In this document: piece by piece, positions 1 through 64,000 of the stretch
How the letters are laid out: the number at the start of each line of letters is the position of its first letter
How positions within the stretch are numbered: position 1 is the first letter of the stretch
Origin: Candidatus Magasanikiibacteriota bacterium
GTDB lineage: Bacteria; Patescibacteriota; Patescibacteriia; Magasanikbacterales; GWA2-37-8
Direction: 5' to 3'
Assembly: GCA_026396515.1 (NCBI GenBank)
Contig: JAPLWQ010000002.1
Span: 9,075-73,074 of the forward strand
Length of the DNA: 64,000 bases
Program-made: the position numbers and the translations under genes
Notes under the pieces: generated by a model
The model's input: only the letters and a program-made list of their open reading frames with translations
What the model was told of the DNA's origin: nothing
The model's database searches: none

Positions 1-9
1 ATTTAATAG

Positions 10-2013
10 TTATGGTGTGGTGCTTGCCGTGCTCGAGGCAACGGGCGTGGGCGAACTTGAAACAGTACTGCTCGCCATTGGCGCGCAATTTGTTAAATCA
101 GGACATGCCGCCGGATCAACGCCCACCATGCAAATTTTTGGCAGCGGCCGGTAATAGCTGGAAAAAACGCGTTCAATCTTTTCCGTGGTAGAAGTAAAGC
201 GGGTATAGGTAAAACTGGCGACAGCTCCGCGGAAAGCATTCTGGCATATTTTCTCACCGGGTTTCAAGGTGGTCGTATATGTTTCCTGCGGCACTCCTGC
301 CGGAATCCATTTGCTTACCAATGGATGAGTAAATGAACCCGACCTGCCATCCGGCTTTCCCCAAAGAGTAAAAGTGAGGCGCTGTTTCTTGTAATCTATT
401 ATCGTTTCCAAAAGAAGATAGCTTCCCGTATCATTTAAAAACTTAAAATCAAGTATCGGTTCATATAGAGTCGCGTCGGTGCCCGGGTTGCCATTTACCG
501 GATCGGCATAATAACCTACCACCAGCGAGTGATTGGTGCGCTCGGTTATCGGCATCCCGGAATTCATAGCCATACGAAACAGCGTGGTGCCGATCTGACA
601 CATACCTCCGCCGATTTCCTTTTTTATCTGATTCCCTTTTATCACTTCTTCCGGCAAATATCCGTTCTCTGACGTAAACGGGCCGGCATAACGAATTGAA
701 GAAAATACTTCACCCGGAGCGATAATAGTGCCATTCAATCTTGCCACGGCGTGAGCGATATTTTTAATTCTGTTTGTATGGCTGTCATAAAATGTGGAAA
801 AGCCGGAACCGATTACTGAGGTTATGCCCAAATTATTTACATCAGCCATCTTGATTTTCGGCTCAGCCGAATCCACGATCAGAGAAATCGTGGCGCTGGC
901 ACTGGCCGACCCGTTATTCCGGCCCTGCATTAAACCATTTATCGCCGTTAATGTTTTATCAATATTTAATGCTTGACCGACACTGCCGCTTCTGAACTCC
1001 TGCACCTTTCCATTTTCCATTACGAACTTTGATTCCTCGGCCGGTTTGTCCAGCACATATTTATAATTATCCAAAAACTTTCTTGCTTTTTCATCATCCA
1101 GAGCCAGCCAAACATTCCCCGCGTCATCTACTTGCGGAGCAAGCGATGCGCCAATATCTTCGGAGGAAATCCGCCCGGTTTTTGTTTCAGCCGTTTCCGG
1201 ATCCGCATAGGTAAGAATAATATCGCCATATCCGAGAACTTTTGTAATTTTTTCTTCAAGCCCCTCCAGATATTTCGACTCGGTTTTTGGCGTGACAATT
1301 TCTTTTGCTATTATTTGCGGCTCCAAATTCAGAGCGGACAAACGCATTGCGGTATCAACAACGATTTTGTCATAATTAAAAACTTCTCCGGCCCGCTCTT
1401 TAATCACCTCATACTTTAACGGGTCGCGGGATGTAATTTTAATTCCGGCGTTTTGCGGTATTTTTTCCATTGAAGACAGCTCACTTTTTATTATTTCAAT
1501 AAATTTATCTTTTTGAATATTAACCGGTAAAAAAATACGCGAATTTTTCATCCTCAAAAGAAGCGGGTCAATATATTTCCTCCACGCGTTTGTGCCGCTT
1601 CGTCCGGCATCAAACGCCACTTTTTCAATACTGTCATGACCAAGTGAAACCAGCTCAATTACGGCATCGCTTTCGCGGATTGTTGTGTCAATTTGAAAAC
1701 GCTTTTCAGCGCCGGCATCATTATAAATATACACAATCCCCTCCTTGTTTAATCTGTCATTTATGCCGTCTATAAATACTCTTATTGATTCTTCATCCAT
1801 CCCGCCCAAGGGATAATCGCCTAAGTATACGCCCGGATAAACCTTGCCGGCGTATTTTTTTGTATAACCGAAAACCGAACCGCAAAATACCAATGATATA
1901 AATATAAATACGGCAATAAAATAAAACACGGCCCAAAATATATGGCGCCGCGGCTGCTCGGTGACTGTGCCGAGTATTACCGAACCCTGACCAATTTTTT
2001 CTTCTTCTTTCAT
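10..2013 (-). CDS. VanW-domain membrane-anchored protein
   Basis: 667-aa complete ORF (TAA at 10-12). N-terminal TM helix. C-terminal half has a VanW-family signature block (GGGMCQIGTTLFRMAMNSG ... SLVVGYYADP). Confidence 0.6.
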   Translation of the reverse strand: MKEEEKIGQGSVILGTVTEQPRRHIFWAVFYFIAVFIFISLVFCGSVFGYTKKYAGKVYPGVYLGDYPLGGMDEESIRVFIDGINDRLNKEGIVYIYNDAGAEKRFQIDTTIRESDAVIELVSLGHDSIEKVAFDAGRSGTNAWRKYIDPLLLRMKNSRIFLPVNIQKDKFIEIIKSELSSMEKIPQNAGIKITSRDPLKYEVIKERAGEVFNYDKIVVDTAMRLSALNLEPQIIAKEIVTPKTESKYLEGLEEKITKVLGYGDIILTYADPETAETKTGRISSEDIGASLAPQVDDAGNVWLALDDEKARKFLDNYKYVLDKPAEESKFVMENGKVQEFRSGSVGQALNIDKTLTAINGLMQGRNNGSASASATISLIVDSAEPKIKMADVNNLGITSVIGSGFSTFYDSHTNRIKNIAHAVARLNGTIIAPGEVFSSIRYAGPFTSENGYLPEEVIKGNQIKKEIGGGMCQIGTTLFRMAMNSGMPITERTNHSLVVGYYADPVNGNPGTDATLYEPILDFKFLNDTGSYLLLETIIDYKKQRLTFTLWGKPDGRSGSFTHPLVSKWIPAGVPQETYTTTLKPGEKICQNAFRGAVASFTYTRFTSTTEKIERVFSSYYRPLPKICMVGVDPAACPDLTNCAPMASSTVSSSPTPVASSTASTTP

Positions 2014-2019
2014 ATTTGC

Positions 2020-2463
2020 TTACTCTTCAACAATTGTAATCGGTATCGTTTGGTCAACCTTAACTTTTGGCAAACGCACGGTCAGCAAACCAAAATAGTA
2101 TTCGGCCTTAGCTGCCTCCAAATAAACATCCACCGGTAAAACAATGCTGCGCGAAAATTTACCCCAATAGCATTCGCTAAAATGATAGTAAGCGCCATCC
2201 GGCACCGGCGATTTTCTGTCACCACGGATAGTGAGCAGGTCATTGTTTAGATGTAATTCTATATTGCCTTTTGGCGCGCCGGCCATTGGCGCGACAATAA
2301 GCAGTTCGTTGTCTGTTTCCGCCACATCAACGGATAATTGACCCTCGTGGTGATCTTCAATTTCAGAAGCATTTTGCAGGGACGAAAAAAAAGATAAATC
2401 GCCATTTAGATCCTCTGGCATTTCCACCGGTAATGAATATTTTTTGGTATTAGCGGGCTGCAT
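2020..2463 (-). CDS. Hsp20/alpha-crystallin small heat-shock protein
   Basis: 147 aa. Alpha-crystallin domain pattern (GQLSVDVAETDNELLIVAPMAG ... LTIRGDR ... GKFSRSIVLP ... GLLTVRLPK). Confidence 0.8.
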   Translation of the reverse strand: MQPANTKKYSLPVEMPEDLNGDLSFFSSLQNASEIEDHHEGQLSVDVAETDNELLIVAPMAGAPKGNIELHLNNDLLTIRGDRKSPVPDGAYYHFSECYWGKFSRSIVLPVDVYLEAAKAEYYFGLLTVRLPKVKVDQTIPITIVEE

Positions 2464-2576
2464 AAAAGAATGTCATTCCATATTATTATAGTACATTCTG
2501 AGAAAAAAGGAAATATAAAAGGCCGGGAAGGAACTACGTCCTGCCCGGCCGGAAAACTGCGAAAAAACGACGAAAA

Positions 2577-3395
2577 TCAATCCATGCGCCAAGGAAAAGC
2601 GGTCTGGCCGATATCTCGGTTCTCGGCGCAAAGTTCGAGTGACAACTCCACATGGTCTTTATCCCAACCAAGAAGAGGCACTCGCTTGGGCCACGGTTCA
2701 TTCTCACCCAGATTGGCTGTATAGCCGTGAAGCCAAACGAACGGAACTTCACTACCATCCATGGCCACAAGCCAATTAGGAAAATGCGCCGCCGCCGACA
2801 TTATCGCGGCGTGAGGCGACTCCTCGGCACTCCGAACATTAACCGGCTTTGCGCCGATGTGACGCGGAGAAAAATCGATGGTTTCCCAGCGCAGACAAAC
2901 ACCCGGATGGCGTGCGCCCGGAAGCAATGAGGGAAGTCCCTTATCATTTCTATACGCGTGAATGTTCTTCTCGCGCATATTGCGGGCGATCACTTCCCAG
3001 AGAGACTGGTAAGTCCCTTGCACGGTTTCGAGATAAACCACCAGCACCACGGCCGACAACTTCTTTGACGGCCATTTTGGCGGGTCGTGGTTGAATGCCG
3101 AAAATACCGATTCAGGAATCTTCCAGAAAAAGCGCTCATTCCACTCGAGCACATTAACAAACTGATTAGTCGGACTGACGAAATATTCTGAATTGAAATT
3201 CAGCATCTGCGGAGGCAAGGTGATCCGGTCGTGCTGAGCGACAAACTGCCCCTCAGCAATGCTGCGCAGATTTTTTATGATCCGCACAGCCTCTTCCGAA
3301 TCCGCCCTCATCAACTGATCCTGAATCTCCGCTGTCAGCGAATTGAAATCCCTCAATAACGAGGGGTCTACGCGATGGACCTCGGAACTTCCCAT
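2577..3395 (-). CDS. hypothetical protein
   Basis: 272-aa ORF with locally elevated GC (~50%). Strong SD (GAGGGAGGGGAAG) immediately 5' of the ATG. No recognisable motif. Confidence 0.4.
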   Translation of the reverse strand: MGSSEVHRVDPSLLRDFNSLTAEIQDQLMRADSEEAVRIIKNLRSIAEGQFVAQHDRITLPPQMLNFNSEYFVSPTNQFVNVLEWNERFFWKIPESVFSAFNHDPPKWPSKKLSAVVLVVYLETVQGTYQSLWEVIARNMREKNIHAYRNDKGLPSLLPGARHPGVCLRWETIDFSPRHIGAKPVNVRSAEESPHAAIMSAAAHFPNWLVAMDGSEVPFVWLHGYTANLGENEPWPKRVPLLGWDKDHVELSLELCAENRDIGQTAFPWRMD

Positions 3396-3495
3396 CTTCC
3401 CCTCCCTCTTCCTACCGCAAAAAGCGGCATATTTGTTTGTAAAATGAACAATATATTATGCTACTTAAAAATACTGATTTTGTCAAGTATCAACT

Positions 3496-3538
3496 AAAAA
3501 CAAAAATCCGCCCCTGGAATATTTGATGGGACGGATTT
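3496..3538 (-). terminator. rho-independent terminator downstream of 3557..4357
   Basis: Imperfect hairpin AAATCCGCCCC..GGGACGGATTT. On the minus-strand RNA it is followed by UUUUUGUUUUU. Lies directly 3' of the stop at 3557. Confidence 0.45.
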
Positions 3539-3556
3539 GCCTGTCTTCAAAAATAA

Positions 3557-4357
3557 TTATTCAACCGTAGCAGATGGCGTAGAAGTCGCCGACGGCTTTA
3601 CCGGGAAAACTGTTTTTAATTCATTTTTCGCTGATTCAACCGCCATTTTAAAATCGGCGATCGCCTTGTCGAATGCGGCCTTTCTTACAGCATTAAGCGC
3701 TTTCACCTGATCGCTTACTTTCACCACTGCCGCGCGGTCGGTTTTAAATTTGTCCCGGGCAGCTTCAATAGAGCTCTTCAGGTCAGTACGCACTGTTGCG
3801 GACTCAACACCGGCGGCACAATCGGCTACGGCCTTATTCTCGACTGCTTTGATTGTCACTTTGTATGTAGCAAGTGCTGCGTCCATACCTGCCTTGCGGT
3901 CTGTTATTGCCTTATCAAGACCTGTGCGGTAATTTGTTATCGCCACATCAATCGCAGCGCGTCTAACTACCACAGCAGCCTCAACAGATAATTGAAACTT
4001 TTCTACGGCCGCCTTCTGCTCGTCAGTTGTGGCTTTGCCGAGTAATTTTTCATATCCGGTCACGCGCCGGCTGTCTAAATCAGTGCGCTTTTCAATCAAT
4101 TTGTTATCTCTCTCGGCATGACGTTTTTCGAAGAGGCCCTCTTGTTCTGTCCGTTTGGCTGACAACTTGTTTTCCAGTTCTGCTATTTTTGTTTCTTTCG
4201 CCGCATTATAAGATGCCAGGCGGGAGCAGAATGTTTCTGAAACCTTAGAAGTGGTTGTATCTGTATCGGCGACACGCGCCATGGCGAACGTCGGTGTTGC
4301 GACCATCGTTCCAATCACGGCAACGGCTAAAGTTAATGATATATATTTTTTATTCAT
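3557..4357 (-). CDS. secreted alpha-helical (coiled-coil) protein
   Basis: 266 aa. N-terminal signal peptide (LTLAVAVIGTMVATPTFAMA). The rest is A/K/E-rich helical heptad-like sequence. Last gene of the ECF sigma operon. Confidence 0.5.
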   Translation of the reverse strand: MNKKYISLTLAVAVIGTMVATPTFAMARVADTDTTTSKVSETFCSRLASYNAAKETKIAELENKLSAKRTEQEGLFEKRHAERDNKLIEKRTDLDSRRVTGYEKLLGKATTDEQKAAVEKFQLSVEAAVVVRRAAIDVAITNYRTGLDKAITDRKAGMDAALATYKVTIKAVENKAVADCAAGVESATVRTDLKSSIEAARDKFKTDRAAVVKVSDQVKALNAVRKAAFDKAIADFKMAVESAKNELKTVFPVKPSATSTPSATVE

Positions 4358-4865
4358 ACAATGTAGTTACACTGTCAAATGCCATTAAGGCCTCGGCATC
4401 ATAATCACCCATACTGGCGTCTTCAGCTTCAGCATCGGCAATCGCTTCAGTGTCTATTGTCTCGTTTATTATCTCGTCAACGGACTGCGCGACCTCGGCG
4501 GAAGCAAATTCCGTGGGCGCGATTACGTTCTGCGTCGCTGCCTGCTTCTGAACTGTCGGCTGATTTAATGGCGCAACAGAGAAACGCCAGTAACCGATCG
4601 CGGCAATCACGACGACTGCGAGCCCGACCGGCACTGCGACTTTCCAAAATGAATTCATAATATTTTTTATATGTTCAAAGAGATTATTGGTAAGGGCCTG
4701 ACCTTTGTTTGCCCCCATATTAGTTAAACGAGTGTCAGATTTTTTTGTGACAGGGGTATTGATTTTATTTAACACAGACCGCAAACTTTCAGCCGTCGGC
4801 TTAATCTTTTTTGCTTCGGAATAAAGCAACTGCTCAATTTTATCAAATTCGTTCTCCATATTCAT
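4350..4865 (-). CDS. putative anti-sigma factor (single-pass membrane protein)
   Basis: 171 aa. One central TM helix (VAVPVGLAVVVIAAIGYW). Sits immediately downstream of the ECF sigma gene and overlaps the next gene by 8 nt. Confidence 0.4.
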   Translation of the reverse strand: MNMENEFDKIEQLLYSEAKKIKPTAESLRSVLNKINTPVTKKSDTRLTNMGANKGQALTNNLFEHIKNIMNSFWKVAVPVGLAVVVIAAIGYWRFSVAPLNQPTVQKQAATQNVIAPTEFASAEVAQSVDEIINETIDTEAIADAEAEDASMGDYDAEALMAFDSVTTLYE

Positions 4866-4928
4866 TTACCCCGTTAAATATTATTTCAACAAGTATATTC
4901 TAAACAAATTTTTACTTTTTAATTTCTT

Positions 4929-5504
4929 TTACGGCGCTTCTTCTGGGCCATATTTAACCGGGTTTAATATTGTTTTCAATAATTTGAGGGCTCGGGATTG
5001 GCGCTGCCGGACAGCATCCTCTCTTATTCCAATCTGCTCGCTGATTTCTCTGGCGGAAAATCCGTTAAAATATTTTAAAATGATAATTTCCTGGTCATCC
5101 TCATTCAATTTGTCTAAAGCTCGCCTCACATAAACCGACATTTCCAAACTCTCAACTATTTCTATTTGGCCCGCACTTTTATCGGGTATGTTTTGCCATG
5201 CGTCTTCATCATCGTCAAGGCGGATGGTTTTTTTCTTGCGCCAGTAATCAATCAGCGAATTTCTGGCCACTGTAAAAAAATATTTTAAAGGCGTGGCAGT
5301 CGCTTCCAGGCGGTCTTTAGCTTCATATACTTTAAGAAAAACCGTCTGTGCCAAATCATTGGCCTGATCTTTGTCTCGCAACCGGCCATAGAGATAACGG
5401 AAAACCGGGGTGTAGTATTCATCATAAAGCAAAGCAAATGCTTGGGAATCGCCTTCTTTTGCCCGAAGTATTAATTCTCGCGGATCACTACCGTTTTTAA
5501 GCAT
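4929..5504 (-). CDS. RNA polymerase sigma-70 factor, ECF subfamily
   Basis: 191 aa. Region 2 (DLAQTVFLKVYEA ... YFFTVARNSLIDYWRK) and region 4 HTH (LKYFNGFSAREISEQIGIREDAVRQRQSRALKLL). Confidence 0.8.
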   Translation of the reverse strand: MLKNGSDPRELILRAKEGDSQAFALLYDEYYTPVFRYLYGRLRDKDQANDLAQTVFLKVYEAKDRLEATATPLKYFFTVARNSLIDYWRKKKTIRLDDDEDAWQNIPDKSAGQIEIVESLEMSVYVRRALDKLNEDDQEIIILKYFNGFSAREISEQIGIREDAVRQRQSRALKLLKTILNPVKYGPEEAP

Positions 5505-5566
5505 ATCTAAGATAGATAACGAAAAAAAGCGCTATTTGTGACAAGGCCGCTAAATTAGCCATTTTT

Positions 5567-6631
5567 TTATGGCTGTAAAATATCTTCAGTCCGGCCGTCA
5601 ACAGAAATGATTACTGATTTGACGGTTGAAAATTGTTTAAGTGTTTCTTCTATTTGCGCTCTGATAGCCCCTACCCGGCAAGAACCGCCGAGGGCTTCTT
5701 CTATTTTCTTGTCAAAATCAACTTTTGCCACGTTATTTTCAATGGTCAGGCTTTGAATACCAACACCCATGTTTATGTTCGATAAATAACCGGCGGACTT
5801 TTCACTCTCGGTCGGACCTTTGAGCAACTCTTCTATCGCCGCGCGCCCTACCGCCGGTGTACTGGTTATAATGCGCTCAACAGCGTAAACCTTGCTGCAA
5901 TCAAGCATATTCGGATCTTTAACGGTATTATTGAAAAAAACACTTACCGTCTGGCCGAACACAATCGGATATATTTCTGATTTATCATTTTCCCTAAGAT
6001 CAGACGGATTATCATTTTTTAATACAAGCGTGCCGGTGGCTGTTTCCGGCGCATCAAATTTCAACACGGCTTCAAACGGTACGCTATTTGTGGTCATCCA
6101 CTCGCCTTTTGCCTGAGCCGGTGCAATAGCAACCTGCTTGCCGTTTGCATCATATATTTCCACGCGAGCGGTCGCTTCAAAATACCATGAGCCCGGCATT
6201 GTGCCATTTATTGTGAGAGATCCAAGAATCGGTTCTTTGAGCGTAGGAGACATTATGCTGGTTTCACGCGGTGTTTCACCTCCAACCGGACACTCGCCGC
6301 GAAACATCGCCCATTCTTCACATTGTTTACCGTCGGGGAATATGCACATTCCATATTCGCCCCCGTTTGCATCCTTTTTTATTTCAAGGTTTCCACCTTT
6401 TTCATCACAATTTACAGACGCCGGATTTGCCATACCGACATTATTTTGTTCTGTCGATGTCGCCCGCAACTCACAACCGGTTGTCGGCATTGCCGCGCTG
6501 GGATTGCCGTGCTTGACCCAAGCTCCATTTTGACAAAGCCAAGTATCTTCCGGGGTGGAAAACCTTAGGACCAAAAAAATAACGCCGACGAAAACGATTG
6601 CAGCCACCAGACCTGCTAATACTTTTGCCAT
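5567..6631 (-). CDS. membrane-anchored DUF333/GerMN-domain protein
   Basis: 354 aa. N-terminal TM. DUF333-like Cys motif (NPASVNCDEKGG ... GMCIFPDGKQCEEW). C-terminal GerMN-like domain. Confidence 0.5.
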   Translation of the reverse strand: MAKVLAGLVAAIVFVGVIFLVLRFSTPEDTWLCQNGAWVKHGNPSAAMPTTGCELRATSTEQNNVGMANPASVNCDEKGGNLEIKKDANGGEYGMCIFPDGKQCEEWAMFRGECPVGGETPRETSIMSPTLKEPILGSLTINGTMPGSWYFEATARVEIYDANGKQVAIAPAQAKGEWMTTNSVPFEAVLKFDAPETATGTLVLKNDNPSDLRENDKSEIYPIVFGQTVSVFFNNTVKDPNMLDCSKVYAVERIITSTPAVGRAAIEELLKGPTESEKSAGYLSNINMGVGIQSLTIENNVAKVDFDKKIEEALGGSCRVGAIRAQIEETLKQFSTVKSVIISVDGRTEDILQP

Positions 6632-6933
6632 ATATTATTATTAAAATTTGAACTGTCATCCTGAACGAAGCGAAGGATCTCTTCAAAGTTTTATGAAAGA
6701 TTCTTCATCCGCCAGCCGGCGGGACTCAGAATAACAATTGTTATTATAGCCATCGACCTGAAAAATGGCAAATATTGAAGACATCCGCACTCAAGCCACG
6801 CTACAACAAAAAATGTCACCCGAAGGCGGCATCTATATATGATATTTCTGTCCCAAATACAGGCCCTTTTTCCAAAAAACACTCGAGGTTATTTTTTACT
6901 CAATAACGAGGAGCCTCACGGGAAGTAAAGTCT

Positions 6934-7431
6934 CTACGTTCTTTTCATCAAAAAAAACATCTCAAAAATAACGAAAATTAATATTGCACCAAGTAGCCCA
7001 AAAACAATAAACACATACGTCGGAATCCCACCACTCTTTGCCACATTGAAGCTAACTGCCACTTCTTGATTAAGATTCTTATAGTCATTAAAATTCGCAC
7101 TAATTTTATACATACCCGGCGCAATGCTTTCTGGAATTGATATTGAATCCATAAATGAAGCCTGCGTTTCAATCGCTTTTAGCACTTTTAAATACGCCAC
7201 TTCATTCCCACTCTTATCATATATGTAATATTCTATCCGCAAATCTTTTCTATTGTCATTTTCCGGCCATTTTACCTCTGTTTCAAAATAAACCTTTTCC
7301 CCCGCTTTTACTTCCGAGTATTTTTCAGGTATGCCGATGGTAATGCTCATAGCCGACGCAAAATTAGGCAGCATTACTACCACAAATATGATTAGTATTT
7401 TAAAATATTTAAATTTCATTTTTATATCCAT
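6934..7431 (-). CDS. surface protein with signal peptide and C-terminal TM anchor
   Basis: 165 aa. Signal peptide, beta-rich middle, C-terminal hydrophobic helix followed by KRT. Confidence 0.4.
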   Translation of the reverse strand: MDIKMKFKYFKILIIFVVVMLPNFASAMSITIGIPEKYSEVKAGEKVYFETEVKWPENDNRKDLRIEYYIYDKSGNEVAYLKVLKAIETQASFMDSISIPESIAPGMYKISANFNDYKNLNQEVAVSFNVAKSGGIPTYVFIVFGLLGAILIFVIFEMFFLMKRT

Positions 7432-7492
7432 TTTTCAAAAAACGTATCGGATATGGCACCGGTCCATAATTAAACTTCGAATATTGATATAT

Positions 7493-8530
7493 TCAATCCG
7501 TCTTTCTTACCGTAGCTTGTAAATAGGTTTTTTCCTTTTCTTTAACTTTGCTTAATAAAACGTCGGCATTAAATACTTGTCCTCTATATGTTTTATGGAC
7601 CCATTTAAAAGAATTCGACCCTTCTTTCATCGCTTTTTCAATCATCTTCCTTGCTTTTATACCGGAAAGTTGCCCATCGGGTTGTTTTTCCGGGGACAAT
7701 TCTTCTGGGGTAAGGGATATAAATTGCTTCTCATCTTTGAGATTGAAAAGTTTAATTGTCGCAGGATTTCCAGCGGTAAAATTCCAATTTGGGGGCACTA
7801 AGGTCATAATAGCATCATTGGAAGTTTCATAGAGTAATCTGTATAATTTATTCTTTTCTACAACAAAAGCGCGAATAATTATTAAAACCAAAAACAATGC
7901 TACTATTGTAACAACTGAAAGTTCAGAGTTTAGATATATCAAATTTTGCGAATCCTCGAGAATATTTTTGCGAATGCTTAGAGCCATTTCATTCTCAACC
8001 GCTATCCAATTTTGAATATTCAAATAGATTTCATTTTTATATTTCCTGTATTCCTCTCCAACCGCCAAAGAGTAAGCTGTATCAATATCCCCTTTCCCCA
8101 ATGCTTCCCATACTTGAGCTTCTATACCAGATGTCTTAATCTCCGCTCTAACCATATTCATTAAATACACAGCGGTCACATCTTTTACCGATTGAGGTCT
8201 TTGGCTTTGCCCTAATAAAACGATTGCTGCCTTTTTTTCTATACGAATATTCATCTCACCCAGCATCTCGTCGTAAGATGATTTTAACTCCTTTATCGAC
8301 TCATAATCTCCTTTTTGTGCATATAGCAGGGCGGAATAGATTATCCCGGCAGTTTCAGTATCATAATTTTTTGTTGTTAAAGCCAATTGTAGCAAAGGAT
8401 CTTCAACGTCTTTTATGTGTCTAACATTATTTATTATTTTGCTTTGAAGTGAATAATTTACAGAAAGGTTAATAAATATTAAAAAAATAAGAAAGATAAA
8501 TCCGCCCAAAATTTTCGTATTATTCTTCAT
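7493..8530 (-). CDS. membrane sensor protein: periplasmic helical domain + cytoplasmic PAS, no output domain
   Basis: 345 aa. TM1 near the N-terminus, ~160-aa extracytoplasmic region, TM2, then a PAS-like fold (LYETSNDAIMTL ... GQLSGIKARKMIEKAMKEG ... YRGQVFNADVLLSKV). No kinase, HAMP or GGDEF motifs. Confidence 0.5.
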   Translation of the reverse strand: MKNNTKILGGFIFLIFLIFINLSVNYSLQSKIINNVRHIKDVEDPLLQLALTTKNYDTETAGIIYSALLYAQKGDYESIKELKSSYDEMLGEMNIRIEKKAAIVLLGQSQRPQSVKDVTAVYLMNMVRAEIKTSGIEAQVWEALGKGDIDTAYSLAVGEEYRKYKNEIYLNIQNWIAVENEMALSIRKNILEDSQNLIYLNSELSVVTIVALFLVLIIIRAFVVEKNKLYRLLYETSNDAIMTLVPPNWNFTAGNPATIKLFNLKDEKQFISLTPEELSPEKQPDGQLSGIKARKMIEKAMKEGSNSFKWVHKTYRGQVFNADVLLSKVKEKEKTYLQATVRKTD

Positions 8531-8534
8531 ATTA

Positions 8535-9458
8535 TTACTTCTGATTATTTATTATTTTTTTAATATAATCAATTATTGAAAATCCAAAAATTTCGTTTGC
8601 GTTTTCTTCCGCAATAACACAACCCATAATTGATGGAACATAGGCATGAGCGCCAAAAACTTCATCACCCATGTAATTTGTATATTGAATAACTTCCTCT
8701 ATGTGTTCTTCAACAGATTCGTTATTGCCATATTTTTTTACATGTTCTAAGCATTCTATCGCTCCATCACTTTCAATTTCCTGTATCAATACCCCACGCT
8801 TATTACTCTTTCCAATATATTCTGAACCGCTCAGAAGTAATCCAGTTTCGTCAATGAGGTAAACTTCATTACCTTTTCCTTTCTCCAATGTTTCTTTCAT
8901 TAAGCTGCTTATCTTATCCAGTTCAACATCAAAGGCAATTGCACCGATTACTTTATCTTTTTCTATCCTATCAAAAATAGGCCCAAGAACCGAATAGTAA
9001 TCTCTTTTTTGGAATGGATCATAATATCTCATGAAAATAATTTTTTTATCTTTTGAAACAAAATAAGGAAGTGTACTGTAATCTATTGGCGTAGGACCAC
9101 TTTCCGCAATAAACATTATCCCCTCTTTAGTAAAAATTGCTATCCTATGAATTATCGGACTAAGCTCATTTATTCTTTTTTTTGCTGTTTCTATTTTTGC
9201 TGTATTGTTTGGATCTTTAACAACTTCCTTAAAAACACCAACAGAACCTATAATCTCTAATTTCTCCCTTTGAGACTCAAGAAAATTATTAGCTTCCGCT
9301 GCTTTTTCATTTGCGAGTATCTGCAAGCTTTCTTTATGAGCGTCTATTACCTGTCGTTTTTGAACATTTAAACCAAAAAAAACCAGCCCAACTAATAAAA
9401 TACCAAATATCACGCAAAGCCCTAATGCCAGCTTATTTTTCTTTATAAATTTTTCCAT
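8535..9458 (-). CDS. membrane-anchored extracellular Cache-like sensor domain protein
   Basis: 307 aa. One N-terminal TM, then two Cache/PAS-like extracellular modules. No transmitter domain. Confidence 0.4.
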   Translation of the reverse strand: MEKFIKKNKLALGLCVIFGILLVGLVFFGLNVQKRQVIDAHKESLQILANEKAAEANNFLESQREKLEIIGSVGVFKEVVKDPNNTAKIETAKKRINELSPIIHRIAIFTKEGIMFIAESGPTPIDYSTLPYFVSKDKKIIFMRYYDPFQKRDYYSVLGPIFDRIEKDKVIGAIAFDVELDKISSLMKETLEKGKGNEVYLIDETGLLLSGSEYIGKSNKRGVLIQEIESDGAIECLEHVKKYGNNESVEEHIEEVIQYTNYMGDEVFGAHAYVPSIMGCVIAEENANEIFGFSIIDYIKKIINNQK

Positions 9459-9470
9459 AGTTTATAGATC

Positions 9471-10496
9471 CTATTTTTTGCGTTTATGTTTAATAAATTG
9501 ATAGATAATAATGCACGCACCAATACCGCCAATGATTAAAATGGAAACAATCCAAGCCCATGCTAATCCTTTTTTCACTTGGACGGGAACGCTCTTTACT
9601 TCAAATGCCTGTTTGAATTCATCTTTAATATTTTCACCATAGGTCGTTGCCAAAATCAAAGTATATTTTCCGTCGCTCAAATTCAGATTTATAAACTCTT
9701 TTGTCACAATCTTTTCCGTTTCAACTGTAACTTCGCCGGTATCAGTATAAACGACTTTACTGCCGGCATCTTCAATACGATAAACCATATTAACCGGCGT
9801 CGGCACAGTGCCAAAGCTCGAAAATTCCGTCCGGGCAACCAAATCGCTCGATTTATTTATAATACGGCTATCAATGCCCAAAGTAATGTCAAACAACTGC
9901 TCAACGACCTCACCAACTGAAGAACTGACAATTTCCAGGGTGGAGGTTGGCTCCTCCGGCGTCGGGATGACAGTTGCCGGCGTAGGGGTTGGCGCTTCCG
10001 ACGGCGGTTTAATTTGAACCATGGGAGAAACTATTATTGCCAATTGATTGCCACCGGCAAACATATTGGAACTATTCTCATCCAAAGCCATGCTGTCACC
10101 GGCAAATTCAATCACGCCCGAACCGCTTTTTGTTGCCACAAAAACAGCTGATCCTAAACTGGTGACCTTATCAAAACCTTCCGGATAACCGGCGGTCCTA
10201 ATTAGCACGCCGGATGAATTGCTAAAATAGTCATAGCCGCTTTGTCTAAGCGGCATCCAATTTCCCGCATACGACCACGTTTTTAATACTACTAAGTCGG
10301 CCGGAAATTTTATACTGGATTTTACAGTATAGTTCATAACCCCATGAGGGTTAACGCTTATATTCACGCGAAACGACTCTCCTTCTTTAACATTTATTTT
10401 AACAGGGGAAATAGAAAAATTCGTAGCGGCTTGCGCCTGTCCGGCAAATATAAATGCAATGCTAACCGCCAAAAATATTATAAAACTTTTTTTCAT
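9471..10496 (-). CDS. cell-surface protein, cohesin-like beta-sandwich, C-terminal TM anchor
   Basis: 341 aa. Signal peptide. N-terminal ~140 aa resembles a cohesin module (FSISPVKINVKEGESFRVNISVNP ... VIEFAGDSMALD). Pro/Thr linker. C-terminal TM followed by KHKRKK. Confidence 0.35.
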   Translation of the reverse strand: MKKSFIIFLAVSIAFIFAGQAQAATNFSISPVKINVKEGESFRVNISVNPHGVMNYTVKSSIKFPADLVVLKTWSYAGNWMPLRQSGYDYFSNSSGVLIRTAGYPEGFDKVTSLGSAVFVATKSGSGVIEFAGDSMALDENSSNMFAGGNQLAIIVSPMVQIKPPSEAPTPTPATVIPTPEEPTSTLEIVSSSVGEVVEQLFDITLGIDSRIINKSSDLVARTEFSSFGTVPTPVNMVYRIEDAGSKVVYTDTGEVTVETEKIVTKEFINLNLSDGKYTLILATTYGENIKDEFKQAFEVKSVPVQVKKGLAWAWIVSILIIGGIGACIIIYQFIKHKRKK

Positions 10497-10505
10497 AAGA
10501 CATTG

Positions 10506-11120
10506 TTATTTTTCAGTTTTTCCCCAATTAACCATCAGTAAATTAAAATCCAAAATATCAACCAATCCATCCTGATTAGTATCGGCCGAATTGCCAATGA
10601 TATTTTTACCCCAATTAACCATGAGGGCATTAAAATCTAATATGTCAATTTTGCCATCTCGAACAATGTCTGTGCGCTTTATAGTGTTTACATACCAATC
10701 TGTTTGAGTGGCGAGGGCAACATTTACGGTAACGATATAATTTTGGGTTGAACCATCGGCGGCAGTGACAGTGTATGTTTGCGGACTTGAAAAGTTGTTA
10801 GCTGCCCCGCTGGCTGGATTAACTGACACTCCGCTCATTATAATGGTTGGCACCAGTGCAGTAACCGATGTTCCATACGGCATGGTTAAAACGATGGATT
10901 TTGAACTTTCAATTATTGTTGTTACGCCTACTTGGCCGGAGATAACGAAAGCTGTAATAACCTTGGTAGAGCTGTATGTCGTGCCTCCACCGCCACCACC
11001 ACCGCCGCCATAACCAAAAGCAATAGATATTGGTTTAATAATTGGTGTAAACAATACAATTGACACAACAATAAAAGCAACAATAAACAAATTGTAATTA
11101 TTGGGTAATATTTTTTCCAT
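10506..11120 (-). CDS. dockerin-domain secreted protein with Gly9 linker and Ig-like domain
   Basis: Two dockerin calcium-binding repeats (DIVRDGKIDILDFNALMVNWGK and DTNQDGLVDILDFNLLMVNWGK). Start placed at MEKILP (11118-11120), or MSLLKR at 11136-11138, because the track's N-terminal extension to 11318 runs through two copies of an intergenic repeat. Confidence 0.6.
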   Translation of the reverse strand: MEKILPNNYNLFIVAFIVVSIVLFTPIIKPISIAFGYGGGGGGGGGTTYSSTKVITAFVISGQVGVTTIIESSKSIVLTMPYGTSVTALVPTIIMSGVSVNPASGAANNFSSPQTYTVTAADGSTQNYIVTVNVALATQTDWYVNTIKRTDIVRDGKIDILDFNALMVNWGKNIIGNSADTNQDGLVDILDFNLLMVNWGKTEK

Positions 11121-11145
11121 TCTTTTTAATAAACTCATACAAATA

Positions 11146-11248
11146 AGCCCAAGTAGAGTATACCTGAGCTTCAAGAGCTTCTTTAAATTAGTAACAAAAA
11201 ATTTACAAAAAAAGCCCAAAATTACATATTTGAGCTTCAAGAGCTTCT
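11146..11248 (-). promoter_or_regulatory. two tandem copies of the AAGCCCAAA-N-TTGAGCTTCAAGAGCTTCT upstream motif
   Basis: Copy 1 about 11146-11182, copy 2 about 11212-11248. Same motif recurs at 15495-15532, 26496-26532, 26580-26618 and 27560-27578, always 5' of minus-strand genes. Confidence 0.5.
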
Positions 11249-11346
11249 CTATTAAATAAAGTATAGCATACTTCACTACACTTGCATATCTGGAAATATT
11301 TCCCTGTGGATAACTCACTCATGGTAGTTATGATATTGAAAAACAC

Positions 11347-13011
11347 TTACTTTACCTCGATTTGATACATTTGAAGCTGCGCGTCATTAATGAGCATCTT
11401 TAGCCTTGGAGAAGCCAAAAATTCATAGTGTAAGTTATCCACGCTGTTCAAATCCTGAAAGTAAATAATATATTTAATGTCTTGTACCTCAAAATAGTCG
11501 ATCATTTCATTTGGAACCAAAGATTGTCCATTCTTTATAACCTGATCAAGCTGAAGATAAGCTGCGTTTAACTCTTGATCGTAGATTCCTTCAAGCTCAA
11601 CACTTTTACTGACCACGGCCTTTGTTCCAAAAAATCGTTTAGCCGGATTAGCAACCAACAGATTGGCATTGAAATTCAACGATAAATAGCCGTGCCAAGG
11701 CAAAAATAAAACATGGTAGTCTGAGTTATCAACCTGAATAATATTTTTTGCCTGATACCAAGCTTCCGGATACCAGACCGCCCGCACCTGATTCCTAAAT
11801 CCACCCCACAATAGATAGCCAAACAAAACAGGGACGAACAAAATCACTATGGGAAAATATGCGACGAACTTTTCCTTTTTTTTCTGCAACCACTCAATAC
11901 AGATGCCAAGCCCTATTCCCGACAGAACCGCATAGCTTAAGGCCAATAAGCCGACAAACTTTTGACTGTCGCGAAATCCTCGCCAAAAAGGAACATGCTC
12001 ATACAATGATATATTGAAATTTTTGAATACCGTATCCCCTGCTCCGGTGGAAAAAACAAAAGCCAAAATGCCTAAGGTGGAAAAGAATATTACCCTTGGC
12101 CTAAGATCCTTATTTTTAAAACCATAAATTACGCCGATTAAAATTAAAAACCAAATGATAATAAGAGCTAGCCAAAAAACTTGATAGTCCTGCGGCCAGG
12201 CGAATTGTCTTGACCAAGGCTGGTTCTCGGCCCAAAAACCATTTAAAGATAAAATATTGACCGTAGTAGATATTTTATCGTGGCCACTGGCGGCAAAAGC
12301 CAACCAATGTTGGCGGTCAAATCGTTGTTCAAAAGCTTGCCCGCGCACTATTACGGGGATCAGCCAATAGCTGCCGAGGATTAAAAATAGTGACACGCCG
12401 CACAATAAATTCTTAAAAGTTAATTTTAAAAGGACAAGGTTATTTATGGCTAAATATTTAATAGCATAAACCAAAAACCAGACCGCCATAATCACAGCAA
12501 GCATGGTAAAAAAATGAAGCGAAAACAGACTGATTAAAAGAATAGAGACAAATAATTTTATACTACTTTTAAAACTTGGTGATTTCGTAAACTTTAAGAG
12601 CCAATGAACAAATACCGGCAATAGAGCATAGGCCATCAAATGCGTCCAATGGCCGGCTAAAAAACGCGAGTAAACAAAAGGATTCACGGTATAAAGCAAA
12701 GCCGAAAATATGCGGACTGTTTTATTTTCCGACAAAGGTAAAAACTTATATGAGAAATAGCCTAGGCCAAAAAATAAAATAAAAAGGATAATTTTTTGAA
12801 TTATCCATGCGGGAATGAAGCCACTTACAAAGTGCAATATATAGTAGAACGGTAACGCATTATTATAATTGGTTCCAGAAAATAGTGCTTTTATCTCCGG
12901 AGTAAAGACCATGTCCAAAGTCAAAATATAGCCGGGCAGTAGCATCTGCCAAAGAATGAGTATAGCAACAACTGAAAATATAAATATATTTCTATCGGGT
13001 AAATGCTTCAT
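11347..13011 (-). CDS. polytopic membrane protein, GT-C/YfhO-like putative glycosyltransferase
   Basis: 554 aa. At least 10 predicted TM helices, then a soluble C-terminal domain. Architecture typical of GT-C glycosyltransferases. Confidence 0.4.
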   Translation of the reverse strand: MKHLPDRNIFIFSVVAILILWQMLLPGYILTLDMVFTPEIKALFSGTNYNNALPFYYILHFVSGFIPAWIIQKIILFILFFGLGYFSYKFLPLSENKTVRIFSALLYTVNPFVYSRFLAGHWTHLMAYALLPVFVHWLLKFTKSPSFKSSIKLFVSILLISLFSLHFFTMLAVIMAVWFLVYAIKYLAINNLVLLKLTFKNLLCGVSLFLILGSYWLIPVIVRGQAFEQRFDRQHWLAFAASGHDKISTTVNILSLNGFWAENQPWSRQFAWPQDYQVFWLALIIIWFLILIGVIYGFKNKDLRPRVIFFSTLGILAFVFSTGAGDTVFKNFNISLYEHVPFWRGFRDSQKFVGLLALSYAVLSGIGLGICIEWLQKKKEKFVAYFPIVILFVPVLFGYLLWGGFRNQVRAVWYPEAWYQAKNIIQVDNSDYHVLFLPWHGYLSLNFNANLLVANPAKRFFGTKAVVSKSVELEGIYDQELNAAYLQLDQVIKNGQSLVPNEMIDYFEVQDIKYIIYFQDLNSVDNLHYEFLASPRLKMLINDAQLQMYQIEVK

Positions 13012-13017
13012 ACTTGG

Positions 13018-14202
13018 CTATGATCGACCCAAAACAATTTCTATGTCAGTTGGTAAATTCGGATCCTCAAGCATTTCAAGATTATTATAACTGAGGGCTA
13101 AATAATCTTTAACTATATTTGCTTTGGCAAGATTATTCACCGAATATTTAATTATTGTTGTTTGATAATCCTTCTTATCGGCATCGCCGATTTGACTGAC
13201 AACAAATCCTTGACCCTGCATGTCAGCTTGCAGTTTACGAGCTAGACCGCTGGCGGCTGTACCATTTAGAATAGAAATACTAATTTCACTATTGGTAATC
13301 AAAATTTGATCCTCTCCCAGAGTGATAATAATTTCGTCCGTTAAACTCCGATCTTCCCGATTATCCAGCCCGCTTGAATTTGGCAGCGCGGCTAATAATT
13401 CCATAACTATATTTGCGCAAGTACTACAATACTGTAGCGAAGTAAATTGACTGGGCACACTATCAATTTGTCTAATATCAACATTGGGGGTGCCTATTTT
13501 CCTAAATTTTTCAGCCAATATTCCTGCCAAACTTACTTGATCTGTAGTATATTGGACTATCACTTTAGCGCTATCCCAATTGGTTTCTATGTTTTGATAA
13601 CTACTATCAGTTGACAACAATTGATCAGTGCCAATTTTTTCCTTGGCTAAGTTCGCACCCTCTAAGCGACTATCCACCAAATCACTAATCAATTTGTCAT
13701 TAACCCTGATTCTTTTTTCCATTTTTAGATAAAAAAATGAAAGACAACCCACAAACACAAACAAAACTAAAAAAACTGCTCCTATAGAAAAACGAATTAT
13801 TTTCTTCCTATCCCATAATTCCATTGGTTTGGTAATGGTTACTATTTCAGTCTTATCTTTTGAAAAAATTGAATCCTTGAAATGCTGAACGATCTGCAAG
13901 ACAACGCCCAAGGCCAGCATATAATAAGCATAAACAGCCATCTCTTCGGCTAAGGATTTCTTTTCATAAGCCAATAAAAAAGGACAGGTAATCAAAAAGA
14001 TTAATCCCAGGCCAACAAACACCCGGCTATCCCAGCCAAGTAGTAAAATGGCTATCGCTAAACCAATGATAAAAGATAAAAATATATTGCCTGAAAGTAG
14101 ATAGACGGTTATCAAAATCGTGATAGCAATACCAGTTTTTACTATGTGTTCCTTGAAATCGTTACAAATTATATTGATAATACGTAAAAAAAATCTAACC
14201 AT
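13018..14202 (-). CDS. membrane protein with C-terminal LytR_C domain
   Basis: 394 aa. N-terminal TM helices. C-terminal ISILNGTAASGLARKLQADMQGQGFVV ... DIEIVLGRS matches the LytR_C pattern. Confidence 0.5.
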   Translation of the reverse strand: MVRFFLRIINIICNDFKEHIVKTGIAITILITVYLLSGNIFLSFIIGLAIAILLLGWDSRVFVGLGLIFLITCPFLLAYEKKSLAEEMAVYAYYMLALGVVLQIVQHFKDSIFSKDKTEIVTITKPMELWDRKKIIRFSIGAVFLVLFVFVGCLSFFYLKMEKRIRVNDKLISDLVDSRLEGANLAKEKIGTDQLLSTDSSYQNIETNWDSAKVIVQYTTDQVSLAGILAEKFRKIGTPNVDIRQIDSVPSQFTSLQYCSTCANIVMELLAALPNSSGLDNREDRSLTDEIIITLGEDQILITNSEISISILNGTAASGLARKLQADMQGQGFVVSQIGDADKKDYQTTIIKYSVNNLAKANIVKDYLALSYNNLEMLEDPNLPTDIEIVLGRS

Positions 14203-14243
14203 AGAAACTTAAGCCAAAATATTTATATTTTCTTTATTACTTA

Positions 14244-15467
14244 TTACTTCTTTTTAAACTGGAAATCATCAAATAAACTCTGAGCACTATCTATCACCGC
14301 AATACCAATACCACCACCCCTAAACTCAGCATCCCTCATCTCACCTAATTTTTCGTATTTTTGACCATCAGTAGAAAAATAAAATTCAATCAGGTCGCCA
14401 CCGGACTCGGCTCTGAGCCAGTATTTCTTATCCCGAGCAAAAGTCATATTAGTTAGTGATCCTTCGACGGCTAAAGTCGCATCGGGCAGCGAGCCTTGCT
14501 CTTTGGGTGACCAGCCGGCTTTATTTCTTTTCAAAATCTGCCAATTACTTTTCTTTTCTCCGCCGATTAATAAATAGTAGCCATAAGTATTGTTGTAATC
14601 ACCACGGACAAAAAGCCCCGAACGACCAGCTGATTGGGGTGAAACAGTGGCTGAAAAAATATAATCATCGGTATTTTCTATATCTTTGAGAATGGCTACA
14701 CTAGCGCCGATATTGCGCGCTAATAGTATTGGCTTCCCCACTTGATCGGCTAAGCTGAAAAACATACTGGGATTCAAAACTCGCCATTGATTAAGAAAAT
14801 CTAGATTGTTGATACTTTTCAATATATCCAATCTAGCTAGAAATATTGAACCCGGCCGAGAGAGCGCATAAAATCTGACTTTGGCTACCTGCGACCAATC
14901 AAAAGTGCTGTCTTTGGCTTCGGCAAAAATAAATTTCTCTCTGGGAATCTGAATCAAATTCCAACCATTTTTTAAATTGGCCAGAGAATAGCGATAATAA
15001 CTTTTCAAATCTAAATCCCCAAAATCGATAATCGCTGTTTCAAAAGCATCAGTATCAGTGACGTGAAGCATAAACTCTATCTGCTTCATATTGGTCAAAT
15101 CCAAATTTTTTTCTAAAGTAATAGTCACAGCCTTCCGGTCCGTACTGATCAGACCAATACTTCTGGCTCCTTCGTAGAATATCTTTTCATCAAGCACGCC
15201 GTTTCCTTGCCACGTCGTGGTTTCGCTTTTTTCAAAATTACTAATTATAGTAATAGCATTTTGACTATAAGCACTACTATCTAAAGCAAAATCCGCATCA
15301 GCTATGGGCTGAACTTCTACCACCTGACCAGACTCGACGACATTATCAGCTACCGAAGCGGAAAAATATTTTGGCATCACAAAAAATTTGATGACTACTA
15401 AAATTATACCCAAAATAAAAACTACTAGCAAAATAGTCACATACTTTTTATTGCTTTTTTCATCCAT
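14244..15467 (-). CDS. membrane-anchored protein with two beta-sandwich domains
   Basis: 407 aa. N-terminal signal anchor. No catalytic motif recognised. Preceded by an upstream motif copy and a TATAAT about 8 nt before the ATG. Confidence 0.4.
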   Translation of the reverse strand: MDEKSNKKYVTILLVVFILGIILVVIKFFVMPKYFSASVADNVVESGQVVEVQPIADADFALDSSAYSQNAITIISNFEKSETTTWQGNGVLDEKIFYEGARSIGLISTDRKAVTITLEKNLDLTNMKQIEFMLHVTDTDAFETAIIDFGDLDLKSYYRYSLANLKNGWNLIQIPREKFIFAEAKDSTFDWSQVAKVRFYALSRPGSIFLARLDILKSINNLDFLNQWRVLNPSMFFSLADQVGKPILLARNIGASVAILKDIENTDDYIFSATVSPQSAGRSGLFVRGDYNNTYGYYLLIGGEKKSNWQILKRNKAGWSPKEQGSLPDATLAVEGSLTNMTFARDKKYWLRAESGGDLIEFYFSTDGQKYEKLGEMRDAEFRGGGIGIAVIDSAQSLFDDFQFKKK

Positions 15468-15494
15468 AAATTTAAATTATAAATTTTAAAATAA

Positions 15495-15532
15495 AAGCCC
15501 AAACAAAATTTGCTTGAGCTTCTAGAGCTTCT
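15495..15532 (-). promoter_or_regulatory. upstream motif copy (AAGCCCAAACAAAATTTGCTTGAGCTTCTAGAGCTTCT)
   Basis: On the coding (minus) strand it reads AGAAGCTCTAGAAGCTCAAGCAAATTTTGTTTGGGCTTTTATTTTAAAATTTATAATTTAAATTTATG, i.e. motif, TTGTTT, 19 nt, TATAAT, 8 nt, ATG of 14244..15467. Confidence 0.5.
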
Positions 15533-18398
15533 TTAAGGGGGGTATTCTGTCCACCCTATTTACTTTCCTTATTGTATACCAATGATATGCGTTTGCCAAT
15601 AGATACAATAGGCAAGCCAGCAAGGTCAGACCTGAAATTACCAGACCAATATAAAAGAATTTCTGGGGCTCAAATTCAATATAAACCGAGAAGTCATAGG
15701 TACCGTCGACATTCTTGGCAATCTTTCCCTGTTTCTCCAATTCACCTACATCAATCCACCAAGAATTGGCAAAACCATTAATCAATAAGTGCTTTTCGTC
15801 CAAGACCGGTTTTCTAAACAATACGTCATAGAACTTGCCACCATTTAAATTTTCATTTTGAATGGTGCCTTGATTATTTTCACTAATAAATTTTCCTGTT
15901 CCCTGTGTAGCCAAGGCTGGCTGAATATATATTTTCCACCCCGGATGAAAACTCTCGGAAAATATCAAGGGAAAAGATTCGCTGGCGCCGTGGACATTAA
16001 CAATATATTTCGTGGGGTTGATTTGCTTGTATTCCAATTGGGGTGTTTTGATTGGCTCGGTCAAATTTTCAGCCGAAAGCACAATATCGCCGGAGTTGAT
16101 GGCGTCTACTACTGTAGTGCCTATATACAGATTGAATAGATGCTCGCCTTTTTCTAACTCTATCTGAGCAAAATATTTCCAGCCATCTTTATCTGTCCCT
16201 TTGGTGTTTTGCTGTAATATTCTATCAGCTACTTGGATATTAATATTTTTGTTATTAGCCAAAACACTGTCCGACTTCAAATATATTTTGTAATTTGCTT
16301 TGATTGGAATATTTAATTTATAATCCTTAAAAAATAAATTGTTGGCATACAAGTCCAAATCGCTTTGCATTTTTTTTTGTTCTTTAGCATCGGTCGTCAC
16401 ATCAACCGCCAATTTCATTTCGGCTATTTTGGCTGGATTGGCTTGTATGGCAATTAAAACACTGCTAATCTTTTCTGAAATCAATTTAGCATTATTTGAC
16501 TCATCTAATTTAAAATCAGAAAAAAGAATTCCATTCTTTAAGGGGTAATTATTGAATGAAAGAGCTTGATTAATAGATTCTACATCGTTTCCTATGTACG
16601 AAATAGTTTCTGACGAATATATATGTGGCAAGAAATAATTATCTTTAACCCTATAAAGATCTAATTCACCAAATTTATTTTCAAAAATTAAATCATCTCT
16701 TGCTAAAAGCATTTCTTTTATTTTTTCTGGAGGGATAATATCGTAGTATTTCCAATCTATATCATTTCTTTGAACAATATAATTTACATTAATTATCGAT
16801 AACATACCAGTGAATGCGTTCTTATCTGTAAAACTATCATAAACCAATTCTGTCAATCTTTTATACCCCCAAGATCCACCCCTAGTTTCTATACTAGGCC
16901 TATTTATTAAAGCGTTTGCAATACTTCCTTTTGGGCTACCCCATTTGAACACGCCAAAGTATGAATCAGGAAACATAAGAACTCTAAAATCTTGAGGCTG
17001 GGTATTCAGGTAATCTCCAATTTCATACCAATACGATGGCACTGTTTGAAACTTTTTATTATCAAATATCTTGCCCTTCCACAGAGGAAAGGAATTTAAT
17101 AGAATAAGACCAAAAGCCAAAGAAACAAAGATTACAGGTAGCGCTTTATGAAAAATTTTGCGCTCATTTTCAAACTTCTTTTTGAGATACGCATATATAG
17201 ATGAAATAAAACACCCAAACAACACCGAATAGACAAAAGCAATAATCGCTACGGATTTGTATCCATTTCTAAAAATACTAAATAATGGAACATGCTCATA
17301 ACACCATAAGTAAATTCTGCCGGTTATAGAAGTACTTGTAATAGGGTAGGCGCCTACCGCCATTGCCGAGAAAAATACCAACAGTAGTAATAAATATAGT
17401 CTTCCACTTTTTGAACGTATAAAAAATAGCCCGAAAATTGACAAAATAGCAAAAAGAAATGTACCAAATATTATAATAGGGCTTGTGCTGTAATAATTTG
17501 CAAATGATATATTCGGCACGCCTTTATATTGGCCGTAGAAACCCATATCTCCCAATAATCTAAAAGTTTCTAAATTGCTTGAGTGCCGATTATATATTTC
17601 TGTGGTCTCTACCCCCAGTGCCTCTTCAACATAGCCGTGATTTGATATACTGTTTTTTGCAAGTGGCATTATCCACCATGCAGATATTAGTAATGTTAAA
17701 GTTAATAATAGAATATTAATTTTTATAATACGTAAGTAATTAATATTTTTATTCATAATCAGGTAGACTAAAAGAAAAATAGAAATAGCAATTACATCGA
17801 TAACAATGAGTGTCAAATTAATATTTGAGAGAATAATTGTAGACAAGCTTAATAAAACTGCATAGTAAATATAAGTTTTCTCTTTTTTAAATCCATTTAT
17901 ATATAAACCAAGTAATAACGGAAAAACTACATAACCTATCACCATCGTTGACGCTACTATCAGCATCCTTATCAGGAAAAAACTATACATATATGTCACT
18001 GAAGAAATGATCCTAAGCAATCGTTTTTCTTTTCCAAAAAAAACTCCAATAAAATAATACATTGATGTTCCGGCAATAAATAATAGAAAACCGAGCCAGA
18101 TTTGCTTCACTACAAACGAGGAAATATTTATCTCAAACAAAGATACATTTAGAATATTATAAAAATTAGCTACGGCAAAAATTGGAGCGCCAAAGATAAA
18201 ATTTTTATCCCATAAAAAGGTCTTTCTTAAAAATGAATTCAAAGGGTTAATATCGTACCCTATGTCTGTCTCAGAGATAATCACATTGTGATATCTAAGA
18301 AATGGAATTATCGACAATATTAGAAAAAATATAACAACAAATATAATCGGATGATTGAGTAAGTACTTATACCACTTTATTATTATCGTAGTTATCAT
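15522..18398 (-). CDS. large polytopic membrane protein, GT-C-like, with large extracytoplasmic C-terminal domain
   Basis: 958 aa. About 13 TM helices in the first ~450 aa, then a ~450-aa soluble domain and a terminal TM. Resembles arabinosyl/mannosyl-transferase-type GT-C enzymes. Confidence 0.4.
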   Translation of the reverse strand: MITTIIIKWYKYLLNHPIIFVVIFFLILSIIPFLRYHNVIISETDIGYDINPLNSFLRKTFLWDKNFIFGAPIFAVANFYNILNVSLFEINISSFVVKQIWLGFLLFIAGTSMYYFIGVFFGKEKRLLRIISSVTYMYSFFLIRMLIVASTMVIGYVVFPLLLGLYINGFKKEKTYIYYAVLLSLSTIILSNINLTLIVIDVIAISIFLLVYLIMNKNINYLRIIKINILLLTLTLLISAWWIMPLAKNSISNHGYVEEALGVETTEIYNRHSSNLETFRLLGDMGFYGQYKGVPNISFANYYSTSPIIIFGTFLFAILSIFGLFFIRSKSGRLYLLLLLVFFSAMAVGAYPITSTSITGRIYLWCYEHVPLFSIFRNGYKSVAIIAFVYSVLFGCFISSIYAYLKKKFENERKIFHKALPVIFVSLAFGLILLNSFPLWKGKIFDNKKFQTVPSYWYEIGDYLNTQPQDFRVLMFPDSYFGVFKWGSPKGSIANALINRPSIETRGGSWGYKRLTELVYDSFTDKNAFTGMLSIINVNYIVQRNDIDWKYYDIIPPEKIKEMLLARDDLIFENKFGELDLYRVKDNYFLPHIYSSETISYIGNDVESINQALSFNNYPLKNGILFSDFKLDESNNAKLISEKISSVLIAIQANPAKIAEMKLAVDVTTDAKEQKKMQSDLDLYANNLFFKDYKLNIPIKANYKIYLKSDSVLANNKNINIQVADRILQQNTKGTDKDGWKYFAQIELEKGEHLFNLYIGTTVVDAINSGDIVLSAENLTEPIKTPQLEYKQINPTKYIVNVHGASESFPLIFSESFHPGWKIYIQPALATQGTGKFISENNQGTIQNENLNGGKFYDVLFRKPVLDEKHLLINGFANSWWIDVGELEKQGKIAKNVDGTYDFSVYIEFEPQKFFYIGLVISGLTLLACLLYLLANAYHWYTIRKVNRVDRIPPLKKL

Positions 18399-18420
18399 TT
18401 TCTTCGATTACATTATATAT

Positions 18421-19122
18421 TTATTTTCTCAATATAAAAATATTATTTGCCGACAAGCTTTTAGATACTAGACAAATAAATCTATCAAAAACATTATCCC
18501 AGACAGGAACCGATTTTATTCGAATTATTTTTAATCCTTTTAGTTTTAACAAATCTTTTAATGCTCCGTACGTAAATATTCGGATATGTCCCTCTGTTTT
18601 ATTTAGCTGACCGAAGACTTTAATCATTCTCCCCAATTTAACTTCCGAGGAGTTTTCAAGAAAGAACGGTGATATTCCAAAAAGCAACATGATTCTATTT
18701 AGGTAATATCCCAGATTTGGGGTTGATATAATTATAATACTCTTCTCATGCATAAGTTCTTTTATCTCATCTAATAAACTATCAGGACTAAACAAATGCT
18801 CAAGTACTTCTCCGCAAATAATTACATCAAATTTTTCCTCCGTATATTTATCTGCTAATTTTTCTTCGTTTAGATTTATCTTTTGATAATCATCAATTTC
18901 AATATTGATTTTGTCATAGAAATCACACCCATAATATTTATCTTCATTTCGCTTATGTCTAAATATTTCACAATTATGCCCGCAACCGATGTCTAATATT
19001 TTTATTGGAAGAGAGAAATGTTCATTTTTATACTCCAAATATTGATTAATAATGTGTTTTAATCTAATATTCATCCCCGAGGCCGTCTGTCGTTTAGATA
19101 AAAATTCTTTTGTATTTTTCAT
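18421..19122 (-). CDS. class I SAM-dependent methyltransferase
   Basis: 233 aa. Motif I ILDIGCGHN, acidic motif DVIICGEVLEHL. Confidence 0.7.
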   Translation of the reverse strand: MKNTKEFLSKRQTASGMNIRLKHIINQYLEYKNEHFSLPIKILDIGCGHNCEIFRHKRNEDKYYGCDFYDKINIEIDDYQKINLNEEKLADKYTEEKFDVIICGEVLEHLFSPDSLLDEIKELMHEKSIIIISTPNLGYYLNRIMLLFGISPFFLENSSEVKLGRMIKVFGQLNKTEGHIRIFTYGALKDLLKLKGLKIIRIKSVPVWDNVFDRFICLVSKSLSANNIFILRK

Positions 19123-19133
19123 AATATTTGCAT

Positions 19134-20393
19134 TTATGAAATAGTTTTGATTATTTCTTGGAAAACTCTTTCGGAACTTTTTCCATCTTGATATCTATTA
19201 AAATCCCTATTAACTAACAATCGCCTCTGCTTATAGTTATCCACTCCATTTAAAATGTCCTGCACGTATTCTACTACTTCGTCCCAATCATTTGCCTTCG
19301 GTCCGGGAGTTACCGAATTGTAGTCGTAATAAAACCCACGCAACTTTTCGTATAGTACTAAATCAAACGGAGTAAATACTACTGGCCTATTTAATAGTAG
19401 AAAGTCAAAGTAAACACTTGAATAATCAGTTAATAAAATATCTGTTTTGGGCAATATTTCATAGATATCTTCAATCTGACTTAAGGATATGTTTTTTGCA
19501 TTTGCGAATAAATCAGCAATTTTTTTTGATTGCTTTTCATCGCAAGCGTGCAATTTGATGATAAAATTAGCATTGTTCCTTTCTAAAAAGGAATCGAACT
19601 TCTCCAAATTGAATTTGTACTGACCAAAAAAGTCGAAGTTTTTGTCATATTCCCTCCATGTCGGTAGATAGAATAGTAATTTTTTCTTGTTTTTACTTTC
19701 TATTTTTTCAAATAAAACATCATTCCTTGGCTGACCTGTAGTTTTAATATTTTTATGTCCAAAAATGGGTAGCTCTGCATAGATTTTTTTATTCTTATCG
19801 GTGGCACTAATTATCAAATCTGATTCTCTGCCTATATATTGCAGAATGATCCAGCTTATGATTCTTTTGTTAAAACTGGAAACCTTTAGTAATTCTTCGG
19901 AGGTTTTTCCATACCACGCTTGAATAATTTTATTTTTTAATTGAAATAAATAAGTAGCAATACTTGCATCTAAAGTTAGCCGTTTTAGGGGCGTTCCATG
20001 CCACAACTGAATAATTTTACTTTTTGAAGAAAATAAATAGGAGGTAGAGTTAACATCAAAAAATGATGTTGTGAGAACTAAAACTTTTGCCACAATACTA
20101 TAATATATTCCGTTTACTGAATAGAATTTGTAAACCTCAAAATTTTCTTTTCGTAATTTTTGAACTATATAGTCACTTTTTGTTAACCATATCGGACGGA
20201 TAATTTTTTCATTAACATTTACATATTCAAATAATGCTCTTGAATTATCGTTATATTTTGTCCCGTTGCCGGTACCAAAAATCCATATTTTGTTATTTTT
20301 TTTAACCAGTAAACCAACCAGATACAATGGCAAAAAAATAATTTTCAATAATAGTGCGGATAATTTGATAAAATAATTATTGCAATTTTTCAT
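19134..20393 (-). CDS. CDP-glycerol glycerophosphotransferase (TagB/TagF family)
   Basis: 419 aa. Conserved blocks HGTPLKRL, YLPTWREYD, ILLTDYSSVYFDF. Confidence 0.7.
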   Translation of the reverse strand: MKNCNNYFIKLSALLLKIIFLPLYLVGLLVKKNNKIWIFGTGNGTKYNDNSRALFEYVNVNEKIIRPIWLTKSDYIVQKLRKENFEVYKFYSVNGIYYSIVAKVLVLTTSFFDVNSTSYLFSSKSKIIQLWHGTPLKRLTLDASIATYLFQLKNKIIQAWYGKTSEELLKVSSFNKRIISWIILQYIGRESDLIISATDKNKKIYAELPIFGHKNIKTTGQPRNDVLFEKIESKNKKKLLFYLPTWREYDKNFDFFGQYKFNLEKFDSFLERNNANFIIKLHACDEKQSKKIADLFANAKNISLSQIEDIYEILPKTDILLTDYSSVYFDFLLLNRPVVFTPFDLVLYEKLRGFYYDYNSVTPGPKANDWDEVVEYVQDILNGVDNYKQRRLLVNRDFNRYQDGKSSERVFQEIIKTIS

Positions 20394-21099
20394 TTATTTT
20401 CAATTTATACAATATTTGATTTGCAAATAATGACGGGAGAAGATTTTCTAAAAATATGAATGGTTTATAGCCCAAACCACACGAAACAATTTTTAATTCA
20501 ACTTCAAAACCATGGTAATTCGACCAATAAATAAAATCTTTCAATGTCCAAAATCTGATATGCTCTTTTACATTCTGCTGGATCATAACAAGCGGAAATC
20601 TACCGAACAATAATCTTAGCCTATGAAGAAGAAACCCCGCATTCGGAATCGACACAAAAACTGATTTATCAAAATGATTCTTTATAGCTAGAATAACTTT
20701 TTCAGGATCCTGAATATGTTCCAAGACCTCTGTCAGTATTATGTAATCAAATTTCTTCTCGGCTAAAAAATTTGTAAAATCCTCAGCTAAAACATTCATC
20801 TCAAAAGCGTCAAATCCTTTTTTTTTAACATATTCAACCGCTTTTTTTGAAATATCTATGCCGACAATTTCTTTTGGTTTATTGTTTTTACTTAAATATT
20901 CAATGATTGTTCCGTCGCCGCAACCAATGTCCAGTATTTTGCTGTCTGGCTCGATATATGTAGAAATTATTTTGGCTCTGCCCAATGAAGGCGCATGAAA
21001 ACCTCTATTTTCCCAATACTCATCATAATCTTTAAAATTATTATCAAGAGGCATCGGCTTGAATATTCCTTGCAATAATATCGAAATTTTTTTTATCAT
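20377..21099 (-). CDS. class I SAM-dependent methyltransferase
   Basis: 240 aa. ILDIGCGDGT and DYIILTEVLEHI motifs. Overlaps neighbours by 17 nt and 4 nt, consistent with an operon. Confidence 0.65.
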   Translation of the reverse strand: MIKKISILLQGIFKPMPLDNNFKDYDEYWENRGFHAPSLGRAKIISTYIEPDSKILDIGCGDGTIIEYLSKNNKPKEIVGIDISKKAVEYVKKKGFDAFEMNVLAEDFTNFLAEKKFDYIILTEVLEHIQDPEKVILAIKNHFDKSVFVSIPNAGFLLHRLRLLFGRFPLVMIQQNVKEHIRFWTLKDFIYWSNYHGFEVELKIVSCGLGYKPFIFLENLLPSLFANQILYKLKINEKLQ

Positions 21100-21503
21100 A
21101 TTAGTTTTTTAACTTTGTCGATAATATTTTCTTTTAAACAGGTCGTTGATATATCGGGTGTTCTTTCGAGATATACAACCTCACAACACTTTTTCAACTC
21201 ATCAAATTTTCCCTCCCAATCGTTACCCATAACAAAGATGTCAATCTTTTTATTTTTTATATCCGCTACTTTCTGCTCCCAATTTTCTTCTGGGATGACT
21301 TCATCTACATACCTAATGGTCTCTAAAACGGCCTTTCTTTGCACATAAGGCAAGAAACAATCTTTATTTTTCATCCTGTTGAATTCGTCGGTTGATAAAC
21401 CCACAATCAAATAGTCACCAAGGTCTCTCGCTCTTTTGAGTAAGTTTATATGACCAACGTGCAATAGGTCATATGTACCATACGTAATCACAATTTTTTT
21501 CAT
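21096..21503 (-). CDS. tagD: glycerol-3-phosphate cytidylyltransferase
   Basis: 135 aa. Nucleotidyltransferase motif ITYGTYDLLHVGHINLLKRA and the short length typical of TagD/TarD. Confidence 0.8.
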   Translation of the reverse strand: MKKIVITYGTYDLLHVGHINLLKRARDLGDYLIVGLSTDEFNRMKNKDCFLPYVQRKAVLETIRYVDEVIPEENWEQKVADIKNKKIDIFVMGNDWEGKFDELKKCCEVVYLERTPDISTTCLKENIIDKVKKLI

Positions 21504-22198
21504 ATTTTTTTAAATACTAATTCCCAGCTATAATAACCAGGTATTGGTATTCTTATCTTTCTTAATATTCTAAATAATAGATTATTATATAGTTTTCTAT
21601 TTCTAATACCCAATCTTTTTACAAAAAAATCGATAATAGGAAATCTTTCGAGAGTTTTTTTATTTTCTAATAATTTAAATTTATTACGGTCAAATAAATC
21701 CAATAATTCGCAATCTTTTTTATATTCTCTTAAATGTGTTGGGTCTAAAACCCATTTCCCATTATTTCTATAAAAATACCATCCGTACCACTTTTTAAAT
21801 ACGGTCGAAATATAGATTATCCCATCTTTTTTTACAACTCTATGGATATTGTTCATCATCTTATTGTCGTCTATGTGTTCTATTACCATGGTAGATACAA
21901 AAAAATCAATGCTATTGTTTTCAATAGTTTTCATCTCTTCTGCATTATCAACCATTGCAGTTATGCCGACGTCAATTTTGCGTACAAGATCGATTCTGTT
22001 TTTCGACAAATCTATAGCAAAAACTTTCTTATCAATCAAATATTTATTTTTAATTAAAGCACTTAACAAATTGCCATCGCCACAACCGCAATCTAAAAAA
22101 GTAGTGAAATTATGATTTAGTAAATACTTTTTTAATAATTCTGAGATGCAATCAGAATAATATTGTGGGGCAATCTTTGAATATTCTTCTATATTCAT
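21500..22198 (-). CDS. class I SAM-dependent methyltransferase
   Basis: 232 aa. FLDCGCGDGN and DFFVSTMVIEHI motifs. Confidence 0.65.
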   Translation of the reverse strand: MNIEEYSKIAPQYYSDCISELLKKYLLNHNFTTFLDCGCGDGNLLSALIKNKYLIDKKVFAIDLSKNRIDLVRKIDVGITAMVDNAEEMKTIENNSIDFFVSTMVIEHIDDNKMMNNIHRVVKKDGIIYISTVFKKWYGWYFYRNNGKWVLDPTHLREYKKDCELLDLFDRNKFKLLENKKTLERFPIIDFFVKRLGIRNRKLYNNLLFRILRKIRIPIPGYYSWELVFKKI

Positions 22199-23040
22199 AT
22201 TTTCTTAATTTTATTTACTAAATACCCGGCTCCGCCAAAGGCAAATTTGAAAAAATTGTACATAATAAATCCGCTGCCTAACATGGGATGATAGATAAAC
22301 TTTTTCCAGTTTTTAAAATACACACTCCTGAAAAATCCCAATTGCTTTTTTGATTCGCTTATATTTTCTTGTTTGTACTTTACAAAATCCTTTCCATAGT
22401 CGTAATATTTTTTCATGTGCTTCCAAAAATTAGTCGGCTCCCCCAAATGCAAGGCTTCCGCCTCAATAAATCCAGTTTTAAAACCGCCTCTATTTAGTTT
22501 ATTTTGAAAATCATAATCCTCTCCGGCCGTTATTTTTTCATTAAATTCGCCGATTTTTTCGTAAACTTCTTTTCGTACGAATCTTGCGGAAGAATGGGTA
22601 ATGTCGTACTTATACATATCCACCTCAAATTTTCTTATATGCGCAATCCAGGAAATTCTCACATCAGGAGAATTGTGAACCACCACTGCGCCAAATCCTT
22701 CGTTCGCTTTTTTTACGCATTGATCAATGACTTCCTTGTCTAAAATAAAATCTGAATCTACTTTATAAACATATTCACCGTTAGAATTTTTAACTCCAAA
22801 ATTTACTTGCGCGGATCTTTCCGGTCCCCAATTGAGTAGTTGAAAGTTATAAAGTTTATAAAGTTCTAAAGTTGACTGTTTAAAAGCCTCGGCGATTTCT
22901 TTTGTACTGTCTACACTATTATTATCCACTACAATAATTTCTATATTTTTGTATGTCTGATTTTTTAAAGATTCCAAACATTTTTCAAGAAATTCACTTG
23001 AATTTTTTGTCGGAATTATCACTGAAACTAAACAACTCAT
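22195..23040 (-). CDS. family 2 glycosyltransferase
   Basis: 281 aa. VSVIIPTKNSSEFLEKCLESLKNQTY ... IEIIVVDNNSVDST and a DxD block. Confidence 0.75.
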   Translation of the reverse strand: MSCLVSVIIPTKNSSEFLEKCLESLKNQTYKNIEIIVVDNNSVDSTKEIAEAFKQSTLELYKLYNFQLLNWGPERSAQVNFGVKNSNGEYVYKVDSDFILDKEVIDQCVKKANEGFGAVVVHNSPDVRISWIAHIRKFEVDMYKYDITHSSARFVRKEVYEKIGEFNEKITAGEDYDFQNKLNRGGFKTGFIEAEALHLGEPTNFWKHMKKYYDYGKDFVKYKQENISESKKQLGFFRSVYFKNWKKFIYHPMLGSGFIMYNFFKFAFGGAGYLVNKIKKI

Positions 23041-23052
23041 ACTTTATAAACT

Positions 23053-24195
23053 TTATAACTTTATGAACTTTATAAACTCTTCGTAACTATTTTTAAAATT
23101 AATCTCCTTACTCCATTCCCAGGCATTAATTCTTAGACTCTTATATTTTTCTTCATCACTTAACAAATTAACTATATTAACCGCTAAATCTTCTGGGGTA
23201 TTTTCCTTGCAGATTAGTCCTGTTTCGTTATTCATGACTGCATCGCGCAGACCATCAACGTTATAAACAATGGCCGGCGTACCCTGACTATTTGCTTCTG
23301 TGACAACTAATCCCCAACCCTCTTTAACCGAAGTAACTGCGATTAGATGTGATTTTTGCAATAATTCAATTTTCTTTTCTTTACTTACTTTACCAAGGTA
23401 TTCCATGGAATCTGCAAAGGCACTGACCTTCATCATCTTCAATACCTTAGCTCCATAGGTACCCTCGCTAGAGCCGGCGATAATCAGTCGCAAGTCAGGC
23501 ATCACTGCTTTTGCAATTTCAAAGGCCTTAATGATATGATCCGTTCTTTTCATGGCCTTAATTGCCCCGAGGCTTAATATTGTCGGGTCTTTATACTTTA
23601 TAACTTCATAACTTTCTAACTCTTTAACTGGCTCAATCTCAATGCCTTCGCTGATTATTTTTATGTTTTCATCTTTAAAGCCATATTTCAATAAATCTTT
23701 TTTGGTGCTGGCGGAAACGGTAATAACTTTTCTGTCAGAGAGTAACCATAGATAGACCGGCTCCAACAGATATCCAAGTAAACTAAGCGGGAAGAACATC
23801 TGATAAAACCATATTTCTCGACAGAGTTGGTGGATAAAGAGAATATTTTTTACCTCACCCCGACCCTCTCCTTGCAAAGGAGAGGGGGAACAAACATAAA
23901 ACTTCGCAAAGAATGGGATTGTATTTACTTCGTCAATTACCAAATCCGGCCAACCGACTAAATTTTTTTTGTAGTATTTATAGGCCCGCCAATAAACTGT
24001 CCATTTATTGCCCAGTCGTATGACTTTGTACCCATCGATTATTTCTTCGTTTAAAGCCCCCTGAAAGCCCGCCACGAGTAGTATCAGCTCATTACCGTCT
24101 TCTACCAGCCTTTTTGCCAAAGATTCGTTGACTAACTCCGCACCGCCGGCTAACGGATTTTTCCTGTCTTTCCATGTTAGCCATAGGATTTTCAT
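23053..24195 (-). CDS. family 4 (GT-B) glycosyltransferase carrying an in-frame palindromic-element insertion
   Basis: 380 aa. C-terminal GT4 signature (KEGWGLVVTEANSQGTPAIVYNVDGLRDAV). N-domain contains an atypical 14-aa segment CSPSPLQGEGRGEV encoded by a CCTCACCCCGACCCTCTCCTTGCAAAGGAGAGGGGG element at about 23853-23888. Confidence 0.7.
   Translation of the reverse strand: MKILWLTWKDRKNPLAGGAELVNESLAKRLVEDGNELILLVAGFQGALNEEIIDGYKVIRLGNKWTVYWRAYKYYKKNLVGWPDLVIDEVNTIPFFAKFYVCSPSPLQGEGRGEVKNILFIHQLCREIWFYQMFFPLSLLGYLLEPVYLWLLSDRKVITVSASTKKDLLKYGFKDENIKIISEGIEIEPVKELESYEVIKYKDPTILSLGAIKAMKRTDHIIKAFEIAKAVMPDLRLIIAGSSEGTYGAKVLKMMKVSAFADSMEYLGKVSKEKKIELLQKSHLIAVTSVKEGWGLVVTEANSQGTPAIVYNVDGLRDAVMNNETGLICKENTPEDLAVNIVNLLSDEEKYKSLRINAWEWSKEINFKNSYEEFIKFIKL
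23853..23888. repeat. palindromic element copy (CCCTCTCCTT-GCA-AAGGAGAGGG) inside the GT4 CDS
   Basis: Perfect 10-bp inverted repeat flanked by CCTCACCCCGA. Same element family as the copies at 31581-31883, 42496-42585, 36678-36711 and 37268-37301. Confidence 0.65.
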
Positions 24196-25151
24196 ATCAT
24201 TTGGTTAAAATTACTCTTCCTGATAACATAAGTCGGACGTTTTAAGACTTCATCTTGGATGTTGGCGATATAGAGGGCGACCAATCCTAAGCAAGAAAGA
24301 ATAATCCCCACTAAAAAAACTAATAAAATAGCTAACTGGGCTGGGCCGGAAAAGCTCATGGCAAAGCTATTATGAACAATGTATCTACCAACAAATAATA
24401 GAAACCCGGCTAAGCCAAACAAGACAATGATAGCTACGCCTAAATATCCGGCCAGCTTCAGCGGGAAAAGGCTATGGTTAACAATGGTGCATAACGCCAA
24501 TTTAACAAGCTTCATTTTGTCATAACAAGCCAAGCCGTTTTTTCGGCCATTCGAATCAAAATTAATATATTCCCGTTTAAAGCCCAACCAATCAATAAGA
24601 CCCCTGGTCATCCGGCCATGTTCCGTAAAGCGACGAAAAGCCAAAACTACTTTTCTATCAAGCAGTCTATAATCAGTGGCATTAGGAGTAATTTTCGTAT
24701 CGCCAATGGTATCCATAATTTTATAAAATAGCAGCGAACCGATTTTTTTTACTATACCCCCTCCTATATTTCTATTGCGCACGCCAATTACTACTTCGGC
24801 TCCGTTTTGCCATTTCTCCATAAAATTAGGCACCAATTCAACCGGATGTTGTAAATCGGCATCAATCATAATAACCGCATCTCCCCCCGCCGCATCAAGT
24901 CCCGCGGAAAGAGCAAGCTCCTTACCAAAATTGCGCGAAAATTGAATAAATTTGACATGACTATTTTGATTAGCAAAATTCTCTAAAACTACTGCGCTAT
25001 TATCCTGGCTCCCATCATCAACGAAAATAATTTCGTAATCGTAATTATCTAATAAACCATTTAACGTCTTTAGCAGTCCAGCATAAATCAAGGGGATATT
25101 TTCCTCTTCATTAAAAACCGGAATAACTATAGAAATTAATTTTTTGGACAT
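24192..25151 (-). CDS. polyprenyl-phosphate glycosyltransferase (GtrB/ArnC-like GT2 with C-terminal TM helices)
   Basis: LISIVIPVFNEEENIP ... YEIIFVDDGSQDNS ... IMIDADLQHP, plus two C-terminal TM helices. Start placed at MSKKLISIV; the track's N-terminal extension to 25235 overlaps the upstream gene by ~100 nt. Confidence 0.7.
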   Translation of the reverse strand: MSKKLISIVIPVFNEEENIPLIYAGLLKTLNGLLDNYDYEIIFVDDGSQDNSAVVLENFANQNSHVKFIQFSRNFGKELALSAGLDAAGGDAVIMIDADLQHPVELVPNFMEKWQNGAEVVIGVRNRNIGGGIVKKIGSLLFYKIMDTIGDTKITPNATDYRLLDRKVVLAFRRFTEHGRMTRGLIDWLGFKREYINFDSNGRKNGLACYDKMKLVKLALCTIVNHSLFPLKLAGYLGVAIIVLFGLAGFLLFVGRYIVHNSFAMSFSGPAQLAILLVFLVGIILSCLGLVALYIANIQDEVLKRPTYVIRKSNFNQMI

Positions 25152-26476
25152 AAATAATATATCCTGATAAAGTAAAAAATCAGCAGGAACAGCGCAAGTA
25201 GCATCGACCCGTTCATTATCCAAATAATTTGCCATAAACTAGTATGGAAAATGTATATAAAAACTATTTGCAATAGAGACCCAATACCAACTAAATATGC
25301 GCCCATGGCTTTTCCCACGGAAAGAAAATAGTTTGCCAGCAAGGCTACTAAGGAATACAAAAACATTGATAAACCAAACCAGCCCAGATATTTGCTAATC
25401 GCCAGGAATTTGCCACCGATTAGAATATTAATTATCAGATCAGGGATTATGAAATAAAAAATGACAATGCCCAGACCTATCAGGGCGGTTAAGCAAATGG
25501 CTTTTTTAAGGATTTTCGCCGGGTGTTTTAAACTGCTGTGCGCATCAGCCGCCATTGGAAACATTACTCCCGCGACCGGCCCGGCCATAAAATATATTAC
25601 ATTGCCGAGCATGGCTAAAGCGCCAAATTCTCCGGCTGTTTGAGCTGAAAAAAAATGCTTAACTAAAATTATATCTACATTGCAAAGCAGGGCAATAAAC
25701 AAAAGGCTAAAAAAAACCGGGAATGAATAGCGCCCAATCTCTTTTACTTGCACTTCCTCCTTTTGCCGTTTAAATAGAAATTTCAAGGGATAAAAATATA
25801 AAAGATAACTAACCAAGGCAGCCAAAGTGATTGCCCCAACCGCCCCATTTATGGCAAAGCCCAGCTTAACAAGCAAAACGGAAAATGCAACTTTAAGCAA
25901 AGCCGAAATTAGAGAAATAACAGATAATTCCTTAAATTTCTGCAGGCCGCGAATAATACCTAAATTTATTGAACTCGGAAAGCTAAATAGAAAAACAATT
26001 CCTAAAATCAATAATGGCCAAACGGAATCCAAATTTATAAACCGGGCAATTTGCCCGCTAAAAATCGCAAATAATGCAAAGAATGCGACGGCGGCGACTG
26101 AAGTTTTCTTGGTTAATATTAAAAATAGGGAATAGATTTTATTCGGCTGATTCTTTGCTTTAAAATCGGCGGTATATTTTACTAAAACCGTTGCTAAAGT
26201 TGCGGTTGGAATAGCGGTGACGGTAAAAATTGCCAACAAAGTTTGCAGTTCGCCATATACCGCTACCGTTAACATTCTGGCCATTAAAAATTGATAAAGA
26301 TAATTGACCGCCCCAACCGCCAGAGAACCACATAATAAAATCACAATATTAGACAGAAATCTATCTTGCCTGATCCTATCCAGGGATGTTCTTACGATGC
26401 GGCTGATCATGGAACTACTTAATCTAAAAGTAAAACCCAAACGTGATATGTTTGCGCGTCTAATACTTCTGTACAT
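25136..26476 (-). CDS. polysaccharide-biosynthesis flippase (Wzx/MOP superfamily)
   Basis: 446 aa, about 12-14 TM helices, MOP-flippase architecture. Two upstream-motif copies lie 5' of it. Confidence 0.6.
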   Translation of the reverse strand: MYRSIRRANISRLGFTFRLSSSMISRIVRTSLDRIRQDRFLSNIVILLCGSLAVGAVNYLYQFLMARMLTVAVYGELQTLLAIFTVTAIPTATLATVLVKYTADFKAKNQPNKIYSLFLILTKKTSVAAVAFFALFAIFSGQIARFINLDSVWPLLILGIVFLFSFPSSINLGIIRGLQKFKELSVISLISALLKVAFSVLLVKLGFAINGAVGAITLAALVSYLLYFYPLKFLFKRQKEEVQVKEIGRYSFPVFFSLLFIALLCNVDIILVKHFFSAQTAGEFGALAMLGNVIYFMAGPVAGVMFPMAADAHSSLKHPAKILKKAICLTALIGLGIVIFYFIIPDLIINILIGGKFLAISKYLGWFGLSMFLYSLVALLANYFLSVGKAMGAYLVGIGSLLQIVFIYIFHTSLWQIIWIMNGSMLLALFLLIFYFIRIYYLCPKN

Positions 26477-26495
26477 TATTTAGGTAATTATAAAA

Positions 26496-26618
26496 AACTC
26501 AAACAAATTCTGCTTGAGCTTCTAGAGCTTCTGAAAATTTTTATCCCGTATATTTAATTGGTTGCAATACTACATAAAAAACCCGAACCAATTAAGGTTG
26601 CGGGCTTCAAGAGCCTCT
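26496..26618 (-). promoter_or_regulatory. upstream motif copy (26496-26532) and degenerate copy (26580-26618) 5' of the Wzx gene
   Basis: AACTCAAACAAATTCTGCTTGAGCTTCTAGAGCTTCT, and AACCCGAACCA...TTGCGGGCTTCAAGAGCCTCT. A TATAAT lies about 10 nt before the ATG at 26476 on the minus strand. Confidence 0.5.
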
Positions 26619-26682
26619 GAGTATTTCTATCTTTTATTATAGCACAATTGTCTGTTGTGGGTTATAGGAAATATCCACAGAT

Positions 26683-27519
26683 TTACGGATTTTTCGGCAA
26701 CCAACCCAAAACATGGTAGCCGACGAATTTTCCTGAGTCATCAAAATTGGGAGTAAAGTATTGTTCGCTTTCTACAGGTTTGCCTTGTGCATTATTCCCT
26801 CCTACGCGCACTACACGGTATGGCAATTCTCGAGTACAAAAATTGTCAAAAGTTTTTTTGGCTTCCACTCTCGCTTCCTCCGGCAAAAAATCAAAGTAGT
26901 TTTTACCAATAACCATTTCCGGCTTAAATCCAAAGAGTGTTTCCACTGACGGACTCACATATTCACCTACCCCGTTTTTGTCTATTCTGAAATAATAGTC
27001 GCAGGCGTTATCCAAAAACTTTTCTCCATTTTCGCCTAAATTATTTTCATCAATTTTGGCATCTCTTATCGATGTCGATATCAATATATATTCTCCTTTT
27101 TCGGTTGGTCTATATGCTTTAAAAAAGACGGAGACTGGTATATTCCGGCCATCCTTGGATTTATGAATGGTGTCCAACTGAAAAAATCTCCCCTCCTTCA
27201 GCAACGACTCCGGCCCAAAGAACTTTTTGCTTATCTCTTCCGGCATAACAGGGCAGATTTGTATGATGTTTTTACCAATCAATTCTCCATACGCATAGCC
27301 CAAAATTTTACAAGCTGAATCGCTGACATTGGTTATTATACCTCTGTCGTCGATAATCATTAGATAATGAGTGGCATCATCTGCCAATTTGATACTGCCG
27401 ATGGAATTAAATATCCCGCACTTTTTGCATTTAATTTCTAAAAGTCCATCAAAAAAAATACCCTTTAATAGAAGTTTTCCACACTTACACCGATGCTCGT
27501 ATAAAAATGATGTATTCAT
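26683..27519 (-). CDS. zinc-ribbon + tandem PAS-domain protein (no output domain)
   Basis: N-terminal CxC...CxxC ribbon (HRCKCGKLLLKG ... IKCKKCGIF), then two PAS-like modules. Start placed at MNTSFLYEHR (27517-27519); the track's extension to 27594 translates the (TA)n tract and the upstream motif. Confidence 0.5.
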   Translation of the reverse strand: MNTSFLYEHRCKCGKLLLKGIFFDGLLEIKCKKCGIFNSIGSIKLADDATHYLMIIDDRGIITNVSDSACKILGYAYGELIGKNIIQICPVMPEEISKKFFGPESLLKEGRFFQLDTIHKSKDGRNIPVSVFFKAYRPTEKGEYILISTSIRDAKIDENNLGENGEKFLDNACDYYFRIDKNGVGEYVSPSVETLFGFKPEMVIGKNYFDFLPEEARVEAKKTFDNFCTRELPYRVVRVGGNNAQGKPVESEQYFTPNFDDSGKFVGYHVLGWLPKNP

Positions 27520-27543
27520 ATATATATATATATATATATATAT
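27518..27543. repeat. (AT)13 dinucleotide microsatellite abutting the start codon of 26683..27519
   Basis: A 26-nt perfect alternating AT run, immediately followed on the coding strand by GAATAC. Confidence 0.85.
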
Positions 27544-27559
27544 TGAGAACAGCATATAT

Positions 27560-27578
27560 TTGAGCTTCTGGAGCTTCT
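27560..27578 (-). promoter_or_regulatory. upstream motif copy (TTGAGCTTCTGGAGCTTCT)
   Basis: Same GAGCTTC-N2-GAGCTTC core as the other copies. About 40 nt 5' of the ATG of the Zn-ribbon/PAS gene. Confidence 0.45.
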
Positions 27579-27785
27579 TGGCTAATAACAGCATACCATA
27601 AACCTCAATTTCCTGGTAGCGCTGAAAGAGCCTGCTATTCCTTTAATATAACACTAACAAATCGCACAAATTTTGTCTAATTTGAAGGTAAGGCCGCCAA
27701 CCGGTGAATTATGGAAGGCAATCATCGCCGTCGATCACCGCCACATGGCTTATTGCCCCCCTCCCCGCAAAAAATTTCTTTTTTT

Positions 27786-27817
27786 CCAAATAAAAAATCT
27801 CCCCTGACGGGGAGATT
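27786..27817 (-). terminator. rho-independent terminator (GGGGAGATT stem, T-tract on minus strand)
   Basis: AATCTCCCCTGACGGGGAGATT hairpin. The plus-strand A-tract AAATAAAAAA gives UUUUUUAUUU after the hairpin on the minus-strand RNA. Confidence 0.5.
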
Positions 27818-27825
27818 AGTACAAG

Positions 27826-27888
27826 CTACTTCTTATTCTTCTTTGGTTTCTTTTTCTCTCTCTTTTGAGAGTTGTTGCCTTTGGCCAT
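27826..27888 (-). CDS. candidate 20-aa lysine-rich small protein (MAKGNNSQKREKKKPKKNKK)
   Basis: ATG...TAG small ORF between an extended -10 (TGCTATAAT at about 27915-27923, minus) and the intrinsic terminator at about 27796-27817. Not in the ORF track (under 60 aa). Coordinates are approximate. Confidence 0.3.
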   Translation of the reverse strand: MAKGNNSQKREKKKPKKNKK

Positions 27889-27957
27889 AGAAATATTTAA
27901 ATATATAACAATGCAATTATAGCACAACCTATCTGTTTCGACAATAAACTATATTTT

Positions 27958-27990
27958 CATTGACTAAATGCAAAATAATTGATATACTCG
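27958..27990 (+). promoter_or_regulatory. candidate sigma-70-type promoter for the ABC-F gene
   Basis: TTGACT-like -35 element, about 17 nt spacer (AAATGCAAAATAATTGA), TATACT -10, about 30 nt 5' of the ATG at 28018. Exact position is within 3 nt of that shown. Confidence 0.4.
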
Positions 27991-28017
27991 CACATCACTA
28001 CAAATATATTTTATATT

Positions 28018-29478
28018 ATGGATCACGGCAACGTCATCGTTCGCTTTGACGAAACATCATTCAGTTACGGACATAACAAGCCCATATTGGAGACGGCCAG
28101 TTTTTCAGTGCGCGAAAACGCTAAAATCACTATAATGGGCCAGAATGGCGCCGGTAAAAGCACTATTTTCAAACTGATTACCGGAGAACTAAAACCAAAT
28201 GAGGGCGGGGTGCACACCGGCGTTAAAGCGACCATCGCGATTGCCACTCAGGTAATGAAACAGGAAAATCTTGATAAAACCATTGAATCATTTTTTTCCG
28301 GCGCTTTTACTGAAAAAAAATATGATCTGCCAAAACGCATAAAAAATGTTTTGGATGTGGTTAATCTGGCCGCTCCGCTCGACCGCAAGATTAGGCAATT
28401 TTCCGGCGGACAGCAAGCTCGTCTGATTCTCGCCTATGCGCTTATTCAGGAACCGGATATTTTACTGCTCGATGAACCGACCAACAATCTCGACGCGCAA
28501 GGCATCGCCCATCTCACCCAATTTTTAATTGAATACCCGAAAACTTGTCTGGTCATTTCGCACGATGCCACGTTTTTAAATTCTTTCACGCACGGCGTGC
28601 TATATCTTGATTCCTACACCCATAAAGTCGAACAGTACCTGGGCGACTATTATGATGTGCTCGGAAAAATCGAAGCCCAGATTGAACGCGAGCGCATGAA
28701 AAATGCTCAGCTTAAAAAAAGCATCCAGGACCGCAAAGACAAAATAAACTTCTTTGCCCACAAAGGCGGAAAAATGCGCAAACTGGCCAGCAAACTCAAA
28801 GGTCAGGTGGAAGAAGCCGAAGAAGAAATGGTTGATGTGAGGAAAGAAGATAAAACTATCAATGATTTTATTCTGCCTGCTCAAACGGATGTCATCGGCT
28901 CAATTGTTAAAATTAAATCTGTCGGCATTATGGTCGGCCACGAACCGGTGCGCAAGGAAATTAAGCCGGCTATTAGCGTCCGCAAAAAGCAACGCTTGCT
29001 TATCAAAGGCCCAAACGGAATTGGGAAGAGTACTTTTCTGGCCGCGATAGCTGAAGGACGCGAAGCCGGAGCGGTTATTTCAAAAGACGTGCGCGTTGGC
29101 TATTATCGGCAAGATTTTTCAGGACTTAATTTTGAAAAAACGGCTTATCAAACGCTCGAAGAGACAATGGCTGAACCATGGAACCAAGAAATCTATGCCA
29201 CCGCCGCTCAATTTTTACTCTCCGCTGAAACTCTAAGGAATACGGTTGGCTCATTATCCGAGGGGCAAAAAGGGTTACTCTGTTATGCCCGTTTTGTATT
29301 GCAAAAACCCGGCCTTCTGATAATGGACGAACCGACCAACCATATAAACTTTCGCCACCTTCCGATTATTGCCAAAGCTTTGAATGAATTTGAAGGAGCA
29401 ATTATTCTCGTTAGCCACGCTTACGAATTTGTCGAACAGATAAAAATTGATCAAACTCTTGATTTGGGAGCGTTATAG
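28018..29478 (+). CDS. ABC-F family ATPase (tandem ABC domains, no TMD)
   Basis: Two full NBDs: Walker A GQNGAGKST and GPNGIGKST, signatures LSGGQQARL and LSEGQKGLL, Walker B LLLDEPTNNLD and LIMDEPTNHI. Start taken at MDHGNVIV; the track's 27979 start is a TTG inside the promoter. Confidence 0.8.
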   Translation: MDHGNVIVRFDETSFSYGHNKPILETASFSVRENAKITIMGQNGAGKSTIFKLITGELKPNEGGVHTGVKATIAIATQVMKQENLDKTIESFFSGAFTEKKYDLPKRIKNVLDVVNLAAPLDRKIRQFSGGQQARLILAYALIQEPDILLLDEPTNNLDAQGIAHLTQFLIEYPKTCLVISHDATFLNSFTHGVLYLDSYTHKVEQYLGDYYDVLGKIEAQIERERMKNAQLKKSIQDRKDKINFFAHKGGKMRKLASKLKGQVEEAEEEMVDVRKEDKTINDFILPAQTDVIGSIVKIKSVGIMVGHEPVRKEIKPAISVRKKQRLLIKGPNGIGKSTFLAAIAEGREAGAVISKDVRVGYYRQDFSGLNFEKTAYQTLEETMAEPWNQEIYATAAQFLLSAETLRNTVGSLSEGQKGLLCYARFVLQKPGLLIMDEPTNHINFRHLPIIAKALNEFEGAIILVSHAYEFVEQIKIDQTLDLGAL

Positions 29479-29492
29479 ATCATTTAAATATT

Positions 29493-29520
29493 AAAAACGA
29501 GCACGTGTGCTCGTTTTTTT
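29493..29520 (+). terminator. rho-independent terminator of the ABC-F gene
   Basis: AAAAACGAGCACGTGTGCTCGTTTTTTT: perfect 8-bp GC-containing stem followed by T7. Confidence 0.65.
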
Positions 29521-29523
29521 AGA

Positions 29524-29787
29524 GCGGAAGGGGTGGGCGCTCCGGCGTTCAAACCCACCACGCGAGCCAAATTATTGGCTCGCTCTTTACACTCACTTCA
29601 TTCGCGGAAGGGGTGGGATTTGGCTTCGTCTCTCGCTTGCTTCCGCTCGCTCGGACTAGCCACCGCCTCGCGGTCGCGCTCGCCCGCCTGCGTCGCGCGA
29701 CATCGCTCCGGCGTTCAAACCCACCACGCGAGCCAAATTATTGGCTCGCTCCTTACACTCACTTCATTCGCGGAAGGGGTGGGATTT
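29524..29787. repeat. tandem partial duplications of the tRNA-Ser 3' end and its flank
   Basis: An ~82-nt unit occurs at about 29541-29622 and again at 29706-29787, where it is fused to the intact tRNA. The unit is TCCGGCGTTCAAACCCACCACGCGAGCCAAATTATTGGCTCGCTCYTTACACTCACTTCATTCGCGGAAGGGGTGGGATTTG. A third copy of the terminal GCGGAAGGGGTGGG lies at 29524-29537. The copies are separated by a 78-nt segment of about 68% GC. Confidence 0.6.
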
Positions 29788-29861
29788 GAACCCACGGTCC
29801 GGTTTAGAGCCGAACGACACGTTAGCACCGTGTTGCTTTAGACCAGCTCAGCCACCCTTCC
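29771..29861 (-). tRNA. tRNA-Ser (anticodon GCU), type II with long variable arm
   Basis: Minus-strand sequence GGAAGGGTGGCTGAGCTGGTCTAAAGCAACACGGTGCTAACGTGTCGTTCGGCTCTAAACCGGACCGTGGGTTCAAATCCCACCCCTTCCG. It folds as 7-bp acceptor, 3-bp D-stem, anticodon stem ACACG/CGTGT with loop GUGCUAA (U33, GCU, A37), 6-bp variable arm, T-arm GTGGG-TTCAAAT-CCCAC, discriminator G. CCA is not encoded. Confidence 0.8.
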
Positions 29862-29981
29862 AATGTTTACCCTGTAAATTTGTGCTATAATTATAGCAAT
29901 AAATTGGCCGAAAGTCAACCCTGTTAAACGCCCTTCGGGCTATTCACCACCGGCGAATTATCTAACAGGTAAAGAAATACT

Positions 29982-31571
29982 ATGCTTCAAAAAATCGCAA
30001 AAATTGCCTTAATCCTTGCCGGATATTTCCTGGTTATTTCATTTGTTTCCAATACTTTTGACGGCGATTTCGGCTGGCACTTACGTTTCGGCCGCGATGC
30101 TTTTGCCGGCAATTTTCAATATTTAGACACCTATACATGGCCTCACTTCGGACTGTCATGGACAAACCACGAGTGGGGCGGAGATTTGTTGTTCTGGCTG
30201 TTATATTCGTCTTTCGGCTATTTTTCTCTGGTGCTTCTAATCTCAGCCGCAATATGGGGTGCATTTTTGCTGGCGCAAAAAATATTTTTTAAAAAAATCA
30301 GCATCAGCGGAATAATACTTTCTCTTGCCGGCATTGCCTGCCTAAAATTTTTATTGGGTCTTCGTCTGGCATTCTTAGTATTAATGCTGTTTACGCTTCT
30401 CTGGCTAACTTTGGAAAAGTTGCCGAAAATAAAATCATATTTTCTTTGGCCGCCGCTTCTGTGGCTATGGTCGGCTCTCCATGGCAGCTGGGCACTCGGT
30501 TTTATTATTATCAATATATATACATTCGGCAATATTATATATTTAATGATAAAAAATAAATTTCCCCGCTTGGCCGGCAAAGACACGGGTTGGACCGGTA
30601 AAACCATTCTCGCTTCATTTTTCTGGCAGGCAATCTCGGCGCTGTTTCTGCTCTTCAATCCCTATGGCACAAAAATATGGACAGAGGTCGGCGAATATTT
30701 TACATCCGGATATTTTAAAACAATAATTACCGAGTGGATTCCGAGCTATGCCTATCCTGTCTATGTTTGGCCGCTTATTATCGCGGCATTTACCGCGGTA
30801 TTCGCCGTCTGGGGCTGGCTTACTAAAAAGGTAACATTAGCGCAATTGCTTTTTTTCTTCGCCATTTTTTATTCTGCCTGGCAATACAAACGCAACAATG
30901 TCTATCTTGTACTAATCTGCATACCGGCGCTGACTATAATATTTGGCTTGGCAAAAGAAAAAATTATTTCCGCATTTAACTTAAAAACGACAGTGCAGGA
31001 AAGAATAGCGCTTGTTTCCGCGGCACTAGCAATAATGCTAATTGCGCTATTCGCGCCTTCAGTCAGAATAAATAGCGACATCTGGAAAGACCGCGAACTA
31101 TTATTGCGCTATCCATTTCCATACGATGCGGTTGAATTTCTGACCAAAGAAACAGTTGGCCGGCAAATTTATCTGTTTAATGAATTTCATTGGGGTGGAT
31201 ACTTGAACTGGACGATGCCTGATACCCTCATATATTTTGACGGGCGCGGCACGGCCACCTGGAAATACAGCAATGATGAAACACGCCTGGAGCGGTACAG
31301 AAAAATAAAGTACCAGGCCGGCGGTTTTAATGAGCTCGAACAGGGTCCGGCAGAATATGTGATACTTAGCCAATATTATGCCAGCTACAAAAAACCGAAT
31401 ATGATTAACAAAATTATTTTCGGAGAAAAAGGCATTGCCGAAGCGTTGGTGCCGGATCCGCCTCAATTGGAAAAAATGCTGAGAAAAAGCGGAAGCTGGC
31501 AGATAATTTTCGAGGATAAAATCGCGATTGTTTGGAAAAGAGTCAATAAAACCTCACCCACTACCAAATAA
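29982..31571 (+). CDS. polytopic membrane protein, GT-C-like putative glycosyltransferase
   Basis: 529 aa. About 12 TM helices in the first ~350 aa, then a soluble C-terminal domain. Aromatic-rich loops (HEWGGDLLFW). Confidence 0.4.
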   Translation: MLQKIAKIALILAGYFLVISFVSNTFDGDFGWHLRFGRDAFAGNFQYLDTYTWPHFGLSWTNHEWGGDLLFWLLYSSFGYFSLVLLISAAIWGAFLLAQKIFFKKISISGIILSLAGIACLKFLLGLRLAFLVLMLFTLLWLTLEKLPKIKSYFLWPPLLWLWSALHGSWALGFIIINIYTFGNIIYLMIKNKFPRLAGKDTGWTGKTILASFFWQAISALFLLFNPYGTKIWTEVGEYFTSGYFKTIITEWIPSYAYPVYVWPLIIAAFTAVFAVWGWLTKKVTLAQLLFFFAIFYSAWQYKRNNVYLVLICIPALTIIFGLAKEKIISAFNLKTTVQERIALVSAALAIMLIALFAPSVRINSDIWKDRELLLRYPFPYDAVEFLTKETVGRQIYLFNEFHWGGYLNWTMPDTLIYFDGRGTATWKYSNDETRLERYRKIKYQAGGFNELEQGPAEYVILSQYYASYKKPNMINKIIFGEKGIAEALVPDPPQLEKMLRKSGSWQIIFEDKIAIVWKRVNKTSPTTK

Positions 31572-31580
31572 GGACTAGCC

Positions 31581-31883
31581 GACTCCACCCCAACCCTCCT
31601 CTTATCAAGAGGAGGGAGGCAACGCTTCCTTCTCCTTTGCATCGATTAAACCTCACCCCAACCCTCTCCTTATTAAGGAGAGGGAGGTGACGCTTCCCCT
31701 CTCTTACAAAGAGAGGGGTTAGGGGAGAGTCATCAACTCCACCCCAACCCTCCTCTTGTTAAGAGGAGGGAGGCGACGCTTCCCCTCTTTTACAAAGAGA
31801 GGGGTTAGGGGAGAGTTTGTTAAGAGGAGGGAGGTGACGCTTCCCCTCTCTTACAAAGAGAGGGGTTAGGGGAGAGTCAGATG
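31581..31883. repeat. tandem array (about 3.5 units of about 80 bp) of double-hairpin palindromic elements
   Basis: Unit is CTCCACCCCAACCCTCCTCTT-NNN-AAGAGGAGGGAGGYGACGCTTCCCCTCTCTTACAAAGAGAGGGGTTAGGGGAGAGT. Each unit has two perfect 10-11-bp inverted repeats. No unique spacers, so not a CRISPR array. Lies between convergent genes 29982..31571 and 31907..32608. Confidence 0.75.
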
Positions 31884-31906
31884 TTTCCTCTTATTAAGGG
31901 AAACTA

Positions 31907-32608
31907 TCAAATAGCTCTGGCCAAAGTAATCGCCCAAACTGTTTTTGAGCCACCGATTTTCAGCACTTTGGCACACTCATTTAATGTCGCGCCGGTAGTA
32001 TAGACATCATCAACTAAAATAACGGAATTAGGCACTGCGTCGCTTTTTACAGCAAAAGCGCCGTCCACATTTATTTCCCTTTCTTCTTTTGTCAGTTTTG
32101 CCTGTTGAGCGGTGGCGCGCAGCCGTGACAGGATACTATCATTAACTTCATACTTTCTTTGCGGAAAGATTTTTTTTATTTCCTGATAAATTATATCCGC
32201 CAATATTTTGGCTTGGTTAAATCCCCTCTCTCTTTCACGGCGGGGGAAAAGCGGTACGGGCAAGATCACACCTTCTTCAGGAATAGGAATACCCGATAAA
32301 TACCGCCCGATCAGCATTTGCCAGACCGATTGAATGTCATGCGCGTATTTATATTTAAAATCGCGTATCAATTTCGCTGACGGCTCGGCCTCCGTATAAC
32401 TCATTAAAGCCGAGACGCCGTCTAAATTGAAAAATCCGCGGCAGCCAAGGCAAAGCTCACCGCTGTTTTGTTTTCCACAGCCCGGACATCTTAGCACCGG
32501 AGATATTTTTTGTTTTTCAAAACACTTTTCACACCACCAGACGCCTTCTTTTCCGCATTCGGCGCAATAAACCGGAAATAGAATATCTTTAACCAGCTTT
32601 ATTATCAT
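31907..32608 (-). CDS. comF: ComF family protein (phosphoribosyltransferase-domain competence protein)
   Basis: N-terminal 4-Cys zinc finger (CAECGK ... CEKC ... CPGCGK ... CLGC) and C-terminal PRTase motif VILVDDVYTTGATL. Start taken at MIIKLVKD (32606-32608), just after the upstream terminator hairpin. Confidence 0.7.
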   Translation of the reverse strand: MIIKLVKDILFPVYCAECGKEGVWWCEKCFEKQKISPVLRCPGCGKQNSGELCLGCRGFFNLDGVSALMSYTEAEPSAKLIRDFKYKYAHDIQSVWQMLIGRYLSGIPIPEEGVILPVPLFPRRERERGFNQAKILADIIYQEIKKIFPQRKYEVNDSILSRLRATAQQAKLTKEEREINVDGAFAVKSDAVPNSVILVDDVYTTGATLNECAKVLKIGGSKTVWAITLARAI

Positions 32609-32612
32609 ATTA

Positions 32613-32640
32613 CAAAGACGCCCTTGCGGGCGTCTTAAAA
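32613..32640 (-). terminator. terminator hairpin at the end of the T4SS-like operon
   Basis: AAGACGCCCTTGCGGGCGTCTT: perfect 9-bp stem, loop TTGC. Followed on the minus-strand RNA by UUUGUAAUAU. Sits between the stop at 32652 and the comF ATG. Confidence 0.5.
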
Positions 32641-32651
32641 AATCATTTATG

Positions 32652-33248
32652 CTATTTAACCCATTCAAATTTATCCACTAGCCAAATGCCTTTTGTTTCC
32701 ACCAGCCAAACCTTTGCCTTTTCATTCGTTTGCGTTGTGCTTGAACCCTTGGTAGTTATTCGCTGGGCAGACACTTCTACCATGGCTTTTCCGCTGGCGT
32801 ATTCAACGACATCAGACGCCACCGCATTGGTGGTTACACCGAGAAACACCGCCGGTTTGCCTGTGCCAATCTTTTTTTCAAGTTCAGACCAATAACTCAT
32901 TGTCACCAATGTCTCCACTTCGCGGATATTAGCAAAATCACTATCCGAAGAATATGTGCCATAGCGCTCGGTGAATATTTTTGCCATTTGCTTCGCCCCG
33001 TTTTTTAGCGCTTCTTCCGTAGTAAGCGGTTTCACCGGTATTCCAGTCGGTACGACAACCGGCGGCGGGGTGATCTGTACAGGAAAATTAGTTGAATCAA
33101 TCTGACCGGTCTGGTCTTCAGCCGGCGGCTGTTCAACCGGCGGCGCCGCTTTTTGGCGGACAAAAACAATAATACCGACGCTGATTCCCAGTATAATCAA
33201 AACAATCAAACTGATAAAAATAAACAGACGGGAGCGAAGTGTGGTCAT
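32652..33248 (-). CDS. bitopic membrane protein, possible VirB8-like T4SS component
   Basis: 198 aa. N-terminal TM, Pro-rich linker, about 110-aa globular C-terminal domain. The VirB8-like assignment rests on architecture and operon context only. Confidence 0.3.
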   Translation of the reverse strand: MTTLRSRLFIFISLIVLIILGISVGIIVFVRQKAAPPVEQPPAEDQTGQIDSTNFPVQITPPPVVVPTGIPVKPLTTEEALKNGAKQMAKIFTERYGTYSSDSDFANIREVETLVTMSYWSELEKKIGTGKPAVFLGVTTNAVASDVVEYASGKAMVEVSAQRITTKGSSTTQTNEKAKVWLVETKGIWLVDKFEWVK

Positions 33249-33289
33249 ATGTTTTCAAATATTTATGCTGCCGGTCCGCGCCGGCGCCA

Positions 33290-35158
33290 TTATTTATTTT
33301 CTGCAACAAATTCTTTTTTTGCTTTTTCAATGGCCAGAAGCTGTTCGGGGTTGGTAGTGACTATCTGATCTTCGGTATATGATGCCACCACTTTAATGGC
33401 GGCGTGTTTCCGGCCGGCAAAAAATATTCCTTCGCCTACTCCGGACTCAAGCAACAAATATTTTTCACTATCGGTCAATACAAATACTTTCTGAATCAGA
33501 TCAATAGACGCCGGCGACTGACGCAATAATAATTGCAGGGCCGAGTTGGTGACGATCGCCTGCCCATATTGCGATTTCAAAAAGTCGTTCACATCCTGAG
33601 TGATAGTGGTAACGCCGAGATAATATTTACGGCAGCGTTTCACCAGAGCATAAATGAAACGCGCCGAATCTTCGTGCATCATCAGCCACCAGGCCTCGTC
33701 GATCACCAATATTCTTTTCTTGCGCTCCGAGCGCACCACATTCCAAATATAGTTCACAATGGTATATATGGCAATCGGCCGAAGTTCATCTTCCAAATCC
33801 CGCACCGAATAAATGACCAGCTGATTTTTCATATCAACATTGGTCGGCGAGTTGAACAAGCCGCTGAAAGTGCCTTCAGTATATTTTTGCAATTTTAAGA
33901 CAAGCTCTTCCGACCCTTGCATTCCCTCCAATATCTCCACCAAATCCTGCATAATCGGCGGCTTAACCGTGGCCAAATCGGCATCGGGCGTAATATCCTT
34001 CTTGGCGTAGGTTTCAATCAATGCACGGTCAATAATAGCGTCTTGTTCAACGGTCAGACCGCCAAGCATGATGCGCAGGAGCCCTTTCACAGTAATAACC
34101 GCTCCGCGGATCACGTCTTCGGTGGATATTTCCATACCCATCGGCCGGGGCAGATCAAATGGATTAATTTTAGCTTCTGATGAAAGAGAAATGTTAACAT
34201 AAGTACCGCCGACAGCGTCGCTTAAATGCTTATATTCCATTTCCGGGTCGATAACAATCACATCCACGCCCATCATCATGGTACGCAGAATTTCCAGCTT
34301 AATGGCATAACTTTTCCCGGCGCCGGAAGTGGCGAACACCACCATATTGGCGTTTTGCAGGGAAAACCGTTCAAATAAAATCAAGCTGTTGTTGTGGCGG
34401 TTAATGCCGTAAAGTATGCCGTCATCAGATGTCAGCTCGGCGGATATAAAAGGAAACGACGCGGCAATCGGAGAGCTGTTCATGTTGAAGGCAACATACA
34501 ATTCATCATTACATAAAGGCAAAGTGGAATTATAGCCCTGCTCTGATTGATACAAAACCTTTCGGGTCATAATCAGCTTGCCGCCGAAAATATTTTCAAT
34601 ATCCTCGGTGGTCTGGTCCAATTCTTCTTTTTTTCGCGCATAAATTGTGGCGTAAAAACAGAATTGAAAAAAATGTTCGGTGCCCTGCGTTAAATTATCC
34701 CGCAATTGCTCAATATCGCGCAAAGCTGTTTCGCGGATCGGATCGCGCGGTGCGCCTTTTTCCGTATCGGCATTAATCTGCGCTTCCAAGGCGCCGACTT
34801 TATTTTTTAATTGTTTTAAAATGACGGCTGATTTTACCGGATAGAAAAACATGGCCAAATCCATGGTGACGGAAAGATTGATAACGGGCGAGGCCCAGCC
34901 GATGGAAATGTAGCGCGGATAGGCGGTGATAAAAAGCGTGCGGCAAAAAGCATCACCAAGCTGAACAAAACTTGACTCCACGCGAAAAGCGGAAGGCGCC
35001 ACCAAATCGCGGATGGACACCACGCCTTCACGATATATTTTTTCCTCTTCAAGCGTCACCAGCTCTTCAGATGCTTTTCTCTTAAGCTCACTGGTTTCGG
35101 TCTGCAGGCGGCTGGTGGCCTGTTTTTGTTCTTTAATCGCCGATGGTTTAAATGCCAT
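33290..35158 (-). CDS. virB4: VirB4/TrbE/CagE-family type IV secretion ATPase (C-terminal 622-aa part)
   Basis: Walker A FATSGAGKSYAI, Walker B RILVIDEAWWLM, and VirB4-type N-proximal block (LGDAFCRTLFITAYPRYISIGW). Confidence 0.75.
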   Translation of the reverse strand: MAFKPSAIKEQKQATSRLQTETSELKRKASEELVTLEEEKIYREGVVSIRDLVAPSAFRVESSFVQLGDAFCRTLFITAYPRYISIGWASPVINLSVTMDLAMFFYPVKSAVILKQLKNKVGALEAQINADTEKGAPRDPIRETALRDIEQLRDNLTQGTEHFFQFCFYATIYARKKEELDQTTEDIENIFGGKLIMTRKVLYQSEQGYNSTLPLCNDELYVAFNMNSSPIAASFPFISAELTSDDGILYGINRHNNSLILFERFSLQNANMVVFATSGAGKSYAIKLEILRTMMMGVDVIVIDPEMEYKHLSDAVGGTYVNISLSSEAKINPFDLPRPMGMEISTEDVIRGAVITVKGLLRIMLGGLTVEQDAIIDRALIETYAKKDITPDADLATVKPPIMQDLVEILEGMQGSEELVLKLQKYTEGTFSGLFNSPTNVDMKNQLVIYSVRDLEDELRPIAIYTIVNYIWNVVRSERKKRILVIDEAWWLMMHEDSARFIYALVKRCRKYYLGVTTITQDVNDFLKSQYGQAIVTNSALQLLLRQSPASIDLIQKVFVLTDSEKYLLLESGVGEGIFFAGRKHAAIKVVASYTEDQIVTTNPEQLLAIEKAKKEFVAENK

Positions 35159-35162
35159 ATTT

Positions 35163-35849
35163 TTAAGCGTTTTCCGCGTTTAATGTTTCAAGCGGAGCGA
35201 GCGGTTCTGACAAAGCGATATCCGGATTATAGGTGGTATAAAATAATTCAATCAGCGACTGCGTGTCCAGCCGCACCACTTCCAAACCCATACTGGTCAG
35301 GCCAGATTCAATCTGGCGCACGCGCATATCCAGATCATATTTTCTTTTCATAAACCTTTCTTCTTTCAGACGCACTGTGATTGCCGGATTGATAACTTCC
35401 GAAGCGCGCGACCAAAAACCGCGCTTTTTATTTGATAACGGGTCATACGGCACAATCACATAGAACAGTTTGCTCATAATCTTCCCCAAACTGACCAATT
35501 CGGAAACAAATGAGCGGTAGTCGGCAATCTGCATCCTTAATAATTCATTCGGTTGTTCGCGCTCTTTCCTCGCCAATTTTTCCAAATACGGTTTAACATT
35601 CAGCTGACGGGATTGAATAACAATCTGTAAAGGATGGTCTAAACCGTTTAAAAAAGATACATATGAAAAAACAATGGCTTGCTGTTCGTCCTCATTTTTA
35701 AGCGAAAAATTAATACTGGATACCATAAGCACAGACCGCAGGGTGCCGTCTTTCATCACAACGGTATCGTTCTTAATTTCGGCGATAGACAAATTTTTTT
35801 GCGTGGTTGGAATCGCCGCCCGTTTATTTGATGCTTTTTTATTTTTCAT
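35163..35849 (-). CDS. VirB4 N-terminal domain encoded as a separate 228-aa ORF (split or frameshifted virB4)
   Basis: IAEIKNDTVVMKDGTLRSVLMVSSINFSLKNEDEQQAIVFSYVSFLNGLDHPLQIVIQSRQ resembles the extreme N-terminal CagE/TrbE/VirB4 block. Its stop lies 4 nt from the ATG of 33290..35158, in a different frame, at an A5 run. Confidence 0.45.
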   Translation of the reverse strand: MKNKKASNKRAAIPTTQKNLSIAEIKNDTVVMKDGTLRSVLMVSSINFSLKNEDEQQAIVFSYVSFLNGLDHPLQIVIQSRQLNVKPYLEKLARKEREQPNELLRMQIADYRSFVSELVSLGKIMSKLFYVIVPYDPLSNKKRGFWSRASEVINPAITVRLKEERFMKRKYDLDMRVRQIESGLTSMGLEVVRLDTQSLIELFYTTYNPDIALSEPLAPLETLNAENA

Positions 35850-35869
35850 ACGTTCATTAAAACACTAAA

Positions 35870-36334
35870 CTAATCTTCTGCCTGATAATAACCGCCTGTA
35901 TTAACTGTTAAAGACAGATCGCGAATCCGGCTGTATGAAAGGCGCGGAATCGGTTTCGCCGCTTCCGGAATCGTTACCACGCCCTCGGCCTGAAGGCGCT
36001 TTATTTCGCCGGTGTTATAAATTTTATTCCAAATGCGCAAAGCCGGCCGGCGCAGCGTCTGTACTATGTTTAATAAAAAATAGTGGAATGCCTGCCCGTT
36101 GATTTTTACAAAGGCGATGATGAGCGAACCGCCTCCGATTACGGCGGTTAAAAAAATGAATAAAGCAAAATCGGCCAATTTGAAGGTGACAAATAATACC
36201 AGGCCGGCCACCAGCAAAATAACAAACTGCCGGGCGGTAATCGGACCGAATATTTTATCCTCCACATCAATAAATTGCGGGACAACAAATTGCGTTTGCA
36301 TAGCTATATTACAACAATTCTTTTTCCATCTCAA
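35870..36334 (-). CDS. small two-TM membrane protein, VirB3/PrgI-like candidate
   Basis: 154 aa with two hydrophobic helices, positioned directly upstream of virB4 as VirB3 homologues usually are. Confidence 0.35.
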   Translation of the reverse strand: MRWKKNCCNIAMQTQFVVPQFIDVEDKIFGPITARQFVILLVAGLVLFVTFKLADFALFIFLTAVIGGGSLIIAFVKINGQAFHYFLLNIVQTLRRPALRIWNKIYNTGEIKRLQAEGVVTIPEAAKPIPRLSYSRIRDLSLTVNTGGYYQAED

Positions 36335-37505
36335 TTATCGCCTGAATCTCGGGTATCTGTATTCTGGCGGTATCGGCCGATAATATTTCTGATAATTTTT
36401 TCTTTGTATTCAGCGCTTCGGTAACGGCTCCGGAATAATCAATAAACAGCGGGCTTCGGCGCCAGGCGGCTAAGCCGTCGAGATACCAGACATATGATTC
36501 TTCCCGCAAATTGAGAAATTTTTGTTTGAGACGAGACGCGGCTTCGGCCGGATTCGATGATAGACGGCGAAAATCGGTTAAAGACATGAACTCTATTTCA
36601 TCAATCGGGCCCAGATTTGACGGTCTTGCCGGCGTGATATCGCGGACAATCGGTCGGACCGGCGGAGCTGAAGTTTCCCTATCCTTACTAAGGAGAGGGC
36701 TGGGGTGAGGTAAACCTGTCCGCATTGTCTGTGGCGCTCTGACAAATGTATTTACCGGGGAAGATGTTGAAGGCAGGACATCTTCACTCTCTTTCATTAA
36801 TGCTGTCGGCATGCCCATTGGTTTAACCAACGGCTTGCCCACTGTTGCCGCCGGCGGAATTTCTTCTTCCAATAAAGAAGTAGCGTCATTTTTTCCAAAA
36901 CGGGCGGTAGGCGCCGGAGCCGCCGGTTTTGCCGGCATCGGAGTTTTACGATCTTCAATTATTTTCAGAACGGGAGGTACTGGTTTGGGCATCGACGGCT
37001 TAATGATTACTGCCGGTTTAATTTCAGGTTTTGACTGAACAATTTCCGCTGCCAGGGCTTTAATTCCCCCCGGATTCAAAGCAATTTTTTTGGCCGCGGC
37101 CAACTTTGGCGGTCGCGCTATTGGTTGAATTTTTGGCGGTAATACTGGCTTTGCCGGCACATTTTCTGTTTCAATGATTTCTGACGCAAGCAATTTTATG
37201 GCAGCCAAATTCGGCACGGACTTTTTTAGAACCGGTCTTGACGGCTGAACCGGCGGAGCTGATACCTCCCTCTCCTTACTAAGGAGAGGGTTGGGGTGAG
37301 GTAAGCCAGTCCGCATCGTCTGCGGAGCAGGCGCCGGTGTAACCGGGGTAATAGCCGGCTTAAGAGCGGGCGCAGGCTTATTTTTGCGCGCCTTAAAATC
37401 GGCCAAAGAAATTTTTTCAATGGTTCCGTCCGGTTTTTTAACAGTAATCATGGTGTTATCCGCCATATCAAACGCTCCATTTAAATTTATTATCCGCTTC
37501 GTCAA
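36309..37505 (-). CDS. proline-rich repeat protein of the T4SS-like operon (contains two in-frame palindromic elements)
   Basis: 398 aa, extended P/A/K-rich sequence. An internal ~30-aa duplication (QTMRTGLPHPNPLLSKEREVSAPPVQP and QTMRTGLPHPSPLLSKDRETSAPPVRP) is encoded by palindromic element copies at about 36678-36711 and 37268-37301. The true start may be MADNTMITV at about 37466, which would remove the overlap with the upstream gene. Confidence 0.45.
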   Translation of the reverse strand: MTKRIINLNGAFDMADNTMITVKKPDGTIEKISLADFKARKNKPAPALKPAITPVTPAPAPQTMRTGLPHPNPLLSKEREVSAPPVQPSRPVLKKSVPNLAAIKLLASEIIETENVPAKPVLPPKIQPIARPPKLAAAKKIALNPGGIKALAAEIVQSKPEIKPAVIIKPSMPKPVPPVLKIIEDRKTPMPAKPAAPAPTARFGKNDATSLLEEEIPPAATVGKPLVKPMGMPTALMKESEDVLPSTSSPVNTFVRAPQTMRTGLPHPSPLLSKDRETSAPPVRPIVRDITPARPSNLGPIDEIEFMSLTDFRRLSSNPAEAASRLKQKFLNLREESYVWYLDGLAAWRRSPLFIDYSGAVTEALNTKKKLSEILSADTARIQIPEIQAIIEMEKELL

Positions 37506-38583
37506 AATACATCAGTTCGGCAATTTTCTGATCATTATATTTCATTGCCGCGCTCTGCAGAGCGGTAAGCACACTGTCCAAGTCAACATACTCGCCTTGA
37601 GCATTTTTCGGAAACACGGCTTCAATTTTTTTCTTTATTTCAGCGTAAGACGGTTTAGCCGGAGCCGGCGGTTTTGGTACGGCAATAGTTTGTTCAATTT
37701 TTTTTGGCGCCTCTAATTTTGGCGGCACCGGCGCAGTTTGTTTTGTAATAACCGGTGCATTCTCCCGGGGCTTCGCATTGGTTTGCATTGCGACAGAAGA
37801 AGACCTTGTCTCAATTGGCATTTTGGGCTTTTCCACCGGAGTGGAATTGCGGACGCCTGTGACTTTTGTCGTCACGGTATCGCCACCCGGGGAATCCGGA
37901 ACAAAAGTGGACGGGTTGGTATAAACAAACACCAAGTCGGGCATCTCTTCAGCCGGTGTGTTCACAAAAAATCGCACTAATTCAACAAATTTCATCACCG
38001 CCTCATCAATTTCAACGAAAGTATATTGTTTCTGATAAATATCTTCATTTAGACCCTTGGGAAAAAACAATTTTTGCATCCGTTCATAAAATTGGGCAAG
38101 GAGCAGCGTCTCTCCTCTGCGGCTGTCAAGAAGAGCTATTTCATCAATCACATTTCTAATCGTGACATCCTGTCCGCCTAATTGTCCTATTACCCACTCG
38201 GACTTCGTGAATGAATCCTTTGCTTTGGAAAAAAATCTTTCAATTTCTTCAGGCAAAGTCATTCTCGTTTGCATATACCACATCAGCCGGTCAAACACAT
38301 CAAACCCAAGCCGGATGGCCTCCGGGGTTTGCTGCTCAATGGCTTTTTGCACGACTGCCTCTCCGGTCGTCCCAAGATACTTCCACGTTCCATACACATA
38401 CAAGCGCCAATAAGTTTTCAGGTATGGCTTAATCTCCTCGTAGCTTTTTCCATCAAAAAAATCGAATAACTCCACGCGGATAATATCCATGTTGCCGGAA
38501 TTAAAACACTGGGTCTCAAAGAAATCCTTTTCCAATTCGGAAAAGTCAATACCGGCTGATAATTTTGGATGATATGACATCAT
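37468..38583 (-). CDS. hypothetical cytoplasmic protein of the T4SS-like operon
   Basis: 371 aa, TGA stop. N-terminal globular domain and a Pro-rich segment (KPPAPAKP). No recognisable motif. Confidence 0.4.
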   Translation of the reverse strand: MMSYHPKLSAGIDFSELEKDFFETQCFNSGNMDIIRVELFDFFDGKSYEEIKPYLKTYWRLYVYGTWKYLGTTGEAVVQKAIEQQTPEAIRLGFDVFDRLMWYMQTRMTLPEEIERFFSKAKDSFTKSEWVIGQLGGQDVTIRNVIDEIALLDSRRGETLLLAQFYERMQKLFFPKGLNEDIYQKQYTFVEIDEAVMKFVELVRFFVNTPAEEMPDLVFVYTNPSTFVPDSPGGDTVTTKVTGVRNSTPVEKPKMPIETRSSSVAMQTNAKPRENAPVITKQTAPVPPKLEAPKKIEQTIAVPKPPAPAKPSYAEIKKKIEAVFPKNAQGEYVDLDSVLTALQSAAMKYNDQKIAELMYFDEADNKFKWSV

Positions 38584-38585
38584 AA

Positions 38586-49400: not shown

Positions 49401-51812
49401 TGATGCGGGAATAATATATGACAGTGGGTTTGCATTTGAATAATTGCTCGCCACTTCCTGATAGGCGGCATAGCCCACGCATTTGGCGTCGCACTGGTCG
49501 TTCCAGGTTACTTGACCGCCGGCCACCACTGCCGGCGTGAATTTGCCCGGTATTATTTCTTGCGTGAGAGCAGAGGTATATAAATTGCAGTTTTCTTCTT
49601 CAGGCAGACAGACCTGCGCATAATCATTGCATTTTCCCGCGTCTGCCGGGCGCAGTAAATTTAAGTCCGCGAGATTTTTCGGCCAACTGACGCCGTCAAT
49701 TAAACGCGCAAATGTCTGAATATATTTATTTGGTAAAGTGGTGGCGTCGGCATCATAGCAAAAAAGATAATTCGGCGCTTTTTTAAGATAGATTAATGTT
49801 TCAGAATCAGATGCCACTTTGAAAGCGCTGCAACCGTCATCGGTTGTCTTACAAGTTGTGGCTTTTTTGTTAAACGAAATGCTGGTGTTGGTGAAACTAT
49901 TTGACGAGGTGCTGATCACGGGCAAATACCAATCAGTGGTTGTGGGGGTAAAATAGTGCCTCGCGGTTATATAGTGGGTGCAACCATCATTTTCGGCATT
50001 GCATTGTTCAGTATCGAGCGTGCGGGTTAAATACCCTATTGTGTCGCCCGCTGAATTGGTAAACGCCCGGCAAGTGTTATATTGCGCGTCGCAATAATCG
50101 GCCTTGAATTTCCAAATCGGCTTCTCTCTTAAACAATACCCCCAGCTTGAGCAAGAACCATCTTTATTAAAACCAACGCAATGCTGAATGTCAGCGCAGG
50201 TTTGTAAACGCACGCCATCAGCGGAGATGGCACTATAGACAAACGATTTGCACCGCATCTTTGGAAGTTTGATCACCCAGTGCGGGTTGATAAGATGATA
50301 ATAAAGAGAACCCTCAGTGTAGTAGTTATCAACAACCTCTTTCAGAGTTACTGGGTTTTCTTGCGGCGAGCTATAGGCGGCAATTTCAAAACCAAGCGGC
50401 AAGACGCGCGCTAATCGCAAATAGCGGATATTGCGATGACAGTACGCCGATTGCGAACAGTCAAATTTTTGATTATTGGCAGCGTCTGATTCGGGAATCA
50501 ATTTCCAATCACCGTGCAAAAACCCGCGCTCCATCGCCTGTTTGATAGTGAACGGTTCGCCGGTGTTGGCTTGCTGGAGAATCTGCATGAATGACTGGTC
50601 AACAATGCAGGCCTCAGGCGACAAATTGTCTTCCGAGCATTCAGCCATGTTCGGAGAAATATCATAATTATCCAAAGTTGTAATTTTCGGTTTTAGCAGT
50701 TCGCTGAACATTTCCTGAGCCGCGCGGCGGTTGCCGGTGCCGGCGCTGCCGGATGAATAGTAACTCGTTGCCATGCTTTCGGCAGAATTATCATCTTCGC
50801 ATTGATCCCAACCAACGCCGGAAATGCTTAAACCCGGGTTACACACCTTCGCGCCACCCGGCAGCATACCTTTGGTAATAAAGTTATTAATGACCGTACC
50901 AAGCAAAGTATTTACAAAAGTGCTGACTGTGTTTAGAGCCAGGCTGGCGCCTCCTTTTTCCAAAGCTGCAGCCGTCATTGTCAATTGACTCGCCTTTTCT
51001 TCTCTTGTTTTATTTGCTGCCGATTGTGCGGTAAATTCTTCACGCATTACAGTGGCCGGAGCGATATTCTTGCGTGAAATAATTTCAGTCATAGCAAAAA
51101 TGCCGCTGCCTTCTTCACGGTCAAGCTGGGCACCGGCTGTTGTTTCGGCGGCCATAGTATCCATTTTTTCTTTTCCGGAAAACCAAACGCCAAAATCACT
51201 GTCTTCTACCTGCACACCCATACCAAGACGGCTGGTTAACCCTTCCACTGAAGCATATTTGCTCCGAATATTTTCAACATTATATGCGCTCTTCAGTTGC
51301 TGCCAAGTACAACGTGGTGTGGGCGGGCCGTAATTAAAATGGAAGCCAAGCTTTAACATCAAATCAAGTCGCAGGTCGGGCAAATTACACAAATCTAGGC
51401 CGAGATCCTCGCTTAGAGTGGCAAGCGCTTCACCAAGCGCGTCGCCGGCTGTTTGCGCCAGGTAATTGCCAAAACTCTCTTGGCTGGCAAACGGGCCTTG
51501 ACCAAAATCGCCGGCAGCCAAATACACGGCCATGTCATAAGCGATTTTATTTGTAAAATAGTTCAAGCCGTTCATTATGGCAGACATTACCATCAAGAGG
51601 CCTTCGGTTTTGATTTTTTCTAACAGCGTTTTTTCCTTTTCACCGGCTGTTTGTTGAAGAGTCCAAGGTTTAAAATAACCAGCCCATCCCACATAATCAT
51701 GATATTGCGCTTTAGCAGGTGTTGGATAAAGCAATATTAAGCCAAAAATAAAAGTGAAGACAATGCTTGCAAGCACTGCTCCCAGTCCGAATTTTTTAGA
51801 TTTGGAAATCAT
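43461..51812 (-). CDS. giant cysteine-rich secreted/surface protein
   Basis: 2,783 aa (about 8.35 kb). N-terminal signal/anchor (LGAVLASIVFTFIFGLILLYPTPAKA). Hundreds of Cys in repeated CxxC/C...C patterns. A segment resembling a carbohydrate-binding beta-sandwich (ISNWSGSAGSVSVATS ... ILSFWAKGN). Starts 7 nt after the upstream gene; TAG stop. Confidence 0.6.
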   Translation of the reverse strand: MISKSKKFGLGAVLASIVFTFIFGLILLYPTPAKAQYHDYVGWAGYFKPWTLQQTAGEKEKTLLEKIKTEGLLMVMSAIMNGLNYFTNKIAYDMAVYLAAGDFGQGPFASQESFGNYLAQTAGDALGEALATLSEDLGLDLCNLPDLRLDLMLKLGFHFNYGPPTPRCTWQQLKSAYNVENIRSKYASVEGLTSRLGMGVQVEDSDFGVWFSGKEKMDTMAAETTAGAQLDREEGSGIFAMTEIISRKNIAPATVMREEFTAQSAANKTREEKASQLTMTAAALEKGGASLALNTVSTFVNTLLGTVINNFITKGMLPGGAKVCNPGLSISGVGWDQCEDDNSAESMATSYYSSGSAGTGNRRAAQEMFSELLKPKITTLDNYDISPNMAECSEDNLSPEACIVDQSFMQILQQANTGEPFTIKQAMERGFLHGDWKLIPESDAANNQKFDCSQSAYCHRNIRYLRLARVLPLGFEIAAYSSPQENPVTLKEVVDNYYTEGSLYYHLINPHWVIKLPKMRCKSFVYSAISADGVRLQTCADIQHCVGFNKDGSCSSWGYCLREKPIWKFKADYCDAQYNTCRAFTNSAGDTIGYLTRTLDTEQCNAENDGCTHYITARHYFTPTTTDWYLPVISTSSNSFTNTSISFNKKATTCKTTDDGCSAFKVASDSETLIYLKKAPNYLFCYDADATTLPNKYIQTFARLIDGVSWPKNLADLNLLRPADAGKCNDYAQVCLPEEENCNLYTSALTQEIIPGKFTPAVVAGGQVTWNDQCDAKCVGYAAYQEVASNYSNANPLSYIIPASGKSCGAADAGCSAFTNLTTDQGGLEQTEYFSYLRLCMLPDANKQKNFYVYESSETSGYQLKTYTFEKDASGGPKQIFHDTNELALYESEASPCNSISYLAGTANPDCHQFNDDSTNTYYAMLSKTVIVSDQCTPYRLNSPELVSGFSPTDLRCPYDFEPTSVGKRAGDAIELKENSCYYMGFTGNTNGAGDAQSCTKEAESCRAYKGNAGNNVRSLASDSFESTISNWSGSAGSVSVATSTESTQLGGHSLKISANVSSGGKVAIRTGFNIQQDKSYILSFWAKGNLSLDDIQIGEESGEASAYFSGPVTVSDVWRYYSFGPVEYNGPANTGKLRFLISLTGGETKLMYIDNVNLKEVTDYIYLVKNSLSVDPICDSNLSDNLPGEALSCMAYVDPAKNTYYLTNFSYLCREEAVGCTALLDTQNTPEQPLASAYNVWLKGESGTVAEITIEGTKFSCQVPVGKDGCYTNILGINDLENLYDLQGSDITLTNSTIIIPPDTPTTSPIYLVASKDVTCKAENMGCQVLGKGKFSPSGNTFTTAFGSATHYEVFEDTAVKNDPALYDTSLCRAEEIGCKSWKSGESVYYFKDPVQNGKLICKYVEPSAISYTTPAFNFPNPFGGPDIVIPEMEHNFSFGGWVWKDVGICTGGGKLCMSDSDCGEGKTCLFKNQVPCASDYSSATDGYGLWSNGNVGKYKGFVGECPVEQNGCTEFVDHSSATDEKKCALSGKKCENNSDCSEESEEDICIVNSANAYYLLDNTNLSEQMSLCNGQVSAAEGCVLIDNTNQPTKMYNTALTNQESLDKKEALVNPVASSTANDANIIIKVIHDRVCGEWAYCDLKQEFEDEETGEASSRCFHLGVCNKAGAVDAVAGKVVKDCAETVPLWTTKGQILSAALYRSVFNAWNSLDFSGYSTYGFYQVPDLTARKVGDTFRMVYVNTQYSFYGGGGSGTECIKPTATDNHNGDSCGTTAYSGHCYNGECLRSWAGYYPEYSSSLGCRAYSEMMSPFPYYVFKDSNADMLEFKDGFEDVNVCKTNNGNQTQLCEAECGYRKIKTDGAEVYEPISRPIEGNYICSTGLKAGLYCSGPESTGCGEGNSCSTIKSFQILNGWMGYCMERDETYRINGTNTANCMTWWPLESPPGVPNSWDQDPKAGYQINEGKKDRFMCLNNLPPTDLHHFGTVFTPKSHNGAAYDATLSMPKNNSYYMFLPDTIYDYEHNVINPEGDDDWVALYGLDDNTWVTGCYDNNGGTDWEVNQPTSGFTSSADLNLFKFDMPGGKKSHGMFCPLNASTLAYDTDVKFYCDYTLIDDATGRTICGTTEGGVLYHSGFSQFQDTRPAYVGKNLFSSGHPTYLNRREIERIDVHFDENSYMPKSKGWVSFISDMTDADEGERYFVSEENWAMNGGDSSYHSVELESTCEGKQYKAWEWKSWAGDSTPQWANSNKNKLITNGVCTDQFREEQLEVEDEDQGISVRVVWDDQYNLRGIWMNFENQVNTDAHTIGFFFVIHFTNGACKKYAQVSDTGADENNGKMYFKPFTNRLASGASLTLGTDGTGNDLSSRQRVRTPTLNESNYGLMEADPIAEDLNAVFINPFTVADQYHTVFSQAGSDEYSYAASKYGVFEAGVPLTVVDNMMDSICDTDCQSKISYTQSTIEGSATKPIASMLRTMFAKVYEFDKLADGSASDGGFDGYAKNAGDGKSGSYDAANPTRAAEISLNIYPPRVAAPSADSWVLDKISVDGKIGGNIYLMSGSQAHIKFYAWAHGNQMPIRRIVVDKGDSFGDTQIDSLISDSLGNRKFACSEKICDDTDEGSQFPCNSDGDCDPANTYYTCGDTSSDIKKFGNTDDTGCKAKPWDFVTDFNCPFGSMGIVESSSTGYVDIGFESSIPISSLGIDWAYIRQNFYGAEYVCVAHPRVYVLDNWGWCAGSCDYSSNTHVKGPGCYSEAGSGSTNQCDKTLSEPWVNYDGYVIVVPLPQ

Positions 51813-51818
51813 AAGCTG

Positions 51819-52649
51819 TTATTTCTTTTTTCCGGACATTATTTCATTGATAAATTGAGCCGTAGCCGTAGTATTGGCCGTATTTGTGGCCGTAGTGATG
51901 GAGCTCATTATCGTACTGGAAGAAAATATTTCCGTTGCCATTTTTATTAAATCATCATCGGATATTTTATCAAGCACTGATTGTTCAACTCCTGCCTCGA
52001 GAAGTATTAGGCGCACCTGTTCAGGGCTGGAAATAAGCTCTTCAAGAGAGGTGACGGCAGTCATGTCGCCGGCCGGCGTACTGGAAGAAAAAATTTCAGC
52101 CGCCATCTGAACCAATTCTTCATCTGATATTTTATCAATCACGGATTGCTCAACGCCTGCGTTGAGCAGTACGGTGCGCATCTGTTCCGGACTGGAAACA
52201 AGCTCTTCAATCGTGGTCGGCATTTTGTAATCGAACAAAGTTGGCAGATCGGGTTTGCCGGCAACGGTTGAAGCACTCTCTCCTACGTTGCCAATACAAT
52301 TTTTTCCTTCAGCGCAATTCGGATTTTTCCCCTGGTCAATTTCTTGTTTATCTGTCAACCCATCGGAATCGGAATCTGCCAAATACGGGCTGGTGGTAAA
52401 AATATACAATTCATCATAGTCACTTAAGCCATCCATATCGGTATCGCGGTAGCGCAGTGCTTCTGGAGTGTTCACTTCCTGGCCGATCATCGGCGGAATG
52501 GATGTGTTCAGAGCGAACGGGCTGTATAGAGTATTGCGCATTTGGATCAAGCCGAGCGTAACTGCGAGCAAAACAAAAGCTGACAGCAAAACCAAACCGA
52601 TCTTCTGTTCTTTGGACAGTCGTAACTTTTCATCAGCCATATATACCAC
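51819..52649 (-). CDS. membrane-anchored protein with thrombospondin-type-3-like Ca-binding repeats and a duplicated C-terminal module
   Basis: 276 aa. N-terminal TM. DTDMDGLSDYDELY ... DSDSDGLTDKQEIDQG (DxDxDGxxDxxE repeats). Two copies of an ~45-aa module. Putative promoter TTGGCT-16-TGATATAAT about 40-70 nt upstream. Confidence 0.5.
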   Translation of the reverse strand: MVYMADEKLRLSKEQKIGLVLLSAFVLLAVTLGLIQMRNTLYSPFALNTSIPPMIGQEVNTPEALRYRDTDMDGLSDYDELYIFTTSPYLADSDSDGLTDKQEIDQGKNPNCAEGKNCIGNVGESASTVAGKPDLPTLFDYKMPTTIEELVSSPEQMRTVLLNAGVEQSVIDKISDEELVQMAAEIFSSSTPAGDMTAVTSLEELISSPEQVRLILLEAGVEQSVLDKISDDDLIKMATEIFSSSTIMSSITTATNTANTTATAQFINEIMSGKKK

Positions 52650-52756
52650 TGCGGTTTGAACCGCCGGGTGTTAAACCCAATTATATACAATATTATTATA
52701 TCACAATAAAGCCGTTAGCCAAATACTTTGATAGTGGATAAGATTCGGGATAAAGC

Positions 52757-54301
52757 TCATTTACCATTCCGGGTCGAAGAGTACAGCCGCAGCTCGGCAA
52801 GATAGACATTACCGTCGGTATTTTGAGGAAAATAATATGTGGCGAGCCGGCCGTACGTTGAATCGAGATATTTAAACAAATTTCCGCGCGGGTCTTCCAC
52901 AGCTTCACCGCGGTATCCGGCAACCCAAAAACGGCCGGAACCCTCTATAAGGCTATCTATAAGTATTACATTTTTTTCTGTAATGATCGGGTAATCACTG
53001 TATCTCCAGCGGATTTGCCAATCATCCGTAAGTGTATTTTTATACGGAAAAAAGAATTTTACTTCCGGGCCGCTTTTAAGATACTGCGTCCAAAGCACAT
53101 GACTATAGTGGTCGGCAACGACTATGTCCCCCGGACGAGACTCATTTAATATTATTTGAGCAAAACTTGGAGCGAAATATTTAAAAGCCCGGCTATTGTC
53201 CATTCGGCTATTATCCGTAATGTATGAAGGGATGATGAATAAGGAAAATATGACTGCCGCGCCTCCCACAACGCCTAACCACGACTTGCGTTTTAAGTTC
53301 GCTAAGACTACAGCGAACATCAATATCATCGGAATGGTAAAAATGATATAGTAACGCTCGGTGTAAATAAACTTCAGCACCGCAAGCATAACCCAGCCGG
53401 AAATAACCAATATCGCGAGTATTCTGTTTTTCGTTTCACCATAATTACGCCAGAAATAAATCATTAGGGCGATAATAAATATGGATAACATTGCCGGTAC
53501 CGCGTTAATACCGACAACCCCAAAAACAATTGTATATAGATACTGAAATAAAGCGAAAATGTCCCCATGGGAAAAAAATCGGCCGTAAAAAGATTCCGAA
53601 CCAACGCCGACGAAATCGCCCCAGCGCTCAAAAACCATTAATGCGGGAATATAGCCGACGGCAACCGCTGCCGCGCAGACAATAATTTTTTTGATTTCAG
53701 TTTTTTTGTAATAGTAAAGCAAAATATAGGCAGGCACAATCAGCGCGGCCGACGAATAGTGCGTATACAAAAGCAATAAGGTAAATATCGCCAGCCCGAT
53801 AAAATCGCTTTTCTGTCCTCTTTTAATCGCACGCAATAAAAATAGAATAAAAAATATAGCGATTAAAACCAACACGGAGTAGGCGCGGATTTCAGTAGCG
53901 TACTGAATGTTTAATGGAGACAAAGACATGAGCAAGGCGGCAAACAAGCCGACTTGTTCATCAAATATTTCTTTGCCCAAAAAATATATGGCGGCAATCG
54001 CTGCCAAACTAAAAATAAAGGGCAATATCGCAATAAGCGCAACGCTCCCCGTGCCGACAATTAGAAGCCAAAAATGCAACAGAACAAAAAACAAACACGG
54101 TGTTGTATCTAACCCGGATAAAGCGACCGTACGCGTTAAATTTTGAGATGAAAAATAAATGGAAACCGTTTCATCGTACCAGGCTATTTTAGGACCAAAA
54201 ACACCCGCTTCTGGAATAATTGTTAAAAATTTCGGCAGACGAACAATAAACCCGACGGCAATAATAAGAAAAAGCAGTATTAATGCCCGTTTTTTATTCA
54301 T
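52757..54301 (-). CDS. GT-C family glycosyltransferase (ArnT/PMT, GT39/GT83-like)
   Basis: 514 aa. About 11 TM helices, then a C-terminal soluble domain. N-terminal loop pattern typical of dolichyl/undecaprenyl-phosphate sugar transferases. Confidence 0.5.
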   Translation of the reverse strand: MNKKRALILLFLIIAVGFIVRLPKFLTIIPEAGVFGPKIAWYDETVSIYFSSQNLTRTVALSGLDTTPCLFFVLLHFWLLIVGTGSVALIAILPFIFSLAAIAAIYFLGKEIFDEQVGLFAALLMSLSPLNIQYATEIRAYSVLVLIAIFFILFLLRAIKRGQKSDFIGLAIFTLLLLYTHYSSAALIVPAYILLYYYKKTEIKKIIVCAAAVAVGYIPALMVFERWGDFVGVGSESFYGRFFSHGDIFALFQYLYTIVFGVVGINAVPAMLSIFIIALMIYFWRNYGETKNRILAILVISGWVMLAVLKFIYTERYYIIFTIPMILMFAVVLANLKRKSWLGVVGGAAVIFSLFIIPSYITDNSRMDNSRAFKYFAPSFAQIILNESRPGDIVVADHYSHVLWTQYLKSGPEVKFFFPYKNTLTDDWQIRWRYSDYPIITEKNVILIDSLIEGSGRFWVAGYRGEAVEDPRGNLFKYLDSTYGRLATYYFPQNTDGNVYLAELRLYSSTRNGK

Positions 54302-54434
54302 ACCCCGTAGAAGAATTTTGAATTAATCACCATATTATGAATTGCCATATTAAACATCTGATAAGTTACTATTTTCTTTGCTCCTGTTTATATTTATTTA
54401 TTTTGCCCTTCGGGCAAAATCGTTCAAAATTTCT

Positions 54435-55274
54435 CTACGGGGCATATTTATTTTTTGAGAAGAAATCGGCCAGATAACTCCATTGACTCACCGAAAATTC
54501 TTGCGCCCGGACGGTTTTTTCGAGACCGAGAGAGGCAAAAGTTTGCTCCAACGCTCCCCTATTTTGTTTACCGATGGCCGGCAGAAGATTTTTTACTAAC
54601 AATTTGCGACGGTTGGCGAAACCGGCTTTAACAAGGCGGAAAAATCCATCGGACTTTATGGGCTTCATAACTTTATGAACTTTGAGAACTATGATAGCTG
54701 AATCAACCTTCGGCATTGGCCAAAAATTATCACGCGGTACGAAATCAATGATTTCGGCGTCCGCATAATATTGAACGGCAACGGATAACAAAGACATCTC
54801 CCCTGGCTTGGCGCAAATTCTTTCCGCCACTTCTTTTTGCACCATCAGCGCCATTTTTTCCGGCGGATTATTCACCTCAAGAAAAGCGCGGATTACCGCC
54901 GATGTAATTTGATATGGCAGGTTGGCAATAACTTTGTATTTTCCCTTTGGCAAATCATTTGCCTGTCGCAAAACATTTCCCCAAATAGTATTTACATTTT
55001 CCGGCTTTCTATCCTGCCAATACGGCACTAGTTTTTTTTCAATTTCAAAGGCAACCACCTGTTTTGCCCGTTCAGCCAAGGCAAAAGTGAGCACGCCAAA
55101 ACCGGGACCGACTTCCACTACGGTGTCGGTTTTTTTCAAATCACCGGCTTCAATAATCTTTTCAATTATTTCCTGATTCACTAAAAAATTCTGGCCGTAT
55201 TTTTTGGACGGTTGTAGACCATAATTCTTACAGAGTGAATAGAGATAATCCGGGTTAAATAATTTTTGATTCAT
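54435..55274 (-). CDS. rsmA: 16S rRNA (adenine1518/1519-N6)-dimethyltransferase
   Basis: 279 aa. KKYGQNFL, SAM motif VVEVGPGFGVLT, IANLPYQITS. Confidence 0.85.
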   Translation of the reverse strand: MNQKLFNPDYLYSLCKNYGLQPSKKYGQNFLVNQEIIEKIIEAGDLKKTDTVVEVGPGFGVLTFALAERAKQVVAFEIEKKLVPYWQDRKPENVNTIWGNVLRQANDLPKGKYKVIANLPYQITSAVIRAFLEVNNPPEKMALMVQKEVAERICAKPGEMSLLSVAVQYYADAEIIDFVPRDNFWPMPKVDSAIIVLKVHKVMKPIKSDGFFRLVKAGFANRRKLLVKNLLPAIGKQNRGALEQTFASLGLEKTVRAQEFSVSQWSYLADFFSKNKYAP

Positions 55275-55282
55275 AAAATTTA

Positions 55283-57013
55283 CTATTTATTTAACCCTGC
55301 GTCAGTGTACCGGTTTGAAGCATTCCACAGGAGCCAACCGGCAGATGAATATTTTTCCGCTACAGCAATCTGCGCCCGAATTTTTTCCGCGTCATAAACC
55401 GCGCCCAAATTAAAGGCCTGGAGCCACGGCCTCACTTTTGCTCTGTGCCCCTCAACTTTCGGCATGCCTTTTTCAAAACCGTTTTCAAACACAAGTGCCG
55501 GATACTCAGCCGGATTAGCCAACCCTAAATGTCCGGCCGGATAGTGCGACGGATACATCATTGGGCAGACATAGTCGGCGTTCTCCACCGTGTCGGCCAG
55601 GCGCTGGCCGATATTCATGTCATCCTCGCCATTTTTTTCCATAACAAAGCCAAAAAGGTCGAGTGACAGCCAGACCGGTTCAGCCGATAAACGACGGCTC
55701 ATAAACCTGTAAAACTCACCCATTATTTCATATTTTTTGCTATCACCAACCGTATAAACCACCTCGCTCATATTGCCATCGGAAGGAAAACGGACATAGT
55801 CAAAATTTATTTCATCAAAACCGAATTTGATCGCTTCTTTCGCAACCGCCAGATTATATTCCCAAACTTCTTTGCGCGTCGGGTCCACCCAGGCCAGACC
55901 TTTTTTATCGCGCCACACGCCGCCGCTTTTTTTCTTTATCGCCCACTCCGGTTTTTTTTCCGCCAGTACCGGATCCTGAAAAATTGTCTGGCGGGCAATC
56001 ACATATATTCTGTTGTCATGCAATTTATTTATGAGCGCGCGCACATCACCCAGACGATCATCCTTTGTACCCAATTCATTCACCAGTGAAAGCTGGCTGT
56101 CATAAAGAATCAAACCGCTGTAATCTTTTATATCAATTACTACAGCATTAAGTTCCGTTCGCCTGATTAAATCTATTATCTCATTAATTTTAGCCACGCT
56201 GCCCGCGGAATAGGCGGTAAGATATAGGCCTTTCACTGTTTTTAGCGGATTTTTCGCGCCTCTTTCATAGCGCGGTTCAAAAAAAGAAATAACGAGACGG
56301 GTATTATTTTCTATATCAATAACGGCTGCGCGCCAAAAATATACGATTGCTATGGAGGCGGCTATGGCAACAGCGATGATAAAAAAATATTGCAGCCAAT
56401 TTTTTTTCTTTTTTATTTTTTCAACAACCAACGCACCCTGGCGCAAAATTTTTAATTCACCCTCAGTCGCGCTGACTATTGTGGTCGGCGGATTATATGG
56501 CAGAGTGCCGGCATCAACAATCGCGTCCGGAATATGTTCCCGGCCGGTAAATTGACCCTCCACTACCCGCGCATCGTATACATCTCCGGTACCGGAAATA
56601 TTAGCCGAAGTTGCGATAATCGGCCGGCCGACTTTTTGGCAAAGTTCTTTAAGCCAAGGGTCGGCAGGAACGCGTATGGCTATTGTATTATCTTTTGCCG
56701 CCACGCCTTGGGCTGAGTCGCTTCCTTTATACTGCCCGACAATCGTCAGCGGTCCGGGCCAATAATTGCGCGCCAATTCATTTATTAAATTATTCCACAC
56801 CAAATATTTTTTAGCGGTTGCCGTATCGGGCACGATGATAAGCAAGGGGTTATTGCTCGGCCGATTTTTTATGGCAAAAATTCTATCAACCGCTTGCTGG
56901 TTTGTCGCGTCACAGCCCAAACCGTATGATGTTTCCGTGGGTAAAATAACAATATTGCCGCCCAAAAGTAAGGCGGCAATTTCCGGCATATTTTCTTTTC
57001 TTAATCGGAACAT
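55283..57013 (-). CDS. TsaC/YrdC (threonylcarbamoyl-AMP synthase) domain fused via a TM helix to a glycoside-hydrolase-like TIM-barrel domain
   Basis: N-terminal residues 1-200 have YrdC/Sua5 motifs (ILPTETSYGLGCDATN, RIFAIKNRP, IIATSANISG). One TM helix (LQYFFIIAVAIAASIAIVYFW). C-terminal ~350 aa resemble GHL10/GHL15-type putative glycosidases (EINFDYVRFPSDG). Confidence 0.55.
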   Translation of the reverse strand: MFRLRKENMPEIAALLLGGNIVILPTETSYGLGCDATNQQAVDRIFAIKNRPSNNPLLIIVPDTATAKKYLVWNNLINELARNYWPGPLTIVGQYKGSDSAQGVAAKDNTIAIRVPADPWLKELCQKVGRPIIATSANISGTGDVYDARVVEGQFTGREHIPDAIVDAGTLPYNPPTTIVSATEGELKILRQGALVVEKIKKKKNWLQYFFIIAVAIAASIAIVYFWRAAVIDIENNTRLVISFFEPRYERGAKNPLKTVKGLYLTAYSAGSVAKINEIIDLIRRTELNAVVIDIKDYSGLILYDSQLSLVNELGTKDDRLGDVRALINKLHDNRIYVIARQTIFQDPVLAEKKPEWAIKKKSGGVWRDKKGLAWVDPTRKEVWEYNLAVAKEAIKFGFDEINFDYVRFPSDGNMSEVVYTVGDSKKYEIMGEFYRFMSRRLSAEPVWLSLDLFGFVMEKNGEDDMNIGQRLADTVENADYVCPMMYPSHYPAGHLGLANPAEYPALVFENGFEKGMPKVEGHRAKVRPWLQAFNLGAVYDAEKIRAQIAVAEKYSSAGWLLWNASNRYTDAGLNK

Positions 57014-57014
57014 A

Positions 57015-58088
57015 TTATTTTTTAAGCCATTTCAGATATGCTTCACACAACGGCTTTAAATCCCCTTCCAACACGCCTTCCGGATCAGCCGATTCATAAT
57101 CGGTGCGATGGTCTTTGACCATATGATACGGGTGCAACACATAGGAACGGATCTGATTCCCCCACTCGGCTGATTTGTATTCACCGCGCAAATCCTGCCG
57201 TTCTTTGGCACGCTTTTCTTCTTCCAACCGGAACAGCTTAGCTTTTAAAACTTTCATCGCCGTTTCTTTGTTTTGTAATTGTGAACGTTCATTTTGGCAA
57301 GACACGCTAATGCCGGTCGGGATATGCACGATGCGCACCGCCGAATAAGTTGTATTGACGCTTTGCCCGCCGTGTCCGCCGGACATAAAAGTATCAATGC
57401 GCAAATCTTTCGGGTCGACGGCTATATCAACTTTTTCCGGCAACTCCGGCAGAACTTCCACCAACGCGAAAGATGTGTGGCGCATTTTTTCCGCGTCAAA
57501 CGGCGAAATGCGCACCAGCCGGTGCACGCCATGTTCGGATTTCAAATAACCAAAAGCGTAACGCCCCTTCACCTCAAACATTATAGATTTGTAGCCGGCT
57601 TCGGCGCCACGAGATTCATCTATCACCCGCGTTCGCCAGCCCATTTTTTCACAAAAACGCAAAACCATTCTGGTCAGCATCTCGGCCCAATCTTGTGCTT
57701 CCGTACCGCCCGAGCCGGCGTGAATCGCTACCACCGCGCCGCTTGCGTCATATGGGCCGTTGAGTAAAAGATAAAATTCATAATCAGCAAACTTTTTTTC
57801 CAACGCTTCGGTCTGTTTTTCAATTTCACCCGCCATATCGGCGTCATTTCCCCCGGACAGTTCAATAAGATCATTTACCTCCCGGCCAATCTCGCTCCAT
57901 TTTTCAATTTCTTTGCGGATATCATTATAGTCGGCAGACACGGCTTGCGCACTTTCAGGATTATTCCAAAAATCAGGCGCATTCATCTCGGCCGAAAGCT
58001 GATCCATTTTTATTTTGAGTTCATCAAGCTTAAGCAGCTCAGCGGTTGCTTCTATTTTTTCGCGCAAATTTTTCAGACGTTCATTCAT
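57015..58088 (-). CDS. prfB: peptide chain release factor 2
   Basis: 357 aa. SPF tripeptide (RISPFD) and GGQ (SGGHGGQSVN). Single uninterrupted ORF, so no programmed +1 frameshift. Confidence 0.85.
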   Translation of the reverse strand: MNERLKNLREKIEATAELLKLDELKIKMDQLSAEMNAPDFWNNPESAQAVSADYNDIRKEIEKWSEIGREVNDLIELSGGNDADMAGEIEKQTEALEKKFADYEFYLLLNGPYDASGAVVAIHAGSGGTEAQDWAEMLTRMVLRFCEKMGWRTRVIDESRGAEAGYKSIMFEVKGRYAFGYLKSEHGVHRLVRISPFDAEKMRHTSFALVEVLPELPEKVDIAVDPKDLRIDTFMSGGHGGQSVNTTYSAVRIVHIPTGISVSCQNERSQLQNKETAMKVLKAKLFRLEEEKRAKERQDLRGEYKSAEWGNQIRSYVLHPYHMVKDHRTDYESADPEGVLEGDLKPLCEAYLKWLKK

Positions 58089-58091
58089 ATA

Positions 58092-59465
58092 TTACCAGCC
58101 GAACATTTTGCCGATTTCTTCCGGCGTTTCACGCCGGCGTCCGACTTTCACTTCGCCGTTGGCGGCAAAAATTTTCGCCGGAGAAGAGAGCAGACAATGA
58201 TGCGATGCTAGGGAATCCTGATAAGCGCCGGTATCGCAGATAGCAATATATAACTCATCGCAATCTTCCAGCCGTGGAAGCAAAATATGATCGCCGGCGT
58301 TATAGCGGTCGTCGCTGTCGCAGGAAGAACCGGCCAGCCAGACTTTTTTCATTTTACCCAGCCGTAAATTATTGACCGGCACGATATGCCATTTCTGATG
58401 AATCGCCCACGTATCGGATAGGTCGTTGATAAAACTACCGTCAATTGAATACCAATATTTGTCGTCTTTATTTTCCAACAACTTCTCACTCAATATTTTA
58501 TAGATGGTAATCTGCGTCGGCGCCACCACATAGCGGCCCCACTCGGCGATAATATTCGGATGTTTGATACCGAGGCGTTCACTCTGACGCTTGGCGGTGC
58601 GAACCAAATGGCTGATAATGCTTTTGGCCGTATAATATTTCATTCTTTTTTCATATGGCACGCCGACGCCGCCGCCGATATCCAGAGTATCCAGGCCAGG
58701 ATTTTTTTCTTTCATCGCGGCATACAAATTCAGGGCGCGCTTCATCGGCCCGACCAGGCCGTCAATCCGGTTGATCTGGCTGGAAATATGATAATGCAAA
58801 ATAGAAAGATTGCGGATTTTACCGAACTTCAACAGTTCATCTTCAGTAAAACCGTAGCGGTTGTATTTCTTGTCCCAGTGACTCTGCACGCGAATATTCA
58901 GATTCACCCGGATTCCGACCGGGCCGTTAAATTTCTTCATCCGTTCCAATTCCACATGATCCTCAATAATCGGGATAACGATCAGGCCCTTGCCGCGCAA
59001 TTCTTCAATCAAACTCATGTACTTTTCCGTTTTCGGTCCGTTGCAGATAACCCGGATTTTAATGTTAAATTTATCCTGCTCAATCATTCTTTTCACCAGA
59101 AAAAGCTCGTTAGCGCTGCAAATTTCCAAATTCGCCCCTTCGGCCACCGCCGGCAAAACAAACTCGCGGTTCTGATTAACCTTCATGGCATAATGGTAAA
59201 AAAATTTTCCTTTATAACCTAAAACCTTTATATAGGCGTTAAAGGTATCGATCAAATCGCGCACCCGGTTTTCAATCAGCGTGGGAAAAGCAATTTCCAC
59301 CGGCGAGCCGTATTTTTTTACAATGTCATAAATGTTGTACTGGAAATTTCCTTCTTTGACCACCAGCTCGCCGTCCGGGCTGATGTCAAACTGGTCGGTG
59401 TTGAATTCTTCAATACCGAGTTTCCAAAATTTCTTATAGCGTGAATTGTTATTTTTCTTTTTCAT
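58092..59465 (-). CDS. PLP-dependent decarboxylase, Orn/DAP/Arg decarboxylase family (likely arginine or related polyamine-pathway decarboxylase)
   Basis: 457 aa. PLP-lysine motif YAMKVN, Gly-rich loop LDIGGGVGV, C-terminal CDSDD block. Confidence 0.65.
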   Translation of the reverse strand: MKKKNNNSRYKKFWKLGIEEFNTDQFDISPDGELVVKEGNFQYNIYDIVKKYGSPVEIAFPTLIENRVRDLIDTFNAYIKVLGYKGKFFYHYAMKVNQNREFVLPAVAEGANLEICSANELFLVKRMIEQDKFNIKIRVICNGPKTEKYMSLIEELRGKGLIVIPIIEDHVELERMKKFNGPVGIRVNLNIRVQSHWDKKYNRYGFTEDELLKFGKIRNLSILHYHISSQINRIDGLVGPMKRALNLYAAMKEKNPGLDTLDIGGGVGVPYEKRMKYYTAKSIISHLVRTAKRQSERLGIKHPNIIAEWGRYVVAPTQITIYKILSEKLLENKDDKYWYSIDGSFINDLSDTWAIHQKWHIVPVNNLRLGKMKKVWLAGSSCDSDDRYNAGDHILLPRLEDCDELYIAICDTGAYQDSLASHHCLLSSPAKIFAANGEVKVGRRRETPEEIGKMFGW

Positions 59466-60562
59466 ATTAATTTTGTCCGCCTATTTAAACTTTCCACAAT
59501 GCCGATGAGCAGCATATTGGCGACCAGCGATGATCCGCCATAACTGACAAACGGCATAGTCACGCCGGTGACAGGCAGAAGACCGACGTTAGCTCCGATA
59601 TTAATAAAAAATTGGGAAAAAAACAAGATGGCGGTTCCGCTCGCGACAAGCGCGACAAAATCATCTTGAGCCCGGCGCGCGATAGTGAGCAACCGGTAAA
59701 AAAGCAAACCATAAAGCGCGAGTACAACCGTAACTCCGGCCAGACCAAGCTCTTCACCGATCACGGAAAAAACAAAGTCGGTCTGCGTCTCGGGCAAAAA
59801 ACGCAATTGGCTTTGTGAGCCAAACCCCAACCCCCGGCCGAAAGCGCCGCCCGAACCGACAGCAATTGTCGCCTGAATAGTGTTGTAGCCGGAACCAAGA
59901 GGGTCGCGTGCCGGATCAACGAACGTCAGTAAGCGTTCTTTTTGATAAGGCGCGAGCAGATAGGTCCAGGCGACGAAACTGAACAGCACCAGAGCGAGCA
60001 ATGACAAAATAAGAAATAATTTTCGTGTTCCAATTAGCCACATCAAACCAAACCAAACCAAGCCAAGCAAAATTGCAGAACCCAAATCCGGCTGAAGCAG
60101 AACCAGCACTATCATAAGTAAGGCAATCGCACCGGTGCCCAGAAAAAAAAGCGGTTTTTCAAAACGCCGGCCGAAATGCGCAGCCACATACGAAATCATA
60201 AGGATCAATCCAATTTTCGCAAATTCAACCGGCTGAAGAGAAAAACCAGAAAAAGCGAACCAGCCGGTAGTGCCGCGGATAGTGCTTCCAAAAATTAATA
60301 CCGCCAGTAAAAATAGCACGGTAAGCAAATATATCCACTTGGCATATGCTTTAAAAAAAGTATGAGCGACAAATGCCGCCCACATCATTGCTACCACGCC
60401 GATGCCAAAGGCAATCAGTTGTTTTTTGGTATAAATTAATGCCGCGCCCCGTGATAAGTCAACACTATAAATGGCGGCAAAACCGATGGCACACAAAAAT
60501 ACGACAGCCACAATCAGCGCCCAGTCAAAACCGCGCCAAGATAATCGGTCGAATATTATCAT
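59462..60562 (-). CDS. SEDS-family peptidoglycan polymerase (FtsW/RodA)
   Basis: 366 aa, 10 TM helices. Conserved LQPDLGSA, FVDPARDPLGSGYN, FVFSVIGEELG blocks. Confidence 0.75.
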   Translation of the reverse strand: MIIFDRLSWRGFDWALIVAVVFLCAIGFAAIYSVDLSRGAALIYTKKQLIAFGIGVVAMMWAAFVAHTFFKAYAKWIYLLTVLFLLAVLIFGSTIRGTTGWFAFSGFSLQPVEFAKIGLILMISYVAAHFGRRFEKPLFFLGTGAIALLMIVLVLLQPDLGSAILLGLVWFGLMWLIGTRKLFLILSLLALVLFSFVAWTYLLAPYQKERLLTFVDPARDPLGSGYNTIQATIAVGSGGAFGRGLGFGSQSQLRFLPETQTDFVFSVIGEELGLAGVTVVLALYGLLFYRLLTIARRAQDDFVALVASGTAILFFSQFFINIGANVGLLPVTGVTMPFVSYGGSSLVANMLLIGIVESLNRRTKLI

Positions 60563-60565
60563 ATG

Positions 60566-61576
60566 CTATATCCCCTTCGGTGCAAGATACACTGCTTTAT
60601 CGTAGAGGTCAATAATCGGGAATACTTTGATTTCGGAGACGCTAAGATTTTGTACAAAATTCCTCAAATCAATCTGGCGCGACTCAAGCGACTGAAAATC
60701 CAGCAAATCAAACTTCATGATTCCGACCAGAGGCCCGCTTTGATATAGGCCGAGATAAAAAACCGGATTTTTATAGCCGTAAGCCGTATCGTTTTTCAAT
60801 GCGAATCGAAGCGAATTGGCGGCTGCCTCACCGGTACTGCCGGCAAAACCAAAAGTAAAGTTTTCAATAGTAAAATTCAAACGCTCTTCTTGCCAGGAGC
60901 GGGTGTCTGCCACCTGATGAGCGGAAACCCTGCGCCACCGAAGGTTGTCAATAACGAAATTCGCCGAGCCGGAATATTCGGCGGAATCCAAACCGAAGAT
61001 CGCCACCGGACGGCTCTCCATCGGCAGAAGCATTGTGGTATGCCGCGCCGTAGTGGTGCTGCCAAAATCAAAAAAATAATCAAAAATAGCAATGTACCGC
61101 TCGTTGGGGTTAGCCACTTCCGCCAGTGCGTCTACTTTTTCAGTACCCCCGGGCAGAACATATGAATTGAGAATTTCAAGCGACGAAGGTGAAAAACGAG
61201 GGTGCAAAGCGGTAAAATCAATTGAAGCGGCGAGCTGCTGCTCAACTATTGGCTTCACGGTAAGATCATATACCAGCAACTCCACCGCTTTCCAAATCGA
61301 AAAACCGATTGTAAGCGCGCAAAATGCAAAAAGAGACGCCACAGCCAACCTGTATAGCAGCACTTTATTTTTTACATACCACATCGCCCATTTGAACTGG
61401 CCGGAACCGAATTCATTAGTCGGGTCGGTATATTTGGATAAACTGGGTTTGACCGGCTTCCCATTTTTTATGGGCGCCGGCGCGCCGGCGCCGTGGCTAT
61501 CCACATAATTATCGCGATTTTGCTGGTTGTAGAAATTGATCATATCAATGTTATTATGAGCTATATTATACCACAT
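60566..61576 (-). CDS. hypothetical membrane-anchored protein
   Basis: 336 aa, a single TM around residue 80. No recognisable motif. Probably co-transcribed with the FtsW/RodA gene. Confidence 0.4.
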   Translation of the reverse strand: MWYNIAHNNIDMINFYNQQNRDNYVDSHGAGAPAPIKNGKPVKPSLSKYTDPTNEFGSGQFKWAMWYVKNKVLLYRLAVASLFAFCALTIGFSIWKAVELLVYDLTVKPIVEQQLAASIDFTALHPRFSPSSLEILNSYVLPGGTEKVDALAEVANPNERYIAIFDYFFDFGSTTTARHTTMLLPMESRPVAIFGLDSAEYSGSANFVIDNLRWRRVSAHQVADTRSWQEERLNFTIENFTFGFAGSTGEAAANSLRFALKNDTAYGYKNPVFYLGLYQSGPLVGIMKFDLLDFQSLESRQIDLRNFVQNLSVSEIKVFPIIDLYDKAVYLAPKGI

Positions 61577-61609
61577 AAATCACTTGCCGTATAAGTTTAA
61601 ATGTGATAA

Positions 61610-63907
<2,298 letters not shown>

Positions 63908-63917
63908 AAGACGTAAA

Positions 63918-63945
63918 ACCCCGGCCACAAGCCGGGGTTTTAAAA
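63918..63945 (+). terminator. rho-independent terminator of gyrB
   Basis: AAAACCCCGGCCACAAGCCGGGGTTTT: 8-bp GC stem followed by TTTT. Confidence 0.6.
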
Positions 63946-64000
63946 AATTTCAGCGGGTCGTAGGCGTTTCGCAAACAGTGTCGTCCGGCTCCGGCAGCCG

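Follow-up and report, generated by a model that had tools for sequence, protein, structure and literature searches.

The window, the whole 64-kb stretch of DNA that was analysed, carries a short motif among its minus-strand genes. A search for GAGCTTC-NN-GAGCTTC with up to two mismatches returned six copies window-wide, all as + strand matches (starts 11166, 11232, 15516, 26516, 26602 with two mismatches, and 27562). Only 0.19 were expected from shuffled sequences, six were reached in 0 of 100 shuffles, and a third mismatch added matches at chance level only. All six lie in gaps between minus-strand genes, 5' of a dockerin protein gene (two copies), a gene for a 407-aa protein (one), wzx (two) and a Zn-ribbon/PAS gene (one), which confirms the six copies at four genes noted in the sequence-only reading. 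The piece AAGCCCAAA, proposed there as part of the motif, is genuine beside the repeat, where it forms a hairpin's 3' arm, but taken alone it is not enriched (38 matches versus 30.8 expected). On the gene strand, five copies read GAAGCUC-NN-GAAGCUC, a loop, a complementary arm and then a U-run. When the whole 64 kb was searched at full sensitivity with a covariance model, five full copies (52-64 bits) and one shortened copy (27540-27583, 12.7 bits) were recovered, and no others.

Motif copies and the genes they precede

The candidate trans-acting regulator (26683..27519, minus strand, 278 aa) combines an N-terminal Com-like CxC...CxxC zinc ribbon with two PAS domains. Its leader contains the copy at 27562..27577 (minus strand), an exact match with heptad 1 at 27577-27571, spacer CA and heptad 2 at 27568-27562. 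The terminator arm is absent from this copy, RNA folding yields an AGCU:AGCU mini-helix only, and the missing 3' arm keeps the score low (12.7 bits). Between this copy and the regulator AUG, extending into the start codon, lies a self-complementary (TA)n run of about 12 units (27518..27543, minus strand) that forms a hairpin. The length of the run differs among orthologous loci, and the same motif-plus-(TA)n layout is found 5' of the orthologous regulator genes of five of them. The N-termini of ORFs 26683..27594 and 10506..11318 had been suspected to be artefacts of translation through the motif, rightly so: all homologues of the PAS protein begin at the Met equivalent to 27519, and the frame of 10506-11318 runs through two motif copies.

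Two tandem units separate the regulator from wzx. The first (26578..26617, minus strand) begins 65 nt 3' of the regulator stop codon and has the form GAGGCUC-UU-GAAGCCC (heptad 1, 26617-26611; heptad 2, 26608-26602), with a terminator hairpin at 26608-26578 followed by U6 (52.1 bits; -17.3 kcal/mol). In its mini-helix G3:C15 takes the place of A3:U15, giving a mini-hairpin of -4.3 kcal/mol. This copy had been described as degenerate; it is instead a conserved compensated variant, present at the identical position in eight relatives. The second unit (26493..26531, minus strand) is of the standard form (heptad 1, 26531-26525; heptad 2, 26522-26516; terminator hairpin 26523-26493, then a U-run) and stands 17 nt 5' of the wzx start (26476). 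It scores 61 bits and folds at -13.4 kcal/mol (z-score -2.4), the + strand being unfolded.

According to the ORF map, Pfam and the precomputed domains of a matching Logan contig, a glycan operon with units at both ends extends over 15522..26476 (minus strand). Its first gene encodes the Wzx flippase and its last a GT-C (AftD-like) protein, with glycosyltransferases, methyltransferases and CDP-glycerol-type enzymes in between. The unit at its far end (15492..15531, minus strand; heptad 1, 15531-15525; heptad 2, 15522-15516; terminator hairpin 15524-15492, then a U-run) holds the UAG stop of the GT-C gene (15524-15522) in its pentaloop, scores 63.7 bits and folds at -16.7 kcal/mol; the following start codon is at 15467. 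The TTGTTT proposed as a -35 element sits within the hairpin 3' arm.

The last two units are in tandem as well. The unit at 11211..11247 (minus strand; heptad 1, 11247-11241; heptad 2, 11238-11232) has a terminator hairpin at 11238-11211 followed by U7, scores 57.8 bits, folds at -12.1 kcal/mol and was also found by a terminator scan. The unit at 11145..11181 (minus strand; heptad 1, 11181-11175; heptad 2, 11172-11166), likewise matched by the terminator scan, lies directly 5' of the dockerin/DUF5018 gene (Pfam; start 11138 or 11120). Its hairpin (11171-11145; 54.4 bits; -13.6 kcal/mol) is followed by an interrupted U-run, a feature of some units, copy 11166 among them.

Two mutually exclusive RNA helices

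In the RNA, the AGCU cores of both heptads form a 4-bp stem around a C-N-N-G-A pentaloop; GA precedes the stem and C follows it. Heptad 2 is also the 5' arm of a terminator-like hairpin, in which it pairs with the downstream arm over 11-15 bp before the U-run. Judged by its pairing, the apparent direct repeat is a 4-bp mini-hairpin (AGCU:AGCU) mutually exclusive with the terminator. Five of the six copies fold at -12 to -17 kcal/mol on the gene strand, against -5 to -7 kcal/mol on the + strand for four of them and -17.3 versus -11.6 kcal/mol for copy 26602. This folding as sense RNA only is due to G.U pairs, and such strand specificity does not fit the UP-like, promoter-proximal DNA element first proposed. 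The mini-hairpin, at -2.3 kcal/mol, is far weaker than the strong hairpin (-12 to -17 kcal/mol).

Both helices covary. For the terminator, 96.1% of cells are paired (95.6% in the seed alignment alone), with compensatory changes in 8 of 11 pairs, which was equalled in 0 of 500 shuffles; the 5' arm is invariant and changes in the 3' arm are restricted to those preserving pairing. The mini-helix was tested in an alignment built with a model that does not include it. There, 300 of 301 cells are paired (99.7%) in a helix of only 4 bp whose consensus is present in most sequences, and slid controls gave 6-79%. Two-sided changes occur in 4 of 4 pairs and were equalled by no shuffle, although compensated cells are few at pairs 4:14 (3 cells) and 6:12 (2 cells), and independent compensation events are fewer than cells because many alignment rows are orthologous sites. 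The alignments are also skewed towards the consensus, since it was used for seeding and retrieval. Compensated examples include GAGGUCC-UU-GAGACCC, GAGACUC-GC-GAAGUCC and GAGGCAC-UA-GAUGCCC. Where heptads vary, they remain complementary to each other and not identical, the opposite of what tandem half-sites for a DNA-binding protein would be expected to do, and two mutually exclusive covarying RNA helices do not suit a promoter element.

A Com-like protein linked to the motif

The search for a cognate binding protein leads almost certainly to the Zn-ribbon/PAS gene itself, which had been listed as a target. The 26683..27519 protein matches Pfam PAS_9 (6.7e-21) and PAS (1.9e-17). Its zinc ribbon, the sole such ribbon within the window, reaches on its own 25.0 bits against PF10122 (gathering score 22.9), aligns with Mu Com in hhalign (96.8% probability, E 2.5e-10), and has the PHROGs matches 'translational regulator' and 'gpCom'. 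Full-length homologues form about 90 clusters, and all those with an organism name belong to Patescibacteria-group (CPR) lineages.

We looked at the linkage from both sides. Starting from the motif, 93 stretches matched the pattern among 185,579 species genomes, and in most full-architecture matches a small Com-like zinc ribbon is encoded by the ORF that ends 4-30 nt upstream. Starting from the protein, 80 metagenome loci (571 kb) were retrieved by Zn-ribbon peptide patterns only, and 50 of them contain a full model match; the 30 others include many short contigs and some divergent forms, for example with 3-nt spacers. Within 250 nt of a Com-like gene the motif reaches 1.53 copies per kb, a density 20-90 times that found farther out (0.017-0.076 per kb), and 77 of 81 copies agree in strand with the Com-like gene. 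In the window, too, the Zn-ribbon/2xPAS gene is located among the motif copies.

The RNA hairpin recognised by Mu Com has the form GA-stem4-C-N3-GA-stem4-C and lies beside an inhibitory hairpin (PMC6483171); this binding to RNA speaks against a DNA-binding protein as the partner. Its mapped site, GA-[AUGC]-C-UGC-GA-[GCAU]-C, adjoins the inhibitory TIS hairpin. Sequence comparison establishes that the two systems share a homologous zinc ribbon (RCxxCxKLLFK...EIxCxxC) and an RNA site made of GA, a 4-bp stem, a loop C...GA and then C (PMC6483171). In both, the site is on the same mRNA, downstream of or adjoining the regulator gene, and an inhibitory hairpin either adjoins the site or competes with it. 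They differ in that the hairpin here has a U-run and shares nucleotides with the mini-hairpin, whereas that of Mu hides a GUG start; the loop is 5 nt instead of 6; and the ribbon either carries two fused PAS sensor domains or is free-standing with an additional Cys-rich tail. Mu moreover controls one phage gene, whereas the CPR system would be a cellular regulon of many sites (glycan, surface, NrdD, PFL, DHODH).

The motif occurs in Magasanikbacteria, Paceibacterota, Uhrbacteria, Saccharibacteria, Doudnabacteria and others, plus Firmicutes prophage-like contigs. We found neither a matching Rfam family nor a publication for the element, and the motif-regulator pairing recurs across Patescibacteria (CPR), a little-understood group, and appears to be undescribed. 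The NrdD, PFL and DHODH genes of relatives appear to be under like control.

Models for the mode of control

The motif is most likely an RNA switch and not a promoter element; the adjacent Com-like zinc-ribbon/PAS sensor probably holds its mini-hairpin. Each copy is probably a cis-regulatory switch for sensor-controlled antitermination with the Com-like protein as binder, possibly with translational unmasking of the surface and glycan genes as an added effect. The following account of protein binding, of termination and of which way control runs is inferred. In the unbound state the stronger hairpin would prevail and transcription would end, the region 5' of the next start codon perhaps being occluded too. 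The bound protein would hold the mini-hairpin, sequestering the 5' arm of the terminator, and RNA polymerase would read through; the PAS domains would tie binding to a signal. The window's Zn-ribbon/2xPAS protein would gate entry to the wzx-to-GT-C operon through two tandem units; one unit would control read-through into the 407-aa/LytR_C genes, and two would control it into the dockerin-protein gene. It would probably also act on its own leader, where antitermination is excluded as the role since copy 27562 lacks one of the two competing structures, the terminator. The next start codon is often -3 to +25 nt past the U-run, and such genes can be expressed only by read-through; promoters could lie in the AT-rich DNA 3' of units. 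The earlier idea of a shared regulator site coordinating surface and glycan genes is supported, while its promoter-proximal, UP-like DNA nature is not.

Several known systems offer parallels. In the BglG/SacY/LicT family a signal-controlled protein also stabilises a small hairpin (RAT) overlapping the terminator 5' arm, but through an RNA-binding CAT domain unrelated to the Zn-ribbon, an imperfect RAT of ~29 nt and PTS phosphorylation of PRD domains; Pfam detects no CAT or PRD domain in the window. ANTAR proteins (EutV, NasR, AmiR; PAS-ANTAR-LOV, 'PAL') fuse a sensor, sometimes PAS, to an RNA-binding output that antiterminates at a small hairpin overlapping a terminator (PMC3369931). They use a helical coiled coil and two tandem hexaloop hairpins instead of a Zn-ribbon and one pentaloop hairpin, and no ANTAR domain was detected by Pfam. 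TRAP/HutP/PyrR attenuation relies on short repeated RNA words beside a terminator, as the motif looked initially; there the proteins recognise single-stranded repeats and for the most part favour termination, whereas the 'repeat' here is a base-paired stem. JUMPstart/ops with RfaH or LoaP/UpxY is likewise a short conserved element 5' of surface-polysaccharide genes that overcomes termination, but it is a non-template-DNA or leader element recruiting NusG paralogues for processive antitermination. No NusG paralogue is linked to the motif, and the ops octamer GGCGGTAG occurs three times in the window, inside genes and away from the motif, and is not enriched.

Control at the level of translation, as in Mu, with the large hairpin mainly masking the ribosome-loading region of the next gene until opened by a protein on the mini-hairpin, is compatible with antitermination and possible as the main mode, though clearly less probable. 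Mu Com acts in this way (PMC6483171), many start codons lie 0-25 nt past the hairpin and U-run, and leader copy 27562 is terminator-free and 5' of a self-pairing (UA)n reaching the AUG. However, start codon and evident Shine-Dalgarno are both absent from the hairpins, the conserved U-run right after the stem is a hallmark of intrinsic terminators, and some units are 100-290 nt from the following start codon.

A DNA operator or UP-like element, with heptads as double-stranded half-sites for a transcription factor, promoters just downstream and the hairpin as the upstream gene's terminator, is unlikely. Copies do stand 5' of genes, Zn-ribbons are able to bind DNA, and AT-rich -10-like sequence follows some copies (such as the TATAAT 8 nt 5' of the ATG at 15467). 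Yet besides the complementarity of variant heptads and the RNA-binding homologue (PMC6483171), heptad 2 is in every case the terminator 5' arm, and the U-run following the upstream gene leaves no promoter space at the many loci with a start codon within a few nt. A promoter-like scan was not enriched either (95 matches versus 76 +/- 8 expected).

That the copies are ordinary terminators or a dispersed REP-/MITE-like repeat multiplied by duplication and lacking a dedicated regulator is highly improbable: they are alike and grouped within a low-GC island (8-28 kb), and hairpin-plus-U-run elements are common, but conservation across the lineages named above, the density beside Com-like genes, the pairing-restricted 3' arm opposite an invariant 5' arm and the mini-helix covariation all stand against it. 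Equally improbable is a protein that promotes termination, RNA processing or stabilisation, for instance by binding heptad 1 plus the folded terminator; the direction of control is not readable from sequence and the pairs of tandem units ahead of some genes point to strong insulation, but the covarying heptad1:heptad2 helix is incompatible with the terminator, Com is known to open the neighbouring hairpin (PMC6483171), and essential genes like nrdD stand behind a unit with no promoter room, so that read-through must occur.

Motif copies and terminator-like hairpins in the window

The sequence-only reading had placed six copies of a GAGCTTC repeat 5' of minus-strand genes, and the count was borne out. 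GAGCTTC-NN-GAGCTTC with at most two mismatches occurs six times in the 64-kb window, at 11166, 11232, 15516, 26516, 26602 and 27562, always on the + strand, versus 0.19 occurrences expected by shuffling, and every copy sits in a gap between minus-strand genes. Allowing three mismatches in the heptad repeat brought in noise matches only, and a covariance model run over the window recovers the known copies and nothing else. All six lie, together with the glycan/surface-protein cluster, in a low-GC stretch at about 8000-28000 (30-39% versus about 45% elsewhere), possibly a variable or horizontally exchanged island.

Read on the gene strand (reverse complement), the copies take the form A-GAAGCUC-YN-GAAGCUC-A, followed by a loop and the complementary arm UUGGGCUUUUUU. 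In five of them heptad 2 supplies the 5' arm of a hairpin of 9-15 bp, and a U-run comes next. These copies thereby have the layout of an intrinsic terminator, a stable stem-loop with a U-rich tract directly behind it on the transcribed strand. Most copies in relatives share this layout; the copy at 27562 has the heptads, without 3' arm and without terminator. The five hairpins fold with -12.1 to -17.3 kcal/mol on the gene strand, versus just -5 to -7 kcal/mol for the + strand RNA of four of them, because several pairs are G.U, and -11.6 (versus -17.3) kcal/mol for the copy at 26602. A generic terminator scan catches two of the window copies. The terminator helix covaries (96.1% paired, 8/11 pairs; 95.6% on the seed alignment), and changes in heptad 2 are mirrored in both of its pairing partners. 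We describe the structure as an intrinsic-terminator-like hairpin, at which release of RNA polymerase is predicted.

Rfam 15 at gathering score returned tRNAs only for the window and 18 related loci, and no match on the motif was obtained at E ≤ 1 over 11000-27700, so that a known RNA family was rejected for the element. The motif as the 3' end of a tRNA- or tmRNA-like structured RNA was also discarded: the conserved upstream sequence in many MAGs is the C-terminal coding region of a small Zn-ribbon gene. The companion word AAGCCCAAA, which is the 3' arm of the hairpin, shows no enrichment by itself in the window and was rejected as a motif in its own right.

Pairing between the two heptads

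The variant at 26602 alters heptad 1 position 3 and heptad 2 position 6, which are partners in a helix formed by the AGCU cores. With positions numbered 1-16 across both heptads, this mini-hairpin (as a 20-nt RNA, AGAAGCUCUAGAAGCUCAAG) has the pairs 3:15, 4:14, 5:13 and 6:12 and the loop C7-N-N-G10-A11. Compensated variants are found in related loci (GAGGUCC-UU-GAGACCC in L118, GAGACUC-GC-GAAGUCC in L127, GAGGCAC-UA-GAUGCCC in L125 and GAGGUUC-CA-GAAACCC in L164), and the divergent copies together show compensation at every mini-helix pair. Counted on an alignment from a model without that helix, 300 of 301 cells pair and all four pairs have two-sided changes; no measure is matched by any of 500 shuffles, slid controls reach 6-79% and the seed alignment gives 140/140, figures that for a 4-bp helix represent few independent events and come from alignments seeded with the consensus. 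G1, A2, C7, G10, A11 and C16 are invariant.

As both helices covary, nucleotides 12-15 sit in two mutually exclusive helices. The mini-hairpin folds with -2.3 kcal/mol (-4.3 in the variant) versus -12 to -17 for the terminator, and unaided it cannot outcompete it. The direct repeat of GAGCTTC described from the sequence is real on the + strand, and its nature, judged by the compensated variants, is that of a base-paired stem. Single-stranded tandem binding words of the TRAP or HutP kind were rejected, as variant heptads are complementary and not identical. Arrays of three or four heptads with a 9-10-nt period occur in relatives, as do three tandem heptad pairs ahead of one terminator (L099 3605-3669; L096 2411-2465; L102 10506-10616; L123, downstream of the regulator gene), and copies with a 3-nt spacer form a hexaloop, as in phage Mu. 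These forms suggest cooperative or multi-site binding.

Linkage to genes for Com-like zinc ribbons

One genome for each of 185,579 species was scanned for the pattern, which gave 93 stretches against a rough chance estimate of about 6. About half carry the whole architecture, from sources that are mostly Patescibacteria/CPR MAGs; outside CPR, a few full-architecture stretches come from Lysinibacillus, a Clostridium and an archaeon. The remaining stretches, lying within high-GC coding sequence for KKLKKL- or EKLEKL-type peptides, were taken as chance. The ORF ending 4-30 nt upstream of most full copies encodes a 47-75-aa protein with EYRCxxCxKLLFKG...EVKCKxCH, and downstream there is often a gene for a ribonucleotide reductase of about 710 aa.

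The window's 278-aa protein (26683-27519, minus strand) begins with the same zinc-ribbon signature, followed by two PAS domains, and its gene is placed between the copy at 27562 and those at 26602 and 26516. Residues 1-53 belong to PF10122 (25.0 bits versus a gathering score of 22.9, E 1.2e-5), with the CxxC...CxxC zinc-ribbon signature RC-x2-C-x-KLLFK ... EI-x-C-x2-C. For stand-alone CPR ribbons Com is the best match, below the PF10122 threshold at 16-19.6 bits. A 19-ribbon profile aligned by hhalign with Mu Com (a sequence 100% identical to AF083977.1) gave a probability of 96.8% and an E of 2.5e-10. PHROGs matches of the ribbon are phrog_13819 ('gpCom') and phrog_6417, 'translational regulator' being among the annotations, and a PDB sequence search for a Com structure returned unrelated zinc fingers only. 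The window protein is identical to one from a Candidatus Magasanikbacteria MAG, and full-length homologues form about 90 clusters, of which all those named by organism belong to the Patescibacteria group (CPR).

For a motif-independent reverse test, 80 metagenome loci (571 kb) were fetched by the peptide patterns CxCGKLL[LF]K and EIKC[KR][KR]CG alone, drawn from an alignment of 32 regulator homologues. The 14-base core with at most two mismatches is present in 49 of these loci, with about 50 exact matches versus about 0.004 expected. A covariance model built from 35 copies yielded 81 full-length hits in 50 of the 80 loci; 77 hits share the strand of the ribbon gene. Among the 'negative' loci, several are short contigs or have divergent versions of the element, for example with a 3-nt spacer. 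Within 250 nt of a ribbon gene there are 1.53 complete units (heptads, loop, complementary arm and U-run) per kb, and farther out the density is 0.076, 0.075, 0.024 and 0.017 per kb at 0.25-1, 1-2, 2-4 and 4-8.5 kb, a drop indicating that the element is not a generic CPR terminator. Binding of a specific RNA hairpin by the candidate regulator is predicted from this linkage, together with the likeness between the RNA site and Com's.

An element borne mainly by phages was rejected, as IMG/VR gives 4 hits only; a tblastn search of GenBank phages with the 45-aa ribbon gave no match. On prophage-like contigs of Firmicutes (Clostridium, Lysinibacillus), a small Com-like gene ends 1-4 nt ahead of a GAAGCUC-NN-GAAGCUC unit with hairpin and U-run (L176 3722-3760, the same as L047; L178 7840-7888; L021, L024, L040, L072 and L081), so the RNA site is conserved between CPR and Firmicutes elements. 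One gene downstream of such a unit matches phrog_1389, of unknown function. Loci with ribbon gene, unit and ribonucleotide reductase from many 'uncultured Gammaproteobacteria' MAGs (TPA co-assemblies; L003, L006, L010, L013, L015 etc.) are nearly identical to the Patescibacteria-labelled L064 and L067, and these taxonomic labels look unreliable.

A candidate Com-type switch, its targets and the regulator locus

Com, a zinc finger that binds RNA, activates translation of mom. Its site, defined by SELEX and SHAPE, is 5'-CC(N)2-3GAG-3' in a loop: the leading C is paired, the next C opens the loop, and Com protects the loop GA (PMC6483171). In the Mu genome the site reads G-A-[AUGC]-C-UGC-G-A-[GCAU]-C, directly followed by the TIS CCCAC...GUGGG. 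The window-type element G-A-[AGCU]-C-NN-G-A-[AGCU]-C has equal flanks, stem length, and first and last loop residues. Its consensus is that of a Com-target hairpin, Y6-C7-N-N-G10-A11-R12 with a closing Y6:R12 pair and C7, G10 and A11 invariant, and copies closed by C6:G12 read exactly CC-NN-GAG, as in the Com motif. The element differs from RAT/CAT (BglG-SacY) and ANTAR systems: Pfam domains of the regulator are Zn-ribbon_Com and PAS only, with no CAT-PRD or ANTAR, and a single 4-bp pentaloop hairpin with no Rfam match stands in place of the RAT hairpin or the dual hexaloop hairpins.

We infer that the Com-like ribbon would bind and stabilise the mini-hairpin, which would withhold the 5' arm of the terminator and let RNA polymerase read through; without protein, the terminator would form. 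The two PAS domains of the window protein would make binding signal-dependent. In the window, two tandem units would gate the wzx-to-GT-C operon, one unit the genes for the 407-aa, LytR_C and membrane proteins, and two units the dockerin gene, and the leader copy at 27562, without terminator, points to autoregulation that works in another way. At 15516, the UAG stop of the 958-aa GT-C (AftD-like) gene (15522-15524, minus strand) consists of the spacer and the first G of heptad 2, in the mini-hairpin pentaloop, and a terminating ribosome would therefore cover the switch.

A Mu-like translational component beside antitermination is possible, since the hairpin may occlude ribosome loading near start codons. 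The inhibitory Mu TIS hairpin includes the start codon, unlike the hairpins here, which end in a U-run and have the start codon -3 to about 290 nt downstream. Plain repeats or ordinary terminators would account for neither the conservation across the named CPR lineages compared, nor the 20-90-fold enrichment beside Com-like genes, nor the mini-helix covariation. Termination promoted by the protein conflicts with the mutual exclusion of the two helices and with the essential genes located behind units. A UP-like promoter element or DNA operator with tandem half-sites upstream of a -35, as the sequence-only reading had it, is contradicted on several counts. DNA half-sites recognised identically should change in parallel, whereas the variant heptads are complementary, not identical, at 3<->15, 4<->14, 5<->13 and 6<->12. 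The G.U pairs are strand-specific, the motif obligatorily overlaps the terminator arm, there is often no promoter space ahead of the start codon, the supposed -35 TTGTTT belongs to the 3' arm of the hairpin, and a sigma-70 promoter scan of the window is not enriched over shuffles. Finally, ops/JUMPstart (RfaH) is not involved, its word GGCGGTAG having three occurrences in the window, all inside ORFs and none adjoining the motif (6/100 shuffles equal).

The genes directly downstream of units were also surveyed in relatives. Start codons often fall -3 to +25 nt after the U-run, which makes an own promoter hardly possible for those genes. Nine of the 61 scanned are the regulator itself, six encode the anaerobic ribonucleotide reductase NrdD (four with ATP-cone) and two dihydroorotate dehydrogenase (DHODH); others encode a pyruvate-formate-lyase-like (PFL-like) glycyl-radical enzyme, ice-binding-like and other signal-peptide proteins, LytR_C proteins and a response regulator. 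The oxygen-sensitive theme shared by NrdD, PFL-like and DHODH targets is a hint of redox or O2 sensing. Ribbons linked to nrdD are stand-alone with an extra C-x4-CP-x-R tail. Stand-alone Com-like ribbons of 68-75 aa have an extra C-terminal NELLCLIKxCPNR (L003, L006, L010, L015, L025, L028, L034, L039, L052, L057, L064, L067, L069, L071, L087, L089 and others), with a unit 4-20 nt on and an ATP-cone ribonucleotide reductase or NrdD 5-25 nt later.

CPR/Patescibacteria are uncultivated and have tiny genomes with few recognisable regulators, and to our knowledge almost nothing is known of their gene regulation; surface glycans and adhesin-like proteins are thought to mediate their episymbiotic lifestyle. 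Here the putative regulator, RNA site and target set can all be read from the sequence in a CPR lineage; the candidate targets are surface glycan and adhesin-like protein genes, to which relatives add anaerobic ribonucleotide reductase, pyruvate formate-lyase and dihydroorotate dehydrogenase. We see evenly balanced chances that CPR and some Firmicutes prophages have an unrecognised class of signal-responsive riboregulators, in which Com-type ribbons, alone or PAS-fused, clamp GA-stem4-CNNGA-stem4-C and switch off the overlapping terminator of surface glycan/protein, NrdD, PFL and DHODH genes, with Mu Com as the lone studied member of a broad and ancient regulator/RNA-site family. What lies beyond sequence, structure and linkage is inferred, with a view of the source genome that spans 64 kb only. 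Antiterminator hairpins stabilised by a protein are a known kind, as is Com with its RNA; the combination, output, sensor fusion, regulon and lineage are new, and literature on Com-like ribbons, CPR, PAS and antitermination yielded no description of a Com-like ribbon-PAS fusion or of the motif. Mu Com, so far an isolated phage oddity, would become the founder of a wide family, in which the normal outcome may be antitermination and not translational activation. If true, CPR would gain a first predicted cis-regulatory RNA system at the scale of a regulon, built from a very small, covariation-tolerant, possibly reprogrammable RNA-protein pair. A 16-nt site that tolerates compensated stem changes and a domain of about 40 residues make binding and termination assays easy, and the pair could serve as an RNA-protein tool.

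Around the regulator gene, some relatives have a full unit 5' of its start, and the closest relatives of the window (L096, L098-L101) have heptads and then (TA)n, as at 27562. In the window this tract of about 12 units (27518-27543, minus strand) lies between the copy at 27562 and the AUG and abuts the start codon. It is self-complementary and its length differs among the orthologous loci L096, L098, L099, L100 and L101; it could control how the regulator is expressed, being prone to slippage or able to form a structure. The variant GAGGCUC-NN-GAAGCCC with hairpin and U-run lies just 3' of the regulator stop, as at 26602, in L095, L100, L103, L104, L106, L109, L116 and L119, and standard units follow farther 3', ahead of subsequent genes. 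The suspicion that the N-termini of 10506-11318 and 26683-27594 are artefacts proved right, as gene callers extend through the motif. They do so routinely, which creates spurious N-termini such as EALEAQ and KKLLKL, and such false extensions stand in public protein sets (proteins P0010, which reads ...EALEAQ..., and P0075).

Upstream of the regulator leader, a 20-codon ORF (27826-27887, minus strand) encodes MAKGNNSQKREKKKPKKNKK, a strongly basic peptide. The promoter-like site that ranks best in the region (TTGTCG-17-TATAAT with TG, 27944-27916) belongs to this ORF, as does a conventional terminator of its own (27817-27796), and behind it lies the stretch 27600-27790. The window also holds a tRNA-Ser(GCT) gene (29770-29861) and a 2783-aa ORF (43461-51812), both on the minus strand.

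Follow-up and report, generated by a model that had tools for sequence, protein, structure and literature searches.

Repeated tRNA 3' ends are routinely taken as the boundaries of prophages or genomic islands, and the tRNA-Ser(GCU) gene in the 64-kb stretch of DNA analysed here (the window), which is followed by several copies of its own 3' end, raises the question of whether this convention holds. The original prediction for the locus had read the copies as the footprint of an integrase, possibly left behind by past events. On the reading that we develop below, annotation of a mobile-element boundary at this tRNA gene would probably be wrong. We propose, with a rough probability of 55%, that the locus consists of the tRNA-Ser(GCU) gene and two modules of the tRNA-linked repeat (TLR) type, that is, structured RNAs that mimic a tRNA end, are co-transcribed with the tRNA and are released by tRNA 3' processing. 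On our best reading, these modules are patchily gained and lost.

A tandem array follows tRNA-Ser(GCU)

The tRNA-Ser(GCU) gene is the only tRNA gene in the window and in the extra sequence that we could reach, and its CCA end is not encoded. Using a repeat search, we found an 85-nt direct repeat (29538-29622 and 29704-29788) with a start-to-start spacing of 166 nt, close to the roughly 165 nt predicted. The two copies are identical at 84 of 85 positions, the sole mismatch being 29586 (T) versus 29752 (C). Each copy is composed of 19 nt of the tRNA 3' end (CAAATCCCACCCCTTCCGC in tRNA sense) and 66 nt of 3' flank, so that the repetition of tRNA end and flank was predicted correctly but its extent (about 22 and 60 nt) was not. 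A perfect 9-bp hairpin, termed H, lies in the repeated flank of both copies as foreseen, and a search of the 64-kb window allowing up to three mismatches returned no further copy of it. The third tRNA-end copy that had been announced is present as well: it reproduces the final 14 nt of the tRNA exactly and closes the array. Three exact copies of this 14-mer compare with 0.27 expected at up to two mismatches, and none of 100 shuffles reached 4. The 81-nt segment between the 85-nt copies does stand out by its GC content against the 41.9% of the window, at a value somewhat above the 68% or so given originally (Table 1).

On the minus strand, the tRNA gene is thus followed by unit U1, which begins at the base next to the tRNA 3' end, by unit U2 directly after U1 and by a terminator-like hairpin. 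A promoter-like site precedes the tRNA 5' end by about 28 nt, with no other one in 29400-30000, and a consensus terminator scan flagged no terminator-like site between the tRNA and the units. The inverted repeat with T-runs that directly follows the third tRNA-end copy may serve as a shared terminator for a tRNA-U1-U2 transcript and for the convergent ABC-F gene ending at 29478; the consensus scan did not flag it, and the proposed role is read from its sequence. A 102-aa open reading frame on the plus strand (29533-29841) overlaps the tRNA in antisense and was discarded as spurious.

Table 1. Features of the tRNA-Ser(GCU) locus in window coordinates
Feature	Position	Strand	Basis or description
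Candidate sigma-70-type promoter (TTGACT, 17-nt spacer, TG-TATAAT)	29890..29918	-	11/12 consensus matches plus TG extension
tRNA-Ser(GCU)	29770..29861	-	ARAGORN; Rfam RF00005 (54.2 bits); sequence reads ...CCCTTCC-G-C then GAATG
Unit U1, 166 nt	29604..29769	-	left arm, hairpin H, right arm, GC-rich domain, 19-nt tRNA 3'-end copy
U1 left arm GTAAGG	29751..29756	-	degenerate complement of tRNA acceptor 3' strand; perfect arm would be GGAAGGGG
U1 hairpin H (GCGAGCCAA-TAAT-TTGGCTCGC)	29728..29749	-	repeat search; 20-mer shared with L009, L013, L014
U1 right arm GGTGGGTTTGAAC	29713..29725	-	reverse complement of T-loop and T-stem 3' strand (GTTCAAATCCCACC), 1-nt deletion
GC-rich domain C, 71.6% GC	29623..29703	-	two predicted hairpin arms, one with GGAA tetraloop
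A', 19-nt direct copy of tRNA 3' end	29604..29622	-	T-loop to discriminator plus 1; forms U1 3' end
Unit U2, 80 nt	29524..29603	-	left arm, H 29562-29583, right arm 29547-29559, 14-nt tRNA-end copy 29524-29537
Perfect 12-bp inverted repeat, T-runs on both strands	29493..29518	.	repeat search and sequence

The units are predicted to fold back onto their tRNA-end copies

Four elements make up a unit. Its left arm is complementary to the acceptor 3' strand of the upstream tRNA and its right arm to the T-loop and T-stem; the conserved 9-bp hairpin lies between the two arms, and most units close with a direct copy of the tRNA 3' end. The GC-rich two-hairpin domain is optional, and U2 equals U1 minus this domain. 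The predicted RNA fold of U1 has a free energy of -77.7 kcal/mol (z = -4.4), with the minimum-free-energy structure making up 15% of the ensemble; the antisense strand also folds well (z = -3.9). In the predicted fold, the 5' part of U1 pairs with its 3' end, H forms a side hairpin and the apical domain consists of two GC-rich hairpins. The right arm is engaged with CCCACC/CAAA of the 3' copy, such that GGTGGG(TTTG) pairs with (CAAA)CCCACC in U1 and GGTGGG with CCCACC in U2. The left arm offers only four contiguous complementary nucleotides in U1, and fewer in U2, compared with 7-9 exact nucleotides in units of other loci (L015, L013, L009 and the tRNA-Gly unit of L014). Since the left arms are degenerate in the window, tRNA-like closure is weaker here than at those loci, and U1 and U2 could be decaying copies. 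By eye, we also noticed an ATG with a 15-codon frame in the GC-rich segment of U1; we rejected a small peptide there, as the frame is not conserved in L015, L013 and L009 and the preceding GGAG stands a mere 2 nt from the ATG.

Related units follow other tRNA genes and match them

In four other organisms known from metagenomes, homologous units are found behind genes for tRNA-Ser(GCU), tRNA-Ser(UGA), tRNA-Pro and tRNA-Gly. The 20-nt hairpin core lies 12-25 nt past tRNA-Ser(GCU) in L009, tRNA-Ser(UGA) in L013 and tRNA-Pro(UGG) in L014. A covariance model of the 5' module, R1, recovered all eight of its input units with 65-80 bits (67 bits for U2) and revealed a ninth after tRNA-Gly(GCC) in L014 (24.7 bits), so that our family sample comprises nine units at five loci. 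L015, from a distant relative, carries one unit at the orthologous tRNA-Ser(GCU). Tandem architecture is also seen in the independent assemblies of L009, L013/L011 and L014, and L009 holds four tRNA-end copies that are progressively degenerate. Occurrence at more than one locus was seen on L014 only, where units stand behind two tRNA species on one contig. Upstream of the tRNA-Gly gene in L014 we observed acceptor-only hairpins of the form TGCGAGTA-AGTAA/AGTAG-TACTCGC. R1 detected no unit away from tRNA genes in about 230 kb (the 64-kb window and about 165 kb of other loci), and the roughly 8 kb beyond the left edge of the window contain neither a unit nor a tRNA gene.

An RNAalifold alignment placed the hairpin well but mis-registered the arms because linker lengths vary, and we therefore measured arm matching as the length of exact complementary runs. 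Leaving aside the degenerate left arms of the window, left arms match their own tRNA over 7-9 nt and right arms over 7-12 nt. The left arms of L015, L013, L009 and the L014 tRNA-Gly unit fit their own tRNA better than any other in the set, and the right arms of the L014 tRNA-Pro unit and of unit 2 in L013 match perfectly (12/12) despite having no recognisable 3' partner copy. Over seven units, the nine predicted pairs of hairpin H include five with compensatory changes and none that is broken. U1 and the L015 unit share 77.5% identity, similar to the 76.3% of the two tRNAs themselves; domain C is kept in L015, where runs of 21 and 24 nt are unchanged. Most of the differences lie in loops; the alignment maintains each of the 40 predicted pairs, the majority of which belong to domain C, with four of the 40 showing compensatory changes. 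In unit 1 of L013, the right arm no longer follows the tRNA, with TGCGG in place of GAGGG, and a complementary CCGCA is found downstream within the same unit. At the level of sequence, the conserved pairs and compensatory changes look like signs of selection on structure. Covariation of the arms could instead have arisen without any selection on an RNA fold, with the neighbouring tRNA as the source of DNA-level copying or gene conversion.

Gain and loss at the tRNA 3' end, and what else could explain the array

Comparison of occupied and empty sites among relatives, which the original prediction had proposed, showed that orthologous tRNA-Ser(GCU) loci carry no unit in L003, L017, L022 and L025, one in L015 and two in the window. 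The inserted material is bounded by direct tRNA-end copies that start in the T-loop. Judged by these sequences, the locus does behave as a site of gain and loss at a tRNA 3' end, and the patchy spread over orthologous loci needs several losses or some transfer. A 21-kb block of low-GC genes also lies on the 3' side of the tRNA, relative to L015 and L022; its far edge bears no tRNA-end copy. As predicted, no integrase was found in the window: Pfam gave no integrase, recombinase or transposase domain in the 46 window ORFs of at least 100 aa (E≤1e-5; E≤1e-3 for the six ORFs around the tRNA), about 16 of which have no Pfam match at all. Nor was a recombinase found among the larger ORFs scanned on L009, for which Pfam returned HipA, Rho, PolA, CoaE and similar. 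An exact scan of genome contigs with the 22-nt hairpin yielded one match, an unrelated Clostridia terminator. In IMG/VR the 20-nt hairpin core had no match, and two pieces of 18-20 nt from the GC-rich segment gave only a chance match inside a coding region (L021). The 246-nt array had no blastn match in phage and plasmid collections.

Could the copies nevertheless be att scars, produced when elements entered the tRNA-Ser 3' end and were later deleted, leaving attL/attR-type copies and bits of element behind? The T-loop, in which the direct copies begin, is reportedly a usual crossover sublocation for tRNA-targeting integrases. As with the att repeats of tRNA-integrating prophages and islands, the copies bound an insert, an intact tRNA is regenerated at one end, and both occupied and empty sites (L003, L017, L022, L025) exist among relatives. 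The oldest-looking copy adjoins an ancestral-type terminator, the four L009 copies become more degenerate with distance from the tRNA, as serial insertion beside a tRNA predicts, and the low-GC block lies on the same side. The inserts, however, measure just 66-147 nt and contain neither an integrase nor mobile-element genes; no integrase turned up in the 46 window ORFs or the scanned larger ORFs of L009, no part has a viral, phage or plasmid match, and the low-GC block lacks a tRNA-end copy at its far edge. Moreover, the DNA between copies is a conserved structured module, present at five loci with arms complementary to four tRNA species, and a sequence-specific integrase would not serve four tRNA species with one module. 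A decaying att scar would show neither arms complementary to the upstream tRNA nor compensatory substitutions. We thus consider integrase scars improbable and retain from that proposal the gain and loss at the tRNA 3' end, without the inert remnants. Absence of the unit from mobile-element boundaries together with an invariant tandem structure in relatives had been named as grounds for giving the proposal up; no mobile-element boundary with the unit was found, yet the relatives vary.

A different possibility, which we regard as doubtful but worth keeping in mind, is a selfish non-autonomous DNA element whose ends are inverted copies of a tRNA 3' end and which spreads among tRNA trailers without any RNA function; it might do so through synthesis primed by the hairpin, through gene conversion involving closely spaced inverted repeats or through a trans-acting recombinase recognising the palindromic hairpin. 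It would account for a hairpin and interior shared behind four tRNA species (two of them on contig L014), for the patchy occupation of orthologous loci, for 12/12 arms that lack a recognisable 3' partner and for shortened derivatives such as U2 and the acceptor-only hairpins before the L014 tRNA-Gly; a 9+9 palindrome could also bind a dimeric protein. MITEs are marked by dispersed copies, terminal inverted repeats and a target-site duplication; in the present case the unit ends are inverted copies of each other and the tRNA end is duplicated, but the ends vary with the host tRNA, and we know of no transposition mechanism that makes target-matched inverted ends. Transposase and recombinase genes were not found among the 46 window ORFs and the scanned L009 ORFs, and dispersed copies off tRNA genes are absent from the window and the roughly 165 kb of other loci. 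Conserved GNRA-type loops, and stems that are held while loops vary between U1 and L015, are more RNA-like, and the compensatory right-arm change in unit 1 of L013 does not depend on the tRNA sequence. Origin as pseudo-tRNAs, from tandem duplicates of the tRNA-Ser gene that then decayed, would explain why arms equal the 5' strands of acceptor and T-stem and why the 3' end equals that of the tRNA; yet ARAGORN and the Rfam tRNA model see one tRNA only, even at E≤10, and the right arm, as GGGATTTGAA in L009 illustrates, carries the T-loop sequence in reverse-complement form and not as a direct copy. As hairpin and interior are common to units behind Ser, Pro and Gly tRNAs, which independent decay of tRNA genes cannot explain, the pseudo-tRNA reading is effectively refuted. 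An assembly artefact, with reads mis-joined at shared tRNA sequence, appears highly improbable too. Assemblies of metagenomes from short reads are prone to breaks and mis-joins at tRNA genes, and several Logan contigs of relatives terminate within this tRNA-Ser. On the other hand, the 85-nt copies differ by one base, the tandem architecture recurs in independent assemblies, and a Logan contig obtained independently from the same organism (L001, SRR20698649) begins exactly at window position 29759. Logan unitigs are built with k=31, and a unitig coming from the tRNA side must break at 29759 if the 85-nt block has two contexts; the contig therefore breaks at the very boundary that a true repeat predicts, which argues against an artefact.

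Two further candidates were set aside. A template/variable repeat pair of a diversity-generating retroelement was rejected, because a single base distinguishes the two copies and a reverse transcriptase is absent, as was a primer-binding site, since the arms pair up to the discriminator in genomic sequence and not with CCA.

Comparison with known RNA families

Twenty-two TLRs have been described at ten loci of E. coli, with one to five per locus, each closing with 18-19 bp that match exactly the 3' terminus of the preceding tRNA or rRNA, and three TLRs of rRNA operons were shown to be transcribed and processed (PMC8144298). The same paper, summarising Egan and Landy (1978) and Rudd (1999), counts the 178-bp repeats of tyrT-tyrV, or RtT RNA (Rfam RF00391), among the TLRs. 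We noted that the closing helix of the Rfam RtT consensus, GGGGAAGGA:UCCUUCCCC, is formed by the direct 3' copy and, opposite it, the T-stem/acceptor of tRNA-Tyr in inverted orientation. The arrangement in the window corresponds to this in several respects: two units stand in tandem right after a tRNA gene, the copy at the end of each unit starts in the T-loop (19 and 14 nt here), an inverted T-stem/acceptor copy on the 5' side pairs with the 3' copy (GGTGGG:CCCACC), and the interior is GC-rich. Unlike the E. coli TLRs, which are enterobacterial and whose copies include CCA, the units described here occur in Patescibacteria-type and other uncultured bacteria, and their copies stop at the discriminator (+1) without CCA. 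In addition, their inverted copy is interrupted, precisely where acceptor and T-stem meet, by an extra conserved 9-bp hairpin, which sets off a separate acceptor-like arm. The RtT model (gathering score 45 bits; 134-138 bits on the E. coli positive control) had no match at E≤10 in window positions 29400-30000, L013, L014 or L015, R1 did not match the E. coli tyrT locus, and pairwise local alignments to E. coli RtT were marginal (z = 0.6-3.6). We therefore reject sequence homology to RtT and keep the architectural parallel: by analogy of position and layout, the units appear to match the E. coli TLRs and RtT, with no sequence homology detected.

Rfam searches at the gathering threshold and at E≤10 returned the tRNA and otherwise sub-threshold noise only. 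The Rfam consensus of the Xanthomonas sRNA sX4 (RF02223) comprises a tRNA-Ser gene and its trailer. Two hairpins separate the CCCCCC in the T-stem/acceptor 3' strand of this tRNA from the G-run in the trailer that pairs with it; the order of tRNA 3' half, hairpins and inverted arm is that of the 5' module of the window units. The sX4 model, in contrast, has neither a direct copy of the tRNA 3' end nor tandem repeats, and its matches here reach 33, 24 and 15 bits against a threshold of 70, mainly from the tRNA part. The tRNA-like domain of tmRNA, YrlA and mascRNA resemble the units in that paired ends form an acceptor/T-stem-like helix and could recruit tRNA-processing enzymes. The units differ from them in having a GC-rich domain or a 16-nt loop in place of an intact T-loop, and in stems that copy the neighbouring tRNA instead of following a fixed family sequence. 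None of these families gave an Rfam match near its gathering score; the best scores, neither of them on a unit, were 19.6 bits for mascRNA-menRNA, on the tRNA-Pro gene of L014, and 9.8 bits for tmRNA, elsewhere in L015.

A proposed model of processed tRNA-end mimics

In our model of TLR-type modules, the observed layout suggests that one promoter drives a transcript of tRNA, U1 and U2 that would end at the inverted repeat. The complementarity and the predicted folds are consistent with both arms of each module pairing in vivo with the module's own 3' copy, so that a stacked helix resembling acceptor and T-stem would form on a continuous strand with the sequence of the tRNA's own; hairpin H would occupy the place of the D, variable and anticodon arms, and the T-loop would have its counterpart in the GC-rich domain. 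RNase Z cuts CCA-less precursors after the discriminator, and because the tRNA and all copies are CCA-less and end there, the enzyme would be expected to cut after the tRNA and after each unit, releasing RNAs of about 166 and 80 nt. The array may grow or shrink when its 14-19-nt copies recombine unequally or slip, and U2, with one mismatch in 85 nt, would have arisen recently by duplication of U1 and loss of the GC-rich domain. By analogy with the roles reported for three E. coli rRNA-operon TLRs, the likeliest candidate roles of the released RNAs would be those of a tRNA-end decoy or a protein-binding small RNA. Modulation of the maturation of the upstream tRNA is a further possibility, since the 3' half of the tRNA itself offers the module arms an alternative pairing partner.

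TLRs have been known in E. coli since 1978, their origin still has no accepted account, and roles have been suggested for three, all in rRNA operons. What is new here is the same architecture in very distant, uncultured bacteria with reduced genomes, arms that follow at least four tRNA species, and an interior that is as conserved between distant genomes as the tRNA. We tentatively raise the idea, to which we give rather low weight, that TLRs form a phylogenetically broad class, from Patescibacteria-type bacteria to Proteobacteria, of tRNA-end mimics that colonise trailers and acquire the local tRNA 3' end in both orientations. If this were true, it would imply either a new, target-templated propagation of a small element without a dedicated recombinase, or a new small-RNA family freed by tRNA-processing enzymes, with stems that necessarily match the neighbouring tRNA, for example in competition with the tRNA for maturation or binding factors. 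An enterobacterial curiosity would thereby become a testable comparative question, with a processed tRNA-mimic RNA set against a self-propagating DNA element.

The encoding of CCA also differs between the tRNA genes compared. CCA is unencoded in all six unit-bearing tRNAs and encoded in three of the four unit-less orthologues (CCA-less in 6/6 versus 1/4; p of about 0.03 by hand calculation, for lineages that are not independent).

A tRNA-Ser(GCU) gene is followed by two repeat units

ARAGORN and Rfam (54 bits) detected one tRNA gene in the window, a tRNA-Ser(GCU) on the minus strand, and mapping of its 3' flank, with coordinates read in tRNA sense and thus toward lower coordinates, resolved two units that each end in a copy of the tRNA 3' end: U1 (B+C+A', 166 nt) and U2 (B'+A'', 80 nt). 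The original prediction had described these repeats correctly, and only its lengths and GC value differ slightly from ours. The tRNA-end 14-mer occurs in three exact copies, against a chance expectation of 0.27 when up to two mismatches are allowed, and a search of the window found the 22-nt hairpin GCGAGCCAA-TAAT-TTGGCTCGC confined to B and B'. A strong sigma-70-type promoter lies upstream and no terminator-like feature was found between the tRNA and its repeats; judging from this layout, tRNA, U1 and U2 therefore look like a single transcription unit. The convergent ABC-F gene terminates at 29478, beyond the inverted repeat that follows the array. A 102-aa GTG ORF, antisense to both the tRNA and its repeats, is very unlikely to be a real gene.

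A Logan contig obtained independently from the same organism starts exactly at 29759. Logan unitigs are built with k = 31, and 29759 is where such a unitig is expected to stop from the tRNA side if the 85-nt block has two contexts, so the duplication of this block is unlikely to be an assembly artefact.

Coordinates of features in the window and in related loci
Feature	Location	Coordinates	Strand	Remarks
Promoter	window	29918..29890	minus	TTGACT, 17 nt, TG-TATAAT
tRNA-Ser(GCU)	window	29861..29770	minus	last 19 nt, 29788..29770 = segment A
Segment B	window	29769..29704	minus	66 nt
Segment C	window	29703..29623	minus	81 nt; GC 71.6% vs window 41.9%
Segment A'	window	29622..29604	minus	exact 19-nt tRNA-end copy
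Segment B'	window	29603..29538	minus	66 nt; 1 mismatch vs B
Segment A''	window	29537..29524	minus	exact 14-nt tRNA-end copy
Inverted repeat after array	window	29518..29493		perfect 12-bp arms, T-runs on both sides
102-aa ORF	window	29533-29841	plus	
sigma-70/DUF333-Germane genes	window	4929-6631		
Motif GTCATCCTGAACGAAGCGAAGGATC	window	6650-6680		intergenic, left edge of low-GC block
Low-GC block	window	6900-27900		21 kb
Conserved block	window	31907-36334 and onward		includes ComF-like phosphoribosyltransferase
VirB4/TraG-type ATPase	window	33290-35158		in conserved block
228-aa ORF	window	35163-35849		in conserved block, at position of L002 TraC-like gene
PrgI-family protein	window	35870-36334		in conserved block
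2783-aa ORF	window	43461-51812	minus	
Terminator-like hairpin	L015	2385-2412		between tRNA and unit
Terminator-like hairpin	L014	~1430-1477	minus	between tRNA and unit
Two short hairpins	L014	1550-1695	minus	upstream of tRNA-Gly
GC-rich trailer	L022	2700-2775	minus	after tRNA-Ser
Repeats TCAGGATGACA	L022	~2300-2390		downstream of GIY-YIG gene
Small gene near tRNA-Ser	L015	2551-2982		
Small gene near tRNA-Ser	L017	2629-2934		
Small gene near tRNA-Ser	L022	2451-2684		
Small gene near tRNA-Ser	L025	393-641		

The units recur after different tRNAs in related loci

The flanking 529-aa membrane protein is identical to one encoded by a Candidatus Magasanikbacteria MAG. Orthologous tRNA-Ser(GCU) loci were reached through its homologues, the nearest of which is only 63% identical. 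No repeat follows the tRNA in loci L003, L017, L022 and L025. Locus L015, whose flanking protein is 48% identical to that of the window, carries one unit that aligns full-length with B+C+A' at 77.5% identity; between the tRNA-Ser genes of the two loci, identity is 76.3%. Since this unit also matches the GC-rich segment, with identical stretches of 21 and 24 nt, the segment regarded as anomalous in the original prediction is, by its sequence, a conserved element.

A metagenome scan found the 20-nt hairpin core at 8 loci. The core lies 12-25 nt past the 3' end of tRNA-Ser(GCU) in L009, tRNA-Ser(UGA) in L013, to which L011 is identical in sequence, and tRNA-Pro(UGG) in L014. In L009, four tRNA-end copies of increasing degeneracy delimit two complete units plus one older remnant, and L013 has two units. 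A covariance model of the 5' module recovered all eight units at 65-80 bits and added a ninth, which follows tRNA-Gly(GCC) on the L014 contig that carries the tRNA-Pro unit. Matches to the hairpin only (L006, L007, L008, L010 and L012), all without a tRNA, were dismissed as chance; T-runs follow the hairpins of L006 and of L008, L010 and L012 (identical hairpins), as in ordinary terminators.

Several variations were seen around these tRNAs. The short L014 hairpins, TGCGAGTA-AGTAA-TACTCGC and TGCGAGTA-AGTAG-TACTCGC, consist of tRNA-Gly acceptor strands only and look like units from which everything between the arms was deleted, comparable to the shortened U2. The hairpins with A-/T-runs that precede the unit in L015 and L014 recall the order 'terminator 1, TLR, terminator 2' of E. 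coli rrnB (PMC8144298), TLR standing for tRNA-linked repeat. The tRNA-Ser of L022 has a different trailer of ~70 nt (TTCGGTCCGCCGTAGCGGACC...GCGTAGGCGAC), in which neither a tRNA-end copy nor the family hairpin was found.

Each unit carries a split reverse complement of its tRNA end

Every unit contains a conserved 9-bp hairpin, H. The left flank of H reverse-complements the acceptor 3' strand of the upstream tRNA (degenerately in the window and in the L014 tRNA-Pro unit), and the right flank does the same for the T-loop and T-stem 3' strand of that tRNA. The 5' module thus amounts to a reverse complement of the final ~20 nt of the tRNA, into which H is inserted precisely where acceptor and T-stem meet. 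Left and right arms read ACGGAAGAG and GAGGGATTCGAA in L013 unit 2, CGGAGAGG and GAGGGAT in L015, TGCGAGTA and GAGAGAATCGAA in the L014 tRNA-Gly unit, and GTAAGG (degenerate) and GGTGGG-TTTGAAC (one deletion) in the window, and the right arm of the L014 tRNA-Pro unit is CCGGGATTCGAA. In most units a variable interior follows, and a direct copy of the tRNA 3' end, from the T-loop to the discriminator or one base beyond, forms the terminus. Folded individually, five full units from four loci gave the same predicted shape, in which the two ends pair with each other, H branches off to the side, the 3' copy is paired with the right arm and the interior forms an apical domain. This predicted topology would correspond to the stacked acceptor and T arms of a tRNA, with the 3' strand continuous and the 5' strand interrupted.

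Among seven units, H shows compensatory changes in five of nine pairs and no broken pair (stems GCGAGCCAA, GCGACCAAA, GCAAGCCAA and GTAGGCAAA). All 40 predicted pairs are kept between U1 and the L015 unit, four of them by double changes, and the differences fall mostly in loops. L013 unit 1 has the right arm TGCGG instead of the tRNA-matching GAGGG, with a matching CCGCA downstream in the same unit, a compensation that is independent of the tRNA sequence. U1 folds with z = -4.4 and a well-defined minimum, and the antisense strand folds somewhat more weakly. Because of these observations, made on a small sample, we favour the model that the units are structured RNAs in the tRNA sense. The arms, however, may arise through DNA-level copying from the adjacent tRNA.

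An encoded CCA is absent from all six unit-bearing tRNAs (window, 29770-29771; L015, L009, L013 and L014), whereas the unit-less orthologous tRNA-Ser genes (L003, L017, L025 and L022) encode it in three of four cases, the fourth having CCT (p ~0.03 by hand calculation, with lineages that are not independent). Endonuclease cutting of CCA-less tRNA precursors occurs after the discriminator, and the CCA pattern fits release of the units by this known step of tRNA processing.

The array resembles tRNA-linked repeats

The window units match the published description of the E. coli TLRs in position and layout. [quoted passage not shown] We found that each 178-nt repeat of the tyrT-tyrV locus carries the tRNA-Tyr T-stem/acceptor in inverted orientation, GGGGAAGGAT, and terminates in a 19-nt direct copy; the closing helix of the Rfam RtT consensus structure is exactly this pairing of inverted and direct copy. 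Sequence homology between the window family and the E. coli repeats was undetectable in either direction, and the window family differs in having an additional hairpin, a separate acceptor-like arm and copies without CCA.

The original prediction had interpreted the duplicated tRNA ends as possible remnants of integrase-mediated insertion and excision. [quoted passage not shown] Moreover, scars would not be expected to have a structure that is conserved, shows compensatory changes and fits four different tRNAs. On these grounds we read the feature as TLR-type modules. Our best guess is that the units would be RNAs co-transcribed with the tRNA, mimicking its end and freed by tRNA processing, and that U2 would have arisen recently by duplication of U1, with loss of the GC-rich domain. 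The main rival takes the units for a DNA element that propagates itself and has no function as RNA; this would, if true, be the more novel outcome.

Neighbourhood of the array

The low-GC block has 35% GC, compared with 45% elsewhere in the window, and its genes specify glycosyltransferases, a teichoic-acid-type glycerophosphotransferase, methyltransferases, a GT-C arabinofuranosyltransferase-like protein, a flippase and a PAS protein. The block lies between the tRNA and the sigma-70/DUF333-Germane genes, which in L015 and L022 are within 1-2 kb of the tRNA-Ser 3' end. Neither a tRNA-end copy nor an integrase was found at its far edge, and the block looks like an exchanged cell-envelope island beside the tRNA flank. 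Motif GTCATCCTGAACGAAGCGAAGGATC is similar to the L022 repeats, and together they may represent another small repeat family.

A small 23S_rRNA_IVP-family or GIY-YIG nuclease gene adjoins tRNA-Ser in four relatives; in L015, L017 and L025 it separates the tRNA from the conserved membrane-protein gene, and in L022 it is on the tRNA 3' side. The window has no small gene at this position, a difference that suggests small selfish genes have turned over around tRNA-Ser. The conserved block appears to be core to the lineage and not a mobile element, because it is syntenic in the relatives L002, L015 and L017. Further along the window, the sole Pfam match of the single 2783-aa ORF is a carbohydrate-binding CBM_4_9 domain.

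Follow-up and report, generated by a model that had tools for sequence, protein, structure and literature searches.

Why a tandem array of near-identical hairpins about 300 nt long should lie between the facing 3′ ends of two genes in the compact, gene-dense genome of an ultra-small CPR bacterium (Candidatus Magasanikbacteria), and whether it serves those genes or only itself, is the question raised by this locus. Within the window, that is the whole 64,000-nt stretch of contig JAPLWQ010000002.1 analysed here, four tandem units fill positions 31582–31878, 297 nt in total, and the array is most probably a REP/REPIN-type (BIME-like) cluster of selfish hairpin repeats. The repeat array described in a sequence-only reading of this DNA is real: TRF reports a period of 86 nt (1.9 copies, 31654–31816, 90% matches) and one of 61 nt (2.0 copies, 31756–31877, 96%), and a repeat search of the array returns an 82-nt and a 48-nt repeat, each in three copies. 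The same reading had named the flanking genes as GT-C-like and comF, and both labels hold; the AF2 model of the GT-C protein (pLDDT 91) matches STT3/AglB, DPY19, AftA and ArnT in Foldseek, with E-values down to 6e-7, and the ComF assignment follows the NCBI name, the Pfam matches to Pribosyltran and to a double zinc ribbon (DZR_2) being sub-threshold. The two genes are convergent, the array lying 10 nt past one stop codon and 28 nt past the other, and the window also contains a type IV secretion-like (PrgI/TraC/TraG) cluster near the array and comF.

Five of the array stems are perfect (10–11 bp) and one carries a single mismatch. The earlier statement that each unit holds two perfect hairpins is thus slightly overstated, since U1 and U4 have one intact hairpin each. 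Judging from the comparison of the units, U1 and U4 both arose by deletion, and U4 combines U3 and U2 sequence as a mosaic, which bears out the suggestion of ongoing expansion or contraction.

Table: Features of the hairpin family and of its surroundings in the window (R1, covariance model of the element)
Feature	Position	Length	Strand	Description
Dispersed copy	23852..23892		+	In GT4 glycosyltransferase CDS (23053-24195, -); R1 57.5 bits; translated SPSPLQGEGRGEV; most orthologs lack it
GT-C-fold membrane protein gene	29982..31571	529 aa	+	Polytopic, about 10 hydrophobic segments; ends 10 nt before array
Possible old remnant (AAACCTCACCC...AATAAGGA)	31543..31575			Last codons and stop of GT-C gene; low confidence; repeat 88% to 31642-31658, orthologs' C-termini vary
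U1	31582-31649	68 nt		Hairpin A intact; hairpin B decayed and truncated
A1 half-element	31582..31622		+	Head ACTCCACCCCAA, 10-bp hairpin CCCTCCTCTT/AAGAGGAGGG, then AGGCAA; R1 57.5 bits, E 2.7e-15; perfect stem
Linker and decayed B1	31623..31649			5′ arm CCTTCTCCTT retained; 3′ arm and head gone; from unit alignment
U2	31650-31735	86 nt		Hairpins A and B both perfect
A2 half-element	31650..31690		+	Perfect 11-bp stem CCCTCTCCTTA/TAAGGAGAGGG; R1 64.3 bits, E 2.6e-17
B2 half-element	31690..31731		-	Inverted, diverged subtype; head CTCTCCCCTAA, stem CCCCTCTCTT; R1 21.2 bits, E 1.6e-4, alignment agrees
U3	31736-31816	81 nt		Hairpin A perfect; hairpin B with one mismatch
A3 half-element	31736..31776		+	R1 56.3 bits
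B3 half-element	31776..31817		-	One stem mismatch; R1 22.1 bits
U4	31817-31877	61 nt		Without head and 5′ arm of A; B perfect
A4 remnant	31817..31836		+	Loop and 3′ arm (TTGTTAAGAGGAGGGAGG) only; 25-nt head and 5′ arm deleted; from TRF period-61 copy and unit comparison
B4 half-element	31837..31878		-	R1 21.2 bits
Possible decayed hairpin remnant GTTTCCTCTTATTAAGGGAAAC	31881..31902			Right edge; low confidence; 92% to a repeat-family member, small hairpin in fold
ComF-family protein gene	31907..32668		-	NCBI name (MCX6781645.1); synteny conserved
Dispersed copy	36671..36711		-	In 398-aa CDS (36309-37505, -); R1 38.6 bits; translated LPHPSPLLSKDRE
Second copy in the same CDS	37262..37302		-	R1 63.1 bits; translated LPHPNPLLSKERE
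Head-to-head doublet	42496..42586			B-type and A-type copies with 12-nt spacer; 79 nt upstream of ORF 42666-43229; R1 41.2 bits (A), 12.8 bits (B)

An artefact of repeat collapse or expansion in a short-read assembly, the outcome that would have undone the sequence-only reading, is a very unlikely source of the array or of its copy number. The source is a metagenome-assembled genome, independent contigs built at k=31 break within the array, and an exact repeat of 53 nt (31680–31732 = 31827–31879) defines a 147-nt loop that an assembly graph could traverse repeatedly; that repeat is nevertheless the longest exact one and shorter than an ordinary read, the units are told apart by distinguishing substitutions, and two independent assemblies of a relative show this doublet at the corresponding site. 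Logan short-read contigs from two independent assemblies (SRR20698648 and SRR20698649) are 100% identical to window positions 29759–31709 and 31850–33557, so that both array edges are confirmed, and they end precisely at the borders of the window's only non-unique 31-mers, where breaks are predicted. The middle of the array (31710–31849) is left uncovered by these contigs, and the copy number given here is a lower bound.

The building block of the array is an element of about 41 nt, consisting of an unpaired C-rich head of about 12 nt (ACCYCACCCCAA), a hairpin with a 10-bp polypyrimidine/polypurine stem and a free loop of 3–4 nt, and a short AGG tail; five of the six reading frames of this polyY/polyR design are without a stop codon. 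Hairpin A and the reverse complement of hairpin B align as one family, hairpin B being an inverted, diverged copy of A, and each unit is therefore an inverted doublet, a full unit comprising two copies of the element. The two subtypes stand tail-to-tail across the linker GGYGACGCTT in a doublet of about 86 nt, and the order along the array is A> GGYGACGCTT <B TCATCAAC A>, where TCATCAAC is the head-to-head linker. The doublets of U2, U3 and a related locus (L134) are predicted to fold either as a Y-shape, with a head:head outer stem and two hairpins, or as a single long hairpin, with energies per unit between -43 and -49 kcal/mol and z between -4.4 and -5.3; for the entire array, the predicted energies on the two strands are -177/-172 kcal/mol (z about -9.8 for each). 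Conservation of the head is strong, more so than pairing demands. A G-quadruplex rationale for this conservation was rejected, the motif occurring in 66 of the 70 CCCTCCCCTT variants, in none of the 47 CPR-type variants and nowhere in the array.

Strong predicted structure and repetition are also what one would see in a gene for a structured non-coding RNA or in a CRISPR-like array that has degenerated, and this reading is extremely improbable on the remaining evidence. The units abut and have no unique spacers, and neither cas genes nor Cas domains occur in the window, in line with the earlier view that the array is not CRISPR; no promoter-like site is placed to drive the array, and copies occur in both orientations, also within coding sequences. 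In Rfam, the window and 14 loci gave no family at the gathering score, and permissive matches were generic long-hairpin (miRNA-precursor) noise. An integron attC site was discarded separately, on an R-box consensus off by one position and on an unfitting distribution of copies.

The element is dispersed beyond the array. Scanning the 64 kb with the covariance model yields 11 clustered copies, seven A-type and four B-type; five of them lie outside the array, and three of these are in-frame within genes. The family pattern matches the window five times, against 0.00 matches expected from 100 shuffles. In the GT4 glycosyltransferase gene, the insert adds 12 codons at one loop and is missing from nine aligned orthologs; the 42-nt element stands in place of two codons that uninterrupted orthologs have kept, and other GT4 orthologs carry, at the same loop, a different subfamily member in another frame. 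Neither a target-site duplication nor a defined target was seen at this insertion, and assignment to the MITEs, which combine terminal inverted repeats with a target-site duplication, was dropped for lack of such a duplication, two codons being replaced instead. In the 398-aa coding sequence, an ortholog bears a decayed doublet at the position matching the copy at 36671..36711.

The GT-C/comF junction differs among relatives. Of the three closest ones examined, two lack the element there and have overlapping gene ends, namely L129 (ortholog 63% identical) and L142 (57%). In the third, represented by two independent assemblies (L134 and L135, 57% ortholog), there is exactly one doublet, in the opposite orientation relative to the window, with its head CCCCTAACCCC providing the stop codon; this doublet is about 90% identical to U3, while the host proteins are only 57% identical. 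The orthologous junctions thus hold 0, 0, 1 and, in the window, about 3.5 doublets, a series that points to an insertion specific to this lineage, with duplication and deletion at the site thereafter. Taken with the dispersed copies of the ~41-nt element, these numbers support the earlier proposal of a proliferation hotspot of a palindromic family.

The other roles proposed from sequence, a multi-hairpin bidirectional terminator or a 3′-end RNA stabiliser selected in cis for both converging genes, do not stand as the primary reading and are unlikely, although the location of the array just past the two stop codons, the extreme stability of its hairpins on both strands and reported effects of REPs on mRNA stability and termination (PMC3733652) are all consistent with them. 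A more distant ortholog (L130) is immediately followed by a conventional GC-hairpin terminator, which also favours a function at this position. In the window, however, there is no T-run behind any of the family hairpins on either strand, and a terminator scan found three sites against 1.3 expected, none of them a family hairpin. Since the hairpins are without U-tracts, a dedicated terminator role is unsupported, and membership of the intrinsic terminator class, GC-rich hairpins with a U-tract directly behind them, was rejected on the same ground. The overlapping gene ends of two of the closest relatives leave no spacer, so that such an element is not needed there, and L134 manages with one doublet; moreover, the same element is translated at three CDS positions in the window, and units of the array are decaying, B1 and A4 being truncated.

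Beyond the window, selection appears to act on the pairing of the stem. Complementarity at the three free stem positions holds for 124 of the 129 distinct copies, where 55.7 would be expected, and 41 different loops occur among them; 99.2% of the alignment cells are paired, and 18 cells show changes on both sides where shuffles give 6.1, none of 500 shuffles reaching 18, a covariation that supports such selection. The 858 kb of collected loci contain 117 singlets, 89 doublets and a few larger clusters, and the 11 clusters considered in CPR loci lie between convergent (three), unidirectional (six) and divergent (one) gene pairs, one being unclassifiable. REPs in general lie mostly outside genes, close to the 3′ ends of convergent or unidirectional ones. 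Copies fall within long open frames in 3 of 11 cases in the window and in 36 of 132 overall. A metagenome scan together with PLSDB indicates that the ~40-nt core recurs at about 85–95% identity in CPR bacteria, Cyanobacteria and Alpha-, Gamma- and Delta-proteobacteria; in cyanobacteria-like contigs, the hairpin is nested inside a MITE-like unit of about 95 nt. The scan of genome contigs returned one Komeilibacteria MAG only, with a pattern one base off the window's own copies, and a search of 5,426 E. coli genomes for the family was negative. The element pattern searched in IMG/VR and the U2 unit searched in phage records gave no match either, and there is accordingly no sign of a phage vector. 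Literature searches yielded no description of REP elements in CPR or of palindromic elements in Patescibacteria, and those made with the element sequence returned unrelated eukaryotic papers only.

The conservation of the head beyond the needs of pairing, the BIME-like alternation of two subtypes with two conserved linkers, and the proximity of comF and the type IV secretion-like cluster could also suggest a platform for DNA-binding proteins, such as gyrase or a nucleoid protein (cf. BIME-2/BIME-1 of E. coli), or a DNA-uptake-type signal. The BIMEs of E. coli are specifically bound by IHF, DNA gyrase or Pol I. The chance that such a function accounts for the array is slim: two of the three closest relatives examined have an empty site, the phyla in which the family occurs possess unrelated competence systems, and about 11 clustered copies per 64 kb are unlike uptake sequences, a class that was considered for the element and dropped because of this distribution.

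The selfish REP/REPIN-type cluster therefore remains the likely explanation. On the comparison of junctions, this lineage gained a doublet between the two 3′ gene ends, which in close relatives overlap, and unequal recombination or replication slippage between direct repeats may then have amplified it locally; hairpin-prone deletions would subsequently have trimmed the array, at the cost of an arm of B1 and of the head and 5′ arm of A4. The family behaves as mobile, selfish DNA, as judged from comparative patterns, namely near-identical copies at unrelated sites, presence or absence at orthologous positions and in-frame persistence within genes. Its mover might be a transposase acting in trans and recognising single-strand hairpins, comparable to the RAYT/IS200-IS605 enzymes, which is the leading guess, or the copies might spread by recombination, through gene conversion or template switching. 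RAYTs are REP-associated tyrosine transposases, the cognate enzymes of REPINs and often flanked by them, and they recognise a GTAG tag. No RAYT, Y1_Tnp or other transposase is present among the main non-nested window ORFs of at least 100 aa, and a phmmer search with E. coli RayT, a single seed of low sensitivity on partial genomes, found none in 3,425 ORF segments taken from element-bearing loci that total 0.87 Mb. An incidental effect of the array on the adjacent 3′ ends is possible; a block to 3′ exonucleases, a roadblock to converging RNA polymerases or dsRNA formation would be a by-product and not the array's reason. REPs are normally lineage-specific, and the cross-phylum conservation of about 85–95% hints at a constraint or a transfer route outside the REPIN model. 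It may be proposed, tentatively and with considerable doubt, that the family represents a third, so far unnamed, pan-bacterial REP-like superfamily, of which the array would be a single local bloom, with a C-rich head and a 10-bp polyY/polyR hairpin but without GTAG/CGTC, spreading independently of RAYT or kept constant by a universal host factor, and colonising protein-coding genes of streamlined genomes because it is stop-free in five of six frames.

A compact, gene-dense CPR genome thus appears to tolerate and amplify selfish hairpin repeats, even within genes, which bears on how 'streamlined' such genomes are. Annotation is affected by low-complexity inserts of 12–14 residues, such as SPSPLQGEGRGEV and LPHPNPLLSKERE, and arrays of this kind interrupt short-read assemblies, here the Logan contigs, and are natural variable-number markers for strain tracking. 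If the near-unchanged recurrence across distant phyla, the absence of a visible transposase and the misfit with both described REP superfamilies hold up, the question becomes what keeps a 40-nt hairpin constant across bacteria and what moves it.

Among known systems, the element has the generic features of a REP (41 nt, a 10-bp stem, an unpaired 12-nt head and 11 copies in 64 kb), and tandem REPIN clusters are known from Pseudomonas fluorescens SBW25 (Bertels & Rainey 2011, PMC3116915). As in REPINs, two inverted short palindromic REPs with a short spacer between them make up a larger hairpin, doublets are the most frequent organised arrangement and ordered clusters are tandem near-identical doublets, and singlets resemble decayed doublets (PMC3116915); in the present family, this organisation is evident from the alignments, the folds of U2, U3 and L134, and the proportion of doublets to singlets given above. 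The family differs from REPINs in that no RAYT was found nearby or in the element-bearing loci searched, a GTAG tag is lacking, the array resides in a CPR bacterium and not in a proteobacterium, many copies lie within genes, and conservation of the core extends across phyla, while REPIN populations are confined to lineages. With the BIMEs of E. coli, the array shares two REP subtypes in alternating orientation (A/B here, Y/Z there), two conserved linkers (tail-to-tail and head-to-head), a variable number of repeats and the location at gene 3′ ends, and the mosaic arrangement extends to 42496–42586, where the head-to-head type of junction recurs; the sequences are unrelated. Small dispersed repeats (SDRs), which Elhai and colleagues are said to have described in 2008 only in heterocyst-forming cyanobacteria, are reportedly under 30–40 nt, hairpin-capable, nested in repeats or genes and without a known transposase; compared by description only, they resemble the present family as tiny hairpin repeats nested in repeats and genes.

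Classical RPE-1 of Rickettsia measures roughly 100–150 bp and is not known outside that genus. The Rickettsia palindromic elements are likewise in-frame palindromic inserts in genes of reduced genomes, adding a short peptide at permissive loops, with independent insertions among orthologs, and an insertion of this type is found in the GT4 gene; the present element differs from them in its length of about 41 nt, its unrelated sequence, its CPR host and its occurrence across phyla. RPE-1 has been classed with 'longer palindromic insertions', and RPE-4 and RPE-6 have been equated with CGTC REPs (PMC3733652). With the GTAG and CGTC REPs (Di Nocera et al. 2013, PMC3733652), the family shares a length of 20–40 nt, an unpaired tag at one end, HH/TT dimers that are often heterodimers, and proximity to the 3′ ends of convergent ORFs, donation of stop codons and intragenic copies; REPs less than 20 bp from both 3′ ends of convergent ORFs, as stop-codon donors or within genes were thus already known, as were CGTC REPs without a known transposase (PMC3733652). 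The tag of the element is, in contrast, the ~12-nt C-rich head, and neither GTAG nor CTAC stands next to the stem in any aligned copy, which places the family outside the GTAG superfamily. Membership of the CGTC family is suggested by the GACG of the linker, a GACG/CGTC motif confined to the doublet linker of Magasanikbacteria-type copies, and is ruled out by the architecture of stem, loop and tail: CGTC REPs combine a terminal CGTC (or TGTC/CCTC) with an 8–9-bp stem starting with A/T, a 4–5-nt loop and a CCA tail (PMC3733652), whereas the element has a 10-bp, purely pyrimidine/purine stem starting with CCC, a 3–4-nt loop and no CCA. The family is apparently unnamed and fits neither of the described REP superfamilies, and the clustering of tandem inverted-REP doublets between convergent genes is textbook REP/BIME/REPIN behaviour, to which the array adds little.

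The spacer between the convergent GT-C (+) and comF (-) genes carries genuine tandem hairpin repeats, as a sequence-only reading had described; they are visible in 31300-32200, and they are recovered both by Tandem Repeats Finder, as a period-86 array (31654-31816, 1.9 copies, 90% matches) overlapped by a period-61 array (31756-31877, 2.0 copies, 96%), and by a repeat search, as three direct copies of 82 nt and three of 48 nt plus short perfect inverted repeats. By our own division the array region comprises four units, U1-U4. Five hairpins have stems perfect over 10-11 bp and one has a single mismatch, so that the earlier description of two perfect hairpins per unit is slightly generous; U1 and U4 have each partly lost a hairpin. 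Chance does not account for the array, since the family pattern matches the window five times against 0.00 expected and the spacer folds with z ~ -9.8 on either strand; the whole array is predicted to be able to zip into one giant hairpin. The labels previously given to the flanking genes are also upheld. The upstream product is a polytopic membrane protein without a match in Pfam and PDB sequence searches, and its confident AlphaFold model (pLDDT 91, pTM 0.91) matches only GT-C-fold glycosyltransferases (STT3/AglB, DPY19, AftA/AftD, ArnT; Foldseek E down to 6e-7). For the downstream product, NCBI gives the name ComF family protein, and its Pfam hits are weak. The longest comF ORF has 253 aa (TTG start) versus 233 aa in the NCBI annotation (MCX6781645.1), and its start codon is uncertain.

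Features of the array, its neighbourhood and the element copies in the window
Feature	Position	Strand	Remarks
GT-C-fold membrane protein gene	29982-31571	+	stop 10 nt ahead of array
U1	31582-31649		68 nt; second hairpin without 3' half
U2	31650-31735		86 nt
U3	31736-31816		81 nt
U4	31817-31877		61 nt; first hairpin without head and 5' arm
ComF family protein gene	31907-32668	-	weak Pribosyltran and double-zinc-ribbon hits; NCBI name
In-frame copy	23852-23892		in GT4 glycosyltransferase CDS 23053-24195 (-); peptide SPSPLQGEGRGEV at loop
In-frame copies	36671-36711, 37262-37302		in 398-aa CDS 36309-37505 (-); peptide LPHP(S/N)PLLSK(D/E)RE
Head-to-head doublet	42496-42586		B-type, 12-nt spacer, A-type; 79 nt upstream of ORF 42666-43229
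GACACC/GACACGGACACC repeats	42804-42896		within ORF 42666-43229
tRNA-Ser(GCT)	29770-29861	-	3'-end sequence GCGGAAGGGGTGGG recurs three times nearby (29524-29861)
~80-nt segment, present twice	29539-29620, 29705-29785		perfect hairpin GCGAGCCAA-ATTA-TTGGCTCGC
Low-GC island	~16000-24000		GC 0.30-0.34 vs ~0.45 elsewhere
165-nt tandem repeat	51912-52210		1.8 copies, 79% matches; inside CDS 51819-52649
276-aa ORF	51819-52649		bacterial TSP3 repeat hit; adjoins 43461-51812
2,783-aa protein	43461-51812		only hit CBM_4_9 domain

The reverse-complemented hairpin B half aligns with the hairpin A half (alignment A1), which shows the two to be diverged copies of one ~41-nt element. The element consists of an unpaired, C-rich head (ACCYCACCCCAA in type A, CTCTCCCCTAA in type B), a 10-bp stem with one all-pyrimidine and one all-purine arm, a free loop of 3-4 nt and a short AGG/AAG tail. 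Within each unit A and B stand tail-to-tail across the linker GGYGACGCTT, and the junction between neighbouring units is head-to-head, over TCATCAAC. A unit is predicted to form either a Y, with a head:head outer stem around two hairpins, or a single long, imperfect hairpin, with folding energies of -43 to -49 kcal/mol (z -4.4 to -5.3).

Comparison with relatives indicates that the element inserts. The synteny of the GT-C gene followed on the opposite strand by comF, a 198-aa gene, TraG-like, TraC-like and PrgI is conserved, and the junction varies: in the related loci L129 and L142 (GT-C protein identity to the window 63% and 57%) the gene ends overlap and no element is present; in L134/L135, two independent assemblies (57%), a 77-nt spacer is exactly one doublet in the opposite orientation; in the window a 335-nt spacer holds about 3.5 doublets. 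In L134 the doublet head CCCCTAACCCC supplies the stop codon of the upstream gene, and the doublet is ~90% identical to U3, versus only 57% for the flanking proteins. U4 is a full unit minus 25 nt (A head and 5' arm), and B of U1 lacks its distal half. Over the shared 61 nt, U3 and U4 show two differences, at both of which U4 equals U2, and U2 and U4 show three, at all of which U4 equals U3. This pattern fits growth of the array by local duplication or unequal exchange among tandem units, which hairpin-associated deletions would have followed; repeated independent transposition does not match it. Weak edge remnants (31543-31575 in the CDS end; 31881-31902) suggest, with low confidence, older decayed copies. 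The proposal of a proliferation hotspot is supported by junctions with 0, 0, 1 and ~3.5 doublets and by the dispersal of the element in the window, and that of expansion or contraction by the truncated U1 and U4 and the sites that U4 shares with U2 and U3.

A covariance model of the element (R1), built from 25 diverse copies (alignment A4) and run without filters, finds seven A-type and four B-type copies in the window, six of them in the array, others in the head-to-head doublet and three inside long ORFs. Orthologs of the GT4 protein typically have 364-370 aa versus 380 aa in the window: nine close orthologs join FFAKFYV directly to KEKNILFVHQLCR, where the window protein has the element peptide (alignment A2). 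At the DNA level two codons are replaced by 42 nt, with no target-site duplication at this insertion. Other orthologs carry in the same loop KSPLLSKEGPGVV, a peptide of the same element family, or VIPAKAGIQ-type and HPVKS...KQFNGV-type peptides derived from palindromes of other families. The GT4 insertions are independent, since the insert of orthologs P0011/P0045 comes from another subfamily member, read in another frame. In other Patescibacteria the same two loops of GT4 act as hotspots, where several unrelated inserts derived from palindromes occur (alignment A2; orthologs P0005, P0011, P0018, P0030, P0034, P0037, P0041, P0045, P0054, P0073 and P0105), so that in-frame colonisation of CPR genes by small palindromes seems common; the VIPAKAGIQ-type insert resembles a CGTC-type REP, and CHSRE..GGNLF-type and 42-aa STSRPDTVSPQ... 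inserts also occur. The 398-aa protein, Pro/Ala-rich and a member of the PrgI/TraC/TraG-type cluster, has an ortholog in L129 (6110-6739), the closest relative, where the corresponding position holds a doublet, A-GCGACGC-B, in decayed form; some in-CDS copies are therefore old and retained. Both copies in this CDS are nested in a longer ~80-nt internal repeat (APQTMRTGLPHP.PLLSK.RE..APPV.P), and around the head-to-head doublet the - strand lacks a long ORF over ~1.9 kb, an unusual length.

A bidirectional terminator or an RNA-stability element were the other roles suggested from sequence. No family hairpin is followed by a T-run, two of the three closest relatives examined have no spacer at all at the GT-C/comF junction, and at three places the element lies within translated frames, implying ribosome read-through, so a dedicated role of either kind is unsupported; a terminator scan gave three sites versus 1.3 expected, none a family hairpin. 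An incidental effect on the converging transcripts is plausible. Whether the array is an assembly artefact was checked with two Logan contigs (SRR20698648/SRR20698649), which agree at 100% with window 29759-31709 and 31850-33557 and end exactly at the only 31-mers that the window sequence predicts to be non-unique, those of a 53-nt exact repeat present twice; both array edges and the repeat content are thus independently reproduced, and the true copy number may exceed the assembled one because the 147-nt loop between the 53-nt copies can be traversed more than once.

In the wider neighbourhood, the tRNA-Ser-adjacent repeats resemble scars of att sites or partial duplications of the tRNA. The low-GC island, with cell-envelope glycan genes (GT-C AftD-like, CDP-glycerol glycerophosphotransferase, several methyltransferases, cytidylyltransferase, GT2/GT4), may be a horizontally acquired cluster.

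The window belongs to a 328-kb contig of a Candidatus Magasanikbacteria MAG (CPR/Patescibacteria), and the element extends well beyond this lineage. A metagenome scan gave at least 120 stretches with it, and among the matches listed (L009-L128, L141 and PLSDB hits H1-H31) the ~40-nt core recurs at ~85-95% identity on contigs of 29-69% GC, with the head conserved beyond the searched pattern, as singlets, inverted doublets (L060, L027 and L014, among others, closely resembling the window unit), extended single hairpins, three-way forms and occasional arrays such as L106. Hosts include Candidatus Komeilibacteria (GTDB genomes), Candidatus Magasanikbacteria (NCBI protein names) and, always without annotation, in PLSDB replicons of Methylobacterium, Rahnella, Moraxella, Photobacterium (17 places in one replicon), Aeromonas, Pelobacter, Nostoc, Dolichospermum, Calothrix and Pseudanabaena; E. 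coli, phage records and IMG/VR gave no match. Among the matches listed, variable stem positions are complementary in 124/129 copies versus 55.7 expected, with 41 loop variants, and both-side changes fill 18 cells versus 6.1 in shuffles (0/500 reach the observed value); what these positions keep is pairing rather than sequence. Of the distinct copies among the matches listed, 36/132 fall within open frames 200 or more codons long, and in-frame copies use five of six frames, exactly those where the design has no stop codon. A conserved, MITE-like unit of ~95 nt, with ATATAGCAATCC...GGATTGCTATAT as its terminal inverted repeats, has the hairpin at its centre in cyanobacteria-like contigs (L048 at 4612-4716, L009, L017, L018, L021, L024, L025, L033, L038, L040, L043, L056, L059, L065, L067, L076, L090, L102, L126), and L025 also has a HEARO RNA ~750 nt away from one copy. 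A canonical G-quadruplex motif (GGGGAGGGTTGGGGTGGGG) is present on the G-rich strand of the CCCTCCCCTT variant in 66/70 copies among the matches listed (L009-L128), against 0/47 in the CPR-type CCCTCTCCTT variant and none in the window array (31540-31910).

Regarding a mobilising enzyme, no transposase domain was found in the main window ORFs of at least 100 aa outside longer ORFs, and E. coli RayT (from NC_000913) had no match among 3,425 ORF segments taken from loci that bear the element (0.87 Mb), a weak negative because of the single seed and partial genomes. The array falls outside the RAYT-associated REPINs, as far as the searched sequence shows, and outside RPEs in the strict sense, MITEs (no target-site duplication at GT4), intrinsic terminators (no T-run) and CRISPR. 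GTAG REPs were rejected because the element lacks the GTAG tag, as were CGTC REPs, likewise without a known transposase, whose 8-9-bp stems beginning A/T, 4-5-nt loops and CCA tail (PMC3733652) are unlike its stem, loop and tail. That the element represents an undescribed superfamily with unknown means of spread is a tentative idea, which we consider possible but less likely than not. The inverted-doublet units have the architecture of REPINs (REP doublets) and also that of the BIMEs known from E. coli. In P. fluorescens, REPIN clusters in tandem have been documented (PMC3116915); other documented cases are REPs that lie ≤20 bp from the 3' end of each of two convergent ORFs, ends of REPs that supply stop codons, heterodimeric HH/TT REP dimers and intragenic REPs (PMC3733652). 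In summary, the array behaves like a REP/REPIN/BIME-type cluster and is best classed as one, a further case of an already known kind. Of greater interest is the family: a hairpin element without a name, seemingly pan-bacterial, colonising CPR genes with no transposase seen, the core of which has a taxonomic breadth unusual for a REP-like element.

Follow-up and report, generated by a model that had tools for sequence, protein, structure and literature searches.

A chromosomal, non-conjugative type IV secretion operon with a terminal comF gene and a neighbouring giant surface protein module in a Candidatus Magasanikbacteria genome

Described systems and the composition of the operon

Type IV secretion systems (T4SSs) of Patescibacteria were surveyed by Quinonero-Coronel (2025, PMC12102498) and found to be related to MPF-FATA systems, with TrsD (the commonest component), PrgI and VirB6 near virB4, a location near ksgA, rare relaxases, and many T4CP homologues far from virB4. 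VirB8 homologues were almost confined to class ABY1, for which comF beside the T4SS was also recorded. For the Saccharibacteria, the cluster of Southlakia epibionticum (SEML1_0006-0019) was studied by Wang (2023, PMC10633639); T4SS genes were essential to epibiotic growth, and comEC, comF, and dprA were dispensable.

The window, that is, the whole stretch of DNA that was analysed, is 64 kb long and comes from a Candidatus Magasanikbacteria MAG. Eight closely spaced genes run down the minus strand of this genome (Magasanikbacteria, which we take to be GTDB class ABY1) from 41555 to 31907 in the order extended VirB6-like, 371-aa, 398-aa, PrgI/VirB3, TrsD-like, VirB4, VirB8-like, and comF, with -17 to +43 nt between cistrons. 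This operon is a chromosomal, non-conjugative T4SS of the type already published for ultra-small Patescibacteria (CPR) (PMC10633639, PMC12102498), here with a terminal comF. Like the published loci, it is chromosomal and near ksgA, has TrsD and PrgI before an MPF-FATA-type VirB4 with a VirB6 homologue nearby, contains the ABY1-specific VirB8 homologue and comF, and has no relaxase or T4CP nearby. It differs in the 600-aa hydrophilic extension of VirB6 and in the two soluble orphans inside the operon, and, from the Saccharibacteria cluster, in that neither a VirB2-like pilin (array) nor a VirB1-like hydrolase was found within the window. All ORFs of the first-pass annotation were recovered at their coordinates, and its call of a T4SS-like operon is backed by HMM matches, by fold searches with two AlphaFold models, and by synteny across 80 VirB4-anchored loci, which were drawn from Magasanik-/Uhrbacteria genomes at species level. 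Gene order and strand were kept across these loci, with VirB4 in 80, TrsD (as a gene of its own) in 76, PrgI in 74, comF in 73, the C-terminal domain of the 398-aa protein in 70, the VirB8-like gene in 66, and the VirB6-like gene in 51.

A promoter-like extended -10 element (TGGTATAAT; 41585..41593, minus strand) was read directly in the sequence 30 nt ahead of the VirB6-like ATG and was missed by the consensus promoter scan because its -35 hexamer is weak. The first gene (38586..41555, minus strand, as for all genes of the operon) encodes a polytopic protein of 989 aa that appears to be an extended VirB6-like channel protein, judged by sub-threshold HMM matches and a medium-confidence model (pLDDT 71). 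Its N-terminal membrane domain of ~360 aa is conserved, and the C-terminal ~600 aa are variable and hydrophilic/coiled-coil. The two genes that follow, listed earlier as Pro-rich hypotheticals, are real and conserved and belong to no family. The soluble 371-aa protein (37468..38583) has no TM segment and no match in Pfam, NCBIfam, or PDB, and it is a lineage-specific operon member, found at the same position in 33/80 loci. The soluble 398-aa protein (36309..37505; 14% Pro), also without a family or PDB match in these databases, likely starts at the ATG at 37466; its conservation is confined to the C-terminal ~100 aa, and two in-frame copies of a REP-like element lie within its linker.

HMM searches placed PrgI and VirB4 above their cutoffs. 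The product of 35870..36334, called VirB3-like beforehand, matches Pfam PrgI at 37.5 bits (cutoff 27) and has two hydrophobic segments; the likely start of this two-TM protein is the ATG at 36301, giving about 143 aa. The TrsD-like protein of 228 aa (35163..35849) matches NCBIfam TrsD/TraD (6.9e-8) and the N-termini of VirB4 models, and by this sequence likeness it would be the equivalent of a free-standing VirB4 N-terminal domain. It ends 4 nt from virB4, and the earlier description of VirB4 in two pieces was correct, yet the split is natural, as seen in the related loci. The VirB4 ATPase (33290..35158) is of the CD1110/MPF-FATA type (NCBIfam NF045971, 356 bits, cutoff 325; Pfam P-loop_TraG, 1.4e-29), with intact Walker A (SGAGKS) and Walker B (ILVIDEAW) motifs in the translation. 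The bitopic 198-aa protein (32652..33248) has no match by sequence. Its AF2 model (pLDDT 79) shows a TM helix (4-32), a disordered linker (34-61), and an NTF2-like domain (77-197), and the best PDB matches in Foldseek were PrgL (7aed, E 3.9e-5), TcpC, OrfG, CagV, DotI, and TraH, in agreement with the proposed VirB8-like identity.

The last gene, comF (31907..32608), is of the ComFC type, with zinc-ribbon Cys pairs and a PRTase domain (TIGR00201, 1.4e-28, below its cutoff; Pfam Pribosyltran and DZR_2). It was assigned as the terminal cistron of the unit because it stands directly 3' of the VirB8-like gene in 73/80 loci, the median spacing being 28 nt and overlaps frequent. The first-pass annotation had instead ended the unit in a clean terminator and placed comF beyond it. 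Between the two genes is a GC-rich hairpin (32615..32636, minus strand; 9 bp, GCAA loop, dG -16.7 kcal/mol, z -3.9) that ends 6 nt ahead of the comF ATG (32608); a canonical terminator was rejected at this site, as there is no U-tract and the terminator scan did not call it. The hairpin is possibly an attenuator or an RNA-stability element. Analogous hairpins are restricted to the closest clade, and it could uncouple comF expression in this lineage.

The giant Cys-rich protein and its neighbours

Upstream of the operon lies a set of surface protein genes that is new here, being unmentioned in PMC12102498 and PMC10633639. The giant gene (43461..51812, minus strand) encodes a secreted protein of 2,783 aa with 100 Cys, one N-terminal signal/TM segment, and a CBM_4_9 module at residues 1022-1124, and it gave no match in PDB or NCBIfam. 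Its conserved C-terminal Cys-rich domain (43464..44135, minus strand), called DNWGWC after its motif (KFFAFAD.NQMPIR.I.VDWGD ... P.VQV.DNWGWCNG.C ... GCY ... VIV.P), had no PDB match; at least 360 metagenome matches were obtained, and every one of 325 cluster representatives carries it at the very C-terminal end of a protein 2,600-4,400 aa long. A TM-anchored protein with two TSP3 repeats of the calcium-binding type (51819..52649, minus strand; Pfam TSP3_bac, 24.9 bits, cutoff 25; one TM segment) is encoded 7 nt 5' of the giant gene and is co-transcribed with it. In 38/80 giant-anchored loci a TSP3-like gene is 5' of the giant gene, and 23 of the 38 also have ksgA. Convergent with the giant gene is the gene of an acidic lipoprotein (42666..43229, plus strand; 17.6% Asp, lipobox FIPAC, (TD)n tract), and both end at a bidirectional terminator-like hairpin of 15 bp (43381..43413) called by the terminator scan. 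In most related loci the giant gene is followed, on the other strand, by a gene for an acidic lipoprotein of 140-220 aa. Together, ksgA, the TSP3 membrane protein, the DNWGWC protein, and the opposite-strand lipoprotein form a conserved module.

These proteins, and the GT-C glycosyltransferase further upstream (52757..54301, minus strand; Pfam PMT_2, 44.3 bits), were as described in the first-pass annotation. Its inclusion of the GT-C in the neighbourhood of the apparatus did not hold, since a homologue was found at the same position in only 1/160 loci.

Origin, function, and alternatives

VirB4 is 69-96% identical among the 80 Magasanik-/Uhrbacteria genomes and 28-34% identical to the best plasmid VirB4s, which are CD1110-family proteins of Firmicutes/Actinobacteria (Bacillales, Clostridium, and actinobacterial records). 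For two of the loci (L030 and L034) the identities were 78% for VirB4, 71-73% for RF1, 53-57% for KsgA, and 59% for Sua5, and VirB4 is thus as conserved as housekeeping proteins. The region is very probably a vertically inherited chromosomal T4SS of the Patescibacteria clade, derived from monoderm MPF-FATA conjugation machinery. With the Trs and Tra systems of pGO1/pSK41 and pIP501 (MPF-FATA; Staphylococcus and Enterococcus plasmids) it shares TrsD followed by a VirB4-type ATPase as a split pair, a small VirB3-like TM protein, and VirB8-like NTF2 proteins, pIP501 TraH being among the fold matches; those systems are encoded on plasmids, serve conjugation, and include a relaxase, a T4CP, and a VirB1 hydrolase, none of which was found in the window. 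With the Prg/Pcf system of pCF10 (PrgH, PrgI, PrgJ, PrgL, PrgB) it shares a Pfam PrgI member, the VirB8 domain of PrgL as the best structural match, and an upstream-encoded polytopic VirB6-class protein, whereas the present locus has no homologue of the PrgB adhesin, PcfC, PcfG, or PrgK, and its genes are chromosomal and resemble a housekeeping set.

A single promoter would drive the eight close-packed cistrons from the VirB6-like gene through comF. Judged by the homologous Gram-positive T4SSs, the polytopic VirB6-like protein would form the membrane channel, and PrgI would tether to it the VirB4 ATPase, which would receive its N-terminal domain in trans from TrsD and power assembly and translocation. 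The bitopic VirB8-like protein would scaffold passage through the wall, and the 371-aa and 398-aa proteins may be lineage-specific cytoplasmic accessories or substrates. The system most likely moves macromolecules at host-cell contact, as is thought for the essential Saccharibacteria system. The organism is an ultra-small CPR bacterium, in agreement with the first-pass annotation; the host-contact part of the proposed apparatus is drawn from experiments in another lineage, the Saccharibacteria (PMC10633639).

A reading of the operon as an integrated conjugative element, intact or in decay, would explain the homology of VirB4, PrgI, TrsD, and VirB8 to Gram-positive conjugation proteins, the tRNA-Ser gene 2 kb from the operon end, and the REP-like repeats on both sides, and it is very improbable. 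No VirD4/T4CP, relaxase, or VirB11 was found in the 64 kb by a Pfam scan of 48 ORFs of ≥150 aa (ORF 24192-25235 lay outside the scan, and several of the 48 had no family match), in agreement with the earlier reading that this is not a conjugation module, and no integrase was found in the window. All operon genes are intact, GC is 43-47% within and beside the operon, the repeats are palindromic elements specific to this genome, copies of which are also found within a gene, and the order and the chromosomal housekeeping flanks (ksgA, sua5, prfA, ftsW, gyrB, ABC-F, tRNA-Ser) recur in dozens of species. With no coupling protein or relaxase in the window, the system probably does not self-mobilise, although either may be encoded at a distant site in the genome. 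The same absences, VirB11 included, are shared with the VirB4-based Helicobacter pylori ComB T4SS and archaeal Ced, which are linked to ComF/ComEC-type uptake functions, and a possible, tentative alternative is an importer that would draw DNA in across the envelope, from the surroundings or an attached host, and deliver it single-stranded to ComF, to be recombined or salvaged for nucleotides. The conserved position of comF, a weak match of VirB4 to the CedB model (3.3e-13), the frequency of recG and radA in ABY1 T4SS loci (PMC12102498), and the natural competence of CPR bacteria, which lack nucleotide synthesis (PMC10633639), are consistent with such putative import. However, the CedB match is P-loop similarity only, to which the homology with ComB and Ced is limited; ComB works in a diderm and includes VirB2, B7, B9, and B10, the CedA proteins of Ced are unrelated, the window has no comEC, dprA, or recognisable importer-specific component, and competence of Southlakia needs comEC. 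Because its com genes are dispensable while its T4SS is essential (PMC10633639), the link to comF may be a secondary role or mere co-regulation.

A vertically inherited secretion system could also include the giant, its TSP3 partner, and the acidic lipoprotein as physical parts or substrates that serve as its adhesin or host-contact element, in the manner of the PrgB-like proteins of monoderm conjugation systems, a reading that is plausible but unproven and on balance rather doubtful. The adjacency proposed earlier is real: in 19 of the loci anchored on VirB4, a giant with the same C-terminal domain precedes the VirB6-like gene on its strand, a VirB6-like gene is 3' of the giant in 16/47 giant-anchored metagenome loci, the arrangement persists across 25-45% protein identity, and in three loci (L029, L030, L034) a TSP3-like gene is fused directly to the T4SS operon. 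The giant is secreted, with a carbohydrate-binding module and an invariant C-terminal domain, and no PrgB-type adhesins were found in Patescibacteria in the 2025 survey (PMC12102498). However, in 31/47 giant-anchored loci a VirB6-like gene was not seen within reach, and in L001, which is the closest relative and whose VirB4 is 96% identical, the giant is missing from that position and different genes stand upstream. Inherited synteny alone could account for the adjacency, as ksgA adjoins both modules. Of the proposed neighbourhood, the order of the T4SS genes and comF is kept, and the giant, TSP3, and lipoprotein genes are a separate surface module. It lies next to the T4SS often but not obligatorily, in roughly one third to one half of the relatives. 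The two sets of genes are transcribed as distinct units, and the bidirectional terminator, the lipoprotein gene that converges on the giant gene, and a short ORF for a coiled-coil protein (41832..42044, minus strand; 70 aa, with 32 further in-frame codons past a TGA) stand between them. This ORF has its own promoter-like site (42099-42070, 11/12 matches in the promoter scan) and a terminator-like hairpin; one homologue is uninterrupted (L093), and another adjoins a giant gene (L120).

Components and limits of the T4SS operon

All ORFs listed in the first-pass annotation are present in the window as described. The T4SS operon (41555-31907, minus strand) contains eight cistrons separated by a few nucleotides, encoding, in order, a VirB6-like protein (989 aa), a 371-aa protein, a 398-aa protein, PrgI/VirB3, a TrsD-like protein (228 aa), VirB4, a VirB8-like protein (198 aa), and ComF. 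An extended -10 element (TGGTATAAT, 41593-41585, minus strand) lies 30 nt 5' of the first ATG. VirB4 (33290-35158) matched NCBIfam NF045971 (CD1110 family, Gram-positive conjugation ATPases) with 356 bits against a cutoff of 325 and Pfam P-loop_TraG at 1.4e-29, and its Walker A and B motifs, read from the sequence, are intact. The 228-aa ORF just 5' of virB4 matched NCBIfam TrsD/TraD at 6.9e-8, below the family cutoff, and also aligned with the N-terminal 100-130 positions of the NCBIfam VirB4 models. VirB4 had been reported as occurring in two pieces, which is correct; because the split is kept in 76 of the 80 VirB4-anchored related loci, with the TrsD homologue adjoining virB4, and because of the TrsD match, it was read as a TrsD-plus-VirB4 arrangement, and a frameshift or pseudogene was ruled out. 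The proposed VirB3-like protein, a 154-aa ORF close to VirB4, was recovered by Pfam PrgI (37.5 bits against a cutoff of 27) and has two hydrophobic TM segments.

The VirB8-like protein gave no sequence-level match in Pfam, NCBIfam, or the PDB sequences and was modeled using AlphaFold2 from an alignment of 15 homologues (pLDDT 79). In the model, a TM helix at the N-terminus is joined by a disordered, Pro-rich linker to an NTF2-like domain of alpha+beta type. Foldseek against the PDB ranked the VirB8 domain of PrgL (pCF10) first (E 3.9e-5), followed by TcpC, OrfG, CagV, DotI, an IcmL-like protein, and TraH of pIP501; E values from PrgL to TraH run from 4e-5 to 1e-3. Other proteins of the NTF2 fold, CaMKII hub domains for example, were interspersed among these matches. 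The set thus includes a bitopic NTF2-fold protein of the VirB8 type, by predicted structure and fold search, as well as a VirB6-class polytopic channel protein. PDB sequence and profile searches with the full length and the N-terminus of the VirB6-like protein returned nothing meaningful, and a precomputed PF19590 label on four of its homologues was left unused as it was not reproduced with the current Pfam copy. With PrgI above its threshold and the VirB8-like fold matched, the earlier VirB6-, VirB3-, and VirB8-like assignments withstood HMM and structural comparison.

The 371-aa and 398-aa proteins, previously called Pro-rich hypotheticals, are genuine lineage-specific operon members. Both are without TM segments and had no Pfam, NCBIfam, or PDB relatives; a Pfam scan of every member of the two alignments gave no consistent family, and PDB sequence and profile searches with the 371-aa protein and the C-terminal domain of the 398-aa protein found nothing meaningful. 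The 398-aa protein (14% Pro) is present in 70 of the 80 loci with conservation in its C-terminal ~100 residues only, while the 371-aa protein is conserved along its whole length in 33 loci.

The unit had been described as ending in a clean terminator with comF beyond it, a boundary that was not upheld. A GC hairpin (9 bp, GCAA loop, dG -16.7 kcal/mol, z -3.9) does lie between the VirB8-like stop and the comF ATG (32608), but it has no U-tract, was not called in the terminator scan, and ends 6 nt before the comF ATG, which leaves no room for a promoter. In 73 of the 80 loci, the gene directly 3' of the VirB8-like gene is comF. Among the 61 loci in which the spacing was compared, the VirB8-like stop and the aligned comF start are a median of 28 nt apart; about 20 of these loci have ≤12 nt, eight of them with overlapping genes, and terminator-like hairpins occur in the closest clade only. 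An operon-ending terminator was therefore ruled out; at most, the hairpin acts as an attenuator or a stabilising element, and comF, given its conserved adjacency, the short gaps, and the missing U-tract, is the terminal cistron of the T4SS operon. Its operon membership is now backed by quantitative evidence.

Chromosomal context and relation to known systems

Conjugation genes were searched using Pfam in 48 of the 49 window ORFs of ≥150 aa (all except 24192-25235). As the first-pass annotation had stated for relaxase, VirD4, and VirB11, no relaxase (MOB), VirB11, or integrase was found among these 48 ORFs. No coupling protein (VirD4/TcpA) was found either, there being no P-loop_TraG or T4SS-DNA_transf protein in the window besides VirB4, which itself gave negligible matches to T4CP models (0.029-0.11). 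The two conserved orphan soluble proteins, of 371 and 398 aa, are candidates for the missing substrate-recruitment function.

The operon occupies the same context in 80 species-level genomes, with gene order fixed across dozens of species, and the VirB4 relatives in these genomes are 69-96% identical; most carry a Patescibacteria label, and those sensibly labelled belong to Candidatus Magasanikbacteria, Uhrbacteria, or "Patescibacteria group." The VirB8-like protein is 100% identical to one from a Candidatus Magasanikbacteria MAG (NTW66_00775). In two related loci (L030 and L034), identity to the window is 78% for VirB4, 71-73% for RF1 (57015-58088), 53-57% for KsgA, and 59% for Sua5. VirB4 is as conserved as translation factors and evolves as slowly as release factor 1, which indicates core-gene status; in these two loci its identity exceeds that of RF1, KsgA, and Sua5, a sign of very strong purifying selection on the T4SS motor. 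The best plasmid-borne VirB4s, of the CD1110 family in Firmicutes and Actinobacteria (monoderm), are only 28-34% identical. At 45-47%, the GC content of the operon matches that of its flanks, which carry ordinary chromosomal genes: an ABC-F ATPase and tRNA-Ser on the 3' side, and ksgA (54435-55274), a sua5-DUF4015 fusion, prfA, an Orn/DAP decarboxylase, ftsW, and gyrB on the 5' side. An integrative conjugative element (ICE) bounded by tRNA-Ser and flanking repeats was ruled out by the conserved context and by the nature of the repeats, which are genome-specific REP-like palindromes that are also intragenic. That the operon is an ICE remnant is highly improbable; the lack of conjugation genes among the 48 scanned ORFs and the conservation of context agree with the earlier view that this is not an obvious conjugation module.

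The titles of many TPA MAG records carrying the operon (among them L003, L007-L011, and L015-L018) read "uncultured Gammaproteobacteria bacterium," and that of L069 reads "Candidatus Methylomirabilis sp.," evidently through taxonomic mislabelling in the public records.

Systems of this type have been described in two studies (PMC12102498; PMC10633639), so the T4SS is not new, and the window adds one more example. A Patescibacteria-specific VirB4 clade related to MPF-FATA was defined by Quinonero-Coronel et al. (2025, PMC12102498), with TrsD (the commonest T4SS component of Patescibacteria), PrgI, and VirB6 encoded near virB4, VirB8 homologues almost confined to class ABY1, very few genomes with a relaxase, ksgA as one of the most frequent T4SS neighbours, and comF, recG, and radA in the ABY1 T4SS locus. 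The window shares with this clade the TrsD homologue beside virB4, the chromosomal site near ksgA, and, as in ABY1, comF in the locus, but differs in the absence of VirB2-like pilin genes, which are frequent, not universal, near virB4 in Patescibacteria (PMC12102498): no small intergenic ORF with two TM segments was found anywhere in the window. The Saccharibacteria cluster has a VirB2-like pilin array and a VirB1-like hydrolase, whereas neither was found in the window. In Southlakia epibionticum, T4SS genes were essential by Tn-seq for growth on the host, while comEC, comF, and dprA were non-essential (Wang et al. 2023, PMC10633639); these findings were restated in a 2025 review (PMC12857230). 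The window provides a well-resolved ABY1 example of a system that the only CPR organism tested needs for epibiotic growth, and predicted models confirm on structural grounds that an ABY1 operon encodes proteins of the VirB8 and VirB6 classes.

The giant surface protein module and possible functions

The giant protein (43461-51812, minus strand) has 2,783 aa, 100 Cys, and one N-terminal signal/TM segment. A CBM_4_9 carbohydrate-binding module is its only recognised domain; it gave no NCBIfam match, PDB sequence and profile searches with the whole protein and its C-terminal domain returned nothing meaningful, and BLAST of the protein against itself found no internal repeats. A short motif, C-x(5-8)-GC-x-x-aromatic, recurs along it. 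The C-terminal ~220 residues make up a Cys-rich domain of strong conservation, with the motifs KFFAFAD.NQMPIR.I.VDWGD ... P.VQV.DNWGWCNG.C ... GCY ... VIV.P, here termed the DNWGWC domain. While a word-indexed homology search with this C-terminus found two fragments only, an exhaustive search of 1.84 billion representatives found the domain in 325 proteins, at the extreme C-terminus in all of them, with full-length members of 2,600-4,400 aa. A metagenome scan gave at least 360 matches to giant relatives, from which 80 loci were fetched. A TSP3-like gene (in the window, 51819-52649, minus strand) precedes the giant gene in 38 of these 80, with ksgA before it in 23 of the 38, and a gene for a small acidic lipoprotein (in the window, 42666-43229, plus strand) usually lies 3' of the giant gene in opposite orientation. 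These results delineate a family of giant Cys-rich surface proteins that is widespread, is diagnosed by its C-terminal domain, and has fixed partners. A short ORF of ~120 aa in another locus (L093, 405-767), beside a homologue of the window's small coiled-coil gene, has the last part of the DNWGWC domain only and may be a stand-alone small protein or a fragment.

By homology to Gram-positive T4SSs, the operon products would assemble into a secretion apparatus with the VirB6-like protein as the channel, PrgI as the tether, TrsD and VirB4 as the motor, and the VirB8-like protein as the wall scaffold. The favoured reading is that the ABY1 T4SS is a host-contact translocon whose work includes nucleic-acid handling, the latter because comF is co-transcribed with the operon and ComF is an ssDNA-binding link between import and recombination (PMC10633639). 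The genetic linkage to comF would also suit a pure DNA-import machine of the ComB/Ced type, which we consider doubtful but with an appreciable chance of being correct.

The proposal of a surface module beside the T4SS held for part of its members. The giant C-terminus lies just 5' of VirB6 in 19 VirB4-anchored loci, and an HMM search found a VirB6-like gene 3' of the giant gene on the same strand in 16 of the 47 loci with at least 3 kb of downstream sequence. Synteny between the giant family and the T4SS extends to between a third and a half of relatives. The GT-C gene (52757-54301, minus strand) has a homologue at the same place in one other locus only, and its membership in the apparatus was ruled out. 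The adjacency of giant and T4SS genes is far above chance and is equally compatible with inherited synteny beside ksgA. It leads to one specific hypothesis about the adhesin that surveys did not find, namely that the giant module fills this role for the T4SS, which is rather unlikely. Three observations speak against a tight coupling. Between the two units in the window lie a bidirectional terminator, the lipoprotein gene in convergent orientation, REP-like elements, and a small coiled-coil gene that has promoter-like and terminator-like sites of its own; in the closest relative (L001), the genes 5' of VirB6 are unrelated ones; and the GT-C gene recurs in that single other locus only. In three loci (L029, L030, and L034), the order is ksgA, TSP3-like, 398-aa homologue, PrgI, TrsD, VirB4, VirB8-like, and comF, and the giant, VirB6, and 371-aa genes are missing at the T4SS site. 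The host-contact interpretation of the T4SS and surface genes is partly supported. Its fullest form, in which a dedicated surface module of the TM-anchored, calcium-binding TSP3 protein, the giant, and the lipoprotein would act for the ABY1 T4SS as the missing adhesin or host-docking element, and the comF-terminated operon would import host nucleic acid through this contact, is quite unlikely as a whole. If true, it would offer a concrete architecture, open to testing, by which CPR cells other than Saccharibacteria attach to hosts and feed on them.

REP-like elements and neighbouring genes

REP/MITE-like palindromic elements, consisting of a core (CACCCCAACCCTCYYCTTNNTAAGRRGAGGGAGG) and a second hairpin (CCCCTCTCTTTGTAAAAGAGGGG), are clustered on both sides of the T4SS operon (31583-31877 and 42494-42593). 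Two copies (37242-37328 and 36651-36737) lie in frame within the Pro-rich linker of the 398-aa gene, where they encode GLPHP(N/S)PLLSK(E/D)RE, and one of them is an insertion relative to the homologues in L001 and L002. The element is nearly absent from the 160 related loci (one match) and resembles the Rickettsia palindromic elements, which insert into coding genes.

The small coiled-coil ORF (41736-42044, minus strand) has 70 aa followed by an in-frame TGA and 32 more codons, which are still homologous to an uninterrupted ORF in L093; the TGA could reflect a nonsense mutation or a sequencing error, or it could be read through. Another homologue lies near a giant gene in L120. Convergent to comF is a gene (29982-31571, plus strand) for a 529-aa polytopic membrane protein with ~10 hydrophobic segments, which had no Pfam or NCBIfam match. 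The gene keeps this place in 11 related loci, and its product may be a GT-C-like enzyme that went unrecognised.

In the left half of the window are genes for cell-envelope polysaccharides and teichoic acid, together with those for an ECF sigma factor and sensors. Within this half, 8000-24000 has 30-39% GC against about 45% and contains envelope glycopolymer genes, including those for a 958-aa AftD-like GT-C, a CDP-glycerol glycerophosphotransferase, several methyltransferases, and GT2 and GT4 enzymes; this stretch is possibly a surface-polysaccharide island that was acquired horizontally or evolves fast. A flippase gene (25136-26476) belongs to the same set of glycopolymer genes. On the 5' side of the operon, the 576-aa fusion protein (55283-57013, minus strand) joins Sua5/YrdC (tRNA t6A synthesis) to DUF4015, a putative glycosyl hydrolase and an unusual fusion partner for Sua5/YrdC.
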